From the NCBI GenBank assembly GCA_964035575.1, contig OZ037839.1, forward strand, positions 1,736,001 through 1,800,000: a stretch of 64,000 bases of DNA, written 5' to 3'. How positions within the stretch are numbered: the stretch's first letter is position 1; the number at the start of each line of letters is the position of its first letter. Positions 1-64,000 of the stretch are shown here, piece by piece. Position numbers and translations under genes: made by a program. The notes below the pieces were generated by a model. That model searched no databases and had not been told where the DNA came from. It worked only from the letters and a program-made list of their open reading frames with translations. Source of the DNA: Rhynchopus sp. YZ270_cl-10. Lineage: Eukaryota.

Positions 1-502
1 TTTTTTTTTTCAAAAAAAAAAAATGCATAAAAAAATACGCTCGTAAAGATATGGGACATCAACTAGGGATATCGGTTTCCTTATTATGTTTTTGTGCTTC
101 ATCCGGATGGCTGGCAGCGTACAGTGGGTTATGCCTGCATCTCAACAACTACTCTTGTGTTTTTTTTTTTTTTTTGTAAATCAAGGTACTTGACAATAGG
201 AAATAGAAACGACGGAAGGTGCGTGCCCGCCAGCTTGTGTTTTCTCACTCATTATTTTTTCTCTCTCATACAACACACACTTCAGCGAAAAAACACAACA
301 AGCTTGCGGAGCGATAAACGAAAAAGTTGTTTTTCATTGTTTTCTTTTTATTCAGAACCGAAAGTTAGTTTCTATTTTGGGAATTTTGGGAATTTTCTCA
401 CTCCCCTTTCTGTCTGCCTTTCGTTCGTAGAAAGCCTTTTGCACTTTCCTACTTGCATTATTTGAGGCTACCAAAAAAAAAAAAAAAAAAAAACGACGAG
501 AG

Positions 503-1857
503 CAGGGATGTTGCTAAACCGCGTAGTGGAATTCCAAAATCCTTGAGAGGTCGTTTTTTTTACGGGAAATTTTACGTGGGGAAGTCGTTTTTTTTACGGG
601 AAATTTTACGTGGGAAAATCCTTTTTTTTCCGGGAAATTTTGAGGAGTCTTTTTTTTTTCCGGGAAAATTCTGTAGGGTTGACCCGGGAGGCTGTACCTT
701 CAAATTTTTTTTTTGCCTGCGGCGCCAGTTTTCATGTTATGCTCCGCAAAAAAGGGTTCGTTGAGTGACTCTGTGGTGTAAATAGCTATATTTTTACACC
801 GTGCCCTAAATTTTTTTAGCCTGCGGCGCCATTTTATATTATTTTTTTTTGCTCCGCAAAAAAAAAATACAGTTCCGTATGTTCCCGATGGTACTTGTCT
901 TCTGAAGGAAAAGTACAAAGTGAACGTGGGGGCAGTTTGCGTAGTGGCAAACTTTGCTGCATGTTGTGACCCCACCATTTGACGGACAGAGCACGTAGAA
1001 CCCAATAAGGAGTGAGAAAGAAGGATATGGCCAAAGAAAAAAGTAGCGTACCGTGCGCCTGCGGCGCAAGCTTGCATTACACCCTTCTTATGACATAGTT
1101 TGGCTGTGAAAAAAGTGCAATTTTAAGCGCAATTTTTGAAATGTGGCGTACCGTGACTTCGCCAGAATGCGGTTTTCTCGAAGTTTTCTTGGAAAATGGG
1201 GACACTCTCGCACGGGTTTTGGAGGTTGCACCGGTCGTGCACTCCCCGTCTTTGGTTGCTGTTGAACAAGGATTCTCTCTCCTGACTACATCTACGCAAA
1301 GAGATGCCACCGCCTTTCTCATAGTACTATTGAGAAGCTGATGGTTCTTCATGAACAGGCACCCGAGTTTAACAACGAAAAGATGGGGAATATTCCTGAA
1401 CACGCTGTTGCCTTGTTTCTCAGCACAAGCGTCACAGGTTCAAGAGAAAACGGAGGTGTTCCTGCTGATGGCGGAAGAGTTGGAAGACTTCGCTCCCCCC
1501 GTATTTGCTTTCGGAATTGAGCTTCTGAGGACCTTTTTCGCGCAAAACTGGTGATTTCGGAAGTCGGTCAACGACCTGTCAGCGACGTGTCACGACCTGT
1601 CGGCGACCTGTCAATATCGACCCCTCCGGGAGCACCAAAAACGAAAGAAATTGGACGTGGGGTTCTCAAAATTTTCGGGGAAAACGGCATATTTAGCGAT
1701 AAGTGTGTTCGAAACGTATCATGTGGGCAAAAAAAATCATGATTTTCACCACCAGGGTCGAAAAATGTCCCTGATTCCTGTGTAAAAAAACCCGTAAAAA
1801 AACCCGAATTCCAAGCCCAAAAAGTGCGATTTTCGTAACTGTTTAGCGTCAGGTCTG
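503..1857. mobile_element. Non-autonomous hAT-like DNA transposon
   Basis: 8-bp TSD GACGAGAG at 495-502 and 1858-1865; imperfect TIRs CAGGGATGTTGCTAAAC / CAGACCTGACGCTAAAC; no transposase ORF; internal blocks shared with elements at 36575 and 37423. Confidence 0.8.
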
Positions 1858-2605
1858 GACGAGAGAATTAGAATAATCCAACAAACTTTTCTTTATTATT
1901 TTTTCTCTATTTTTTCTCAAAACCATTCGTCACATTATTTTTTTTTTTTATCAAAGATGTATTTATTTGTGCACGAACAGCACTTTCATCTTACAAGTCG
2001 TCTCTTTCCCCCCCAGAATATTTCCCTTTCCCCTCCGGCATTTTTCTCCTTCCTTACTCCGCTAGAAAAAAATAGTCACAAACGATCCACAACGTTTCCC
2101 TTCATTTTGCTTTGATGTTTGCACCGCACGAGGAGCACATTCATTTACCCCCCTCTTTTTGGTGCTATGGAAAACGACCTGTCAATATAGGGGGTGCCCT
2201 TTTTAAAATTTACCATTTGCATTTTGTGTTTGTGTGTGTGTTTTTTTTCCCCACCCAAAATCGTAGGAGAAATTAATAAATGGCACCCCTACGTCAACGA
2301 CCTGTCAGCGACCCTGTCAATATCGATCCCCCACTCCGGAGCACCAAAAACTTTTCAATATTTTTTTGTTTTTATTTTTATTTTTCTCTCTTACACTTTA
2401 GAGCATCCCTTCTTGTTTCTTTCCTTATTTTTATTTTTATTTTTTTTGTATTTTTTTCCCTCGACAAACCAAAAAAAGGTGATTGTCGACACAACAAAAA
2501 AACCACTTTCTCCTCTCAAGCGAATCAACACTTTTATAAATAGTATATGTACAACACCCCCTCCTCGAGAGAGGGCACGTCTGTATTTATACAATCTTTA
2601 TCATA

Positions 2606-2713
2606 TGCTTGGACCGCCCAAAATATATTTCGGGTGAATTCGGGCCAGATTTTTCAGGCGCGGGTCCCGAGTGCCCGAAATGTGCCCGAAATATATTTGG
2701 CGCTCTCCAAGTA
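2606..2713. repeat. Short palindromic MITE-like element
   Basis: Arms CTTGGAccgcccAAAATATATTTCGGG and CCCGAAATATATTTggcgctcTCCAAG are inverted copies; no clear TSD. Confidence 0.45.
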
Positions 2714-2847
2714 TGGTTAATAATCAGCTATTTTGAAGTAATATTCAAAAAAAAAATTTTTGGGGGCAACAGTATTGGAGTATGCCATTGGTAAGCAATG
2801 GTATTTCAATGATGATATAGGTGAGAAACACCTCCCCTTTTTTTGCC

Positions 2848-4212
2848 TGCACGTTTAGGAAGGCAACTTCCTTCTTTAGCCCCACCGAGCTCCATTTTTT
2901 TTTTTTTTTTGGTTGTAGGACCGTGCATGGGTCCGTTCCCTAAAAAGGAATGGTATTTTTTTTTTTTCAAAAAACAAAAAGAACAACAAAACGTAGATTT
3001 CTCAACAACGGCTGTCTGTACATCTCCAGGCGGCTCCATCAGATTATAAGAAAACAAGGGGTAAACGAAGAGCTCAAAAGCGTCAGGAGGTGTGTCTGCT
3101 GATCAACAACTATCATTTTTCTCTCTTTTTTCATTTTTCTTTCTTCTTTTTTTTTCTCTTTCCCCCACCCACTAAATAGTACCCGAGACATGTCACTTTG
3201 CGGTTAAGGTGCACTGTCACGAGAGGGTTTTTTGTATTTTCAAGTCAACTTTTTGTTGTTTTGTCTCAAAATTGGTGGCCCTGGTGCAAAAGCTCCGACA
3301 GAGCAAAACCGGCCCCTTTTTTCGATACTATTACAACACAAAAAATCGACACAAAAAAAGACACCCCAAGGACACATGCTCAAGGGGTGGTTACAGTAAG
3401 ACAACAAACATCGATGGGGTAAAAACCCCTCCCTAGAGTTTTGAAATCCCAAAACCTTAGTTTTTACCCCTCTGGTGCTTTTACCAGTGGACATCACTTA
3501 CTTTGGTGAACATAGAAAATATGGGGGAAATGAGGTGAGATATTGGGGAAAAGGGTGGGACTTTGCCATCAAAAGTCTCATGCCTAGGGGTAAAAACATC
3601 GGAGAGGTAAAAAACCTCTCCTTAGAGTTTTGAAATCCCAAAATCCACCTTAGTTTTTACCCACTCCGGTGTTTTGTTGTCTCACTGTAATTTTATTTTA
3701 TTTTTTTTTGGTGGTGCATAAAGCGTACTCATTCTATTTGCTCTCTGTTACGGATCCTGTGAAGGAAAAAAAAAAAAATCGTGGCTGCTATCTACTGATT
3801 ATCAATGATAGTGGTCTATTGGTCTATCACAAACAAACAATACATTTTGGTGGTGTCTAACTCCATACACCCAAATGAGCTCATCGTCTACACCCACTCA
3901 TCAAAAACAAACAGAGCTCAAAGCACTTTTCAAAACAAACAAAAAAAAATTTTTTTTTTTCAAACCCCCATATTAGCTCATCAACAAACCACAATACGAT
4001 TGTTTTGAGTGTAAGACGCACAAAATAAAATTTTTTTATATGAACGGGCAGTGTAACACTGTGTTGTGGAAGAAGGGGGGGGGGGGGGGGGGGAAACAGT
4101 TGTGTGACAGTGTGCACGTTTAGGAAGGCAACTTCCTATTAAGCCCACCGACTCCATTTTCTTGGAGCTTTCCAGGACCGTACATTGCTCCGTTCCCTAA
4201 AAAGGAATGGTA
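2848..4212 (+). repeat. Dispersed ~100-bp direct repeat (2848-2955 and 4113-4212)
   Basis: TGCACGTTTAGGAAGGCAACTTCCT...TCCGTTCCCTAAAAAGGAATGGTA is present twice with substitutions. Confidence 0.7.
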
Positions 4213-5357
4213 AAAAAATTTTTTTTCCAAAAAACAGAACAAAATCAACCAATTTTTCTCCGCACACTACTTTGTGAGGCGGAAAGTGTCACGTCGTTCA
4301 CCCCCCTCTACAAAGTTGCGACAGTAGTGTGTAGAAGCGTTAACGCAAAACCAACCATTAATTGGGACACACATTCCGAGCCAGGAATTACCCAGAACTC
4401 ATTTCAAAACATACTGACGGATTTTTGCAATAGTTAAGTGGCGCTTTTTTTTCCCCGCGCGGCGTTGTAACCTCGTTGTAACCAAATTTGTCAAAAAAGA
4501 AAAGAAAAGAAAAGAAAGTACAGATCAGATCCTGCACTAGCAGGCGATTGATCGACAACTAAAGGTGTGACCAGAAGCATCTTCTGCATGTTCATGAAAG
4601 AATCGCATTAAGTCTATTATTTGCTCTGATGAAAACATAGTGGAGCTCATCCCTCTGTGTGTCTACGGCAGTGGGTTCGCAATTTTTTTTTCACGGCCCC
4701 CCTCCGAGGGGGGGTTCTGTTTCCTGCCATTTTTGTTTTTGTTTGTTTACCTCAAGCAAAACGCCCCGGCGTCCTTTCCTCCCTGACCTACTTGGCATTG
4801 CTCATCAAAAATAAAATAACGATTGTTTTTGGGGTGTAAAATACAGCACAAAAAACGTCGTGTTCATTGGTAGTTACTTTAAAATAGTTTAGTACAGTGG
4901 ATCCCATTCTCGGGGTGTGACTACTACGATGAAGATTTCAAAAATGAAAAACAGAGCGCACAACGCAGAACAAAAAGAAACAAACTTTTGGGTGTGGCTG
5001 AAGGGGGGGACCTTCAAGGGGGGGTGATTCGCATTTTTGCCTTTTTTTCACCCCACACCAAAAAATTTTTTTGAGGGCTGATTCGCACTTCTTGCGTACT
5101 TTTTGTACCCCCACCATTCAGCCACATCAAACAAACTGTTTTTCTTTCTCTCTCCAAACAAGTCATTGCATTGTATTAGGTGTAAAGAAAAAGTCCTTCT
5201 CGGGGAAACCCCAAAACCCCAAAAACAAGCTACACCACAAAAGGGTATTCTTCTGGTGGACTTCTGGTTGTGGTGGTGGCAGCAGTGCTGAGTGCATGGA
5301 GACGCAGGTCTGGGGCTGCGTACGATGGGTACTCCTAACCAAAAGCTGAGATCACAG

Positions 5358-5686
5358 AGGCTAAGGGTTTTCCCCCCCTTTCGACATCCATTTTTGGACG
5401 TTTTTGGGGGTAGAAAAAAGGCCACACCACAAAAGGGATATTCTTTGAGGGTGGGGCGCACTCCTTGCATCTATGGTGGTCAATACTTTGTGGTGGGAAA
5501 TGATTCAAACATCTGAGACTTGTAGTTTATTCCCTTTCCCTATTATTGTGTACTCACCTCATTTCTGTACTTCAGGCTAAGGGTTTTTCCCCCTTTTGGC
5601 ATCCATTTCTGGACGTTTTTGGGGGTAGAAAACAAGCCACACCACAAGAGGGATATTATTGGAGGGGTAGGGCGCACTCCTTGCAT
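5358..5686 (+). repeat. Local ~113-bp direct duplication (5358-5470 and 5574-5686)
   Basis: AGGCTAAGGGTTTT...GGACGTTTTTGGGGGTAGAAAA...GCGCACTCCTTGCAT is present twice. Confidence 0.7.
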
Positions 5687-5789
5687 TTAGATTTTGGGTG
5701 TCAAACACATCATCAAACTTTGCTCTTTTTCCGCAGGCACTTTTCAATTTATTCTGCATTTTTTTTTTTTAACCCCCCCTTTTTAAAAA

Positions 5790-5820
5790 GGTGACTAAGC
5801 ACGAGAGGCTTAGGGTCATC
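5790..5820 (+). other. Recurrent stem-loop motif GGTGACTAAGCACGAGAGGCTTAGG(A/G)TCATC
   Basis: CTAAGC/GCTTAG stem with outer GGTGA/TCATC stem; further copies at 6607, 14098, 44515, 44928 and partial copies at 20331 and 50122. Confidence 0.65.
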
Positions 5821-7273
5821 TTATAAACTTTTCTTTTTTTTGTTCCATCCCTGTTAAAAGATAAAGCAATTTCTTTGCTTGTTGTTTTTTAGTTTGAAAG
5901 AATTCTTAGAAAAAAAGGAATGAATGCTGTTTTTTGTATTTTCTTTGAAATATTTTGAAAGATACCAACCCCCTCTATTCCACCACTGCATCACTGCCTC
6001 TTTAAAAAAAAAGGCGACACATGATCCATTGCGAACACTGTGAAAAATTCATTTTTGTCTAAAAGGACACAAAACACAATACAGTGATATTTTTTTTTTA
6101 CCCCTCATTGTCGATGCTATCAAATAAAGGGAGACCCTAAGAACTGCATTTTTTTTTATATGTGCATGAAGGCTTTCGGGCCATATCCTCCCCACCCAAG
6201 AAAAACAAAATAACGTTCACTGAACCAGATGGTTTGTAGAGCGAAGGAAAGAAATATTGTTTCATTTTATTTTATTTTTTTCATTTTTTTTTTTTTTTCC
6301 ATTTTCATTGATACGTTTAATGCAAGCCCAATCCACCACAGGCTGCATATACTTTACCTCTCCCCCTCCCCCTTTTAGATGTGTGTCACCGAGAGACACG
6401 TATCTCTTACTTCAATCTTTTAATTTCCCCCCCCTTTTTTCGAGATATCTAAGTCATCACGAGGCTTAAGTTCGTTTTTTTTTTTTGTGCACTTAACTCT
6501 TGACAAAATTGCACTCATTTTAGGTAAGCACGAAGGTGCTGGCCTTGTCCATACTAAATGCAACACATTTTTCCCCTCAAGAGTGGGTTGTGACAGAGCC
6601 GCGCTAGGTGACTAAGAGAACGAGAAAGCTTGGAGTCATCTTACGCGACAGCGAAATTTGACGATTTGAATTATGGTATATTTTGAGATTCCCACCGTTG
6701 GATTAAAACAGTGAAAATTACAAAAGTAAAACTACAAGTCAAGTCATTCACTTCACCCTGTCGTGTGTTAAACTTTTTTCTTCACACCACCTCCCTTTTT
6801 TTTCTTCGATATTTTTCTTACCCCATTTTGGTCTGGACAATACGTCGTGCTTTTCGAGGGGACTTACCTCGCTTCTTAGTGATGTGGTAGCTGCACGAAG
6901 AAAGCCAGATATCCGTGACATTTCACTTTTTTTTTTGTTGTTTGTATTTTTTTGTTGGAAAAAAAAATATCTGCACCACAACAGCTTATATGCACACACC
7001 CCATATCTCCCTCTCTCTCTATCTCTCTTCCCTTTTCAACACTCCCACACCAATAATATAAAATTGTGGAGATATCGTCGTACTGTTCCCCTAAACCTTT
7101 TTTTTTTGGGAAATATTCATATTGGAACCGAAACTTTGGGGAACCGGTCATTTCGGAACCGGGAACCGGGGAACCGGGAACCGGTTCCCGGGAACCATAC
7201 GGGGGGAACCAGGGAACCGGTTCCCGGGGACCGGTTCCCTGGTTCCCGTGTGGTTCCCCCTGTGGTTCCCCGT

Positions 7274-7979
7274 TACTGGGTACTGGGTACTGGGTACTGG
7301 GTACTGGGTACTGGGTACTGGGTACTGGGTACTGGGTACTGGGTACTGGGTACTGGGTACTGGGTACTGGGTACTGGGTACTGGGTACTGGGTACTGGGT
7401 ACTGGGTACTGGGTACTGGGTACTGGGTACTGGGTACTGGGTACTGGGTACTGGGTACTGGGTACTGGGTACTGGGTACTGGGTACTGGGTACTGGGTAC
7501 TGGGTACTGGGTACTGGGTACTGGGTACTGGGTACTGGGTACTGGGTACTGGGTACTGGGTACTGGGTACTGGGTACTGGGTACTGGGTACTGGGTACTG
7601 GGTACTGGGTACTGGGTACTGGGTACTGGGTACTGGGTACTGGGTACTGGGTACTGGGTACTGGGTACTGGGTACTGGGTACTGGGTACTGGGTACTGGG
7701 TACTGGGTACTGGGTACTGGGTACTGGGTACTGGGTACTGGGTACTGGGTACTGGGTACTGGGTACTGGGTACTGGGTACTGGGTACTGGGTACTGGGTA
7801 CTGGGTACTGGGTACTGGGTACTGGGTACTGGGTACTGGGTACTGGGTACTGGGTACTGGGTACTGGGTACTGGGTACTGGGTACTGGGTACTGGGTACT
7901 GGGTACTGGGTACTGGGTACTGGGTACTGGGTACTGGGTACTGGGTACTGGGTACTGGGTACTGGGTACTGGGTACTGG
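7274..7979 (+). repeat. Perfect (GGGTACT)n array, ~100 units
   Basis: Read directly; starts immediately inside the left TIR. Confidence 0.97.
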
Positions 7980-9582
7980 CCAGAGAAGGCACCTTGACAG
8001 CTTACAGGTTACGGTGAAGATAAGGTTGTAAATGTGTTTAACTTTCAGATGTGTTTTACTTGTGTAGATTCAACAAGACGTCCAGTGGTTTGCGGTATTT
8101 TTTTAGTGTCTGTTTTAGTGTGAGTTTTGAAAAGGTTCTGTAGTACAACGCTTTCGTACGCCGTGTTTCACCACTTTTTTCATTAACCTAACTACTTCTA
8201 CGTTTGTACACCATAACTTAATCACACCCCACATTTATACAGGATCGTGAAATATGACTGTATCTGCGATTGCGATGAAAGAAGCTTCGCCTCGTCCGAC
8301 ATTCAACAACTCAAAATTCAACGGGTGTTCACCCGCATCAGTCTATTCTGGTTTGCGGGTGAAATACCTGGGGGTGGAAGGGTGGGGGGAACATTTTGTC
8401 AGTCACTGCTATAGCCATTTAACCCAGGGAGCATAGCTAGTGCAAGAAATTCGACTTTGGAAACCTTCCGGAAAGTCTGTCCTCTGCTTGCGGAGGACTA
8501 GACACAAGAAAATATTGCGTTCCCCCAGAAAACCAGTGCACATTTCACACTCCTTGTGGGTGGTCTTGTTGCCTTTTCGTCATAGTAGTTTTGGCCCAGG
8601 CATGCTCTTGAAGCATGGCAATTTAGTGTGTATGGGGCAGGGTGTTGTTTTGTTCTGAATTCTCTTTGTTATAACATCTAAGTCAATCGCGGGTGGTGGT
8701 TTGTGTAGCGTGAGGCACTCTTTTTAGCAAACTTCCTGCGGCTGCTAAAGTGTTATTTCTTCGGATTTAACAACGTACAGCGTAACATAGTGGTTTAGCC
8801 TGGTCGACACAACCTTTGATAGATACGGGATAACCAACCCCCTTCGACCCCTCGTGGGTTCACTGAACAAGCCCTAGTGGTAGTTAAACGCGATTGACAT
8901 TTACATTCCTAGAGATGAAAGAACAAGATAACACTTCTGTACCCGCGCATCAAAATTGTGGAAAACTTTGCACCCCAAACACCCTCAACAACGCCCGCCA
9001 AAAGGCGCCCCTTGTTGCTGGGAGTTGTTCTCATGTTTGATACCTGCACAGCGGGCATTCCTCTGAGTCCAACGCATGTTTGGCCTGTCTGCGGCGTTGT
9101 ACTTCAGGTGCACGAAGACAGGGTCTGGTGGTAAATTTTGCGTAGTACTGCGACGTGGTACTGCGTGGGTCTGGGAATTTGGGTACCTGGGTACAGGAAA
9201 TTTGTTGTGGAAGACATCAACCACCATGCATTGAGGAGGGTAAGACAGTGTTCGCAGTTTCTACCTGATAGCATTACAACATTTAACTTCTCCACGGGGG
9301 TCTTGGGCCGTTCACTCGGTTCTACCTTGACTACCGGAAGATATTCTTGAGGCCTTTTTGGTCTCTAGAATATCCGGTCTTCCCGAACGGAGGCACACTT
9401 TGTGTGTTACTACGACCTGGCAATTTCCAGCAGTAGGTTAAGTAATCTTTCTTGTAAATTGTTGGATCATTATCTCCTCAGTGCATGAATGCCCCACGTG
9501 ACTGGACACTTTTGTGTTTGTCATGTGGAGCTGTGGTTGCTCTTTCACGACTTTTTTCCTGTTCCTGGGTACCTGTTCCTGG

Positions 9583-9653
9583 ACCTGGGTACCTGGGTAC
9601 CTGGGTACCTGGGTACCTGGGTACCTGGGTACCTGGGTACCTGGGTACCTGGG
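9583..9653 (+). repeat. (GGGTACCT)n array, ~8-9 units
   Basis: Read directly; lies inside the right subterminal region of the MULE-like element. Confidence 0.9.
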
Positions 9654-10286
9654 GAACCAGGGAACCAGGGAACCGGTTCCCTGGTTCCCCCTGTACGGTT
9701 CCCGGGAACCACAGGGGGGAACCTTAGGGGAACCAGGGAACCGGTTCCCGGGAACCGGTTCCCTGGTTCCCGGGAACCACAGGGGAACCACAGGGGGAAC
9801 CACACGGGAACCAGGGAACTGGTTCCCGGAACCAGTTCCCTGGTTCCCCCCGTATGGTTCCCGGGAACCGGTTCCCGGTTCCCCGGTTCCCGGTTCCGAA
9901 ATGACCGGTTCCCCAAAGTTCTGGTTCCAATATGAATATTTCCCTTTTTTTTTTATTTTTTCAAAACACTTTTTTTCTTCAAATAATTTTTTTTTCAGCC
10001 CCCTAAAAACAATACTCTCATCACCAGAGGGACTGTTGTTGTGCTGCGAATTTGGAAAAACGGGAAAACAAAAAAAGAGGGTGATTTTTTTTTTCCTTCT
10101 CCTCCTGACACACCTTTCTTCTCTCCCTTCTCTCCTCATGTCTTCTTCTATGTTGAAGAAGCTTCACTTCAACTTGAGAGTCTTTCAAGCTATAGAATGA
10201 TCTCCAGCAGCATGCCCCTGACCTTACCCGTAAACCCGTAAACCCGTTTACACCTTACGCTCAGAAAGGGATGCAAAAAACAGTTA

Positions 10287-10400
10287 CAGTAGGACAAGAA
10301 ACTTGGCGACCAAAAAAATTGGCGAAATAATATTGGCGGATTTTGGGGGTTTTTCTTGCAAATTGGCGATTTTTGGTCGCCAGTATTACTTGGCCTACTG
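10287..10400. mobile_element. Tc1/mariner-pogo-type MITE
   Basis: TA on both sides (10285-10286, 10401-10402); ~30-bp imperfect TIRs CAGTAGG(A/C)CAAG...TGGCGACCAAAAA. Confidence 0.75.
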
Positions 10401-10436
10401 TAATGCATTACCTTGTCTCGATTCCCTGCTGGAAGC

Positions 10437-10663
10437 GCTGAATGCTGAATGCTGAATGCTGAATGCTGAATGCTGAATGCTGAATGCTGAATGCTGAATG
10501 CTGAATGCTGAATGCTGAATGCTGAATGCTGAATGCTGAATGCTGAATGCTGAATGCTGAATGCTGAATGCTGAATGCTGAATGCTGAATGCTGAATGCT
10601 GAATGCTGAATGCTGAATGCTGAATGCTGAATGCTGAATGCTGAATGCTGAATGCTGAATGCT
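10437..10663 (+). repeat. Perfect (GCTGAAT)n array, ~32 units
   Basis: Read directly. Confidence 0.95.
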
Positions 10664-11060
10664 TTCAATATGACATCTTTATGAACACAGCTCATGGTCA
10701 CTTTCTCAAGGTGGAGCCAAAGCGAGTCATGACAACGTCTGGAACTATCTGAGGATTATCCGGTCCCAGTGCAGCACAGCCTTGTCGCATTCTCTCTTCA
10801 TCTGTGCACCCATTTTTGTTTTTTTTAATCTGTCACAGCTGCTCGCGCTCTTCCAAAACTACCACCCCATACAAAGATATCGTACAGATATATCGCCGCA
10901 AGCAGGAGGAAACCCAATGTACTGTTTCCGAAGTGTCTTTACTAACTTAGCAATCAGGGGTGCGGTGATCAAAACCCATAGGTAGTTTTCGTCCATCGCT
11001 TGATGTACTATTCTCAAAATCATTTCAATTTCCTCAAAAAAACAGGGTAAAAAAATAATA

Positions 11061-13907
<2,847 letters not shown>

Positions 13908-14375
13908 GTAGAAAGATCTTGAGGCGGCGAGAGCAAGGGGGGTACACCCCTATCCCGCCTCTGAGGGGGTGTCTGAGGTGGTTGTCATTAGACACGCATT
14001 AGCGACACAAAACAACATCGGAAAAAACGTTTCAAAAATAAAGAACAATAAAAAAACGAATATAACGAAAAAGGACAGTCATGTGGAGGAGACATTAGGT
14101 GACCAAGCACAGAGGCTTAGGATCATCTTATGTTTAGTTTGCTGTAGTCTTTGTAGGGTGGGTGGGGAGGGAGGGGAGGAAAGCATCAGATCTGATGTGG
14201 GTGACAACAAAAAAAATGTGATCATTTTTTGAGCCCAAAGAAGAAAACAAAAGTCCGCGAGAGAAACTGCACAAAAGGCAATATTATGGAAACCACCCCA
14301 CACTAGTTGCCACTTCCACTTCTTGTTCATATGGGAAGAGTACTTGGATAAGTAAAAAAAACACAAAGAAAGCTA

Positions 14376-14429
14376 TTTTGTTGTATCTTGCCTCCCTCCT
14401 CCTCCTTCTCAACACTTACCCCACAACAG
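14376..14429 (+). promoter_or_regulatory. Pyrimidine tract + AG, putative spliced-leader trans-splice acceptor of UBL-LRR genes
   Basis: TTTTGTTGTATCTTGCCTCCCTCCTCCTCCTTCTC...ACAG ends 21 nt before the ATG and is conserved in copies 1, 2, 3 and 6; trans-splicing is established for Euglenozoa. Confidence 0.5.
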
Positions 14430-14450
14430 AGCAACACTTCACTCGAAACA

Positions 14451-16007
14451 ATGGAACTGTGTGTGCAGGGATATGATGATGAAACCAAATTCGTGATTGA
14501 GGTGGGTGAGAAGGACACAACGGAGACGATGCGGCAGAAGGTGGCGTCTGCAACAGGGTTGTGCGAAGACAGCTTCCGCATGGGCTTCGGAGGGAAGGAG
14601 GAAGGAGAGGACATCACAGAACTGAGTGCTGGAGACACAGTCGTGTTGACGAAAACTACTAAGTACGCATCTGTTGAGGAACTTCGTGCCTTGGGTGAGA
14701 CAGACATTTCCGAAGCGAGGTTGCGGACTGTGAAGGATCCTGAGGTGGCTTCTCTGCTTCTTCAGGCGGAGGTTGCGACTGAGATTCCGATGAACTTCTT
14801 AAAAAAAGAATCGTTTACGAGACTTGATCTCTCTGCTGTGTCTGGGGTGACGCGAATTGAGCAAGGCTTCCTCTACGAGTGTGCGTCGGTGGAAACGGTT
14901 GACTTGTCGGGATTGTGCAACGTTACGCACATCGGGCATGACTGTCTCTCTCGCTGCACATCGTTGACAAGCCTTGACGTGTCAGGGTTCACTGGTGTGA
15001 CGGTGATAGGGAACGCGTTCCTAGGAGGAAGTGGCGTCACAAAGCTTGACTTATCCGCGATGACGAGTGTGACGACGGTTGGTGACTACTTCCTCCACCG
15101 CTGCACGTCGCTGAAAAGGATTGACATCTCAGGATGGCGCAGAGTCACGCACATTGAGAATTACTTCCTCAAGCACTGCACCTCGTTGGCAACGATTGAT
15201 TTATCAGCTTTTTGCAGTGTCACGAAGATCGGCTCCGAGTTTCTCCGCGACTGCAAGTCGTTGACCACCATCAGCTTTTCAGGGATGACCAATGTGACGG
15301 ACATTGGGGACAGGTTTTGTGTGGACTGCACCTCGTTGGAAACGATTGACTTGACAGCACTGCACAGGGTTGTGAAGGTGGGTCACAACTTTCTTACGAG
15401 GTGCACCTCGCTGAGAAGTATCGACCTCTCAGCTTTTGGGAGTGCGACAGACGTTGGGTTCTACTTTCTTAGTAGCTGTTCATCACTGAAAATAGTTGAT
15501 TTATCAGTGTTGCGCAGCATCATGACAATTACGCCAAACTGGATGCAAGGGTGCTCCGCGTTGACAACAGCAGACTTCTCAGGACTGAGCAATGTTAAGA
15601 ACATTAGGACACATTTCCTGGATGAGTGCACATCCTTGACCACGCTGGACATGTCAGGTTTTGGCAGGGACACAATGATACACGACGACTTCCTGCTCAA
15701 CTGCAACGCACTCACAACAGTCGTCTTGCCAGGCAACATCGACATTGACGAGATCTCTCTCCCGAATGGAGACACCCACGCGAAGACCTTGCATGAACGT
15801 ATGCGTGGCATTTACGCAAGGTTTACGGAACAGTTCGCAGATGTGCGGATAGAAGCTTTTGAGGCAGTACGAACAGACGTGTCTGGAGATGCAAGACAAT
15901 GTATTGCATTGAAAGCAGGACAAGAAGGAGACGGTTTGATGCAAGCACACGAGGACAAGAAGGAGGGGGAAAAAGAGAATTTGGAGAGTTGGGGGCAGCA
16001 TAAATAA
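14451..16007 (+). CDS. UBL-LRR protein copy 1 (N-terminal ubiquitin-like domain + 13 BspA/TpLRR-like repeats)
   Basis: Intact ORF from MELCV; ~25-aa repeats CxSLxxIDLSxxxxVTxIGxxFL; N-terminus ...IEVGEKDTTETMRQKVASATGL...FGGKE resembles a ubiquitin fold. Confidence 0.85.
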   Translation: MELCVQGYDDETKFVIEVGEKDTTETMRQKVASATGLCEDSFRMGFGGKEEGEDITELSAGDTVVLTKTTKYASVEELRALGETDISEARLRTVKDPEVASLLLQAEVATEIPMNFLKKESFTRLDLSAVSGVTRIEQGFLYECASVETVDLSGLCNVTHIGHDCLSRCTSLTSLDVSGFTGVTVIGNAFLGGSGVTKLDLSAMTSVTTVGDYFLHRCTSLKRIDISGWRRVTHIENYFLKHCTSLATIDLSAFCSVTKIGSEFLRDCKSLTTISFSGMTNVTDIGDRFCVDCTSLETIDLTALHRVVKVGHNFLTRCTSLRSIDLSAFGSATDVGFYFLSSCSSLKIVDLSVLRSIMTITPNWMQGCSALTTADFSGLSNVKNIRTHFLDECTSLTTLDMSGFGRDTMIHDDFLLNCNALTTVVLPGNIDIDEISLPNGDTHAKTLHERMRGIYARFTEQFADVRIEAFEAVRTDVSGDARQCIALKAGQEGDGLMQAHEDKKEGEKENLESWGQHK

Positions 16008-16423
16008 AAGCAGGACAAGCTGGATGAACAGAGGGGTTTGGGGCCTTTGGGGAACAAAAGCCGAAACAATACAGAGGGTGGGTGGGGAGGGAGGGGAGGA
16101 AAGCATCATATGTGATGTGACAAAAAACAATGTGATTTTTTTTTTTTTTGATCCCAAAGAAGAACAAAACAAAGTCCGCGAGAGAAACTGCACAAAAGGC
16201 AATATTATGGAAACCACCCCACACTAGTTGCCACTTCCTCTTACTGCTGTCAAATCTCCAAAAGCACACCACCACACCTCAAAGGCAATTTCCTCTTTTC
16301 TCTTTACCACGAACGTTTCCACCTCTCTCTCATTGAAGTCACGTCTTGAGGGGCTTGCTCTCTCTTTGCTCTGTTGCTTGACATCCAAAGAGTCGTGCTT
16401 CTCTTGTTCTCTTTCCCCTTGCA

Positions 16424-17761
16424 ATGGAGGTCTTCATTGTGCACCCGCCCTGCAGTGTGGAGGTCGCTCTGACCGATACTGTGCTGCGACTGAAGCGCAA
16501 GGTGGAGAAGGTGAGCGGGGTGCACATTGAGGCACTGATCTTGGACGGCGAGGTGCTGTGCGATGAGGACATGTGTGCAGGGACGGGGATTGTGGAGGGA
16601 TGCGCGCTGGAGGTTGAGCTGCGCCTCGACCTGGATCAAATGCGGGGGGCGTGGCTGAACGTTGAGGACCCCACGCATGCACCAGAGGCGCTCTGGCTCG
16701 ATGAGGCGTTTGTGTACGCACGCCTTATGCGCACAGACTACCACCATGTCGGCACTGCAGTCCGCCTCTCGCGCGTCGCTAACAAGGCCACCTTGCTGCG
16801 CAAGGCCATCATTGCAAACCCTTTCTGCAGCAATGTACAGTGCTGGCCGGATGAGATGAAGGCGGACAAAGACACTGTGCTCGCATGCGTGAGTGCGGAT
16901 GCTTCTCTGTTGCAGTACTTCTCAGACACTATGCGCAACGACCCTGACATCGTCGAGACGGCACTGCAAAGCCCCAGATGGAACGTGGGATACCTTGCGT
17001 ACGTCAAGGTGCAGCGCATCGTTGAGAGGGAGGTGCAAAAGCAGCCCCGCCACCTATGCCACGCACCGTCCCTGCAGGGCAACCGCCGCGTCGTTCTCTC
17101 CCTTGTACGCAAGGATGCGGTCTGTTTGCAATACGCATCTGTGGCCATACAGTCCGACCGCTCTGTGCTCCTGCAGGCCATGGAAAGCGGGACCTGGAAG
17201 CGAGAACTTCTCTTCCGTGCAAAGCCTGATGTCACTGGGGATAAAAGGATCATGGCAACGCTTGTGGCTAAGGACGCACGCTATTTGGAGTATGCGACTG
17301 GGGCAGTGTTGGGGGACTTCGACATTGTGCTCGCTGCAGTGCAAAGCGGGACGTGGAGAGCCGGCGCACACCTGCGTCTGGTGTCGAAAGAGTTGCAGGC
17401 GAACCGCACCCTTGCGGCGCACTCCTTCGCTGTGGACAGCACAACACTGCAGTACACGCATGCGTCGATTCTTCAGGACGTGCCCTTTCTGCTGCAGTGC
17501 CTCGAGCGTTATGGGAACGTAGCAACAGTGCTGGAGCACGTACCAGATCGGCTGAAAGCAAACAAAGCGTTTATGTTGAAGTGCCTGCACATCGACACTC
17601 CAGCAACACTGCCCTACGTGCCCTCAAAGCTGCAGGCAGATGAAGAGTTCAGGGCCGCATCCGCTGTGCACAAACCGTGCAAAGTACGCACACCAAATCC
17701 TAAGCCTTTGGACCCAATGGACGCCTTCAGGGCACGGTTCAAAGATGCTGTATCTGCCTGA
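16424..17761 (+). CDS. UBL + DUF4116-like repeat protein (445 aa)
   Basis: N-terminus VEVALTDTVLRLKRKVEKVSG...LILDGEVLCDE is UBL-like; repeats such as DKDTVLACVSADASLLQYFSDTMRNDPDIV match the DUF4116 pattern. Confidence 0.8.
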   Translation: MEVFIVHPPCSVEVALTDTVLRLKRKVEKVSGVHIEALILDGEVLCDEDMCAGTGIVEGCALEVELRLDLDQMRGAWLNVEDPTHAPEALWLDEAFVYARLMRTDYHHVGTAVRLSRVANKATLLRKAIIANPFCSNVQCWPDEMKADKDTVLACVSADASLLQYFSDTMRNDPDIVETALQSPRWNVGYLAYVKVQRIVEREVQKQPRHLCHAPSLQGNRRVVLSLVRKDAVCLQYASVAIQSDRSVLLQAMESGTWKRELLFRAKPDVTGDKRIMATLVAKDARYLEYATGAVLGDFDIVLAAVQSGTWRAGAHLRLVSKELQANRTLAAHSFAVDSTTLQYTHASILQDVPFLLQCLERYGNVATVLEHVPDRLKANKAFMLKCLHIDTPATLPYVPSKLQADEEFRAASAVHKPCKVRTPNPKPLDPMDAFRARFKDAVSA

Positions 17762-18575
17762 TGTGTTGTTGTACAGAAACGCAAGAATGCGGACAATGGT
17801 GTAGTCTTTTCACTGCTCTGCGAACACATTGGTGTGCAACCCTGAGGGCCAGGTGCCCTTCGTGGAACTGATGTAATCAATATTCCTTCAAAAAAGAGTT
17901 CCAAAAAGTAAGATTATTTTTTTCTATCCCGTTTTCCAGTGCAGACGCCATTTGCTGCAGTCGCGCTGTTCTTGTCCTTTCATGACATTGTTCTATTTTA
18001 TTAACTTTCCCCCCTTTTTTTCTGTTTCTGTTTCGTCGAAGACTTTATGAAATACCGTACGTAACACAACCCCACTTCCTTGAGTGGTGTGGTGGTGTTT
18101 GGAAATGAAGCGAAGATGTTTTAAAAGTTGTTTTTTTTTTTAGTAACCCCACCGTATTTCACAAAATGCTCGAGACCCTCGTGAACAGTCGCGCGCCGGC
18201 ATGTCCCCTCGCCTTGGCTTGCTTTTGGCAAAAAGTGGGGCCCCACTACTGGACTGACGGACTTCAAAAGTGTTGCCGGTGTTTTTGGACGATACATATT
18301 TCCCGGCCAAAATCCCTACCACAAATTATAAAGTGTACCCCCGCGTGACAAGGACCTGTCAGGAACCTGTCACTATAGCCCTCCTCAGGAACACCAAAGG
18401 GGAGAAAAGTATTTCGAGGGCTGATTCGCACTTTTTCCGCACTTTTTCCGACCCCCATATCTCTTCTCACTACTGGCAAGTGAAACAAATAAGAAAGCTC
18501 TTTTGTTGTATCTTGCCTCCCTCCTCCTCCTTCTCAACACTTACCCCACAACAGAGCAACACTTCACTCGAAACA

Positions 18576-20153
18576 ATGGAACTGTGTGTGCAGGGATATG
18601 ATGATGACACCAAATTCGTGATTGAGGTGGGTGAAAACGACACAACGGAGACGATGCGGCAGAAGGTGGCGTCTGCAACAGGGTTGTGCGAAGACAGCTT
18701 CCGCATGGGCTTCGGAGGGAAGGAGGAAGGAGAGGACATCACAGAACTGAGTGCTGGAGACACAGTCGTGTTGACGAAAACTACTAAGTACACATCTGTT
18801 GAAGCACTTCGTGCCTTGGGTGAGACAGACATTTCCGAAGCGAGGTTGTGGACTGTGACGGATCCTGAGGTGGCTTCTCTGCTTCTTCAGGCGGAGGTTG
18901 CGACTGAGATTCCGATGAACTTCTTAATCAAAGAATCATTTACGAGACTTGATCTCTCTGCTGTGTCTGGTGTGACGCGAATTAGGCAAGCCTTCCTCTA
19001 CGGGTGTGCATCGGTGGAAACCGTTGACTTGTCGGGATTGTGCAACGTTACGCACATCGGGCATGACTGTCTCTCTCGCTGCACATCGTTGACAAGCCTT
19101 GACGTGTCAGGGTTCACTGGTGTGACGGTGATAGGGAGCACGTTCCTCCAAGGAAGTGGCGTCACAGAGCTTGACTTATCCGCGATGACGAGTGTGACGA
19201 CGGTTGGTGACTACTTCCTCCACCGCTGCACGTCGCTGAAAAGGATTGACATCTCAGGATGGCGCAGAGTCACGCACATTGAGAATTACTTCCTCAGCAA
19301 CTGCACCTCGTTGGCAACTATTGATTTATCAGCTTTTTGCAGTGTCACGAAGATCGGCTCCGAGTTTCTCCTCAACTGCACGTCTTTGACCACCATCAGC
19401 TTTTCAGGGATGACGAATGTGACGGACATTGGGAACAGGTTTTGTGCGGACTGCACCTCGTTGGAAACGATTGACTTGACAGCACTGCACAGGGTTGTGA
19501 AGGTGGGTCACAACTTTCTTACGAGGTGCACCTCGCTGGGAAGTATCGACCTCTCAGCTTTCGGCAGTGTCGCAGCCATCGGGTCCGGGTTTATGATGCA
19601 GTGCTCATCATTGAAAACAGTTGATTTATCAGTGTTGCGCAGCATCATGATAATTATGCCAAACTGGATGGAAGGGTGCTCCGCGTTGACAACAGCAGAC
19701 TTATCAGGACTGAGCAATGTTAAGAACATTGCGACACATTTCCTGGATGAGTGCACATCCTTGACCACGCTGGACATGTCAGGTTTTGGCAGGGACACAA
19801 TGATATACGACGACTTCCCGCGCAACTGCAACGCACTCACAACAGTCGTCTTGCCAGGCAACATCGACATTCACGAGATGTCTCTCCCGAATGAAGCCCA
19901 AAAGAACCATGGCACTGGACTCACGAAGACCTTCGATGCATGTGTGCGTGACATTTACGCAAGGTTTACGGAACAGTTCGGAGGTGTGCGGACAGAAGAT
20001 CTGGTACGAACAGACGTGTCTGGAGATGTAAGACAATGTATTGCATTGAAAGCAGGACAAGAAGGAGAAGGTTTGATGCAAGCACAAGAGGACGAGGACA
20101 AGCAGGAACTGGACAAACAGGAGCATGACAAGCAAGGGCATTTGGAGGGTTAG
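18576..20153 (+). CDS. UBL-LRR protein copy 2
   Basis: Intact ORF colinear with copy 1; same leader and ATG context. Confidence 0.85.
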   Translation: MELCVQGYDDDTKFVIEVGENDTTETMRQKVASATGLCEDSFRMGFGGKEEGEDITELSAGDTVVLTKTTKYTSVEALRALGETDISEARLWTVTDPEVASLLLQAEVATEIPMNFLIKESFTRLDLSAVSGVTRIRQAFLYGCASVETVDLSGLCNVTHIGHDCLSRCTSLTSLDVSGFTGVTVIGSTFLQGSGVTELDLSAMTSVTTVGDYFLHRCTSLKRIDISGWRRVTHIENYFLSNCTSLATIDLSAFCSVTKIGSEFLLNCTSLTTISFSGMTNVTDIGNRFCADCTSLETIDLTALHRVVKVGHNFLTRCTSLGSIDLSAFGSVAAIGSGFMMQCSSLKTVDLSVLRSIMIIMPNWMEGCSALTTADLSGLSNVKNIATHFLDECTSLTTLDMSGFGRDTMIYDDFPRNCNALTTVVLPGNIDIHEMSLPNEAQKNHGTGLTKTFDACVRDIYARFTEQFGGVRTEDLVRTDVSGDVRQCIALKAGQEGEGLMQAQEDEDKQELDKQEHDKQGHLEG

Positions 20154-21264
20154 GGTCCGGGACACGCAGAGTGACGCCGCCAGCTGTGCACTGCTCACTC
20201 GAAGCTGCACAACGCACACCCTCACAGGCCACTCCTCCCGCAAGCACTGCAGACAACAGAGCTGGAATTGCTTCTGCACAGCTTACTGGCAGCCCTACAA
20301 TATCATGGCATGTACGACAGTTTGTGTGGAGAGAGGCTTAGGTTGATCTCATAAACATTTCAAGTGTAATACGCGTTTTCGGATGTCACGAGTCTTACTG
20401 TTTCCCCTTCCCCCCTTTTGTGTCAAAAAAAAATATTTATTTATCAAAAATCCCCCCTTTTGTGTCTCAGCACCTTAGTTTTTCGATATGCGGGTTTTCG
20501 GGTCTTTTTGGGGGTTTCAAAAATAAAGAGAAAGGATGGATACGATGAACAAAGAGCAGGACGACAGCAAAATAGAGAACGGGGGTGTGTTTCATTTTGT
20601 GTCACTGTTTTCAAGGTAACCAAGCACGAACCTTTCTTTGCACTGCAACTTATTCGAGAGGTGTCACACACACCGCTCCTGCCCTTCCCTCGCGAAGACA
20701 GTTTTGTTCTGTCTTGCTCCGCCATCGAAGAACCCTTACACCATGCTGTGGTGTGCGATGTAGTCCCTCACCGTGTGTGTCGAAGACGAGGCTTTGTACG
20801 GCGCATAGCGGCGCCTGCCAACGTCTGAGATACACATTCCTGTGCTGAGCGAAATTGAGTTTGGGAATTGGATTCATACACTTTCAACTATGTGAACTGA
20901 AAGTATATGAATCTAATTTCGAAACCGGTGGTGTCTGGCACGATTCTTCGGGGCGGTCGGGTCGGATCTGTCGCTGTCTTACAAGAAGCGTTGGAGGTGT
21001 CTGTCGTCCGAGTTTTGCTAAAGTGCAGTTTCCTCTTGGCGGAAGTCGGGACTCATGAAGACAGGCCGTTCTGTTGGTAGGCTTTTTTCTGCGATGTGAT
21101 GCTGTGTCTGGCTCGCACCGCTGACCACTCCTGGTCTCCTGGCAATCCCGCCAAAGATGTCCGGCATCGTCCTCAAGCTGAGGAAGCTATTTTGTTGTAT
21201 CTTGCCTCCCTCCTCCTCCTTCTCAACACTTACCCCACAACAGAGCAACACTTCACTCGAAACA

Positions 21265-23820
21265 ATGGAACTGTGTGTGCAGGGATATGATGATGACACC
21301 AAATTCGTGATTGAGGTGGGTGAGAACGACACGACGGAGACGATGCGGCAGAAGGTGGCGTCTGCAACAGGGTTGTGCGAAGACAGCTTCTGCATGGGCT
21401 TCGGAGGGAAGGAGGAAGGAGAGGACATCACAGAACTGAGTGCTGGAGACACAGTCGTGTTGACGAAAACTACTAAGTCCACATCTGTTGAGGCACTTCG
21501 TGCCTTGGGTGAGACAGACATTTCCGAAGCGAGGTTGTGGACTGTGGAGGATCCTGAGGTGGCTTCTCTGCTTCTTCAGGCGGAGGTTGCGACTGTTATT
21601 CCGGACTGGTTCTTGCGCTTTGCATCGTTTACGAGACTTGATCTCTCTGCTGTGTCTGTTGTGACACGAATTGAGGACGGCTTCGTCGAAGGGTGTGCGT
21701 CGGTGGAAACCGTTGACTTGTCGGGATTGTGCAACGTTACGCACATCGGGGATGACTTTCTCGAGAGATGCACATCGTTGACAAGCCTTGACGTGTCAGG
21801 GTTCACTGGTGTGACGGTGATAGGGGAGTCCTTCCTCCAAGGAAGTGGCGTCACAAATCTTGACTTATCCGCGATGACGAGCGTGACGACGTTTGGTGAC
21901 TACTTCCTCTACAACTGCGAGTCGTTAGAAAGTCTTGACATCTCAGGATGGCGCAGAGTCACGCACATTGAGGACTACTTCCTCTGGAACTGCACCTCAT
22001 TGGCAACGATTGATTTGTCAGCTTTTTGCAGTGTCACGAAGATCGCCTCCGAATTTCTCTTCAACTGCTCGTCGTTGACCACCATCAGCTTTTCAGGGAT
22101 GACGAATGTGACGGAAATAGGGCACAGCTTCTGTGAGGACTGCACCTCGTTGGAAACGATTGACTTGACAGCACTGCACAGGGTTGTGAAGGTAGGTCAC
22201 AACTTTCTTACGAGGTGCACCTCGCTGGGAAGTATCGACCTCTCAGCTTTTAGCAGTGTCGCGGCCATTGGGTTCAACTTTCTTTTTCAGTGCTCATCAT
22301 TGAAAACAGTTGATTTATCATTGTTGCGCAGCATCACACGCATTGAGTACAGCTGGATGCAAGAGTGCTACGCGTTGACAACAGCAGACTTCTCAGGACT
22401 GAGTAATGTTAGGCAGATTGATGCATCTTTCCTGCAAGGGTGCACATCCTTGACTGCGCTGGACATGACAGGTATAGGCAGTGGCACAAGGATCGGCATG
22501 GACTTCCTGCTCAACTGCAACGCACTCACAACAGTCGTCTTGCCAGGCAACAGGGCAAGACAATGTATTGCATTGAAAGCAGGACAACAAAGAGAAGGGT
22601 TTGATGCAAGCACAAGAGGACGGGGACAAGCAGGAGGATTTGGAGGATTTGGTGCAGGGCAAACAGGAGCAACACAAACTGGAGGGTTTGGAGGGTTTGG
22701 TGCAGGGCAAACAGGAGCAACACAAGCAGGAGGGTTTGGAGGGTTTGGTGCAGGGCAAACAGGAGCAACACAAGCAGGAGGATTTGGAGGGTTTGGTGCA
22801 GGGCAAACGGGAGCAACGCAAGCAGGAGGATTTGGAGGGTTTGGTGCAGGGCAAACAGGAGCAACACAAGCAGGAGGAGTTGGAGGGTTTGGTACAGGAC
22901 AAACAGGAGCAACACAAGCAGGAGGATTTGGAGGGTTTGGTGCCGAGCTGAAGACGGAGTACCAGGTCAAGCTTGCTGAGTACGAGGCAAACAAGGGATC
23001 TGACGACGAGGACGGGGAGGAGGACGAAGGTCCCAAGAAGCGCAAGGCCAAGGAGGACCCCAACGCACCGAAGCGTCCTCTCACCGCCTTCTTCATCTTC
23101 ACCAACGAGCTGAAGGAGAAGCACCCGCACTGGAAGGTTGTTGACATCGTCAAGGAGGCGGGCAGACGTTGGATGGAGATGGACAACGATGACAAGACTG
23201 AGTACATCGAGAAGGCGCTTGATCTGAAGAAGGAGTACCAGGTAAAGCTCGCCGAGTACCTGGCAAATAAGGGGTCTGACGACGAGGATGAGGAGGAGGA
23301 GGTTGGACAAACAGGAGCAACACAAGAAGGAGGATTTGGAGGGTTTGGGGCAGGGCAAACAGGAGCAACACAAGCAGGGGGATTTGGAGGGTTTGGTGCA
23401 GGACAAACAGGAGCAACACAAGCAGGGGGATTTGGAGGGTTTGGTGCAGGACAAACAGGAGCAACACAAGCAGGGGATTTGGAGGGTTTGGGGCAGGACA
23501 AGCAGGAGCAACACAAGCAGGAGGATTTGGAGGGTTTGGTGCAGGACAAACAGGAGCAACACAAGCAGGAGGATTTGGAGGGTTTGGTGCAGGACAAACA
23601 GGAGCAACACAAGCAGGAGGGTTTGGAGGGTTTGGTACAGGACAAACAGGAGCAACACAAGCAGGAGGATTTGGAGGGTTTGGTGCAGGACAAACAGGAG
23701 CAACACAAGCAGGGGGATTTGGTGATTTGTGTGAAAAACGCTTTGGTGAAGATATTGAGCTTCATTTTTGGATACACCTGTGAGGACGTAAAATATTATT
23801 TGCCTTTTCCCAACGTATGA
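21265..23820 (+). CDS. UBL-LRR protein copy 3 with FG-repeat tail and captured HMG box
   Basis: UBL + 13 LRRs, then (GGFGGFGAGQTGATQA)n interrupted in frame by DPNAPKRPLTAFFIF...EAGRRW...EY (HMG-box motif). Confidence 0.8.
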   Translation: MELCVQGYDDDTKFVIEVGENDTTETMRQKVASATGLCEDSFCMGFGGKEEGEDITELSAGDTVVLTKTTKSTSVEALRALGETDISEARLWTVEDPEVASLLLQAEVATVIPDWFLRFASFTRLDLSAVSVVTRIEDGFVEGCASVETVDLSGLCNVTHIGDDFLERCTSLTSLDVSGFTGVTVIGESFLQGSGVTNLDLSAMTSVTTFGDYFLYNCESLESLDISGWRRVTHIEDYFLWNCTSLATIDLSAFCSVTKIASEFLFNCSSLTTISFSGMTNVTEIGHSFCEDCTSLETIDLTALHRVVKVGHNFLTRCTSLGSIDLSAFSSVAAIGFNFLFQCSSLKTVDLSLLRSITRIEYSWMQECYALTTADFSGLSNVRQIDASFLQGCTSLTALDMTGIGSGTRIGMDFLLNCNALTTVVLPGNRARQCIALKAGQQREGFDASTRGRGQAGGFGGFGAGQTGATQTGGFGGFGAGQTGATQAGGFGGFGAGQTGATQAGGFGGFGAGQTGATQAGGFGGFGAGQTGATQAGGVGGFGTGQTGATQAGGFGGFGAELKTEYQVKLAEYEANKGSDDEDGEEDEGPKKRKAKEDPNAPKRPLTAFFIFTNELKEKHPHWKVVDIVKEAGRRWMEMDNDDKTEYIEKALDLKKEYQVKLAEYLANKGSDDEDEEEEVGQTGATQEGGFGGFGAGQTGATQAGGFGGFGAGQTGATQAGGFGGFGAGQTGATQAGDLEGLGQDKQEQHKQEDLEGLVQDKQEQHKQEDLEGLVQDKQEQHKQEGLEGLVQDKQEQHKQEDLEGLVQDKQEQHKQGDLVICVKNALVKILSFIFGYTCEDVKYYLPFPNV
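22626..23722 (+). repeat. 48-bp coding minisatellite interrupted by the HMG-box segment (22944-23304)
   Basis: Unit GGAGCAACACAAGCAGGAGGATTTGGAGGGTTTGGTGCAGGACAAACA with variants. Confidence 0.9.
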
Positions 23821-24796
23821 GAGCATGAGGAATGAAGCTTTTGGTGCGAGGAGTTTTTTTTTTTTCGTATGAGTATGCAATACGTCTGGAAACGAAAGAC
23901 AAGTTCTTCGGGTGCCATGAGTTTTACTGTTTCCCCTTCCCCTTGTGCTCCACCTCTCCCCCGTACTTCAGGACGCGCGTTTTTCGGGGGTTTTCGGGAC
24001 TTTTGGGGTTTGAAAAAAAAATATATATGGGAGGCTACGTCAAATCTCAGTTAATACCAGTTAATACCAGTAAATATAGTTTTTTTTCCAAGCTTGGAAA
24101 AGTAGATGTCGAGAAAAAAATTTTCAAAAAAAACGTACCCCCCTCGCCCTGTCCAGTTTGATGTAAAAAAAAAAAAAAAAAATTTTTTTTTTTTTCGACA
24201 ACTACTTTTTCAAGCCTGGAAAAAAAAAATTTTTTTTTGGGCCTGACCTTGGGTCCTTGTGCACCGAAAAATTCAAAAAACGGCAAAATTTTGATGTTTT
24301 GAGCATCTGTGGGTGAATCATATGCACTGCTACAGTGGCCTATTATTGGGTGTTTTCCTTAGCAAATTCCTTCACAAAACTCATTTTTGATTTTGGCAAA
24401 GGCAAATTTCAGGCCAAAAAAAAGTCACCCCTGGTAGTAGGTCCTTGGGTGTCCAAACATGCCAAAAACACAAAAAAAATGATGTTTTGGCCTTCTGTGG
24501 GCACCTAAAACGCACTTCTCTGCCCAAAAAACGAATCATTCACATTTCAGAGGTCCTGCATGAAAATGCCCATCTGAGCCCAAATTTTCGGTTTTTTTTC
24601 AACATTTCTTCAACACAGGCCCCGCCAGGTGGTCCGAGGGTCCAAAAAAAAAAATTTTTTTTTTTTCGACCAAAAATTTTTTTTCGACATCTACTTTTTC
24701 AAGCCTGGAAAAAGAACTGGTATTTTCCTACACTGGTTTTTACTCTATGACGTACCCCTACCGGTATTTTCCCAGGCTTGGAAAAGTAGATGTCGA

Positions 24797-27700
24797 CACG
24801 GTGGCCCATTCCTACCCTTAGGGTAGGGTCCGCGGGGGGTACCCCATGGGGTACCCCCCAGACTACCCCATGGGGTACCCCCCAGACTACCCCCGGGGGT
24901 ACCCCATGGGGTACCCCGCGCGGACCCTGACTGGCACTGGGGGTACACAGGTACACAGGTACACAGGTACACAGGTACACAGGTACACAGGTACACAGGT
25001 ACACAGGTACACAGGTACACAGGTACACAGGTACACAGGTACACAGGTACACAGGTACACAGGTACACAGGTACACAGGTACACAGGTACACAGGTACAC
25101 AGGTACACAGGTACACAGGTACACAGGTACACAGGTACACAGGTACACAGGTACACAGGTACACAGGTACACAGGTACACAGGTACACAGGTACACAGGT
25201 ACACAGGTACACAGGTACACAGGTACACAGGTACACAGGTACACAGGTACACAGGTACACAGGTACACAGGTACACAGGTACAGCCAGAGTGCCAGAGTC
25301 AAGGGTCCGCGCGGGGTCCGCCCCCCGATGACATAACGAAGTATCGCTTGAAAATACCGTTCAATATATGTTGCTTGGTGTGCATGAAGAAGGACACACA
25401 AGGTATATCAAACGATAAATCAATCAGATAAACGTTACATCATCGGAAAATTGTTGGCACCGCCCCCCTGTCTTCGTATTTATTACCCCGTCGACAGGCC
25501 AAACAGCGTTGGGCTCAGAAGAAGCAGTGCAAGACAGTCACTGGGGATCAACATGAGAACCAACTCCCAACAACACAGGCTACCGAAGTAGCAGGTGGGG
25601 TGTTGCGGGTGTTTGGGGTGAGAAAATCGATTTTGGTAAGTTGCAGCAGAACATTCTTAAGTTCGCACTAGTCGAGAGAGGCTACCCGCTGCAGTGAAGC
25701 AGTGCACCCATTTAAGGGTGGAGAAGCGTGACACGCACATACAAGTATGTACGTTACTTCAACAAAGGCTGAATTCTGGTAATTCTAAGGGATGTGAATT
25801 CAGCCACCACGCAGGTAGTGTTTTAAGGTTCCTCGCTTTGTGCTGCACAGCGGACTCATGACACAAAGGAGTTGCCCCCGCTCTCTTTCGCGCAAACTTA
25901 AGAAAATTCTGAAGTAACTACAACCTGGCGTGCGGGTACAGATGCATTGCTTTGTTCTTTCCTCAAAGTCATTTCTGATCTCTCGGGTCTGTACTACCGT
26001 CAGTGTTTAGATAAGCATCCACTTGACTCGTTCTAACAACCGTTGAAATCTAGAACAAAACAATACACTGCCCCTTCTCACACCAAGCCGCCATGCTTCA
26101 AGAGCATGCCCTGGGCAAAAAATACTGTGACAAAAATTGGTTTTCTGGGGGAACGCGATATTTTCTTGTGCCTACTGTAGTCCTCCGCAAGAGCAGAGGA
26201 CAGACTTTCCGGATCCCGAAGTCGAATTTTTTGCACTAGCTATGCTCCCTGGGTTAATGGCTATAGCAGTGACTGACTAAGAGTTTCATAATAATTGGGG
26301 CGGTCTATGGGGTGGGTTAATGGAAAAATTGGTTTAAAAACCCAACTTTTGCGGTCCCCACCCGGTTTGCAATAATTGCACCAGCTCTATCGGCACTGTT
26401 TCGCTGTCACGATGAAGGGTCGTCGGTTCGGGTACCTGTTGAGAGAAATTGAGTGCAAAAGTAGAGACTACAACAAAAAAAATCAAACAAACAAACAAGA
26501 AGCCGCTCCGTACCTCTTCCATGCAAAAAAGAAAGTAAAAGACTGCCCTTCCTCAGTCCGGAAGTAGCACCTCATCCGGTTCCCTGACGTAAAAGAGTTG
26601 TAGAGGTTACGAGATGCCATGATAAAAAAGTAAAAGTGACAATTTTGACAATAAAAATATGCTTCGATTTACATCCGAGCGGGACAAAGGCGAAAAGGGG
26701 GAGCGGGGGTGTAAAAACCGGGGCTTAAAAACATACCTTGCAGCACTCGCTCGGCCTACTCTCCAGGTACGAGAACATCACTGCACGAACAATCCCACTG
26801 ATACTGATACCTGCATTCTATTTGTTGCCACATGGTAAAAATGACCAAAACTTCGACCAATTTTTTTTTTCTTCACAATTTGCTCATTGAGGCTTTGTAT
26901 TTTTTGGGCCATTTATGACCTACCACGCCCGATTTTGGGCGAGAAGAAAAAAAAATTTGGGTCAAAAATCGACGCGTCTTTGGTAAAATCACGACTTTTC
27001 GGGCGCGAAACTACGTTTTAGACCCCCACAGATGCTCAAAAGTGCCAAATTTTGCTTTTAATGGCCTCAAAGGATCACGGGAGCACCCCTCGTAATTACG
27101 AGGGCTCCCCACGCCGTGACGTCGTCATTGCGCGCGTAATTTCCGACGTATGCGGGCGTGGTTGGTCATAAAATGGCCCAAAAACCCCAAACAAAACCTC
27201 AGATTGACCAAATCGAGGAAAAATTGTCAAGTCGAAATTTCAGCCAAAATACGGTCATTTTGGTTATACCCCGCGGTGTATGCAGTAGCTAGAACACGTA
27301 CACAGCTAAGTTCCTAAGCGATTTCCTTCACATTTTTCATGAAAAATTGGTCAAAAATCGACTTGTCTTTGGTAAAAAAACCACGAAAAATCGGCTGCGC
27401 AAAACCACGTTTTAGACCCCCACAGATGCTCAAAAGTGCCAATTTTTGCTTTTAATGGCCTCAAATCGTCGAAATTAGGCCTATATAGGGCAAAAAAAAA
27501 TTTTTGAGAGTCCCTTTCCCTGGGAGGCAATAGCCACCGGGTGTGCAGGGGGTACCCCGGGGGGTACCCCTCAGGGGTACCCCATGGGGTACCCCCGCGG
27601 ACCCTGGGGGGTACCCCTCGGGGTACCCCAAACCCCCCAAAGGGTACCCCGCGCGGACCCTACCCAACCCTGTGGGGTACCCCCTGGGGTAGCCCACGCG

Positions 27701-27809
27701 AGGGGGTACCCCCCGCGGACCCTACCCTGTGTGGTACCCTACCCTGCGGGGTACCCCTTTTGGGGGTACCCCCGGGGGTACCCCCAAAAGGGTCCGCTGG
27801 GCCACCGTG
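24797..27809. mobile_element. Non-autonomous CMC/EnSpm (CACTA-group)-like element
   Basis: Perfect 12-bp TIR CACGGTGGCCCA; 2-bp TSD GA confirmed by the empty site GATGTCGAGAAAA in units 1 and 3; subterminal GGGGTACCCC arrays in inverted orientation. Confidence 0.8.
24942..25283 (+). repeat. Perfect (GGTACACA)n array, ~42 units
   Basis: Read directly. Confidence 0.95.
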
Positions 27810-28071
27810 GAGAAAAAAATTTCAAAAAAAAAAAAAATTTTTTTTTTTTTTCGACAACTACTTTTTCAAGCCTGGAAAAAAAATTTTTTTTTTTGGGCCT
27901 GACCTTGGGTCCTTGTGCACCGAAAAATTCAAAAAACGGCAAAATTTTGATGTTTTGAGCATCTGTGGGTGAATCATATGCACTGCTACAGTGGCCTATT
28001 ATTGGGTGTTTTCCTTAGCAAATTCCTTCACAAAACTCATTTTTGATTTTGGCAAAGGCAAATTTCAGGCC

Positions 28072-28817
28072 TATCAATGAGTATCGATTGGTGGACAAGT
28101 CTGGTGCCAGCACCCGCGGTAATTCCAGCACCAATAGCGTATATTAATGCTGCTGCTGTTAAAAAGCTCGTAGTTGGATCCAGAGCTCAGGTTGTAAGGT
28201 GCCACGGTTTTTCGTGATGGCGTAATGTCATAGCGTTGGCTGTGGGTCAAACATCTTACATCAAGACCTGTGCTCTATCAACGATGGTAATGGCACCCTG
28301 TGAGTAGGTTCCTTCATTGGTGCCGAAAGCGTCTACGCGTATACCATGCGCACACGGGTCGACCATCGATGTTACTGTGAACAAACCAGCGTGCCCAATG
28401 CAGGCGTAAGCCTTGAATGGTAAAGCATGGAATAACAAGGGATCGATTCTCTCAGATCACTTTGTTGGTTTACTGCCTGGGAAGGAGTAATTCGGACTGT
28501 CGGACTCTTCTTAATTCTTCGGAATTATGCAAGACCACTGTCCAGCGGGATCAATAGGGACTGCCGGGGTCGTACGTACTCCCACGTCAGAGGTGAAATT
28601 CTTAGATCGCGGGAAGACGAACTTCTGCGAAAGCATTCGACAAGAATGTCTTCATTAATCAAGAACGAGAGTGTGGGGATCGAAGATGATCAGATACCGT
28701 CGTAGTCCACGACTGTAAACGATGCCGTCTCAGGATCGAAGGGCGCTCTATTATGGCCCCTACGGCACTACCCTTGAAACGAGAAATCAAAGATTATGGG
28801 TTCAGGGGGGAGTACAT

Positions 28818-28850
<33 letters not shown>

Positions 28851-28894
28851 TGACACCACCAGGCGTGGAGTATGCGGCTTAATTTGACTCAACA
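28072..28894 (+). rRNA. 18S rRNA fragment, 5'-truncated, part 1 (orphon/pseudogene)
   Basis: GTGCCAGCACCCGCGGTAATTCCAGC, GGTGAAATTCTTAGA, GATACCGTCGTAGTC, AAACTTAAAGGAATTGACGG, AATTTGACTCAACA. Confidence 0.95.
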
Positions 28895-29506
28895 TAGGGG
28901 GTACCGTGGTCAGTATATTAGCTGTCCGAAAAATTAATAAATAAATAAAAAATGCTCTATGTGCTCAGAAACGGCACAGGGGTCCCCCAGAAAACATTTT
29001 CTGTACAACACGTCACGCCCCGCACTGGATTAGTGCCTTTTTTTGGGCCTAAAATTCAAAAATGCAAAAATGACTTTGTACAAGGGCGTTTTTTACGTGT
29101 TTTTTCATGATTTTTCAAAGTCGCCAAAAATCATGTAAAATACTGCTTCCCACCCAACATTCTCTCCACAACATCGTTCTGACACCCATAGGTCCAAAAA
29201 AAAACAGGTTTTTATATATTTTTTTCAACAACTGGTGTATAATAAAATTCCACCAAAGTCCACTATCCCACCTCACCCACAGGCAAATATCTTAACTATG
29301 TGTACCTGTGTGAATTGATTCTGAGTGATAATGCAGCAACCGCTGGGTAGTTCTATGGGGTAAAACGCCACCTGGGGTCACAAGGCCCAGGCTCCTACCT
29401 TTCCAGGTAGGGGAGCTGTTGAGTGACCCATCGGACAATCGTTTGAAGGGTCTTGGAGGTTATGGTGTCGGGGGTGTCACTGTTCGTTTGTGTGGACATT
29501 TGAGAA

Positions 29507-30343
29507 GTGTTTGTGCAATTGGTCCCGTACCAAGGTTTCTTGTTGGATGTGATTTGTGCTGAAATGGATGGATTCTGAGGGTAAATGCTGCAAGCGCTAG
29601 GTATTCCGTGGCACAAATAAATTGACATGTGTTTGTGGAATTGGTCCCGTACCAAGGTGTCTTCTTGGATGTGATTTGTGCTGAAATGGATGCATTATGA
29701 GGGTAAATGCTGCAAGCGCTAGGTATTCCGTGGCACAAATAAATTGACATGTGTTTGTGGAATTGGTCCCGTACCAAGGTTTCTTGTTGGGTGTGATTTG
29801 TGCTGAAATGGATGGATTCTGAGGGTAAATGCGGCAAGCGCTAGGTATTCCGTGGTGCAAATAAATTGACATGTGTTTGCGGAATTGGTCCCGTACCAAA
29901 GTGTCTTCTTGGATGTGATTTGTGCTGAAATGGATGCATTCTGAGGGTAAATGCTGCAAGCGCTAGGTATTCCGTGGCACAAATAAATTGATATGTGTTT
30001 GTGGAATTGGTCCCGTACCAAGGTTTCTTGTTGGATGTGATTTGTGCTGAAATGGATGGATTCTGAGGGTAAATGCTGCAAGCGCTAGGTATTCCGTGGC
30101 ACAAATAAATTGACATGTGTTTGTGGAATTGGTCCCGTACCAAGGTGTCTTCTTGGATGTGATTTGTGCTGAAATGGATGCATTCTGAGGGTAAATGCTG
30201 CAAGCGCTAGGTATTCCGTGGCACAAATAAATTGACATGTGTTTGCGGAATTGGTCCCGTACCAATGTTTTTTGTTGGGTGTGATTTGTGCTGAAATGGA
30301 TGCATTATGAGGGTAAATGCTGCAAGCGCTAGGTATTCCGTGG
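29507..30343 (+). repeat. 122-bp tandem repeat, ~6.9 units, alternating A/B variants
   Basis: Units start at 29507, 29629 and so on; AAGGTTTCTTGTTGG alternates with AAGGTGTCTTCTTGG. Confidence 0.92.
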
Positions 30344-30658
30344 CCCGACACGCCAACGTCGTCACCCCGTTCCGCGCTCTGACGGACCCAGCGGTTGTGG
30401 CTGTGATGGAGTTTGTCGCGTCCGATCTCTTTCTGGTGTGTGCGAAGATGCTGCGCCCAACTGCGAGCAGTTCGATGGGCTTAGAGCGTGCAGTAGAGAT
30501 TGTGTGCCAGAGGAAGCTGAATCTCGGTGACGACGTGCATCTGTCTTGTGACAAGAAGATGCTGTTGAAGCGCTTTGCGCTCGTGAATTGGTGTCAGGCT
30601 GTTGTGACGCGCGATCGAAGAGAAGTGCAGGAAGTCGGCCACTTTTCCGCAAGATGTT

Positions 30659-34309
<3,651 letters not shown>

Positions 34310-34624
34310 CTAGGTTTCAACCCCCTGGTTTGATTAAGATAGGGGAAGGGCTGGGGTTGGGGTTTGATTGGGTTGTATTTTGCATCATTGAGGGTTGGGT
34401 TGGTTTGTTTTTGTTATCGTTAGGATTTATGTTATGTTCAGTTTCTTTCTTCTTGCTTGAACCATGGTTATTGACTAAACGAAGATACCCAAATCCCCAG
34501 GTTTATTTTTCACCCTTTTCCATTTTCCTGGCCCTCCCTTTCCATCCAACCCCACCCCCGACTGACTCTCACAAGTGACCCCAGATTCTGTTCCAGATGT
34601 GATGTTTCGATGTGTTTTCAGTAC

Positions 34625-34863
34625 CATTGTATTGTGCTAATTGGTCGCCGCCTGAAGTATCCGTAATTGAATTAGTTCTGTATTCTGTGATCAGTCTTAT
34701 GAGTGTATGCTGCATGCGACAATTGAAAGATCTGAAACAACATTGTATTGTGCTAATTGGTGGCCACCCGAAGTTTCCGTAATTGAACTAGTTATGAAAT
34801 CTGTTGTCAGTGTTATGGGTGGCATGCTGCATGCTCTGCCGACAATTGAACGCTTGAAACAAT
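34625..34863 (+). repeat. ~116-bp tandem duplication (2 diverged units)
   Basis: CATTGTATTGTGCTAATTGGT...GAAGT.TCCGTAATTGAA starts at 34625 and again at 34741. Confidence 0.75.
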
Positions 34864-35586
34864 ATTCGGTAGATTCTCAGAATTCGGATTTTTGCTGAGG
34901 TGGCGGACCACTGTCCGCGATAGCAAGGCTTCGCGCTAACTTTCAGGGAAAAAAATTGAATAATTGACATGTGGTGTTCGAGGCGAAGTCGATATTGACA
35001 GGGCGCTGACAAGTCGTGGACCGATTTCCGAAAGCACCAACATAGCGAAAAAAATAAAAATCAAAAAAAAAAAAAAATATTTTTCCAGGTCGTGGGCTGG
35101 ACCTAAAACTGCATCCGGGGGTCCTTTCGTGGCACTTCCTCCAGAAACCCTGTGAAGGTCTTGGCCTGAGGGTACAAAGTGCTGGGATGGCTAACCCCGG
35201 GAAATGAAGGTGGTCACACACTGTGGAGGTACACACCCGATCCCTAATGAGTCAACACTACACCTAGGTGCCGGCCTATTACTCGTCTAGTAGGCAAGGG
35301 GGAAGTACAGACACCACCGCAGCCAGGACACCTCCCTGAGGCTCTTTACAATGATGAGAATAGTAACCAAAACCCCACACCAAGTGTGACTCTCACTCAC
35401 ACCGCTGGCGGGCACACTTCGGCACGTGCCTGTGAGGGCTGCCCTGATTGATCTTCCCAGTAACTAGCGAATGCTGCCTGAGTATAAAAAAAAAAATATT
35501 TTTTTTTGAAAAAAAACGGCCCAAAACGACAAATTAGTTTTTAGGACAAAAATTTCCTCACAAATCGTTAAGCATGGAACCCCCTA

Positions 35587-36242
35587 CTCAACACGGGGAA
35601 TTTTACTAGGTCAGGACAATGTAAGGATTGACAGATTGAGAGCTCTTTCTCGATCCATTGTGTGGTGGTGCATGGCCGCTCCTGGTTGGTGGAGTGATTT
35701 GTCTGGTTGATTCCGTTAACGAACGAGATCTCGACCCTTAAATAGGTGAGCCCGTTGTCCTTTTAGGCAATGCGGTCTTCGGACCAAATTGAAACAGGGA
35801 ATCCACTTCTTAAGGGGACTGCGTGCGTTTTTTAGCACGCGGAAGAGCGAGCCAATAGCAGGTCTGTGATGCTCCTAAATGTCCTAGGCTGCACGCGCAC
35901 TACACTGACGCATTCAACGAGTCTGATTGCCTTACGGCAACCTATCTTGAAGAGGACGGGAAATCTTTTGAACTTGCGTCGTGATGAGGATCGATGATTG
36001 CAATTATTCTCCTTGAATGAGGAATGCCTAGTAGGCGCAAGTCATCAGCTTGCACTGATTACGTCCCTGCCATTTGTACACACCGCCCGTCGTTGCTACC
36101 GATTGGCTGTAGGATAGAGTTTGGGGGAGGTTGTTTTTTCCGGATTCCGGTTTAGACGTTCCAAATCCAAGCAATATTTTTCAGCTAGAGGAAGCAAAAG
36201 TCGTAACAAGGTTGCTGTAGGTGAACCTGCAGCAGGATCATT
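35587..36242 (+). rRNA. 18S rRNA fragment part 2, to the 3' end
   Basis: GGTGGTGCATGGCCG, CAGGTCTGTGATGC, TTTGTACACACCGCCCGTCG, AAGTCGTAACAAGG, GTGAACCTGCAGCAGGATCATT. Confidence 0.95.
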
Positions 36243-36350
36243 CCCAAAGTCGGCTCTGTGTTTACACAGACTGATAATGGTCATTAGTAAGGCAAAGAAT
36301 TTTCCCAAAGCTCCGAGCTTTTGGCGTCCCTGTTAGTAGCGCTGTCTACC
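36243..36350 (+). other. Probable ITS1 5' fragment
   Basis: Follows the 18S 3' end directly; the host tandem unit resumes at 36351; no 5.8S seen. Confidence 0.6.
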
Positions 36351-36574
36351 AAAAAAAAGTCACCCCTGGTAGTAGGTCCTTGGGTGTCCAAACATGCCAA
36401 AAACACAAAAAAATTGATGTTTTGGCCTTCTGTGGGCACCTAAAACGCACTTCTCTGCCCAAAAAATGAATCATTCACATTTCAGAGGTCCTGCATGAAA
36501 ATGCCCATTTGAGCCCAAATTTTCGGTTTTTTTTCAACATTTCTTCAACACAGGCCCCGCCAGGTGGTCCGAGG

Positions 36575-37406
36575 CAGACTTTTATATAGGGGGTCAGAAC
36601 TGAGGGCAATCCTCAGTTATTGAAAAAAAAAAAAAAAAATCCCCTTTTCGGACCTTAAAAAAAAATTTTTTTTTTTGGCGTTTTACTGGCTTAGAACACG
36701 ACTCGTGACCACCGGTGAAAATCTTGGGCAGTAAGCCCGGGAAAACCCGGGCTTAATTAATTTTTCGCAGAGCAAGCCCGGTTCGAAGCTTGGGTTTTCC
36801 CCGGGTTTTAACTTTTCTGGGCTGGGCTGCCCCACCCCACTCCGGGGGTGTAGCCTCAGGGTGCAGCCCGGGGTAGTCAGTCGCCGAAATGAAGCTCTGT
36901 TGACAGAAAACAACGAAGTCAGTAAAGAAAACACACACGTATACTCAAGGGTTACCCATCCCCGTCACAGCCAGAACGCGACTCAATTGGTCAAACGCCG
37001 AAGGAAAAGGAAGCATGCATCATGGCGAAATTATAAAAGTAGCGTACCGTGCGCCTGCGGCACAAGATTGCAACCCACCCTTCCCTGACATAGTTTGGCT
37101 GTAAAAATGTGCGATTATGAGCGCATTTTTTTGAAATGTTGCGTACCGTGGCTTCGCTAGGAACCTTTGGGTGCCATGACCGCCCTTTCTTTGTTATAAA
37201 TGAACTGGCTACTTACAATTCGTGTACCACGTGCGTCTGGTGCACGAATTGCTATCAATTGGGTTTACAGCCAAGGGGGTTCAAGGCACACCACAACTGG
37301 CCCCAGCCGAAAAAACAACTTTGATTTTGGGTGGGTGGGTGAGAAAAAATGAATCCTCAGTTTTTGCCCCTGTTTGTTCAGGAAAAAATTCCTATATAAA
37401 ACCCTG
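36575..37406. mobile_element. Non-autonomous hAT-like element A
   Basis: TSD GTCCGAGG (36567-36574, 37407-37414); TIRs CAGACTTTTATATAGG / CAGGGTTTTATATAGG. Confidence 0.88.
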
Positions 37407-37422
37407 GTCCGAGGGTCCAAAA

Positions 37423-38430
37423 CAGGGGTGGGCGGGCACCCTGGGGTTTTTTCCATTTTTTTGGATCGGGCACCCAGGTTTTTTCTAAGGATTTTTACAG
37501 GCAATTTTTGGATTTTTCTGAGAACACGCTGCCCCCTGCCGAAATATGTTCTCGGTTTTCCCTTTTCGGGGGTTTTTTTTTGGCCTTTTTCGGGTTTTCC
37601 GAGCTTTTACCCTCACTGTCACGGGGTCATTTTGAAAAAAATGGGCAAGTTCTTGGCTGATACACGTTTTGGTCATTACCACCAGCGAGTTGCTTAGCGG
37701 GGTTAAATTGAACTATGATTCTGGACCCACTGTAACGTGAACCGCCCCCTCGAAATTCAAGAAGGGGTCCTAAACCCGGGCGCGCTACGCGCTACGTGCA
37801 CCCCGAATGTTCGGGATGAATATAAAACGGCGCCGCAGGCGAAAAAAAATTAGGGTACAGTATAAAAAATGCAGCTTTTATACCACAAAGCCACTCAGCG
37901 AATCCTTTTTTGCAGAGCAAAAAAGGGAAAATGGCGCCGCAGGCAAATTTTTTTTAAAGGTGCAGACCTGGGAGGCGCTGAATTATTTTTCTTTTTCGTT
38001 CCTCAGTGCCGTCAGGGCCTGCCCAAGTGCGCCAACGCAATGCACTTTGCTACCACCGTGGTGGCGAGCACTTGCAGCACTGCAAGAAGAAGGTTCCCTC
38101 GACGTTTGCAGTCACACGCACCATACTGTATTATTATTTATTCTGTTGTGCGGGAGGTGAAAGGGACGAGACCGAAGGAAGCGGGGTGGAGACTTTTTTT
38201 GTTCATTATGGCTTGGTACCGCACTCCCGGGCAGAGTGCGAGTTATTCTCAGCCACACGGGGCCCGGCCCGACCCCCCAGACTTTTTCCCCTAAGAAAAA
38301 CCCTTAGAAAAATAAATTTTCCCCGTATAAAATCCTTAGAAAAAATAATTTTTCCCCCGTGTAAAATCCTTAGAAAAAATAAAATAAAATCAAAATCGGG
38401 CCCCGGGCACCCACTTTAGGCCCAGGCCTG
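37423..38430. mobile_element. Non-autonomous hAT-like element B
   Basis: TSD GTCCAAAA (37415-37422, 38431-38438); TIRs CAGGGGTGGGC / CAGGCCTGGGC. Confidence 0.85.
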
Positions 38431-39508
38431 GTCCAAAAAAAAAATTTTTTTTTTTTTCGACCAAAAATTTTTTTTTCGACATCTACTTTTTCAAGCCTGG
38501 AAAAAGAACTGGTATTTTCCTACATTGGTTTTTACTCTATGACGTACCCCTACCGGTATTTTCCCAGGCTTGGAAAAGTAGATGTCGAGAAAAAAATTTT
38601 CAAAAAAAAAAAAATTTTTTTTTTTTTCGACAACTACTTTTTCAAGCCTGGAAAAAAAATTTTTTTTTTTGGGCCTGACCTTGGGACCTTGTGCACCGAA
38701 AAATTCAAAAAACGGCAAAATTTTGATGTTTTGAGCATCTGTGGGTGAATCATATGCACTGCTACAGTGGCCTATTATTGGGTGTTTTCCTTAGCAAATT
38801 CCTTCACAAAACTCATTTTTGATTTTGGCAAAGGCAAATTTCAGGCCAAAAAAAATCGACGGGGGGCTTCGCCCCCCGAACCCCCCATTGTGGGGCTTTG
38901 CCCCCCAAACCCCCCAGACCCCCCTATGCAATTGGGGGCCTGCGGCGCAGTTCGGAACTCTAGTGCATACCTTACCGGAACTCCAAATGGAGGTGTTTTT
39001 GTGTTTGCAGCGTTACTACTTGCTATCATGCGCCATCTGACAGCCGCATGCAGGAGAACACTATGGTGTCCAGCATCGGGAGTGCGTACAACTCGGCGCT
39101 GGATTTTATCGACGTGACGTGCAACTGGGAAGACGTCTCGCATATTCAGTACAAGTGTGAACGGTGCGAAAGCACTAACCAGTTTGCGGCAGCGCTACCT
39201 TGCTCCTCTCCCCGGTGTTCTGTTTTTTATTTTGAAAACTGGGTTGTCTTAGTGTGGACACCCGAGGATGAACTCCACTTTTCAAAACGCTGTTAAGTAA
39301 CCGCTGATGAACACGCTGATGATCTCTCCTGTGTGGGAGATGTCGCACTGATGACGCTAAGGTTGCTCCCCACCGGTCCATCATCACATGGGGGCGAAGC
39401 AGACGTTGTGGGTGGGCGGTTCTAGTCCGCTTTATTCTCGTTTCATGCTCGGGGGAAGTTGAGCGTTTTCTTCTTGATTGACGCCCTTTTGGGGCGGTGG
39501 GGCCAGGC

Positions 39509-41150
39509 TCAGGGCGGTTTGTCGGGCACTGTATCAGGCAGTGCAGGCGGCTCAGGTTCTGGTAGAACGGGAGGGGACACGATGGTGATGCGCTGCCTTG
39601 GCGTTCCCCGTCGCACAAGGCTTGTAGGGGTGGCAGGGGTGGCGGTATTGTTACGCAGGCGTCGTCGGGGCGAGGTCCACTGAGCGGCACGCGCAGTGAT
39701 GGTGGTGTCGTAGGCGGGGAGGGGGCAGGTGCCCCAGTCACGGTCGGAGAGGGAACTGATGGACCTCGTCAGGTACTTCAGGATAGTGGCAATGCTGCCG
39801 GCGCAGAGTTTGGCACGTGGAGTGTGCCCACCAGACCGGAGGTGCACCGATAGGCCGTAGGCCATCGTCACTTTCTCTCCGGGAACGGGGCAGTCCAGCT
39901 TGTTCTCGGTGCAGTGCTTCCGGAACCATCGAAGCCAGAGGGACATCACCTTCCCCCGCTCACGCACAGAAAGGGCATGGGCGACCTGTTTGCACTGTCG
40001 CAGCGAGATGCCTGAGTATACCCCAAAGCTAATACCCAGCTCAATGTTGCTGATGCAACTGTTGCTGTCCTCAACGAATTCAGAGACCTCAGCCACGCAA
40101 GAAAAGCAGTGTGTCGCTCAGGGCCGTATTTCCACGACGAAGGCGCCTTCGAGGGGAGCCGGCTCCAGTCAAAGTCCACGGAAAGTGACGGGGTGTCCGC
40201 AGCCTTGTCCCAGGGCAGGCGGGCTTTGGTACCCAGGCATTGTGTAGGGTAATTGTGTTTGCATACAGCCAAACCAAGACAACGTGGTCACCTTTAGTCC
40301 GTATTTGGATCGTAGTGACCAATGTCATGCGCTTAGGTGCCCATCAATGGGTCGGGGAGTGATCAAAGTTAAGGGAAATTATTCTGGCGTAAATGATGGA
40401 GCAGATCTGCCGTCACTGCCTCACCCGGTCCCTCCCTTTGAAAAAAAAAACACCTCGTATGACTTTCAGAGATGGCAATGCCCAATTCCTACCCTTGGTC
40501 TTGCAGCTCAGTCTACAATAGCCCTGCACTAGACACGCCCGGTCGTAGACTCGACTAAAGCACTGCCCCCGCATGTGCCTCGTCTTCTTTATCTTCTTCA
40601 GAGTCCACATTTGCATGCGGGCACCTAATACACCACACGTCGCCTTTTCTCGGTTTCCTAGACCCAGTCTCCCATCACCAATGAGGACACCTTCGGCAGG
40701 CCCACTAGTGGATGGGGCGCTTTGCCTTTACTGTCATTCCACCGCGTCTACGAGGGTTTTTGAGCGGACTTGGCGTAGAACCGACCATACAGTGTCCCCG
40801 ACACTTCCCGCCCTCTCAATGCGTCCCAACGGTGTTGAACCCTCAGGTCCCCTGGCTTAGCCACTAAGAGAAAACCTGCAGCGCCCGCAGACGCATACAC
40901 GTCTGCGGCCATCACTGGCTTAGAGGGGCTCAGGGCCGTGTGACGCACTGATTTCGACACGTTGCCGAAGAAGCGCGATCGCGCTTTGTGTGGTTTTGTG
41001 TATCCCTTGTGAACCTGGAATCGATAGCAGACAGGAAAAAGAGGATGGGCAGCAGCACCTGCCCGACCTTTGTTAAGTGAATCAGTGATTGCCTGACAGA
41101 TGTCTGGGTAACCGTGTATTCTGTGTGGGTATCTATGTCCGGAGTATACA
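39509..41150 (-). pseudogene. Possible decayed tyrosine-recombinase (DIRS/VIPER/TATE-like) retroelement fragment
   Basis: Frameshifted WLYANTITLHNAWVP / AADTPSLSVDFDW resembles a DIRS RNase H C-terminus; WLRWFRKHC...PVP...SIATILKYL resembles an integrase core-binding domain; no RT YxDD seen. Confidence 0.35.
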
Positions 41151-41165
41151 CGACGGTGAAGTAAA

Positions 41166-41723
41166 ATGACATGACATGACATGACATGACATGACATGAC
41201 ATGACATGACATGACATGACATGACATGACATGACATGACATGACATGACATGACATGACATGACATGACATGACATGACATGACATGACATGACATGAC
41301 ATGACATGACATGACATGACATGACATGACATGACATGACATGACATGACATGACATGACATGACATGACATGACATGACATGACATGACATGACATGAC
41401 ATGACATGACATGACATGACATGACATGACATGACATGACATGACATGACATGACATGACATGACATGACATGACATGACATGACATGACATGACATGAC
41501 ATGACATGACATGACATGACATGACATGACATGACATGACATGACATGACATGACATGACATGACATGACATGACATGACATGACATGACATGACATGAC
41601 ATGACATGACATGACATGACATGACATGACATGACATGACATGACATGACATGACATGACATGACATGACATGACATGACATGACATGACATGACATGAC
41701 ATGACATGACATGACATGACATG
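41166..41723 (+). repeat. Perfect (ATGAC)n array, ~111 units
   Basis: Read directly. Confidence 0.95.
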
Positions 41724-43284
41724 CGCTTTTACATGTGCTTTCCATGTAACTTTTTTTTCATGTACTTTACATGTAAAGCGACATGTGCCATGACAAGGTG
41801 CATGACTAACTAACGACAAGACCCCTGTATATAATGAGTGGCGTTAGGCCTTGTCATTATTTAGTCTTGACATGCAAGTAGTCATACTCCCTTGTGTCAT
41901 TGCTCACACTCGGTTGTGGTGCAACGGACCGGGGTACCCTAAATAGGGTCCGCGCGGGGTACTCGTCCAATCCGGACTGAGCGCTCACCCCGAGTCCGCC
42001 GGGCTGACTCGGGGTCCGGCCAAAAGGGTCCGGCCACTCCATCGTGTGGTTTGTGTCGGATTGGTAGCCTTGAACAGGGAAATAGCTAATGGAATTGCAA
42101 CCTCTGTCGCGGTGTCGCAACGACTGCTCTGCAAGTCGCCACCAGATCCACTTTTATGAAAATAAGTGTAGGGGAGGACCTCTCACAACTTCTGAGCAAA
42201 GTCGGTTTTTGACACAAAATCGGGGTGGGTGGGCCATAATTTGCTCCAAATATGACCAGTCGAAAATTGGGATTTTTCTGAAATTTGCATTGTGCCCAGC
42301 AAAAATCCTCGTTTTTTTGAAGAATTTTACAAAAAATATGCTATGCCCCCTATGACTGGACCCAACTCCCCTCACTATTTTTTGCCTAAAAAAGCCCCAA
42401 AAATTCTGCAGGTTTTTTCAGGTTTTGCGATTTTTACGAGATTTAGCGTAGCCTCCATGGATGGATGCCATCCACAAACAACAAACAACGAATAAATAAA
42501 GCAGGGGGGGTATTTCATTTTTTGCGTAGTTTTGCATAAAATAATAAAACCTACATTCTTGAGCTCTTCTAGACGACGTGATTTTCATTGGACGCATCCC
42601 CCGGGAGGGAATTTTGGATACTTTGACAACATCCGGGCTATCTGGGTGCCCCGACCTCCCCTGTTTGCGTTTCGTGGAAACCGCTGATATGTCTTCCTCT
42701 CGCTGCGACTCGTTTAGTCAACGAACGGGGCTGATGACTGTCAAGGAGACAGTTTGCCTCGGGGTGCATAAGGCGTGCCGGCAGAAGTATCGTTTTGATC
42801 CCGTTATTCCAGCTGGTCACTTTATTCCCATATTCAGGAAGCCAAAAACCGTCAATGAGGGACCGATGATGACTTTTCTCTTCGTTAAGGCGCCCCTAAG
42901 GGAAAACTGAAGGGGAAAATTAAGTTTTGATGAACCCAAAAACAAGGTTTTATTGTACCGTTGTCAAAATCTCCGCCCACACCCAGTACTCCCCGAGAGA
43001 GAACCAACACTTCTCTAGCCGACTTCTTTAACAACCCCTCAAGGCGGATAAGAGGAAACGAGGTAACCTCCAGTGCGTCGATCCAAACAGAAGTCTATCA
43101 TGTGTGGGATGCAAAACACAACCACCAAAAATGGAGTTAACCTCACACACCACCAGTCTCGTCGCCCACACAACGGTCGGTAGTATTATTGACCCACGGA
43201 CCCAGGCAAGCCCTCTGTCACAACCCCCCCCCCCCCCCCCCCGACCATCTCACACCCCACACCATACACCCCTCCCCTCTCAGA

Positions 43285-44313
43285 ATGCCTCAAGGTAACG
43301 ATGCTAGCTCCGACGTTGTCACTACTGGGGCGGTGACGGCCATGCAGGGCGCATCGACCACAGCACGGCCCTGGTCCGCAACGTCGCTCCCCCACACCTC
43401 CGTGACGAAGCTGTCGCTGTCCACCTGCGGCCAATGGGTGGCCTTCGCGAGCCACCACTACTACGGAGGGATCCAAACCGTGCGCCTCACCACCCACGAG
43501 ACCAAGCACATTGTGCGCAACGTCAAGGTACGCTGTCTCCTCTACACGAAAACGCACCTGGCATACTCCCCAGAGCCCGGCACGTCTCTGTACCTTGCTA
43601 CTCACGATGGCGACCACCAGCATAGCCTCGAATGCAACTCGGAGGTCCTCTCCATCTCTACCAGCGCTAATGGTGAACACATCGTCGGCAGCACCTTCGA
43701 GCAGATCAGTGTCTTCGACAGTGAGTCTGGAGAGTGTGTGCGCAGTATTCTCCGCAGCGACGCAGTAGCAGCAGTGTCGCCATGTCAAAAATGGATTGCC
43801 TGTCTAGCTTCTACAGGATGCAGTATTCTGGCCTTCAAGACCGGGCGAGCTTCGAAGCAGGTCGAAACAGAGGTTCAGGCGCATCTTTGTGTAGCTTTTA
43901 GTGTCGATTCCGAGTTTGTTGCGTTCCCAAATGTGGATCATGCAATATGTGTATATACAGTTGTGACAGCAGAAGCGAGGCACATTTTAGAAGGGCACAG
44001 TCACGATGTGCGGGCAATCCAGTTTGCGCCGCACGTCAAGCACCTCTTCTCGTGCTCGCGGGACAATAGCTTGCTGCAGTGGTGTCTCGAGACGGGGTTG
44101 ATCCTGCACAGCTTCCCGCAAACCCTTATCTGGTGTTTTGTGCTTTCCCATGATGGTCAGAGTCTCGTGTCAGCGGAGGGCACAGCACTTCATATCATGG
44201 ACATTCCAGAAAAGGGGAACGGAGGTGCCGTCGTGGAGGGGGCACCCCGGCCGAAGAAACAGATGAAAGCGGCGGAACGAAAGGACACCTCAAAAGGGTG
44301 TGCGTGCTGCTAA
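43285..44313 (+). CDS. WD40 beta-propeller protein with basic tail ending CACC
   Basis: LEGHSHDVRAIQFAPHVKHLFSCSRDNSLLQW is a clear WD40 repeat; ATG follows a pyrimidine tract + AG. Confidence 0.85.
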   Translation: MPQGNDASSDVVTTGAVTAMQGASTTARPWSATSLPHTSVTKLSLSTCGQWVAFASHHYYGGIQTVRLTTHETKHIVRNVKVRCLLYTKTHLAYSPEPGTSLYLATHDGDHQHSLECNSEVLSISTSANGEHIVGSTFEQISVFDSESGECVRSILRSDAVAAVSPCQKWIACLASTGCSILAFKTGRASKQVETEVQAHLCVAFSVDSEFVAFPNVDHAICVYTVVTAEARHILEGHSHDVRAIQFAPHVKHLFSCSRDNSLLQWCLETGLILHSFPQTLIWCFVLSHDGQSLVSAEGTALHIMDIPEKGNGGAVVEGAPRPKKQMKAAERKDTSKGCACC

Positions 44314-45609
44314 AGGGCATTGTGTGTAGTGTTTGCTAGCTTTGGGGGGTGGGGAGGGTGGGGAAAGGAGTAAAAAACTATCAGTAACCTCACTCTTGGT
44401 TGATTTTTCCCTTTGTTACTTACCAAAAATAATAGCAAGGAACAAAAGATTGGGAATTGCTTTGTTGCCAGGGTAAGGGTTGCCAGTGTGTACCCCAGTA
44501 AGGTTCTTTTTTAAGGTGACTAAGCACGAGAGGCTTAGGATCACTTTTTATTTAGTCATATTTGGAAAGCCAAAGAGTAGAGCGCATCCTCGGGGGTGTC
44601 TGCACTATTACAAAAGCCAATTTTGCAAAGAAGAAAACACCGAAGCGATCGTCGAAGAAACGAGCAGAAAAAGAAAAAGAAATGCCGGACTGGAGAGTAC
44701 TGTGTATTACGGATATTATATGGGGGCCTGACAGAAGGTCACAGAAGGGTAGGGGGGGAAGGGGGAATGGGTGGCTTGAGGGCGGTCTTATTTGCAAGGC
44801 GCGTATTTGGAAAAAAAGTAGTTATTTTTTTCTGGGGGTAACTCCTCAGTGTGGGAGGGTCCTCTCCCTGCTCAGTGTGGGAGGGTCCTCTCCCTGCTCT
44901 CTTTGTATGTATTTTTTTTTTGTTCAAGGTGACTAAGCACGAGAGGCTTAGGATCATCTTATAAACTTTTCTTTTGTTCCCCTGTTTCTCAACAGTTGAG
45001 CTGTGTATCCCCCCCAACGGCTCAGGGAAAAATTCTCTTTTCCCTGATAAAAAAAATATGGGTAAATAGAGTTTTCCCACGAACGAATCTGTGGTCTTGC
45101 GTGAGCGGAGCTCAGATAAGCAGTACGTAGTTTTTCTTTGAGTGCCTTGCGTCCGCCGATGAACGGTGAGGCGTTTGCACTTGTCAACCCTCTCTTGCTT
45201 TTCTTTTCTGTTTTACTTTTTTGGTGTTCCGGAAACACCTGTCAAGGACATGTCAATATAGGCCCCCTCCGGAGCACCATTTTTACGGCGAAAACTCTGT
45301 CGTGTTTTGAGTCTTTTGCACTCATGTTGGGTAATCGGAAGCTTTCGTGCTATAAAATAGATTTGGGCAGTGTTATCTGCCTATCGAGGGCACATAGTTC
45401 AACCCTACACGGTGGTCTCTGCATTCCCCCCCCAGTGCCTGCGTCCCAGAGGCGTTTGTCACTATCAAAACTTCACCCCTTTCTTATAAGCGTAGCTTAA
45501 AGGAGAAATAGTCCCTCAGATACGGTTGCCAAATCCACCCCCTCCAATGGGGGGTAGTTGTGCAATCGAAAAAAAAAAAAACCTTTTTTTTTCCCCCTAT
45601 CAGATCATC

Positions 45610-46078
45610 CAGGGTATTAGGGTGAAAATCCAAAATCCCGGAAAAAACTGGTTTTTCTGGTTTTCTCTCCTGGGCGGCAAAAACTAGTGTTTCTGGCGAA
45701 AACCTCCACCGTTGACGGACACAGTCACCTTTTTCGGGTTTTTTGGGGGTGCGGTCAGTGTCTTATCCAGGTAAAAAATCAAGGAACAGCCATTTCCCAA
45801 ATGGCACTCCCGTGGTTCAACCACGGTTCTACCAGGCGGGGGGAAAATGCGGGGGAAAAAATCGAGTCCGCCCTAATCTGGGGACGACATTTACAGAAAG
45901 GCCTGGTGAAAAGTGTCGGTTTTTTTTTCCCCTCCAGATTTCTCTGTTTTTTTTTTTTTTTTGTATGAAAATACTTTTTTTGATAAATTGTTGGAGTAGT
46001 GTAGTTGCCTTTTTTGAAAACCAGTTTTTGGAAAAACTGGTTTTCAAAACCAGTTTTTTTAACCACCCTAATACCCTG
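45610..46078. mobile_element. hAT-like MITE
   Basis: Perfect 15-bp TIR CAGGGTATTAGGGTG; ATCAGATC on both sides, but the left copy is offset by 3 nt. Confidence 0.7.
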
Positions 46079-46154
46079 ATCAGATCTGATCAGAGTTACT
46101 ATTTTTTTTTGTGCTGTCCCAAACATCGTTCAGTCTCCTTTTGACCCATATAGA

Positions 46155-46172
46155 TGGCTTCGTAGCTACCTC

Positions 46173-46248
<76 letters not shown>
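46155..46248 (+). repeat. (CT)n microsatellite
   Basis: Read directly. Confidence 0.95.
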
Positions 46249-46251
<3 letters not shown>

Positions 46252-46800
46252 CCTTCCCATCTGTTCCCTAAAAATTTACTTAAGTCTTCAGAAATTCTGA
46301 ATCTGTTCTACTTCACTTCAACTAACGCTACGACGTTGGGATCTTTGTCCATTTTTCAAAAAAAGTAAAAAAAAAAAAAATGTTACCACCAAGCCGGGGG
46401 TGAATTCAGCGATTGTCGACGCAACTTAAAATGGTGATAAATTTAATGTTTGGGTTGGGGTGTACCACCCAGTCCTTAGGGGGAAAAAACTATGCAACCA
46501 CAAAAAACGAACGAAACATAACAGTTGGTGCGTTCTGCACATGGAGAGAACTTCAGTAACCGAGCCTCGTAGCCACCAATTTACTTTGTCATCATTCTAC
46601 GATTGTTTCCTTTTTATTTTTACCTATTGAGGAGGCCCCCCATGTAGGTTTTTTTTTGTAGGCTAGGGGCAGGGGCCGAAACTATTTTCTTTTTACTTTT
46701 CTTTTTTAGAAATTCTGCTTTTGATAATGGGAGCAGCACATTGGTAGTCGAAGCTTTGAAGAGAACGAAGGGTCTCAGTCGATGTTATTGCGAGGTTTGC

Positions 46801-47030
46801 CTATAAACGTTTTTAAAAATAGGCTGGAGCACCCCGGTCCGAAAAGGAATGCAGCCACCCCTGGCTTCAGGCTTGCGAACCCAGCGTTGATGTAACACAG
46901 GGTTTCACGGGCCAAAAAACCAGAAAGAAAAATGAAAAATTGAGGGTTCACAGACTGCGCCAACTGGCCTCATGCGACATTGAACCAATTTAAAATCAAA
47001 AATCTTGTATCAACTTGTAAAGAATTGCTG
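46801..47030 (+). mobile_element. Possible short retroposon-like insertion related to the 62072-62630 element
   Basis: First ~57 nt match the reverse complement of 62574-62630; flanked by TGCGAGGTTTGC at 46789-46800 and 47031-47042. Confidence 0.45.
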
Positions 47031-47859
47031 TGCGAGGTTTGCGTGACTGCTGTACCGACTTTGGTAGCAATAGCCCCAGTAAACGGGGGACTCACCCTTG
47101 CCAAGGTCGGCAGACGCACCCTCGTGCACACCCACTCCGAGAAACAGCATTCCCTCATGGAGTGTTCATCCAAAACAGTAGTGATTCGCAATGATTTGCT
47201 TGGGAAGAGGGTGTTCTGTGCACGACTTTCCTTTTAGTTGTTATTTTTTGAAAGCCTGCTTTCCCAAGTCGCGTACGGAAATACGCCGCCCAATAAGAAT
47301 TTCAGTGAGTGTGTTTGTGCTTTTTGAGATGTGCACAACAACAACAAAAAAAGGTACCTTCATAGTTCAAAGTGCTCTCCTTTTTAGTTTCTTTGTAGCA
47401 TCGACAGTTCTGTCACAAAAATTCGACAAAAAAGAGAAAGGGGTTTTCAAAAAATCTTGATGTTCGCGCTTTCCCCCCCCCCCACTTGGTGGCACAACCA
47501 AGGACCGGTTTCCTCATGTTCTCGCCACCCCCTCGGTGCGAGTTGCACCGCGCATGTGGTGCAAGCGTATCGAGTCCTCGTACCCAGTCAACCAGGGTGC
47601 TTTACAAGTTTTCCAAGTATGGTTACGTAACGCGTGTCTCCTTGACCCTCTGTCTCATGTTCCTTTTAGATCCACTCTTGGATCCTAGCCCTGGATTTGT
47701 GTTAGGTGTTCCTGGGGTTTTTTGCTCTAAGACCCCACACCCCCACCACCATACAGACACACGCCTCCAGAAGGCTTACACTTCTCGTTTCCTCAGCTTC
47801 CAACGCCCCTGAGGATCTCCCACCCACCACACCTCCACTCCCACCCGTTCGCCGCATGC

Positions 47860-50058
47860 ATGGTTTCATCTATAGCACGTTGCCGCAGTGCAGCGCAAGC
47901 AGCGCTGCGGGACTGCACAGCACGGTCACGAACGAAGCTGGCGTTGTGGAGCGACGCAGATGTGTGCCAGGCGTACGCTGATGTGGCGGTGCATAGACAC
48001 AGGGTGCCTGACGAGGACGTAACGACACTGCGCCGTGCGCACATGGCACTACCGCACCTGGTGAGCGAGGTTGCGTCGCGTGTACATCGCTTGGATGTTC
48101 CCTCCTGTGTGACGGCCCTCCGTGCAGCCACCGCCGACCCGGACACTGCAGGAGCGCTCCCCTCGGCAGTAGCGGAACGTCTCCTCTCGCCTGTTCTCTC
48201 CTCGCACTACAACCCTAAGAGTGTGGCCGTCGTGCTGCAGTGTGCCCTCAGAGGGGACAACCTGGTGCTCGCACAGCACGCAGTGCGCATCCTGCGTGAC
48301 GCAGACTTCTTCCAACCTGGGCGGCAGTTCCACGAGATCTGCGCTGCGATCGTTGCTGCCCTCGGGAAGATGCTGCGTCCCCTGCAGGAGCCGACCCTTC
48401 TGCTTGCGGAGGAGGTGCTGCAGGTCGCGGGGCGGGTCGTAGACAGCGTGCGTGGGAAGGTGCAGATGCATGAGGCGAGCCTCATGGTGTGTGGTGCTGC
48501 GGATATCGTGGGGGCAAAGGTGTTTGCGAAGGGCGGGGGTGTAGCTGTTGCTGGTGTGCATCGGCTCTGTTTGCCTGGGTGTGTGGAGGTTAAGTGGCGG
48601 GGAAATGACCCTGTGGACGTGGCACGTTACGTCAGTGCGTTGGCGCGTCTGCAGACGTACGACGCATCCGTGCTCGCAACAATACAGCTCTACGCTGCAA
48701 ACAAAGCGCGCTCCGGCGAGATGGGTCACTCAGAGCTGGCGCGCCTCGTGCACGGCTTCACCTCTCTCGACTGCCCGCCGCCTGCAGCGTTCATAAGCAT
48801 TGCACTGAAGAGGCAGAACATCGTGCAGTGCAACGCAACAGACCTTGCGATGCTTGTCTCTGCGCTGCGTGAGCTGCAGTACTCGAAAGCTACATTTCTA
48901 CAGGAGGTATGCCGGAAGCTGCTGCAGGAGTGCAGGGCGCTGTGCGCGCAGACGGAAGCGAAAGAGGCCACGATGGCGACAGCAGCTCCTGAGGAAACAG
49001 CGGCGACAGCAACTACAACGTCTGCTGTGACAGCAATAGACACGGAGGCAAGGAAGACCACGTTTTTCCGCTCGGAAGAGGATTTATTTGCGCTCGACAG
49101 CGACGAAGAGCCCAGCAAGGAGGAGAAGGCTGCCCCCTCCTCTGACACACCACCGCCACCACTACCACACACAACGCCTAGCCTTGCGCAGGGCAGCGAC
49201 ACACTGCACGCGGTAGTGGAGTCCTGCTATGCACAGATCACTGCGGCTCGGGAGCACAGCCTTGCTGTCGCACAGGACAACAGTGATGTGACGCTGACCT
49301 TCGTGCGCCCAGCACGGCCCGCACCACAGCCACCACGACCACCACCCTTCAACCGCGATGCCGCACGAACCGCAACACACCTGCCTGCACTGCTGCCAAA
49401 GATTCTGTGGGACCTCCACCAGGTGCTTGTGGATATGAGCCGCAGCAACGTCGTTGTCCCCGAGGCAAACACTGCGCTGTACACAGCACTACTGGACGCG
49501 GCCCTCCACGCCACGCACGGCTACACTAACGTGCACAGCGACACCGCACGCAAGCTTGCCAAAATATACGCGGACGTCCCCGACCTACAGCAGCACGCCA
49601 TGTACGCACAGTTCACAGAGCTGCTGGAGGGGCACTTCTACAGCATGTTGGCGGACTCTCCCTTGCCGCTCCCGGTGCTAGGCTTCTATGTGTCCCTGGA
49701 GAGACTGGGATGTGCGCCAGACGTGAGGCAGAGGCTGCACGAGGTGGTCGAGAGATACCTTGCAGAGAGTGAACCGGGGAGTGTAGACGTGACGCAGCTG
49801 GTGCGTGGTGCGCACAGTGCAGGTGTCGTCTCGCGGGGGCTGCTGGAGGCTGCGCTCCCGCACTTCGCGGCACCAGACCAGCTAGTGGAAGAGTGGCATG
49901 TGCCAACCGTGATGCGAGCATTCCACAGCATGTCCCTGCTCAGCCAATTGGAAGAAGTGGCAGGTAGCTCGAAGTGGCTTGCATCACCTACAGCCCAGGC
50001 ATGTCGACCCTTGTTAAGACAAGAGGATGCAAAACTGATGTTTTGTCGTAAGGCGTAG
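47860..50058 (+). CDS. Helical-repeat protein (FAST/RAP- or RESC-like repeats), possibly organellar RNA-binding
   Basis: 732-aa ORF; repeats DVARYVSALARL, ELARLVHGFTSL and DLAMLVSALREL; the frame stays open upstream, so the start is uncertain. Confidence 0.6.
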   Translation: MVSSIARCRSAAQAALRDCTARSRTKLALWSDADVCQAYADVAVHRHRVPDEDVTTLRRAHMALPHLVSEVASRVHRLDVPSCVTALRAATADPDTAGALPSAVAERLLSPVLSSHYNPKSVAVVLQCALRGDNLVLAQHAVRILRDADFFQPGRQFHEICAAIVAALGKMLRPLQEPTLLLAEEVLQVAGRVVDSVRGKVQMHEASLMVCGAADIVGAKVFAKGGGVAVAGVHRLCLPGCVEVKWRGNDPVDVARYVSALARLQTYDASVLATIQLYAANKARSGEMGHSELARLVHGFTSLDCPPPAAFISIALKRQNIVQCNATDLAMLVSALRELQYSKATFLQEVCRKLLQECRALCAQTEAKEATMATAAPEETAATATTTSAVTAIDTEARKTTFFRSEEDLFALDSDEEPSKEEKAAPSSDTPPPPLPHTTPSLAQGSDTLHAVVESCYAQITAAREHSLAVAQDNSDVTLTFVRPARPAPQPPRPPPFNRDAARTATHLPALLPKILWDLHQVLVDMSRSNVVVPEANTALYTALLDAALHATHGYTNVHSDTARKLAKIYADVPDLQQHAMYAQFTELLEGHFYSMLADSPLPLPVLGFYVSLERLGCAPDVRQRLHEVVERYLAESEPGSVDVTQLVRGAHSAGVVSRGLLEAALPHFAAPDQLVEEWHVPTVMRAFHSMSLLSQLEEVAGSSKWLASPTAQACRPLLRQEDAKLMFCRKA

Positions 50059-50386
50059 AGCATCTTCGTAGTTTTTTTTTTAAATTTCTAGGGTCAAGAA
50101 GATGGTGCTGTCTGTGTAACGTGACTAAGCATGCGTCTGATCAACTTCTATCGTTATTGAATACATTTGATGTCAAACAAACAACAAAAAAAGGCAAACT
50201 ATTCCCCCCCGTTTCCTATGATATCAGGTTTACCAAAGGGGGGTGAGTCCTCAGGGGGGGCTCAGTGGGGCATATCATATTTTGATTTTAATAGCCGTAA
50301 AATTATTTCCTCAAGCCAAAATCCTTCTAGGAGCGGAGTTTTAAGAATGCCATAATTGACGTCTGGAAATAATTGCAGTGGAGGTA

Positions 50387-50481
50387 TTTTAGCCGGGTTT
50401 CCCACACAAAAAATAATTACCGTGTAATTATAGGAAATAATTACACGGTAATTATTTTTTGTGTGGGAAACCCGGCTAAAA
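50387..50481. repeat. Perfect 45-bp-arm hairpin with 5-nt loop
   Basis: 50387-50431 is the exact reverse complement of 50437-50481; loop AGGAA. Confidence 0.92.
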
Positions 50482-50964
50482 AAAAAATCGCGATTTTTTT
50501 TCTTTTTTTCTTTTGTGAACACCCCGGGTTTGATACCTGTACCGCAGGCATTCCTCTGAGTCTAACGATTGATAATCAGAGCTCGGTTTGTTGTCAAAGA
50601 CATCTTCCACCATGCATTGAGGAGGGTAAGACAGTGGTCGCAGTTTGTACTTGATAGCATTACAACATTTAACTTCTCCACGGGGGTCTTGGGCCGTTCA
50701 CTCGGTTATACCTTGACCAGCGGAAGAGGCCTTTTTGGTCTCTAGAATATCCGGTATTCCCGAACGGAGGCACACTTTGTGTGTTACTACGACCTGGCAA
50801 CTTCCAGCAGTAGGTTAAGTAATGCTTTCTTGTAAATTGTTGGATCATTTATCTCCTCAGTGCATGAATGCCCCACGTGACTGGACACTTTTGTGTTTGT
50901 CAAGTGGCCTGTCTGGTCACTTCTCAGTGACTGGCGGGTTGGCTGTGGTTGCCCTGTCACGACT

Positions 50965-51074
50965 TACCTGTGTACCTGTGTACCTGTGTACCTGTGTACC
51001 TGTGTACCTGTGTACCTGTGTACCTGTGTACCTGTGTACCTGTGTACCTGTGTACCTGTGTACCTGTGTACCTG
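50965..51074 (+). repeat. (GTGTACCT)n array, ~13 units
   Basis: Reverse complement of the 24942 unit; follows a block homologous to 9035-9522. Confidence 0.92.
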
Positions 51075-51213
51075 GGTGACTGGGTACGTACCTGGGTAAA
51101 TGTGACCAGGTGACCTGGTCAGACCTCTGACCAGCGCACCGTGACAGCACAGGCTGCCGAAAACGGATTTTGGCTTTCGGAAATAATTTTACGGCAATTA
51201 AATATCAAATTCC

Positions 51214-51350
51214 ATGCAATTATTTCACAGAAAATTGCACTCGGAGGTGTATTTTTCACTCGTTTTGTTAATTGCACTCGCTGCGCTCGTGCAATTAACC
51301 ACTCGTGAAAAAAACACCTCCTCGTAGCAATTATGGTGAAATAATTGCAT
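51214..51350. repeat. 137-bp imperfect palindrome
   Basis: Nested arms ATGCAATTATTTCAC, GGAGGTGT.TTTTTCAC and GTTAATTGCAC around the centre TCGCTGCGCTC. Confidence 0.8.
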
Positions 51351-51399
51351 AGTAATTAAATACTATAATTCAGAGACAAAAAAAGTAAAAAATACAAAA

Positions 51400-52422
51400 A
51401 TGGAACTCGTCGTCAAAGGTTTTGCTGAAGAAGACTACGTGATTGAAGTGGGTGAGAAGGACACAACGGAGACGATGCGGAAGAAGGTGGCGTCTGCAAC
51501 AGGGTTGTGCGAAGACAGCTTCCGCATGGGCTTCGGAGGGAAGGAGGAAGGAGAGGACATCACAGAACTGAGTGCTGGAGACACAGTCGTGTTGACGAAG
51601 AAGTCGAAGAAGTACGAAGCCATTGCAGCGCTTCATGCGTTGGGTGAGACGGACTTTACAGAAGTGCGGTTGACGACTGTGAGAGATCCTGGGGTGGCTT
51701 CTCTGCTTCTTCAGGCGGAGGTTGCGACTGTTATTCCGAATGGGTTTTTGGTAGAAGTAAACACATTAACGACACTTGATCTTTCTGCTGCGTCAGGTGT
51801 GACGCACATCGGGAACGACTTTCTTCGCCATTCCACGAGATTAACAAAGGTCGACCTCTCTGGGCTGGGCAATGTACGGCGGATAGGGAACGGCTTCCTT
51901 TATTGGTGCCCAAAGTTGGACACAGTTGATCTTTCCGGATTCGGAAGTGTCGCACGGATTGGCAACTCATTCTTGTGCAGCTGCGCGAGGCTGACGAGGC
52001 TGGACCTTTCCGCATTGCGGGGGCTGACGCACATAGGGCACGGTTTTCTCATGATGTGCAGTCGGCTTGCTGTGCTGGTGTTGCCGAGGATGTGTGGAGA
52101 GGCGCACGTTGGTGCACTTTTCCTGAACAACTGCACAGCATTGACAGCTTTGAATGCATCAGGCTTGGCGAACGTCACGCAGATTGAGAGCAAATTCATC
52201 AACTGTGCAGCGCTGCGGACGCTGGATTTGTCCGGATTGGCAAACGTGACGCAGGTCGGGGCGGATTTTCTGTCCAACTGCGATGCGCTGACAGAACTAG
52301 ACCTGTCAGGGTCCAGCAGGGCGCTTTCGCAAGCAGTGCCGTTCCAACTGCGCATGAGATGCTCCTTTGCTCGGCACAGCTTCGGAAGAACGTTTCTGAA
52401 GATGGTAGGCCAAAAAGGCTGA
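51400..52422 (+). CDS. UBL-LRR protein copy 4 (divergent, shorter LRR array)
   Basis: 340-aa ORF; UBL core nearly identical to the other copies, LRRs distinct, no 48-bp tail. Confidence 0.85.
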   Translation: MELVVKGFAEEDYVIEVGEKDTTETMRKKVASATGLCEDSFRMGFGGKEEGEDITELSAGDTVVLTKKSKKYEAIAALHALGETDFTEVRLTTVRDPGVASLLLQAEVATVIPNGFLVEVNTLTTLDLSAASGVTHIGNDFLRHSTRLTKVDLSGLGNVRRIGNGFLYWCPKLDTVDLSGFGSVARIGNSFLCSCARLTRLDLSALRGLTHIGHGFLMMCSRLAVLVLPRMCGEAHVGALFLNNCTALTALNASGLANVTQIESKFINCAALRTLDLSGLANVTQVGADFLSNCDALTELDLSGSSRALSQAVPFQLRMRCSFARHSFGRTFLKMVGQKG

Positions 52423-52894
52423 ATCAAAGTGCAATTCAAGAGATCCAGAAAATCTGCTCTTTTGACCTTTTTTTTATGGGTTGCAATCGCCTTTTGGTAC
52501 ATATATTTTGCTCTGTTAATGCCGTTTGACTGCAGGGCCGGGCATGTTCGGAACTAGTCTGTGCACACCTGGTTCTGCTGTCTTTGTTGGAGGTGGGAGG
52601 TGTAGGTTTATCTATAAACTTGTCTTTTGTTTCGTGTGATTCCTTTGAACACTTTGCACGAGGCTTGGGCTCTGGCCAACTTTTGTCTTTGACTTTTAGC
52701 AGCACTATGTCATGTAGCGTCCCCTCTGGGATGCTGTGTTTTTTTTATCTTACTGCCTCTGGCCTTTGACTGCCGTCTCATGGTTCACCTATCATCTGGT
52801 CAGGACAAAACAAAGTGTCTGGGTCCCCTTGGACCTGCCAGGACGTGACCCACTCTACCCTCTACTCTTCTCCCACACAGATGAACCCTACACG

Positions 52895-55800
52895 ATGGAG
52901 GTGTACCTACGCTATGCGCTGACTGCAGAGGAGGTGGGTGTTGAGGTGGGTGAGTTTGATACCATCGGGCAGTTCCGTGAGAACGCTGCGCAGGAGTTTG
53001 GGTGTGACACGGAGCATGTGGAGCTGCATATGGACGGGGTCAGCATTGGCGACGATGAGGAGCTTGTGTCTGCTGCAACCTCCTTGACGCATGCGTCCGT
53101 TGTCGACGTTGTGGTCTCCATGGATGTCTTCGTGGAACACATCCGCAACGGAACACGATGCTACACAGACCTCCCAGACAGCGTGCAAAGAGACATCCCC
53201 TGTGCCCTCGCTGCCCTGCAGTCCAACAACAACAGAGCAGAGTTCCGAGACCTGCCCCCCGAAGTGCAAACCCACCCAACCATTGTTGAGCACCTCGCAT
53301 CCTCACCAGACATCTTCGAAACTGCGCACCCATCCGCATGGCACGACGAAGACTTCCGTTCGGCAGTGCTCACCGCAACGAATGGCTACTGTCTATCGTG
53401 GGATTGCTGTGAGGACCTCAGGTCGGATCGTGATACGGTGTTGGGGTGTGTGCAGCGCAACGGGGACATGCTTGAGTACGCGAGTAGCGAGCTGAAGAAG
53501 TGCCCGGTGATCGTGCTGGCCAGTGTGCAGTGCTGCGCCTCGGCCATCCAGTATGCTGCAGAGGAGGTGCGTGCGGACCAAGACATCTTCACTGCCGCAG
53601 TGGTAGGTGGTGTCGGGGAGCCCACATGGCTGCCAGAAGCACTTCGTGCAGACCGTGGGCTTGCCATGCGATGTGTGCGCATGCGGCCCAAGGCCCTTCA
53701 TGTCTTCTCTGACGAACTGAGAGGTGACCAATTCGTGGTGGCCGCAGCAGGATCGCTGGAGTATGCGTCTGAAGACCTGAAGAAGGACAAAGAGTTTGCC
53801 ATCTCGTGTGTGGGGAAAAACTATCAAAACCTTGAGCACGTGGATGAGTCCTTGCAGTCGGACAGAGACGTTGTGATGGCGGCGATAGCACACTACAAGG
53901 GTGCCTTCCGCTTCGCCTGCAACAGTATCCGCGACGATCCTGAGCTTGCTCTGCAGTGCAGTACTGAATGCACGTACGTTGCAGAGTATTACGGCGAGAC
54001 GCTGTGCCAGGACAAAGGTTTCATTATGTCTGCCATACGTGAAAATGCAGGAGTCTTTCGTAACTTGAAGGGTCAGTGGCGAGATGATGAGGATGTGGCG
54101 AAGTTGGCTATCGAGGCGTCGGCTGGCAACTTCCGTAGTTGCAGCGCTACATTGCGGGACAAACATGCGTTTGTGCTGTTCGCAGTGCAGAAGGGTGCAA
54201 ACCTGCGTTATGCTTCTGCCGCACTGCACAGCGACACAGAGCTGTGCCGTGCAGCAGCAGCAGCAGCGCCGCACAACGACCTTGAGTTTGCGCCACCGGC
54301 ACTGCGTGACGACTTCGAGTTTGTGAAGAAGGCTGTGTCGACGCAGGGCACTGACCTGCAGTACGCATCAGCCGCACTGCAGGATACTTATGACATTGTG
54401 TTGGCCGCTGTGCAGCACTCTAGCCAAGGGTTTTTGTACGCGAGCCCACGTTTGCGGAAATGCGAGACGCTTGCGAGAGAGGCGTTGGGGCATATGCATT
54501 GGCGTAACAGGGATGGTCGTTCTACGTACATGAGTTGTCTCGAGTTCCTGGGGACGTATCTGCTTGACGACAAGGCGTTTATTCTCTCTCTTGCGAAGCC
54601 GGCTGTGTTCCCGTACGTCTCGAAGCGGCTGCAGGCAGACCGCGACGTTGTTCTGAGCTGTGTGCACCATGAGGGGTCGTACCTTCACTACGCCTCTTCC
54701 GACCTGCGCGACGACAGGGCCGTGGTCGAGGCTGCTGTCACGTCCACAACACAAAACAACAGTGCCCTGACGTCCGCATCCATTCGGCTTCAGCGTGACC
54801 ACAGCCTTGTCCTCCTTGCGGTCACGCACTGCGGCCATTCCCTGCAGTATGCCTCCAGCGATCTGCAGAACAACATCGACATTGTGCGTGCTGCCGTGGC
54901 ACAGGAGTGGGACTCCCTCAAGTACGCAAACAAAACACTGCTCCACACGACGGACATTGTGCACAGTGTTCTTCCTGAACACCCGCGGGCACTTAAGTAT
55001 GCAAGCGCCGAGGTGCGGAATGATGTGTCTATTGTGGGACCTCTTGCCAAGAAGGATGTTCGGTGTCTGTCGTACGCTGGGCCTGCAGTGCTGTCCGACC
55101 GTGCGTTCATCTTGTCTGCAGTGCAGCAGAACCCAGTCGCCATGCAGTACGCATCGCAGGAGTTGCGTGACGACCCCGACATTGCCGCAGCCCTTATCGA
55201 GCACCCTGCGGGAGACCAGGTACCGCCCCTCAGCCCGGAGCTCCTTGGGAACAAGGACTTCATGATGAAGGCAATCGCGAAGCATCAAACCTGGTTCCTG
55301 AACGCAAGCGTGCGTCTGCAGAACGACCCTGGCTTCGTCTTCCTGGTTGTGAGGAAAGAAGAGCCGCACACAGTTGCATACATCATACGGCACGCAGGGG
55401 CTGGGGTCAGAGCAGACTACAACACGATGCTCGAGGTTGTGACGAAGTGCAGTGGATCCCTGGAGCATGCAAGTAGGGCATTGAGGAACAACCTTGACAT
55501 CGTGACGGCAGCAGTTCTCAAGGATCCACACAGCTTTGAGCATGCCAGTGCAGCACTGCGCAACTGCAAGCGTGTCGCGATGCTTGCAATGCGTGGGTGG
55601 GCTTATAACCTGAGGCACGCAAGTGAGACGCTGCAGAACGACCCAGAGGTTGTGCTGTGCTGCATTGCTCAGGATGAGGACACCATTCAGTATGCAGGGC
55701 CGAGCAAAGACAGCTACCGCTTTGCCGTGAAGGCTGTGCGCAAGCAGTGGTCTGTGTTCGAGAGTCTTTCACCAACTCTGCGGACAAACCCGAACTTCAT

Positions 55801-56482
55801 TCTCGCATGCATCAATGACGATAACCAATACAGCTGGGAGGATGAGCTGTGTCCCTCTGCCTGGGCACACACGGCTTTGGTGATGAGATTGCTTCCTGCC
55901 TTGGGTGGGAGGACGGTCATGACGCAGGCTGACGAAAAGGTGAGGCGGAAGTTTAAGGTAGCGCTTGCCTGTGTGGACGACGACATGAGCACCCTGGAGC
56001 TGGTACCGCTGCAGCTGCGTGAGAGCAAAGACTTCATCATGGCATGCCTGGACCTAGAGGGAGCCAAGGACAGGCTGGACGTCTCTCTCATTGGCGACAG
56101 ATTGTGGTGCGATGCCGACGTCGTGACGAAGGCCATTGCCACGGCCCCCACCGCACTGCGCAGAAGCATCCTGGAGATACACAAACACAAGACTCTCTTT
56201 GCGAACCGTGCCTTTATGTTGGAGTGTGTGCGCCGCGATGCGAGCAACCTGCAGTATGCATCAGAGGCCCTGCAGGACGACGTCCACGTTGTCCTCGAGG
56301 CGCTAAGAAGCAAGGTCTCTGCTGCCGCCTTTGCACGTCCGTCCGTCCTGCGCCACCCACGTGTGCGTGCACTTCTCTGGGGGCACAAAGCAGTCCTTGC
56401 AGGCTGGCTCGCCTTCATCATCTGCAACAGGTTCGCAAGGCCGCTCACAGGTGGAGGCCTCTACGGCCCGCTGGGAATGTGA
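52895..56482 (+). CDS. UBL + long DUF4116-repeat protein (~1195 aa)
   Basis: MEVYLR...VEVGEFDTIGQFRENAAQEFG...LHMDGVSIGDD is UBL-like; many LxYASxxLxxDxxVVLxAV repeats; hydrophobic C-terminal stretch. Confidence 0.85.
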   Translation: MEVYLRYALTAEEVGVEVGEFDTIGQFRENAAQEFGCDTEHVELHMDGVSIGDDEELVSAATSLTHASVVDVVVSMDVFVEHIRNGTRCYTDLPDSVQRDIPCALAALQSNNNRAEFRDLPPEVQTHPTIVEHLASSPDIFETAHPSAWHDEDFRSAVLTATNGYCLSWDCCEDLRSDRDTVLGCVQRNGDMLEYASSELKKCPVIVLASVQCCASAIQYAAEEVRADQDIFTAAVVGGVGEPTWLPEALRADRGLAMRCVRMRPKALHVFSDELRGDQFVVAAAGSLEYASEDLKKDKEFAISCVGKNYQNLEHVDESLQSDRDVVMAAIAHYKGAFRFACNSIRDDPELALQCSTECTYVAEYYGETLCQDKGFIMSAIRENAGVFRNLKGQWRDDEDVAKLAIEASAGNFRSCSATLRDKHAFVLFAVQKGANLRYASAALHSDTELCRAAAAAAPHNDLEFAPPALRDDFEFVKKAVSTQGTDLQYASAALQDTYDIVLAAVQHSSQGFLYASPRLRKCETLAREALGHMHWRNRDGRSTYMSCLEFLGTYLLDDKAFILSLAKPAVFPYVSKRLQADRDVVLSCVHHEGSYLHYASSDLRDDRAVVEAAVTSTTQNNSALTSASIRLQRDHSLVLLAVTHCGHSLQYASSDLQNNIDIVRAAVAQEWDSLKYANKTLLHTTDIVHSVLPEHPRALKYASAEVRNDVSIVGPLAKKDVRCLSYAGPAVLSDRAFILSAVQQNPVAMQYASQELRDDPDIAAALIEHPAGDQVPPLSPELLGNKDFMMKAIAKHQTWFLNASVRLQNDPGFVFLVVRKEEPHTVAYIIRHAGAGVRADYNTMLEVVTKCSGSLEHASRALRNNLDIVTAAVLKDPHSFEHASAALRNCKRVAMLAMRGWAYNLRHASETLQNDPEVVLCCIAQDEDTIQYAGPSKDSYRFAVKAVRKQWSVFESLSPTLRTNPNFILACINDDNQYSWEDELCPSAWAHTALVMRLLPALGGRTVMTQADEKVRRKFKVALACVDDDMSTLELVPLQLRESKDFIMACLDLEGAKDRLDVSLIGDRLWCDADVVTKAIATAPTALRRSILEIHKHKTLFANRAFMLECVRRDASNLQYASEALQDDVHVVLEALRSKVSAAAFARPSVLRHPRVRALLWGHKAVLAGWLAFIICNRFARPLTGGGLYGPLGM

Positions 56483-56799
56483 TATGATATGTATTTCGGG
56501 AAAGTCATTACGTTTCCTTCTACAATCTGCTGTTGCAGGCGACAGTAGGCGGGTACTTTGGTGCTTTCATCCGGATGGCTGGCATCGTACGTGGGTCAGT
56601 CGGAGGTGCCTGCATCAACAACTACAGTTTATTTCCCCCAACCAGACCCTACATCACAACGCAGACTCATTTGATTTGCGTCTCGAATAGTGTTTCCCCC
56701 CCGAGACAATTCCCCTGGTGACGAAACACCTATTTAATTTGCGTTGTTTTGTGTAAACCATTTTGTCATTGTACAAAGAGGGGTGACGGAGCAGAGATA

Positions 56800-57798
56800 C
56801 AGTGTGTCCCAGAATTAATGTCACCTGGCGACATTTTTGAAAAAAAATGCAAAAGTGGACAAATTTCGTGACATTTTGACCTTGTCGTGAAGAAAAAGTG
56901 TGTAGGGGGTGAAATATTTACATTGCAAGTACCCTTTTTGGCAAAAAAGGGTCAACAAAAAAAAAGTGAAGTGGATAGTGGATAGTGTAAATGACTCTAG
57001 GGCGCAGGCACGTAATGAAGTAAAAAACACATAGCCGCCTCCGCCCGTTGATAAGGTCAGGTCTACCCAGAAGCTTCACGCATGGGGTGGGCAAAAAGGA
57101 TCACGACCAGCGGTAAGACTAAGCTCTACTTCTTCGAGGGATCGCCCAATGCGGAGAAGTACCGGACACTGTTGCAGAAAGCCCTCAAAGAGATAAAAGA
57201 ACTCCTTCCTGACAGGAGCTACATCTTTCAGCAGGATAGGGCTCCCTGTCACACTGCCAACACTACTCAAGCCTTCCTCTCCACACAGCCTTTTTCGTTC
57301 CTACCCAAAGAAGACTGGCCAGGAAACTCCCCTGAAACTCGCCTCAATCCTATTGAAAACCTGTGGGCCAAGCTGCAGACTGCAGTCAACGAAAGGGAGC
57401 CCAAAGACGTGGCGACACTTAAACGTATCATCAACAAAGAATGGTCAAAGATGGACACGAGCTTCGTTGCAGGGTACATCGAGTCAATGCCACGACCCCT
57501 AGAGGCAGTTCGCCGGGGATGCACACAAAATATTAATACATGTTCTACTTGATTTTGTGCACGCCTATGTGTTTTTTACTTCATTACGTGCCTGCGCCCT
57601 AGAGTCATTTACACTATCCACTATCCACTTCACTTTTTTTTGTTGACCCTTTTTTGCCAAAAAGGGTACTTGCAATGTAAATATTTCACCCCCTACACAC
57701 TTTTTCTTCACGACAAGGTCAAAATGTCACGAAATTTGTCCACTTTTGCATTTTTTTTCAAAAATGTCGCCAGGTGACATTAATTCTGGGACACACTG
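56800..57798 (+). mobile_element. Internally deleted Tc1/mariner element with ~235-bp TIRs
   Basis: TA TSD (56798-56799, 57799-57800); TIRs 56800-57034 and 57565-57798 starting CAGTGTGTCCCAGAATTAATG. Confidence 0.95.
57082..57552 (+). pseudogene. Tc1-family DDE transposase C-terminal fragment
   Basis: FQQDRAPCH and WPGNSPETRLNPIENLW (a disrupted SPDLNPIE); DNA-binding domain and first Asp are missing. Confidence 0.88.
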
Positions 57799-57949
57799 TA
57801 CACCTACGCTAACCCTTTTCTGAGCTCCCCCTGTTTGTGTTGTTGTTGTTGTTTTTGTTGCTTTTTTTAGTTTGCACCAATTCACTCTTGGAAATGGCTA
57901 CTAAACCTGCTCTCGCCCTAATGTGATGAGGTGCTTTAACCTTTGTTTT

Positions 57950-60900
57950 ATGCTATCACAACCACCGGTGCCAATTGCATCTGTTCGTCAGTGTGCTTGC
58001 AGTCGGTGGTTGTCTGTTTTCTGATGGAGTGCGAAACATGTTTCATGACCAAAAACCCGAACCTGTTCAGACCAGATCTTCTAAAAAAACAGAATTCTTC
58101 CTACATATGTACCTCCCTTTTTAGGCCTTCTCTGCAACACATATCTGCTGCTCAAATACCCCCCTCCCATCGCGCCTATCTTGCTGACGTCGCGTCCACA
58201 CACTGCTACCCACTATGATGAAGACACTGAGGTGCAGCACCGCATGACGCACTTCATTGGTGCAAATGCGAACCCAAAGCCGTGTTGTGCAGCTTCATCG
58301 CAATGCCAATAAGCACAGAAGTGAGTCGCATTCACCGTTTTGCTGCCTTTTGTCAGAACAATCAACGTCAACACATCCTCTCATTTCCTCTTTAATTCCT
58401 ACCCCACCCCGTTGTAATAATAAGACAACATTGTGCAAAACAGAGCAACACTTCACTCGAAACAATGGAACTGTGTGTGCAGGGATATGATGATGACACC
58501 AAATACGTGATTGAGGTGGGTGAGAACGACACAACGGAGACGATGCGGCAGAAGGTGGCGTCTGCAACAGGGTTGTGCGAAGACAGCTTCCGCATGGGCT
58601 TCGGAGGGAAGGAGGAAGGAGAGGACATCACAGAACTGAGTGCTGGAGACACAGTCGTGTTGACGAAAACTACTAAGTACGCATCTGTTGAGGAACTTCG
58701 TGCCTTGGGTGAGACAGACATTTCCGAAGCGAGGTTGGCGACTGTGGACGATCCTGAGGTGGCTTCTCTGCTTCTTCAGGCGGAGGTTGCGACTGTTCTT
58801 CCTCGCCTGTTCTTGTCGGAAGCATCGTTTACGAGACTTGATCTCTCTGCTGTGTCTGGGGTGACGCGAATTGAGCACAACTTCCTCTTCAACTGTGCGT
58901 CGGTGGAAACGGTTGACTTGTCGGGATTGTGCAACGTTACGCACATCAAACAACTATTTCTCTCTCGCTGCCCATCGTTGACAAGCCTTGACGTGTCAGG
59001 GTTCACGGGTGTGAAGGTGATAGGGAACTGGTTCCTCCAAGGAAGTGGCGTCACAAAGCTTGACTTATCCGCGATGACGAGTGTGAAGACGGTTGGTGCT
59101 TGCTTCCTCTCCGACTGCGAGTCGTTAGAAAGCATTGACATCTCAGGATGGCGCAGAGTCACGCACATTCAGGACTACTTCCTCAAGAACTGCACCTCGT
59201 TGGCAAGCATTGATGTATCAGCTTTTTGCAGTGTCACGAAGATCGACTCCCGCTTTCTCATCAACTGCTCGTCGTTGACCACCATCAGCTTTTCAGGGAT
59301 GACCAATGTGACGGACATTGGGCACAGCTTTTGTAAGGACTGCACCTCGTTGGAAACGATTGACTTATCAGCACTGCACAGGGTTGTGAAGGTGGGTTAC
59401 GACTTTCTAATGAACTGCACCTCGCTGGGAAGTATCGACCTTTCAGCTTTTGGGAGTGCGACAGACATCGGTCACTGCTTTCTTGTTCAGTGCTCATCAT
59501 TGAAAGCAGTTGATTTATCAGTGTTGCGCAGCATCACACACATTGAGCAACACTGGATGCGAGGGTGCTCCGCGTTGACAACAGCAGACTTATCAGGACT
59601 GAGCAATGTTACGCAGATTGGTTCACTGTTCCTGCAAGGGTGCACATCCTTGACTACGCTTGACATGTCAGGTATAGGCTGTGACACAATGATCCAATAC
59701 ATATCTCACCCGCATCACTTCCTGCTCAACTGCAACGCACTCACAACAGTCGTCTTGCCAGGCAATATCGACATGCACGAGATATCAAAAGAGGACCGTA
59801 GCATGTTGCAGTGCACCGATGCACCCTTCCATGTGTGTGTGCGTGTCATGTACGCAAGGTTTGCTGAACAGTACGCAGATGTGCGGGTAGAACGCTTTAA
59901 TGCAGCACGACAAGACGTGTCTGGAGATGCAAGACAATGTATTGCATTGAAAGCAGGACAAGAAGGAGAAGGTTTGATGCAAGCACAAGAGGACGAGGGC
60001 AAACAGGAGCAACAAAAACAGGAGGATTTGGATGGTTTGGGGCAGGACAAACAGGAGCAACACAAGCAGGAGGGTTAGCAGGACAAACTGGAGCCGAACA
60101 AACAGGTGAAAATATCGAATTTCATTCTTAGATACACCTCTGTGAGCTCTTGGGGAATCCGGGATTTTTAGCGTTTTTAGCGAAAATAAGGATCTACCCT
60201 GTTCATAACTTTTTTTTCTCCGCCGCCCGCCGGATTTGGGGGGTGGTCAACACGCCGGATGGATGCGATCAACAAACAACAAACAACGAATAAATAAAGA
60301 AGGGGGGTGTATTTCATTTTCTAATCCGGGGCGGGTTGGAGTAGAGCCACATTTGTTTAGGTTTACCTTGGGCCACGAGCACCCTGTACACTGTCTGAGG
60401 CAGTGAGGTGGATGGAGTTTTCGTCTGTGCTAATTGGTTATGCGTTAACACAGGCTGTGAATGCCTCTAGTTTTTTTTGTAGTCGATCCGCGAGTGATTG
60501 AAACAGGGATAATAACAGGTGCACCGAAAAAATCGGTGGAGTCTGCTCGTGTGTGAGCGATACGGACGGTGCCGAAATATCGGCGGACACGTACACGGGT
60601 GTGAGTTGCGTGGTTTTGTGTGTGTTACTGGCAGTGCCGGAATATCGGCAGGGACCGAACGCTCGGTCGTGCACGCCTAGGTGGAAAGGCTGCGCTGGTG
60701 GGGTAGTCGACTGTAACGGTTGAAAGGAGGGGGGGGTTATGAAATCATCAGCAAAGCTGAGGTGGCCAAGATAGCGATCTTGTTTTTGGGTGTGTGTGTT
60801 TCACCACAACCTCTCCTTTTTGTCTTTATTGTTTTTATTGCATTTTTATTGTTTGTGGGGGTGGGGGAAAAACATAAAAGGAACAGTCGGGTGCGGTTTC

Positions 60901-61681
60901 AATTTTTTACTTCCAGCAGCTTTTGGTATACATTTGAACTACATATGCAGTACATAACATTGAAGAATCAACGATGTGATACAGGATATGGGTCAGTGAT
61001 TACACAGAATCGACACCTTTGGTGTCTCAACAAAAACGAATTAATTAAGAAAGAGACTTTGAAGCTAGCAAAAAGAAATGCCTCGATAGTGAATGTTTTG
61101 TGAAGGCTTTGTGAATTTATGCGAACCACAAGTGAATTTTCCCGAACAAGAAATACCCAAATCACCCCATTTTACATCAAAGCCTTGTCAAGGAGTGGAG
61201 CCCATACTTCGCCCACAATGCTATCACAACCACCGGTGCCGATTGCATCTGTTCGTCAGTGTGCTTGCAGTCGGTGGTTGTCTGTTTTCTAATGGAGTGC
61301 GAAACATGTTTCATGACCAAAAACCCGAACCTGTTCAGACCAGATCTTCAAAAAAAAAAACAGAATTCTTCCTACATATGTACCTCCCTTTTTAGGCCTT
61401 CTCTGCAACACATATCTGCTGCTCAAATACCCCCCTCCCATCGCGCCTATCTTGCTGACGTCGCGTCCACACACTGCTACCCACTATGATGAAGACACTG
61501 AGGTGCAGCACCGCATGACGCACTTCGTTGGTGCAAATGCGAACCCAAAGCCGTGTTGTGCAGCTTCATCGCAATGCCAATAAGCACAGAAGTGAGTCGC
61601 ATTCATCGTTTTGCTGCCTTTTGTCAGAACAATCAACGTCAACACATCCTCTCATTTCGTCCTTAATTCCTACCCCACCCC
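57950..61681 (+). repeat. ~460-bp upstream block duplicated with LRR copies 5 and 6 (57950-58410, 61219-61681)
   Basis: Near-identical from ATGCTATCACAACCACCGGTGCC to TTAATTCCTACCCCACCCC. Confidence 0.9.
58465..60078 (+). CDS. UBL-LRR protein copy 5
   Basis: Intact 537-aa ORF colinear with the other copies. Confidence 0.85.
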   Translation: MELCVQGYDDDTKYVIEVGENDTTETMRQKVASATGLCEDSFRMGFGGKEEGEDITELSAGDTVVLTKTTKYASVEELRALGETDISEARLATVDDPEVASLLLQAEVATVLPRLFLSEASFTRLDLSAVSGVTRIEHNFLFNCASVETVDLSGLCNVTHIKQLFLSRCPSLTSLDVSGFTGVKVIGNWFLQGSGVTKLDLSAMTSVKTVGACFLSDCESLESIDISGWRRVTHIQDYFLKNCTSLASIDVSAFCSVTKIDSRFLINCSSLTTISFSGMTNVTDIGHSFCKDCTSLETIDLSALHRVVKVGYDFLMNCTSLGSIDLSAFGSATDIGHCFLVQCSSLKAVDLSVLRSITHIEQHWMRGCSALTTADLSGLSNVTQIGSLFLQGCTSLTTLDMSGIGCDTMIQYISHPHHFLLNCNALTTVVLPGNIDMHEISKEDRSMLQCTDAPFHVCVRVMYARFAEQYADVRVERFNAARQDVSGDARQCIALKAGQEGEGLMQAQEDEGKQEQQKQEDLDGLGQDKQEQHKQEG

Positions 61682-61794
61682 CATAGTTGAGAGAATATGA
61701 CTTGGGGTGGTTATTCTTGTTTTGTTGCATCTTGCCTCCCTCCTCCTCCTTCTCAACACTTACCCCAAAACAGAGCAACACTTCACTCGAAACA

Positions 61795-63965
61795 ATGGAA
61801 CTGTGTGTGCAGGGATATGATGATGAAACCAAATTCGTGATTGAGGTGGGTGAGAAGGACACAACGGAGACGATGCGGCAGAAGGTGGCGTCTGCAACAG
61901 GGTTGTGCGAAGACAGCTTCCACATGGGCTTCGGAGGGAAGGAGGAAGGAGAGGACATCACAGAACTGAGTGCTGGAGACACAGTCGTGTTGACGAAGTC
62001 GACGTACCAATATGTTAATAAACTTCGTGCCTTGGGTGAGACAGACATTTCCGAAGCGAGGTTGGCGACTGGGCGTACGGGATTAGTATCTTTTTTTCGA
62101 GAGAACCCAAGAGCGGCCAGGTCCTGGACAAGTACGTTGTGCTTTTAGACCTACAAACTGTCTGGGGTGGTGGGACCTCGGGGCGAAGGGTGCTTCCCGG
62201 GACCCCAATATCCTACCACAAGGAGCTCGAGTCGTGCATGGAATGCAGGGTACTCTGAGCCGATTACTTCCACAAAACTCCCAGATCCCAAGACCTCCAC
62301 GGGGGGCAGGCCTCCACGGAAACCCGCGACCGCCGACACCTTAGCTCCGTACTGCCTCTGTCTGTAACCTGCCGGTCCCCCACCTACCTACGCTTTTTGT
62401 GGTGTCTTTTTACGACGGTGGACCAAGGGGCTTTGCAGTGCAGTCAACGCCGACGGAGCGAGACTCGATTGTGACCGGGTGAAAAGGGAACCTTAGCCAG
62501 CGCTAACCAGCGGCAGTTTTGACTCAGGGAGGAGTTTCTCACCGCAGACTGGCGACACACCCCCACTTTTTCGGGGTGGCTGCATTCCTCTTCGGAACGG
62601 GGTGTTCCATCCTATTTTTAAAAACGTTTATCCGAAGCGAGGTTGGCGACTGTGAAGGATCCTGAGGTGGCTTCTCTGCTTCTTCAGGCGGAGGTTGCGA
62701 CTGTTATTCCGTTCGACTTCTTGCGCGAAGCATCGTTTACGAGACTTGATCTCTCTGCTGTGTCTGGTGTGACGCGAATTGAGTACAACTTCCTCCAAGG
62801 GTGTACGTCGGTGGAAACAGTTGACTTGTCGGGATTGTGCAACGTTACGCACATTGGGGACAAGTTTCTCCATCGGTGCCCATCGTTGAGAAGCCTTGAC
62901 GTGTCAGGGTTCACTGCTGTGACGGTGATAGGGAACTCGTTCCTAGGAGGAAGTGGCGTCACAGAGCTTGACTTATCCGCGATGACGAGTGTGACGACGG
63001 TTGGTGGGCTCTTCCTCCAGAACTGCAGGTCGTTGGAAAGTCTTGACATCTCAGGATGGCGCAGAGTCACGCACATTGCGAACGACTTTCTCACGGACTG
63101 CACCTCGTTGGCAAGCATTGATTTGTCAGCTTTTTGCAGTGTCACGAAGATCGGCTCCGAATTTCTCCGCAACTGCACGTCGTTGACCACCATCAGCTTT
63201 TCAGGGATGACCAATGTGACGGACATTGGTAACAACTTTTGTAAGGACTGCACCTCGTTGGAAACCATTGACTTGACAGCATTGCACAGGGTTGTGAAGG
63301 TGGGGTACGGCTTTCTTACGAGGTGCACCTCGCTGGGAAGTATCGACCTTTCAGCTTTTGGGAGTGCGACAGACGTTGGGAACAGCTTTCTTTTTGACTG
63401 CTCATCATTGAAAACAGTTGATTTATCAGTGTTGCGCAGCATCACACGCATTGACGTATACTGGATGCAAGGGTGCTCCGCGTTGACAACAGCAGACTTA
63501 TCAGGACTGAGCAATGTTAAGAACATTAATGCACAGTTCCTGCAAGGGTGCACATCCTTGACCACGCTGGACATGTCAAGTATAGGCTGTGACACGATGA
63601 TCCAGCACTACTTCCTGCGCAACTGCAACGCACTCACAACAGTCGTCTTGCCAGGCAACATCGACATTGACGAGATGTCTCTCCCGAATGAAGCCCAAGA
63701 GAACAATGGCTATGGCGTCACGAAGACCTTCGATGCATGTGTGCGTGACATTTACGCAAGTTTTACGGAACAGTTCGGAGGTGTGCGGACAGAAGATCTG
63801 GTACGAACAGACGTGTCTGGAGATGCAAGACAATGTATTTCATTGAAAGCAGGACAAGAAGGAGAAGGTTTGATGCAAGCACAAGAGGACGAGGACAAGC
63901 AGGAACTGGACAAACAGGAGCATGACAAGCAAGGGCATTTGGAGTGCCGGAGACACGCAGAGTGA
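61795..63965 (+). CDS. UBL-LRR protein copy 6, interrupted by an insertion (pseudogene, or spliced using intron 62061-62641)
   Basis: 5' part 61795-62070 and 3' part 62643-63965 are both open and rejoin as EARLATVKDPEV. Confidence 0.7.
62072..62630 (-). mobile_element. 559-bp non-coding insertion with 21-22-bp TSD (non-LTR/SINE-like)
   Basis: TCCGAAGCGAGGTTGGCGACT(G) at 62050-62071 and 62631-62652; no TIR or poly(A); strand assigned only relative to the 46804 copy. Confidence 0.85.
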
Positions 63966-64000
63966 CGCCGCCAGCTGCGCACTGCTCCGTCGAAGCTGTA

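Follow-up and report, generated by a model that had tools for sequence, protein, structure and literature searches.

The window analyzed here is a stretch of 64 kb from the marine diplonemid Rhynchopus sp. YZ270_cl-10, and it contains six genes that encode a ubiquitin-like domain (UBL) followed by leucine-rich repeats (LRR) of the BspA/TpLRR type. Copy 1 (14451..16007, + strand, 518 aa) is intact and runs from ATG to TAA without internal stop. It is composed of the UBL (about 14451-14654), a helical cap (14655-14813), 12 BspA-type turns (14814-15737) and a tail. Pfam detected ubiquitin at E = 4e-4 (below gathering) and LRR_5 at E = 3e-31. Copy 2 (18576..20153, +, 525 aa), which matches the database protein P0001, and copy 5 (58465..60078, +, 537 aa), recognized by profile matches and reading frame, are also intact. 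Copy 3 (21265..23820, +, 851 aa) has lost most of its C-terminal cap through an in-frame deletion. Its tail consists of 48-bp repeat arrays (22626-22943 and 23305-23722) on either side of an HMG box captured in frame (23068..23259, +; residues 602-665, Pfam HMG_box E = 4e-14). Copy 4 (51400..52422, +, 340 aa, matching P0052) is a shorter, divergent member, 50% identical to copy 1; the codon tests below were run on copies 1, 2, 3, 5 and 6, copy 4 being excluded. Copy 6 (61795..63965, +) is interrupted in its cap region by a dispersed, non-coding mobile element of 559 bp (62072..62630, no strand assigned). Both of its parts are in the family frame, which enters the insert and reaches a stop at 62146. 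The element is flanked by a 22-bp target-site duplication (62050-62071 and 62631-62652), its longest stop-free stretch is 85 codons, and it recurs with other flanks in contigs of the sequencing runs X4, X6 and X9. None of the 15 joints inspected, out of 37 listed in the sequencing-run contigs, corresponded to splicing of this insert. Run X9, guessed to be RNA, differs at many places from the UBL that it covers, and we did not take it as evidence of transcription. The first-pass annotation is thus corrected on three points: copy 6 is interrupted, copy 3 has lost most of its cap and copy 4 is distant.

Upstream of copy 1, a polypyrimidine tract followed by AG (14371..14450, +) is conserved in copies 2, 3 and 6, with 27 pyrimidines over 30 nt in these four genes; copy 5 has 24 and copy 4 has 15. 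From euglenozoan biology, we take it to be a likely trans-splice acceptor. Two neighbours have a comparable plan, namely UBL plus repeats. The gene at 16424..17761 (+) fuses a different UBL (Pfam ubiquitin E = 1.5e-5; 21% identical to that of copy 1) to DUF4116 repeats (E = 7e-27). The gene at 52895..56482 (+) carries 16 DUF4116 repeats (E = 6e-132) behind a UBL-like N-terminus that gives a 25% alignment to the copy 1 UBL and has no Pfam ubiquitin match. A search for relatives of the 732-aa neighbour at 47860 returned only the protein itself.

LRR_5 scored above gathering in all six copies (45.7-109.3 bits, cut-off 27.7). The repeats are 25 aa long with a ladder of cysteines, and their number varies from 7 to 14 turns in the family. 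The AlphaFold model of copy 1 (pLDDT 87) has the BspA/TpLRR fold: its best structural match was 4fs7 (Z 28.4, rmsd 3.9, 339 residues aligned), the top six VIA rows were all BspA-type or PcpA chains (Z 22.4-28.4), and the TpLRR 6mlx was matched with Z 19.5 and rmsd 3.0 over 198 residues.

In the UBL, D22, R28, A34 and F42 were invariant in 118 of 118 listed members. The Ile44 of ubiquitin aligns to Gly45; 76 of the 118 members have Gly at this position and 31 have Ser, so that the hydrophobic patch is not retained; a di-glycine after the last UBL strand was present in none of them. These features make direct proteasome shuttling doubtful. Given a Gly or Ser at the Ile44 position and an invariant helix face, the UBL is probably a dedicated docking box rather than a Rad23-type proteasome shuttle. 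The constant UBL effector end proposed earlier is conserved, but it lacks both the Ile44 equivalent and the di-glycine, and its effector role is one that we only infer. In a simple hydropathy scan, none of the six window copies began with a hydrophobic segment, in agreement with the first impression that no signal peptide is evident. CaaX-like ends were observed in 26 of the 118 listed relatives and in none of the window copies. No F-box appeared among the Pfam matches of the six copies to E 0.1, and NB-ARC, NACHT and ROC-COR domains were found neither in these copies nor among the matches listed for 57 representatives.

The first-pass annotation had pointed to the residues of the motif I-x-x-x-F-L-x-x-C as differing in almost every repeat. 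Its quoted strings for copies 1, 2, 3, 5 and 6 were all exact, in repeat 2 (EQGFLYE, RQAFLYG, EDGFVEG, EHNFLFN, EYNFLQG) as in repeat 10 (GFYFLSS, GSGFMMQ, GFNFLFQ, GHCFLVQ, GNSFLFD), and the counts per position agree with the statement. Among the five copies, the three x after I were variable in 7, 11 and 12 of 12 full turns and the two x before C in 12 and 8 of 12, whereas F was variable in a single one of 12 turns, C in none of 12 and the D of LDLS in none of 13. Pairwise pN was 0.40 at the five x positions (65 codons) versus 0.046 at the other 363 codons, and pS 0.22 versus 0.087. The scaffold DNA, first seen as nearly invariant, is thus conserved but not literally invariant. Residues 92 and 95, in the cap turn ahead of the first repeat, are variable too, which had been missed. 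Among 15 close paralogues, the five x positions differed in 58-79% of pairs versus 5% in the UBL. Ser, Asn, Asp, Gly and Tyr make up 60% of the variable residues, a mix resembling that of paratopes.

Codon models gave a strong signal of diversification. On the five copies, the comparison of M1a and M2a yielded an LRT of 170.9 with omega 8.5 on 17% of sites, and 29 of the 36 sites with a posterior above 0.95 fell in the five repeat positions, which represent 65 of 428 codons. The comparison of M7 and M8 proposed in the first-pass annotation gave 170.6, M8a against M8 gave 169.5, and three alternative topologies gave 177-205. We also defined the variable class independently, as positions with an entropy of at least 3 bits among 106 distant paralogues. 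With its own dS, this class had an omega of 4.65 (dN 1.26 versus dS 0.27; 4.65-5.1 over estimates) versus 0.41 at other LRR positions, and 3.9 under a model with multi-hit mutation; dN/dS at the variable sites is therefore well above 1. Core residues were under purifying selection (omega 0.20, LRT 25), and the UBL had an omega of 0.45 in the five copies, not significantly below 1 (LRT 1.7; range 0.2-0.45). These results support the proposed diversifying selection at fixed repeat positions, which change at four to five times the silent rate.

Could these positions be merely exposed and unconstrained, with dN/dS inflated by gene conversion and multi-base mutations? Conversion does occur, as a tract at residues 330-334 joins copies 2 and 3 against the usual grouping of 1 and 2 (clustering p = 0.04), and the synonymous differences beside the variable patch (0.33 versus 0.17 per site elsewhere, p = 0.047) indicate that patchy conversion contributes. 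In 44 neutral simulations with strong recombination, the M1a/M2a LRT ranged from 6.9 to 63.4, which makes the nominal chi-square unreliable. Multi-hit terms raised the likelihood of M1a by 74 log units, and the LRT of 60.5 with multi-hit terms lies within the neutral range, though it comes from a different model. However, 243 neutral simulations combining multi-hit mutation and free recombination gave a maximum class omega of 1.79 and never reached the observed 4.65; the multi-hit value of 3.9 was attained in just 2 of the 243. Moreover, the other exposed positions, those of the LxxLxL strand, had an omega of 0.77, and in the variable class dN far exceeds dS. The absence of adaptive diversification is thus largely refuted, and we regard it as very unlikely.

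A targeted mutator that writes the variable codons, by DGR-like adenine mutagenesis or by templated micro-conversion from a cassette, could account for the 222 of 429 differing codon pairs at the five x positions that differ at two or three bases, for the raised synonymous divergence beside the patch and for the A-rich second codon positions (A in 38 of 43 variable columns). But first positions showed no bias towards A (A 60, G 72, C 62, T 41), third positions had A in only 12 of 35 variable columns, self-comparison of the window revealed no invariant template copy, and no RT gene adjoins the copies according to the window ORFs and the Pfam search. The lack of adenine bias, template and RT in the window led us to reject a DGR-type mutator, and a targeted mutator of any kind appears to us the least probable of all the explanations considered.

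In each turn, the selected sites follow the second short strand and are off the LxxLxL strand. The proposal that equivalent positions stack into one surface therefore stands in part: the solenoid is regular and the variable positions keep a single register, but the LxxLxL strand is not where they are found. The textbook picture of a concave binding face is thus not directly transferable. From repeat register and DSSP, the variable sites are predicted to form a single face.

The window copies belong to a large protist family, of which at least 118 paralogues were listed. A tree of the N-terminal module, from a quick unfinished search on 121 columns, serves only to show that subfamilies exist. 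In six relatives, the module is preceded by a pair of B-box-like zinc domains and a long linker. Of these, P0207, P0274 and P0275 passed the zf-B_box cut-off of 24.1 (24.5-24.6), while P0195, P0198 and P0273 remained below it, and P0273 kept B-boxes and LRR without a UBL. TRIM proteins consist of RING, B-box and coiled coil plus a variable C-terminal domain. The six relatives resemble them in that a variable recognition domain comes after paired B-box-like domains and a long linker, but no RING was matched to E 1 in these six proteins and the window copies have no B-box. The missing RING and the UBL-less P0273 count against the adaptor explanation presented below.

Two other relatives, P0136 and P0182, have apparent retrotransposon insertions just after the UBL, which with the one broken copy of the six in the window also count against that explanation. 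Such fusions of retroelement ORFs to family UBLs, together with the dispersed mobile element, the DDE_3 transposase fragment and the many repeats of the window, might suggest that the family polices selfish elements, its variable strip binding transposon proteins in an intragenomic arms race. But gene insertions are expected in any repeat-rich region and are no sign of binding, and no DNA- or RNA-binding module was found except the single HMG capture of copy 3. We consider this policing role distinctly unlikely.

Diplonemids rank among the marine protists of highest abundance and harbour bacteria within their cells. We lean, by a little better than an even chance, towards a birth-and-death family whose members bear a stacked strip of selected residues on a BspA-type rod and act as cytosolic adaptors. 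The variable strip would grip foreign proteins, whereas a single host partner common to all members would be bound through the constant ubiquitin-like end; this partner may come from the ubiquitin-proteasome system, like that of the F-box adaptors of nematodes. The absence of a hydrophobic N-terminus and the CaaX-like ends of some relatives suggest a cytosolic or inner-membrane location. What drives the family may be an arms race against viruses or bacteria living in the cell; the intracellular bacteria found in diplonemids have secretion systems and LRR proteins, according to a preprint (bioRxiv 10.1101/719211).

The selection data would also fit a role in signalling at the inner side of the membrane, related to prey, to mates or to kin (self versus non-self). 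The proteins would then be diversified sensors or scaffolds, with the UBL as an RA/PB1-like signalling dock unconnected to degradation. The CaaX-like ends (26 of 118) are consistent with this, as CAAX-bearing BspA proteins of Entamoeba are surface-associated (PMC2843621), and so are the UBL without Ile44 equivalent and a very weak RA-like match on P0207 (E = 0.18). However, the six window copies have no signal-like N-terminus, and external cues would therefore need another way in; the B-box fusions also favour ubiquitin-type scaffolds more. Such a sensor seems unlikely to us.

The evolutionary pattern itself is not new: brown-algal ROCO LRRs and nematode F-box adaptors display it. The latter are ubiquitin-ligase adaptors with a proposed defence role (Thomas 2006, as cited in PMC8120010), and they combine a constant N-terminal docking module under purifying selection with a positively selected C-terminal binding domain and tandem expansion (PMC8120010). 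The diplonemid family has the same plan, with a conserved docking domain (omega 0.2-0.45) and a positively selected binding domain (4.65-5.1), but it would dock by a UBL instead of an F-box. The brown-algal ROCO LRRs, candidate immune receptors of a eukaryote that is neither plant nor animal, share intracellular arrays, few positively selected positions per repeat and a variable repeat number. As described in PMC11378527, they have their selected sites on the concave beta-sheet, one exon per repeat and a ROC-COR effector, whereas the diplonemid genes are intronless, vary outside the LxxLxL strand and have a UBL as partner domain.

Closest in fold are the BspA-like/TpLRR families of Trichomonas vaginalis (911 genes) and Entamoeba, which share the LRR_5 class, a massive clustered expansion in protists and, in some Entamoeba members, CAAX ends; they have been presented as proteins on the surface of mucosal parasites, and the main text of PMC2843621 does not contain the word ubiquitin. 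The diplonemid family differs by the N-terminal UBL of every listed member, the 25-aa Cys-ladder repeats, the marine euglenozoan host and the site-specific selection. The LRRs encoded by 90-bp exons in Tetrahymena (PMC6564038) and the FNIP/FGxxFN LRRs (PMC9525666) also form large, lineage-specific repertoires shaped by unequal crossing over, and in FNIP repeats the most variable residues are likewise off the strand. They belong to other repeat classes, most Tetrahymena genes are reported to be under purifying selection, and a UBL fusion was not encountered in the available text of either source.

We found no description in the literature of the UBL-LRR architecture, of the off-strand variable face or of a diplonemid host for such genes, nor, in the literature searched, of any diplonemid gene family for recognition or defence. 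BspA or LRR_5 was not mentioned in the main texts of PMC10161547 and PMC7052976 or in the supplements of PMC10161547, as available. The measured arms-race signature, the mapped variable strip and the UBL as a constant bait make it a testable question how a free-living protist recognizes intruders within its cell. In addition, the BspA/TpLRR scaffold does not diversify on the same part of the turn as the LRRs of plants, algae or lampreys, a difference that is useful for reading the 900 BspA genes of Trichomonas and for binder design.

A bolder hypothesis, which we hold tentatively and find rather doubtful, is that of a cell-autonomous immunity of diplonemids. Several hundred germline-encoded, antibody-like BspA-LRR binders would use a non-canonical face and a UBL dedicated to docking, to which some members add TRIM-like B-boxes or a prenyl anchor, and would capture proteins of bacterial endosymbionts or giant viruses for destruction. 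They would be an independently evolved euglenozoan counterpart of F-box and TRIM restriction, and their repeat possibly came from bacteria. Among relatives outside the family, the Holosporales LRR protein P0067 was 37% identical, with repeats and without UBL, and plasmid BspA proteins were only 30-37% identical; no relative was found in the viral contigs searched. The only metagenome match (L001) turned out to be a bacterial chemotaxis operon and was discarded as a chance match. In the ESM Atlas, copy 1 returned only leads under 0.9, among them clusters in which ubiquitin is combined with DUF285 repeats.

Six genes combining a ubiquitin-like domain (UBL) with leucine-rich repeats (LRRs) lie in the window, all on the + strand and starting at 14451, 18576, 21265, 51400, 58465 and 61795 (copies 1 to 6). 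Each copy opens with the UBL, for which the five copies scanned gave Pfam ubiquitin E-values of 3e-4 to 3e-3, below the gathering score; in the structure model of copy 1, the strands and single helix of this domain follow a beta-grasp pattern. The UBL is followed by a three-helix cap and then by BspA-type LRRs of 25 residues each, with 12 turns in copies 1, 2, 3, 5 and 6; copy 4 is a shorter, distant member. Copies 1, 2 and 5 are intact genes. Most of the C-cap is missing from copy 3, whose ORF continues through 48-bp repeats that surround an HMG box in the same frame. In this tail (22626-23722) the 48-bp repeat is translated in two frames, with nucleoporin-like GGFGGFG repeats upstream of the HMG box and QEDLEGL repeats downstream. 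Either an integrated domain or captured junk could account for the HMG cassette.

A 559-bp element, flanked by a 22-bp target-site duplication, interrupts copy 6, whose reading frame runs into a stop at 62146. The element was present with different flanks in three sequencing runs, and is thus a dispersed mobile element. Since the duplication (62050-62071 and 62631-62652) includes AG|GT, the element and one duplication could in principle be removed exactly as a 581-nt GT-AG intron (62061-62641), which would amount to an introner-like tolerance of insertion. Also, a 59-bp inverted piece at 46803-46861 matched one end of this element at 93%.

The model of copy 1 had a mean pLDDT of 87.4 and a pTM of 0.79, with pLDDT >90 across most repeats. 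Its best structural matches were bacterial BspA-type proteins (4fs7, Z 28.4, rmsd 3.9, 339 aligned), PcpA and TpLRR, and the family belongs to the BspA/TpLRR repeat class. The first-pass annotation had described position-specific hypervariability at the x residues of I-x-x-x-F-L-x-x-C; the ten motifs that it quoted are all exact in the window copies, and the observation is real. It had also stacked these positions into one surface. They do keep the same register on each turn, but they lie away from the LxxLxL strand face: DSSP placed strand one at LxxLxL and a short strand two immediately before the variable residues, which are thus located between this second strand and the Cys ladder. From the repeat register of the model, they would form one exposed strip. 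Ser, Asn, Asp, Gly and Tyr make up 60% of them. Brown-algal ROCO LRRs, in contrast, are reported to use the LxxLxL strand face (PMC11378527).

Selection was analyzed with custom-written GY94 codon models (not PAML; naive empirical Bayes) on 428 gap-free codons of copies 1, 2, 3, 5 and 6, with copy 4 and the tails excluded and copy 6 read through across its insert. M2a was preferred to M1a (LRT 170.9) and assigned omega 8.5 to 17% of sites. The comparison of M7 with M8, which had been proposed as the check on the hypervariability, favoured positive selection in the same way (LRT 170.6), as did M8a/M8 (LRT 169.5) and three alternative trees (LRT 177-205). The posterior exceeded 0.95 at 36 sites, 29 of them at the five x positions, 3 adjacent to these and 4 in the cap. 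Fitted separately, omega was 3.5 for the five x positions, 0.20 for the core, 0.77 for the exposed LxxLxL positions, 0.45 for the UBL (not significant) and 7.9 for the cap; with a shared synonymous rate, the successive x positions gave 3.6, 8.2, 8.5, 11.9 and 3.8. An a priori class of six positions with entropy ≥3 bits, drawn from 610 repeats in 106 distant paralogues, was meant to reduce circularity, although the window pattern was already known when it was chosen. Its omega was 4.65 (dN 1.26, dS 0.27, LRT 25), against 0.41 for the rest of the LRR.

Recombination and multi-nucleotide mutation bear on the explanation that the variation is a neutral artefact. Residues 330-334 unite copies 2 and 3 by gene conversion, contrary to the usual pairing of 1 and 2, and like splits were clustered along the alignment (14/59, p=0.04). 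In neutral simulations that drew a fresh tree and depth for each 13 codons, the M1a/M2a LRT ranged from 6.9 to 63.4 (44 runs), so the nominal chi-square is too lenient; the observed 170.9 was above all of them. When double and triple changes were permitted, the LRT fell to 60.5 and omega to 6.0. With both multi-hit mutation and recombination, the 4.65 of the a priori class was reached in 0/243 neutral simulations (maximum 1.79), and its multi-hit estimate of 3.9 in 2/243. We consider a neutral artefact very improbable; positive selection acts at fixed repeat positions. Synonymous differences were more frequent beside the patch (21/63.9 sites) than elsewhere in the turn (17/98.9; p=0.047) and lowest in the UBL and cap (4/67.3), a pattern consistent with a scaffold being homogenised while the patch keeps its old diversity. 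Over 464 bp upstream (57950-58410 and 61218-61681), copies 5 and 6 are 98% identical, and over their LRRs 85%, a further sign of uneven homogenisation. A targeted mutator writing the variable codons hardly seems credible, and a DGR-type process was rejected for want of adenine bias.

A search with the copy 1 protein returned 590 matches at E ≤0.001, and the same UBL was present in 118 of the 120 listed, the exceptions being one Holosporales and one JGI protein. The N-terminal module as sole query gave 183 matches in a set of 50%-cluster representatives, and polyubiquitins were numerous among them. Among the 120 listed matches there was no named diplonemid protein, so the expansion may be a narrow one. 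Eight matches were obtained for the neighbouring gene at 11061-11951; the five with a name were all diplonemid (Rhynchopus euleeides 57%, Diplonema japonicum 50%, Lacrimia lanifica 46%, D. papillatum 44%, Flectonema neradi 40%). The repeats turn over in number, with 7, 9, 11, 12 or 14 turns among 15 close paralogues and junctions in register.

None of the 118 relatives with the family UBL has the di-glycine, which rules out a conjugated modifier. In the alignment, 107/118 carry Gly or Ser where ubiquitin has Ile44, which makes a Rad23-type shuttle unlikely. Four residues (D22, R28, A34, F42) never vary and four more (K30, A32, E39, D40) are kept in 117/118, which suggests a fixed partner surface or packing on the cap. 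CaaX-like C-termini were found in 26/118. Six relatives (P0195, P0198, P0207, P0273, P0274, P0275), one of them without the UBL, carry a pair of B-box-like domains plus a long linker before the module, a TRIM-like B-box/B-box/linker/UBL/LRR layout in which no RING was found. Two interleaved neighbours (16424-17761 and 52895-56482) start with a different UBL or UBL-like domain followed by DUF4116 repeats; UBL plus repeats is thus a recurring plan in this genome.

We slightly favour a substrate adaptor in defence, since the anatomy matches a conserved docking module (the UBL) joined to a positively selected binding rod (the LRRs). Nematode F-box proteins are reported to pair the same two kinds of part (PMC8120010, citing Thomas 2006). 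Intracellular bacteria or viruses would be the likely drivers of diversification; the endosymbionts of diplonemids are reported to possess genes for secretion systems, effectors and LRR proteins (bioRxiv 10.1101/719211). Architecture, selection, repeat register and turnover are established by the data; we infer the location, ligand, partner and outcome of this putative adaptor. A signalling sensor is an unlikely reading. The family evolves as F-box adaptors and ROCO/NLR repertoires do; by the features tested, it is none of F-box, NLR, ROCO, TRIM, proteasome shuttle or DGR. The UBL and BspA-LRR architecture is what is new: the literature searched, including diplonemid papers and, thinly, subscription journals, yielded no description of it. 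Transposon policing would be a rather improbable role. Two family UBLs continue directly into OTU or reverse-transcriptase ORFs, which we read as retroelement insertions. The junction recurs: P0136, P0182 and P0185 all leave the family UBL at almost the same place, where its last strand ends, and what follows is an OTU-bearing ORF, a reverse transcriptase or an unrelated repeat domain.

Elsewhere in the window, a DDE_3 transposase fragment (57055-57552) is flanked by 240-bp inverted repeats (56798-57037 and 57562-57800), together a probable Tc1/mariner-type element (56798-57800). Two dispersed eukaryotic SSU rRNA fragments (27960-28805 and 35441-36243) were detected by Rfam. Very long perfect microsatellites occupy 7274-7979, 10437-10663, 12604-13837, 24942-25283, 32861-33153 and 41166-41723, with units including AAC x411, TACTGGG x101 and ATGAC x112; the array at 32861-33153 codes for an extended poly-Gln tract within a 1233-codon ORF (30608-34309). 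A 732-codon ORF (47860-50058) had no Pfam match and no relative except itself. The product of a WD40 gene (43141-44313) ends in a cysteine-rich C-terminus and is possibly lipid-anchored.
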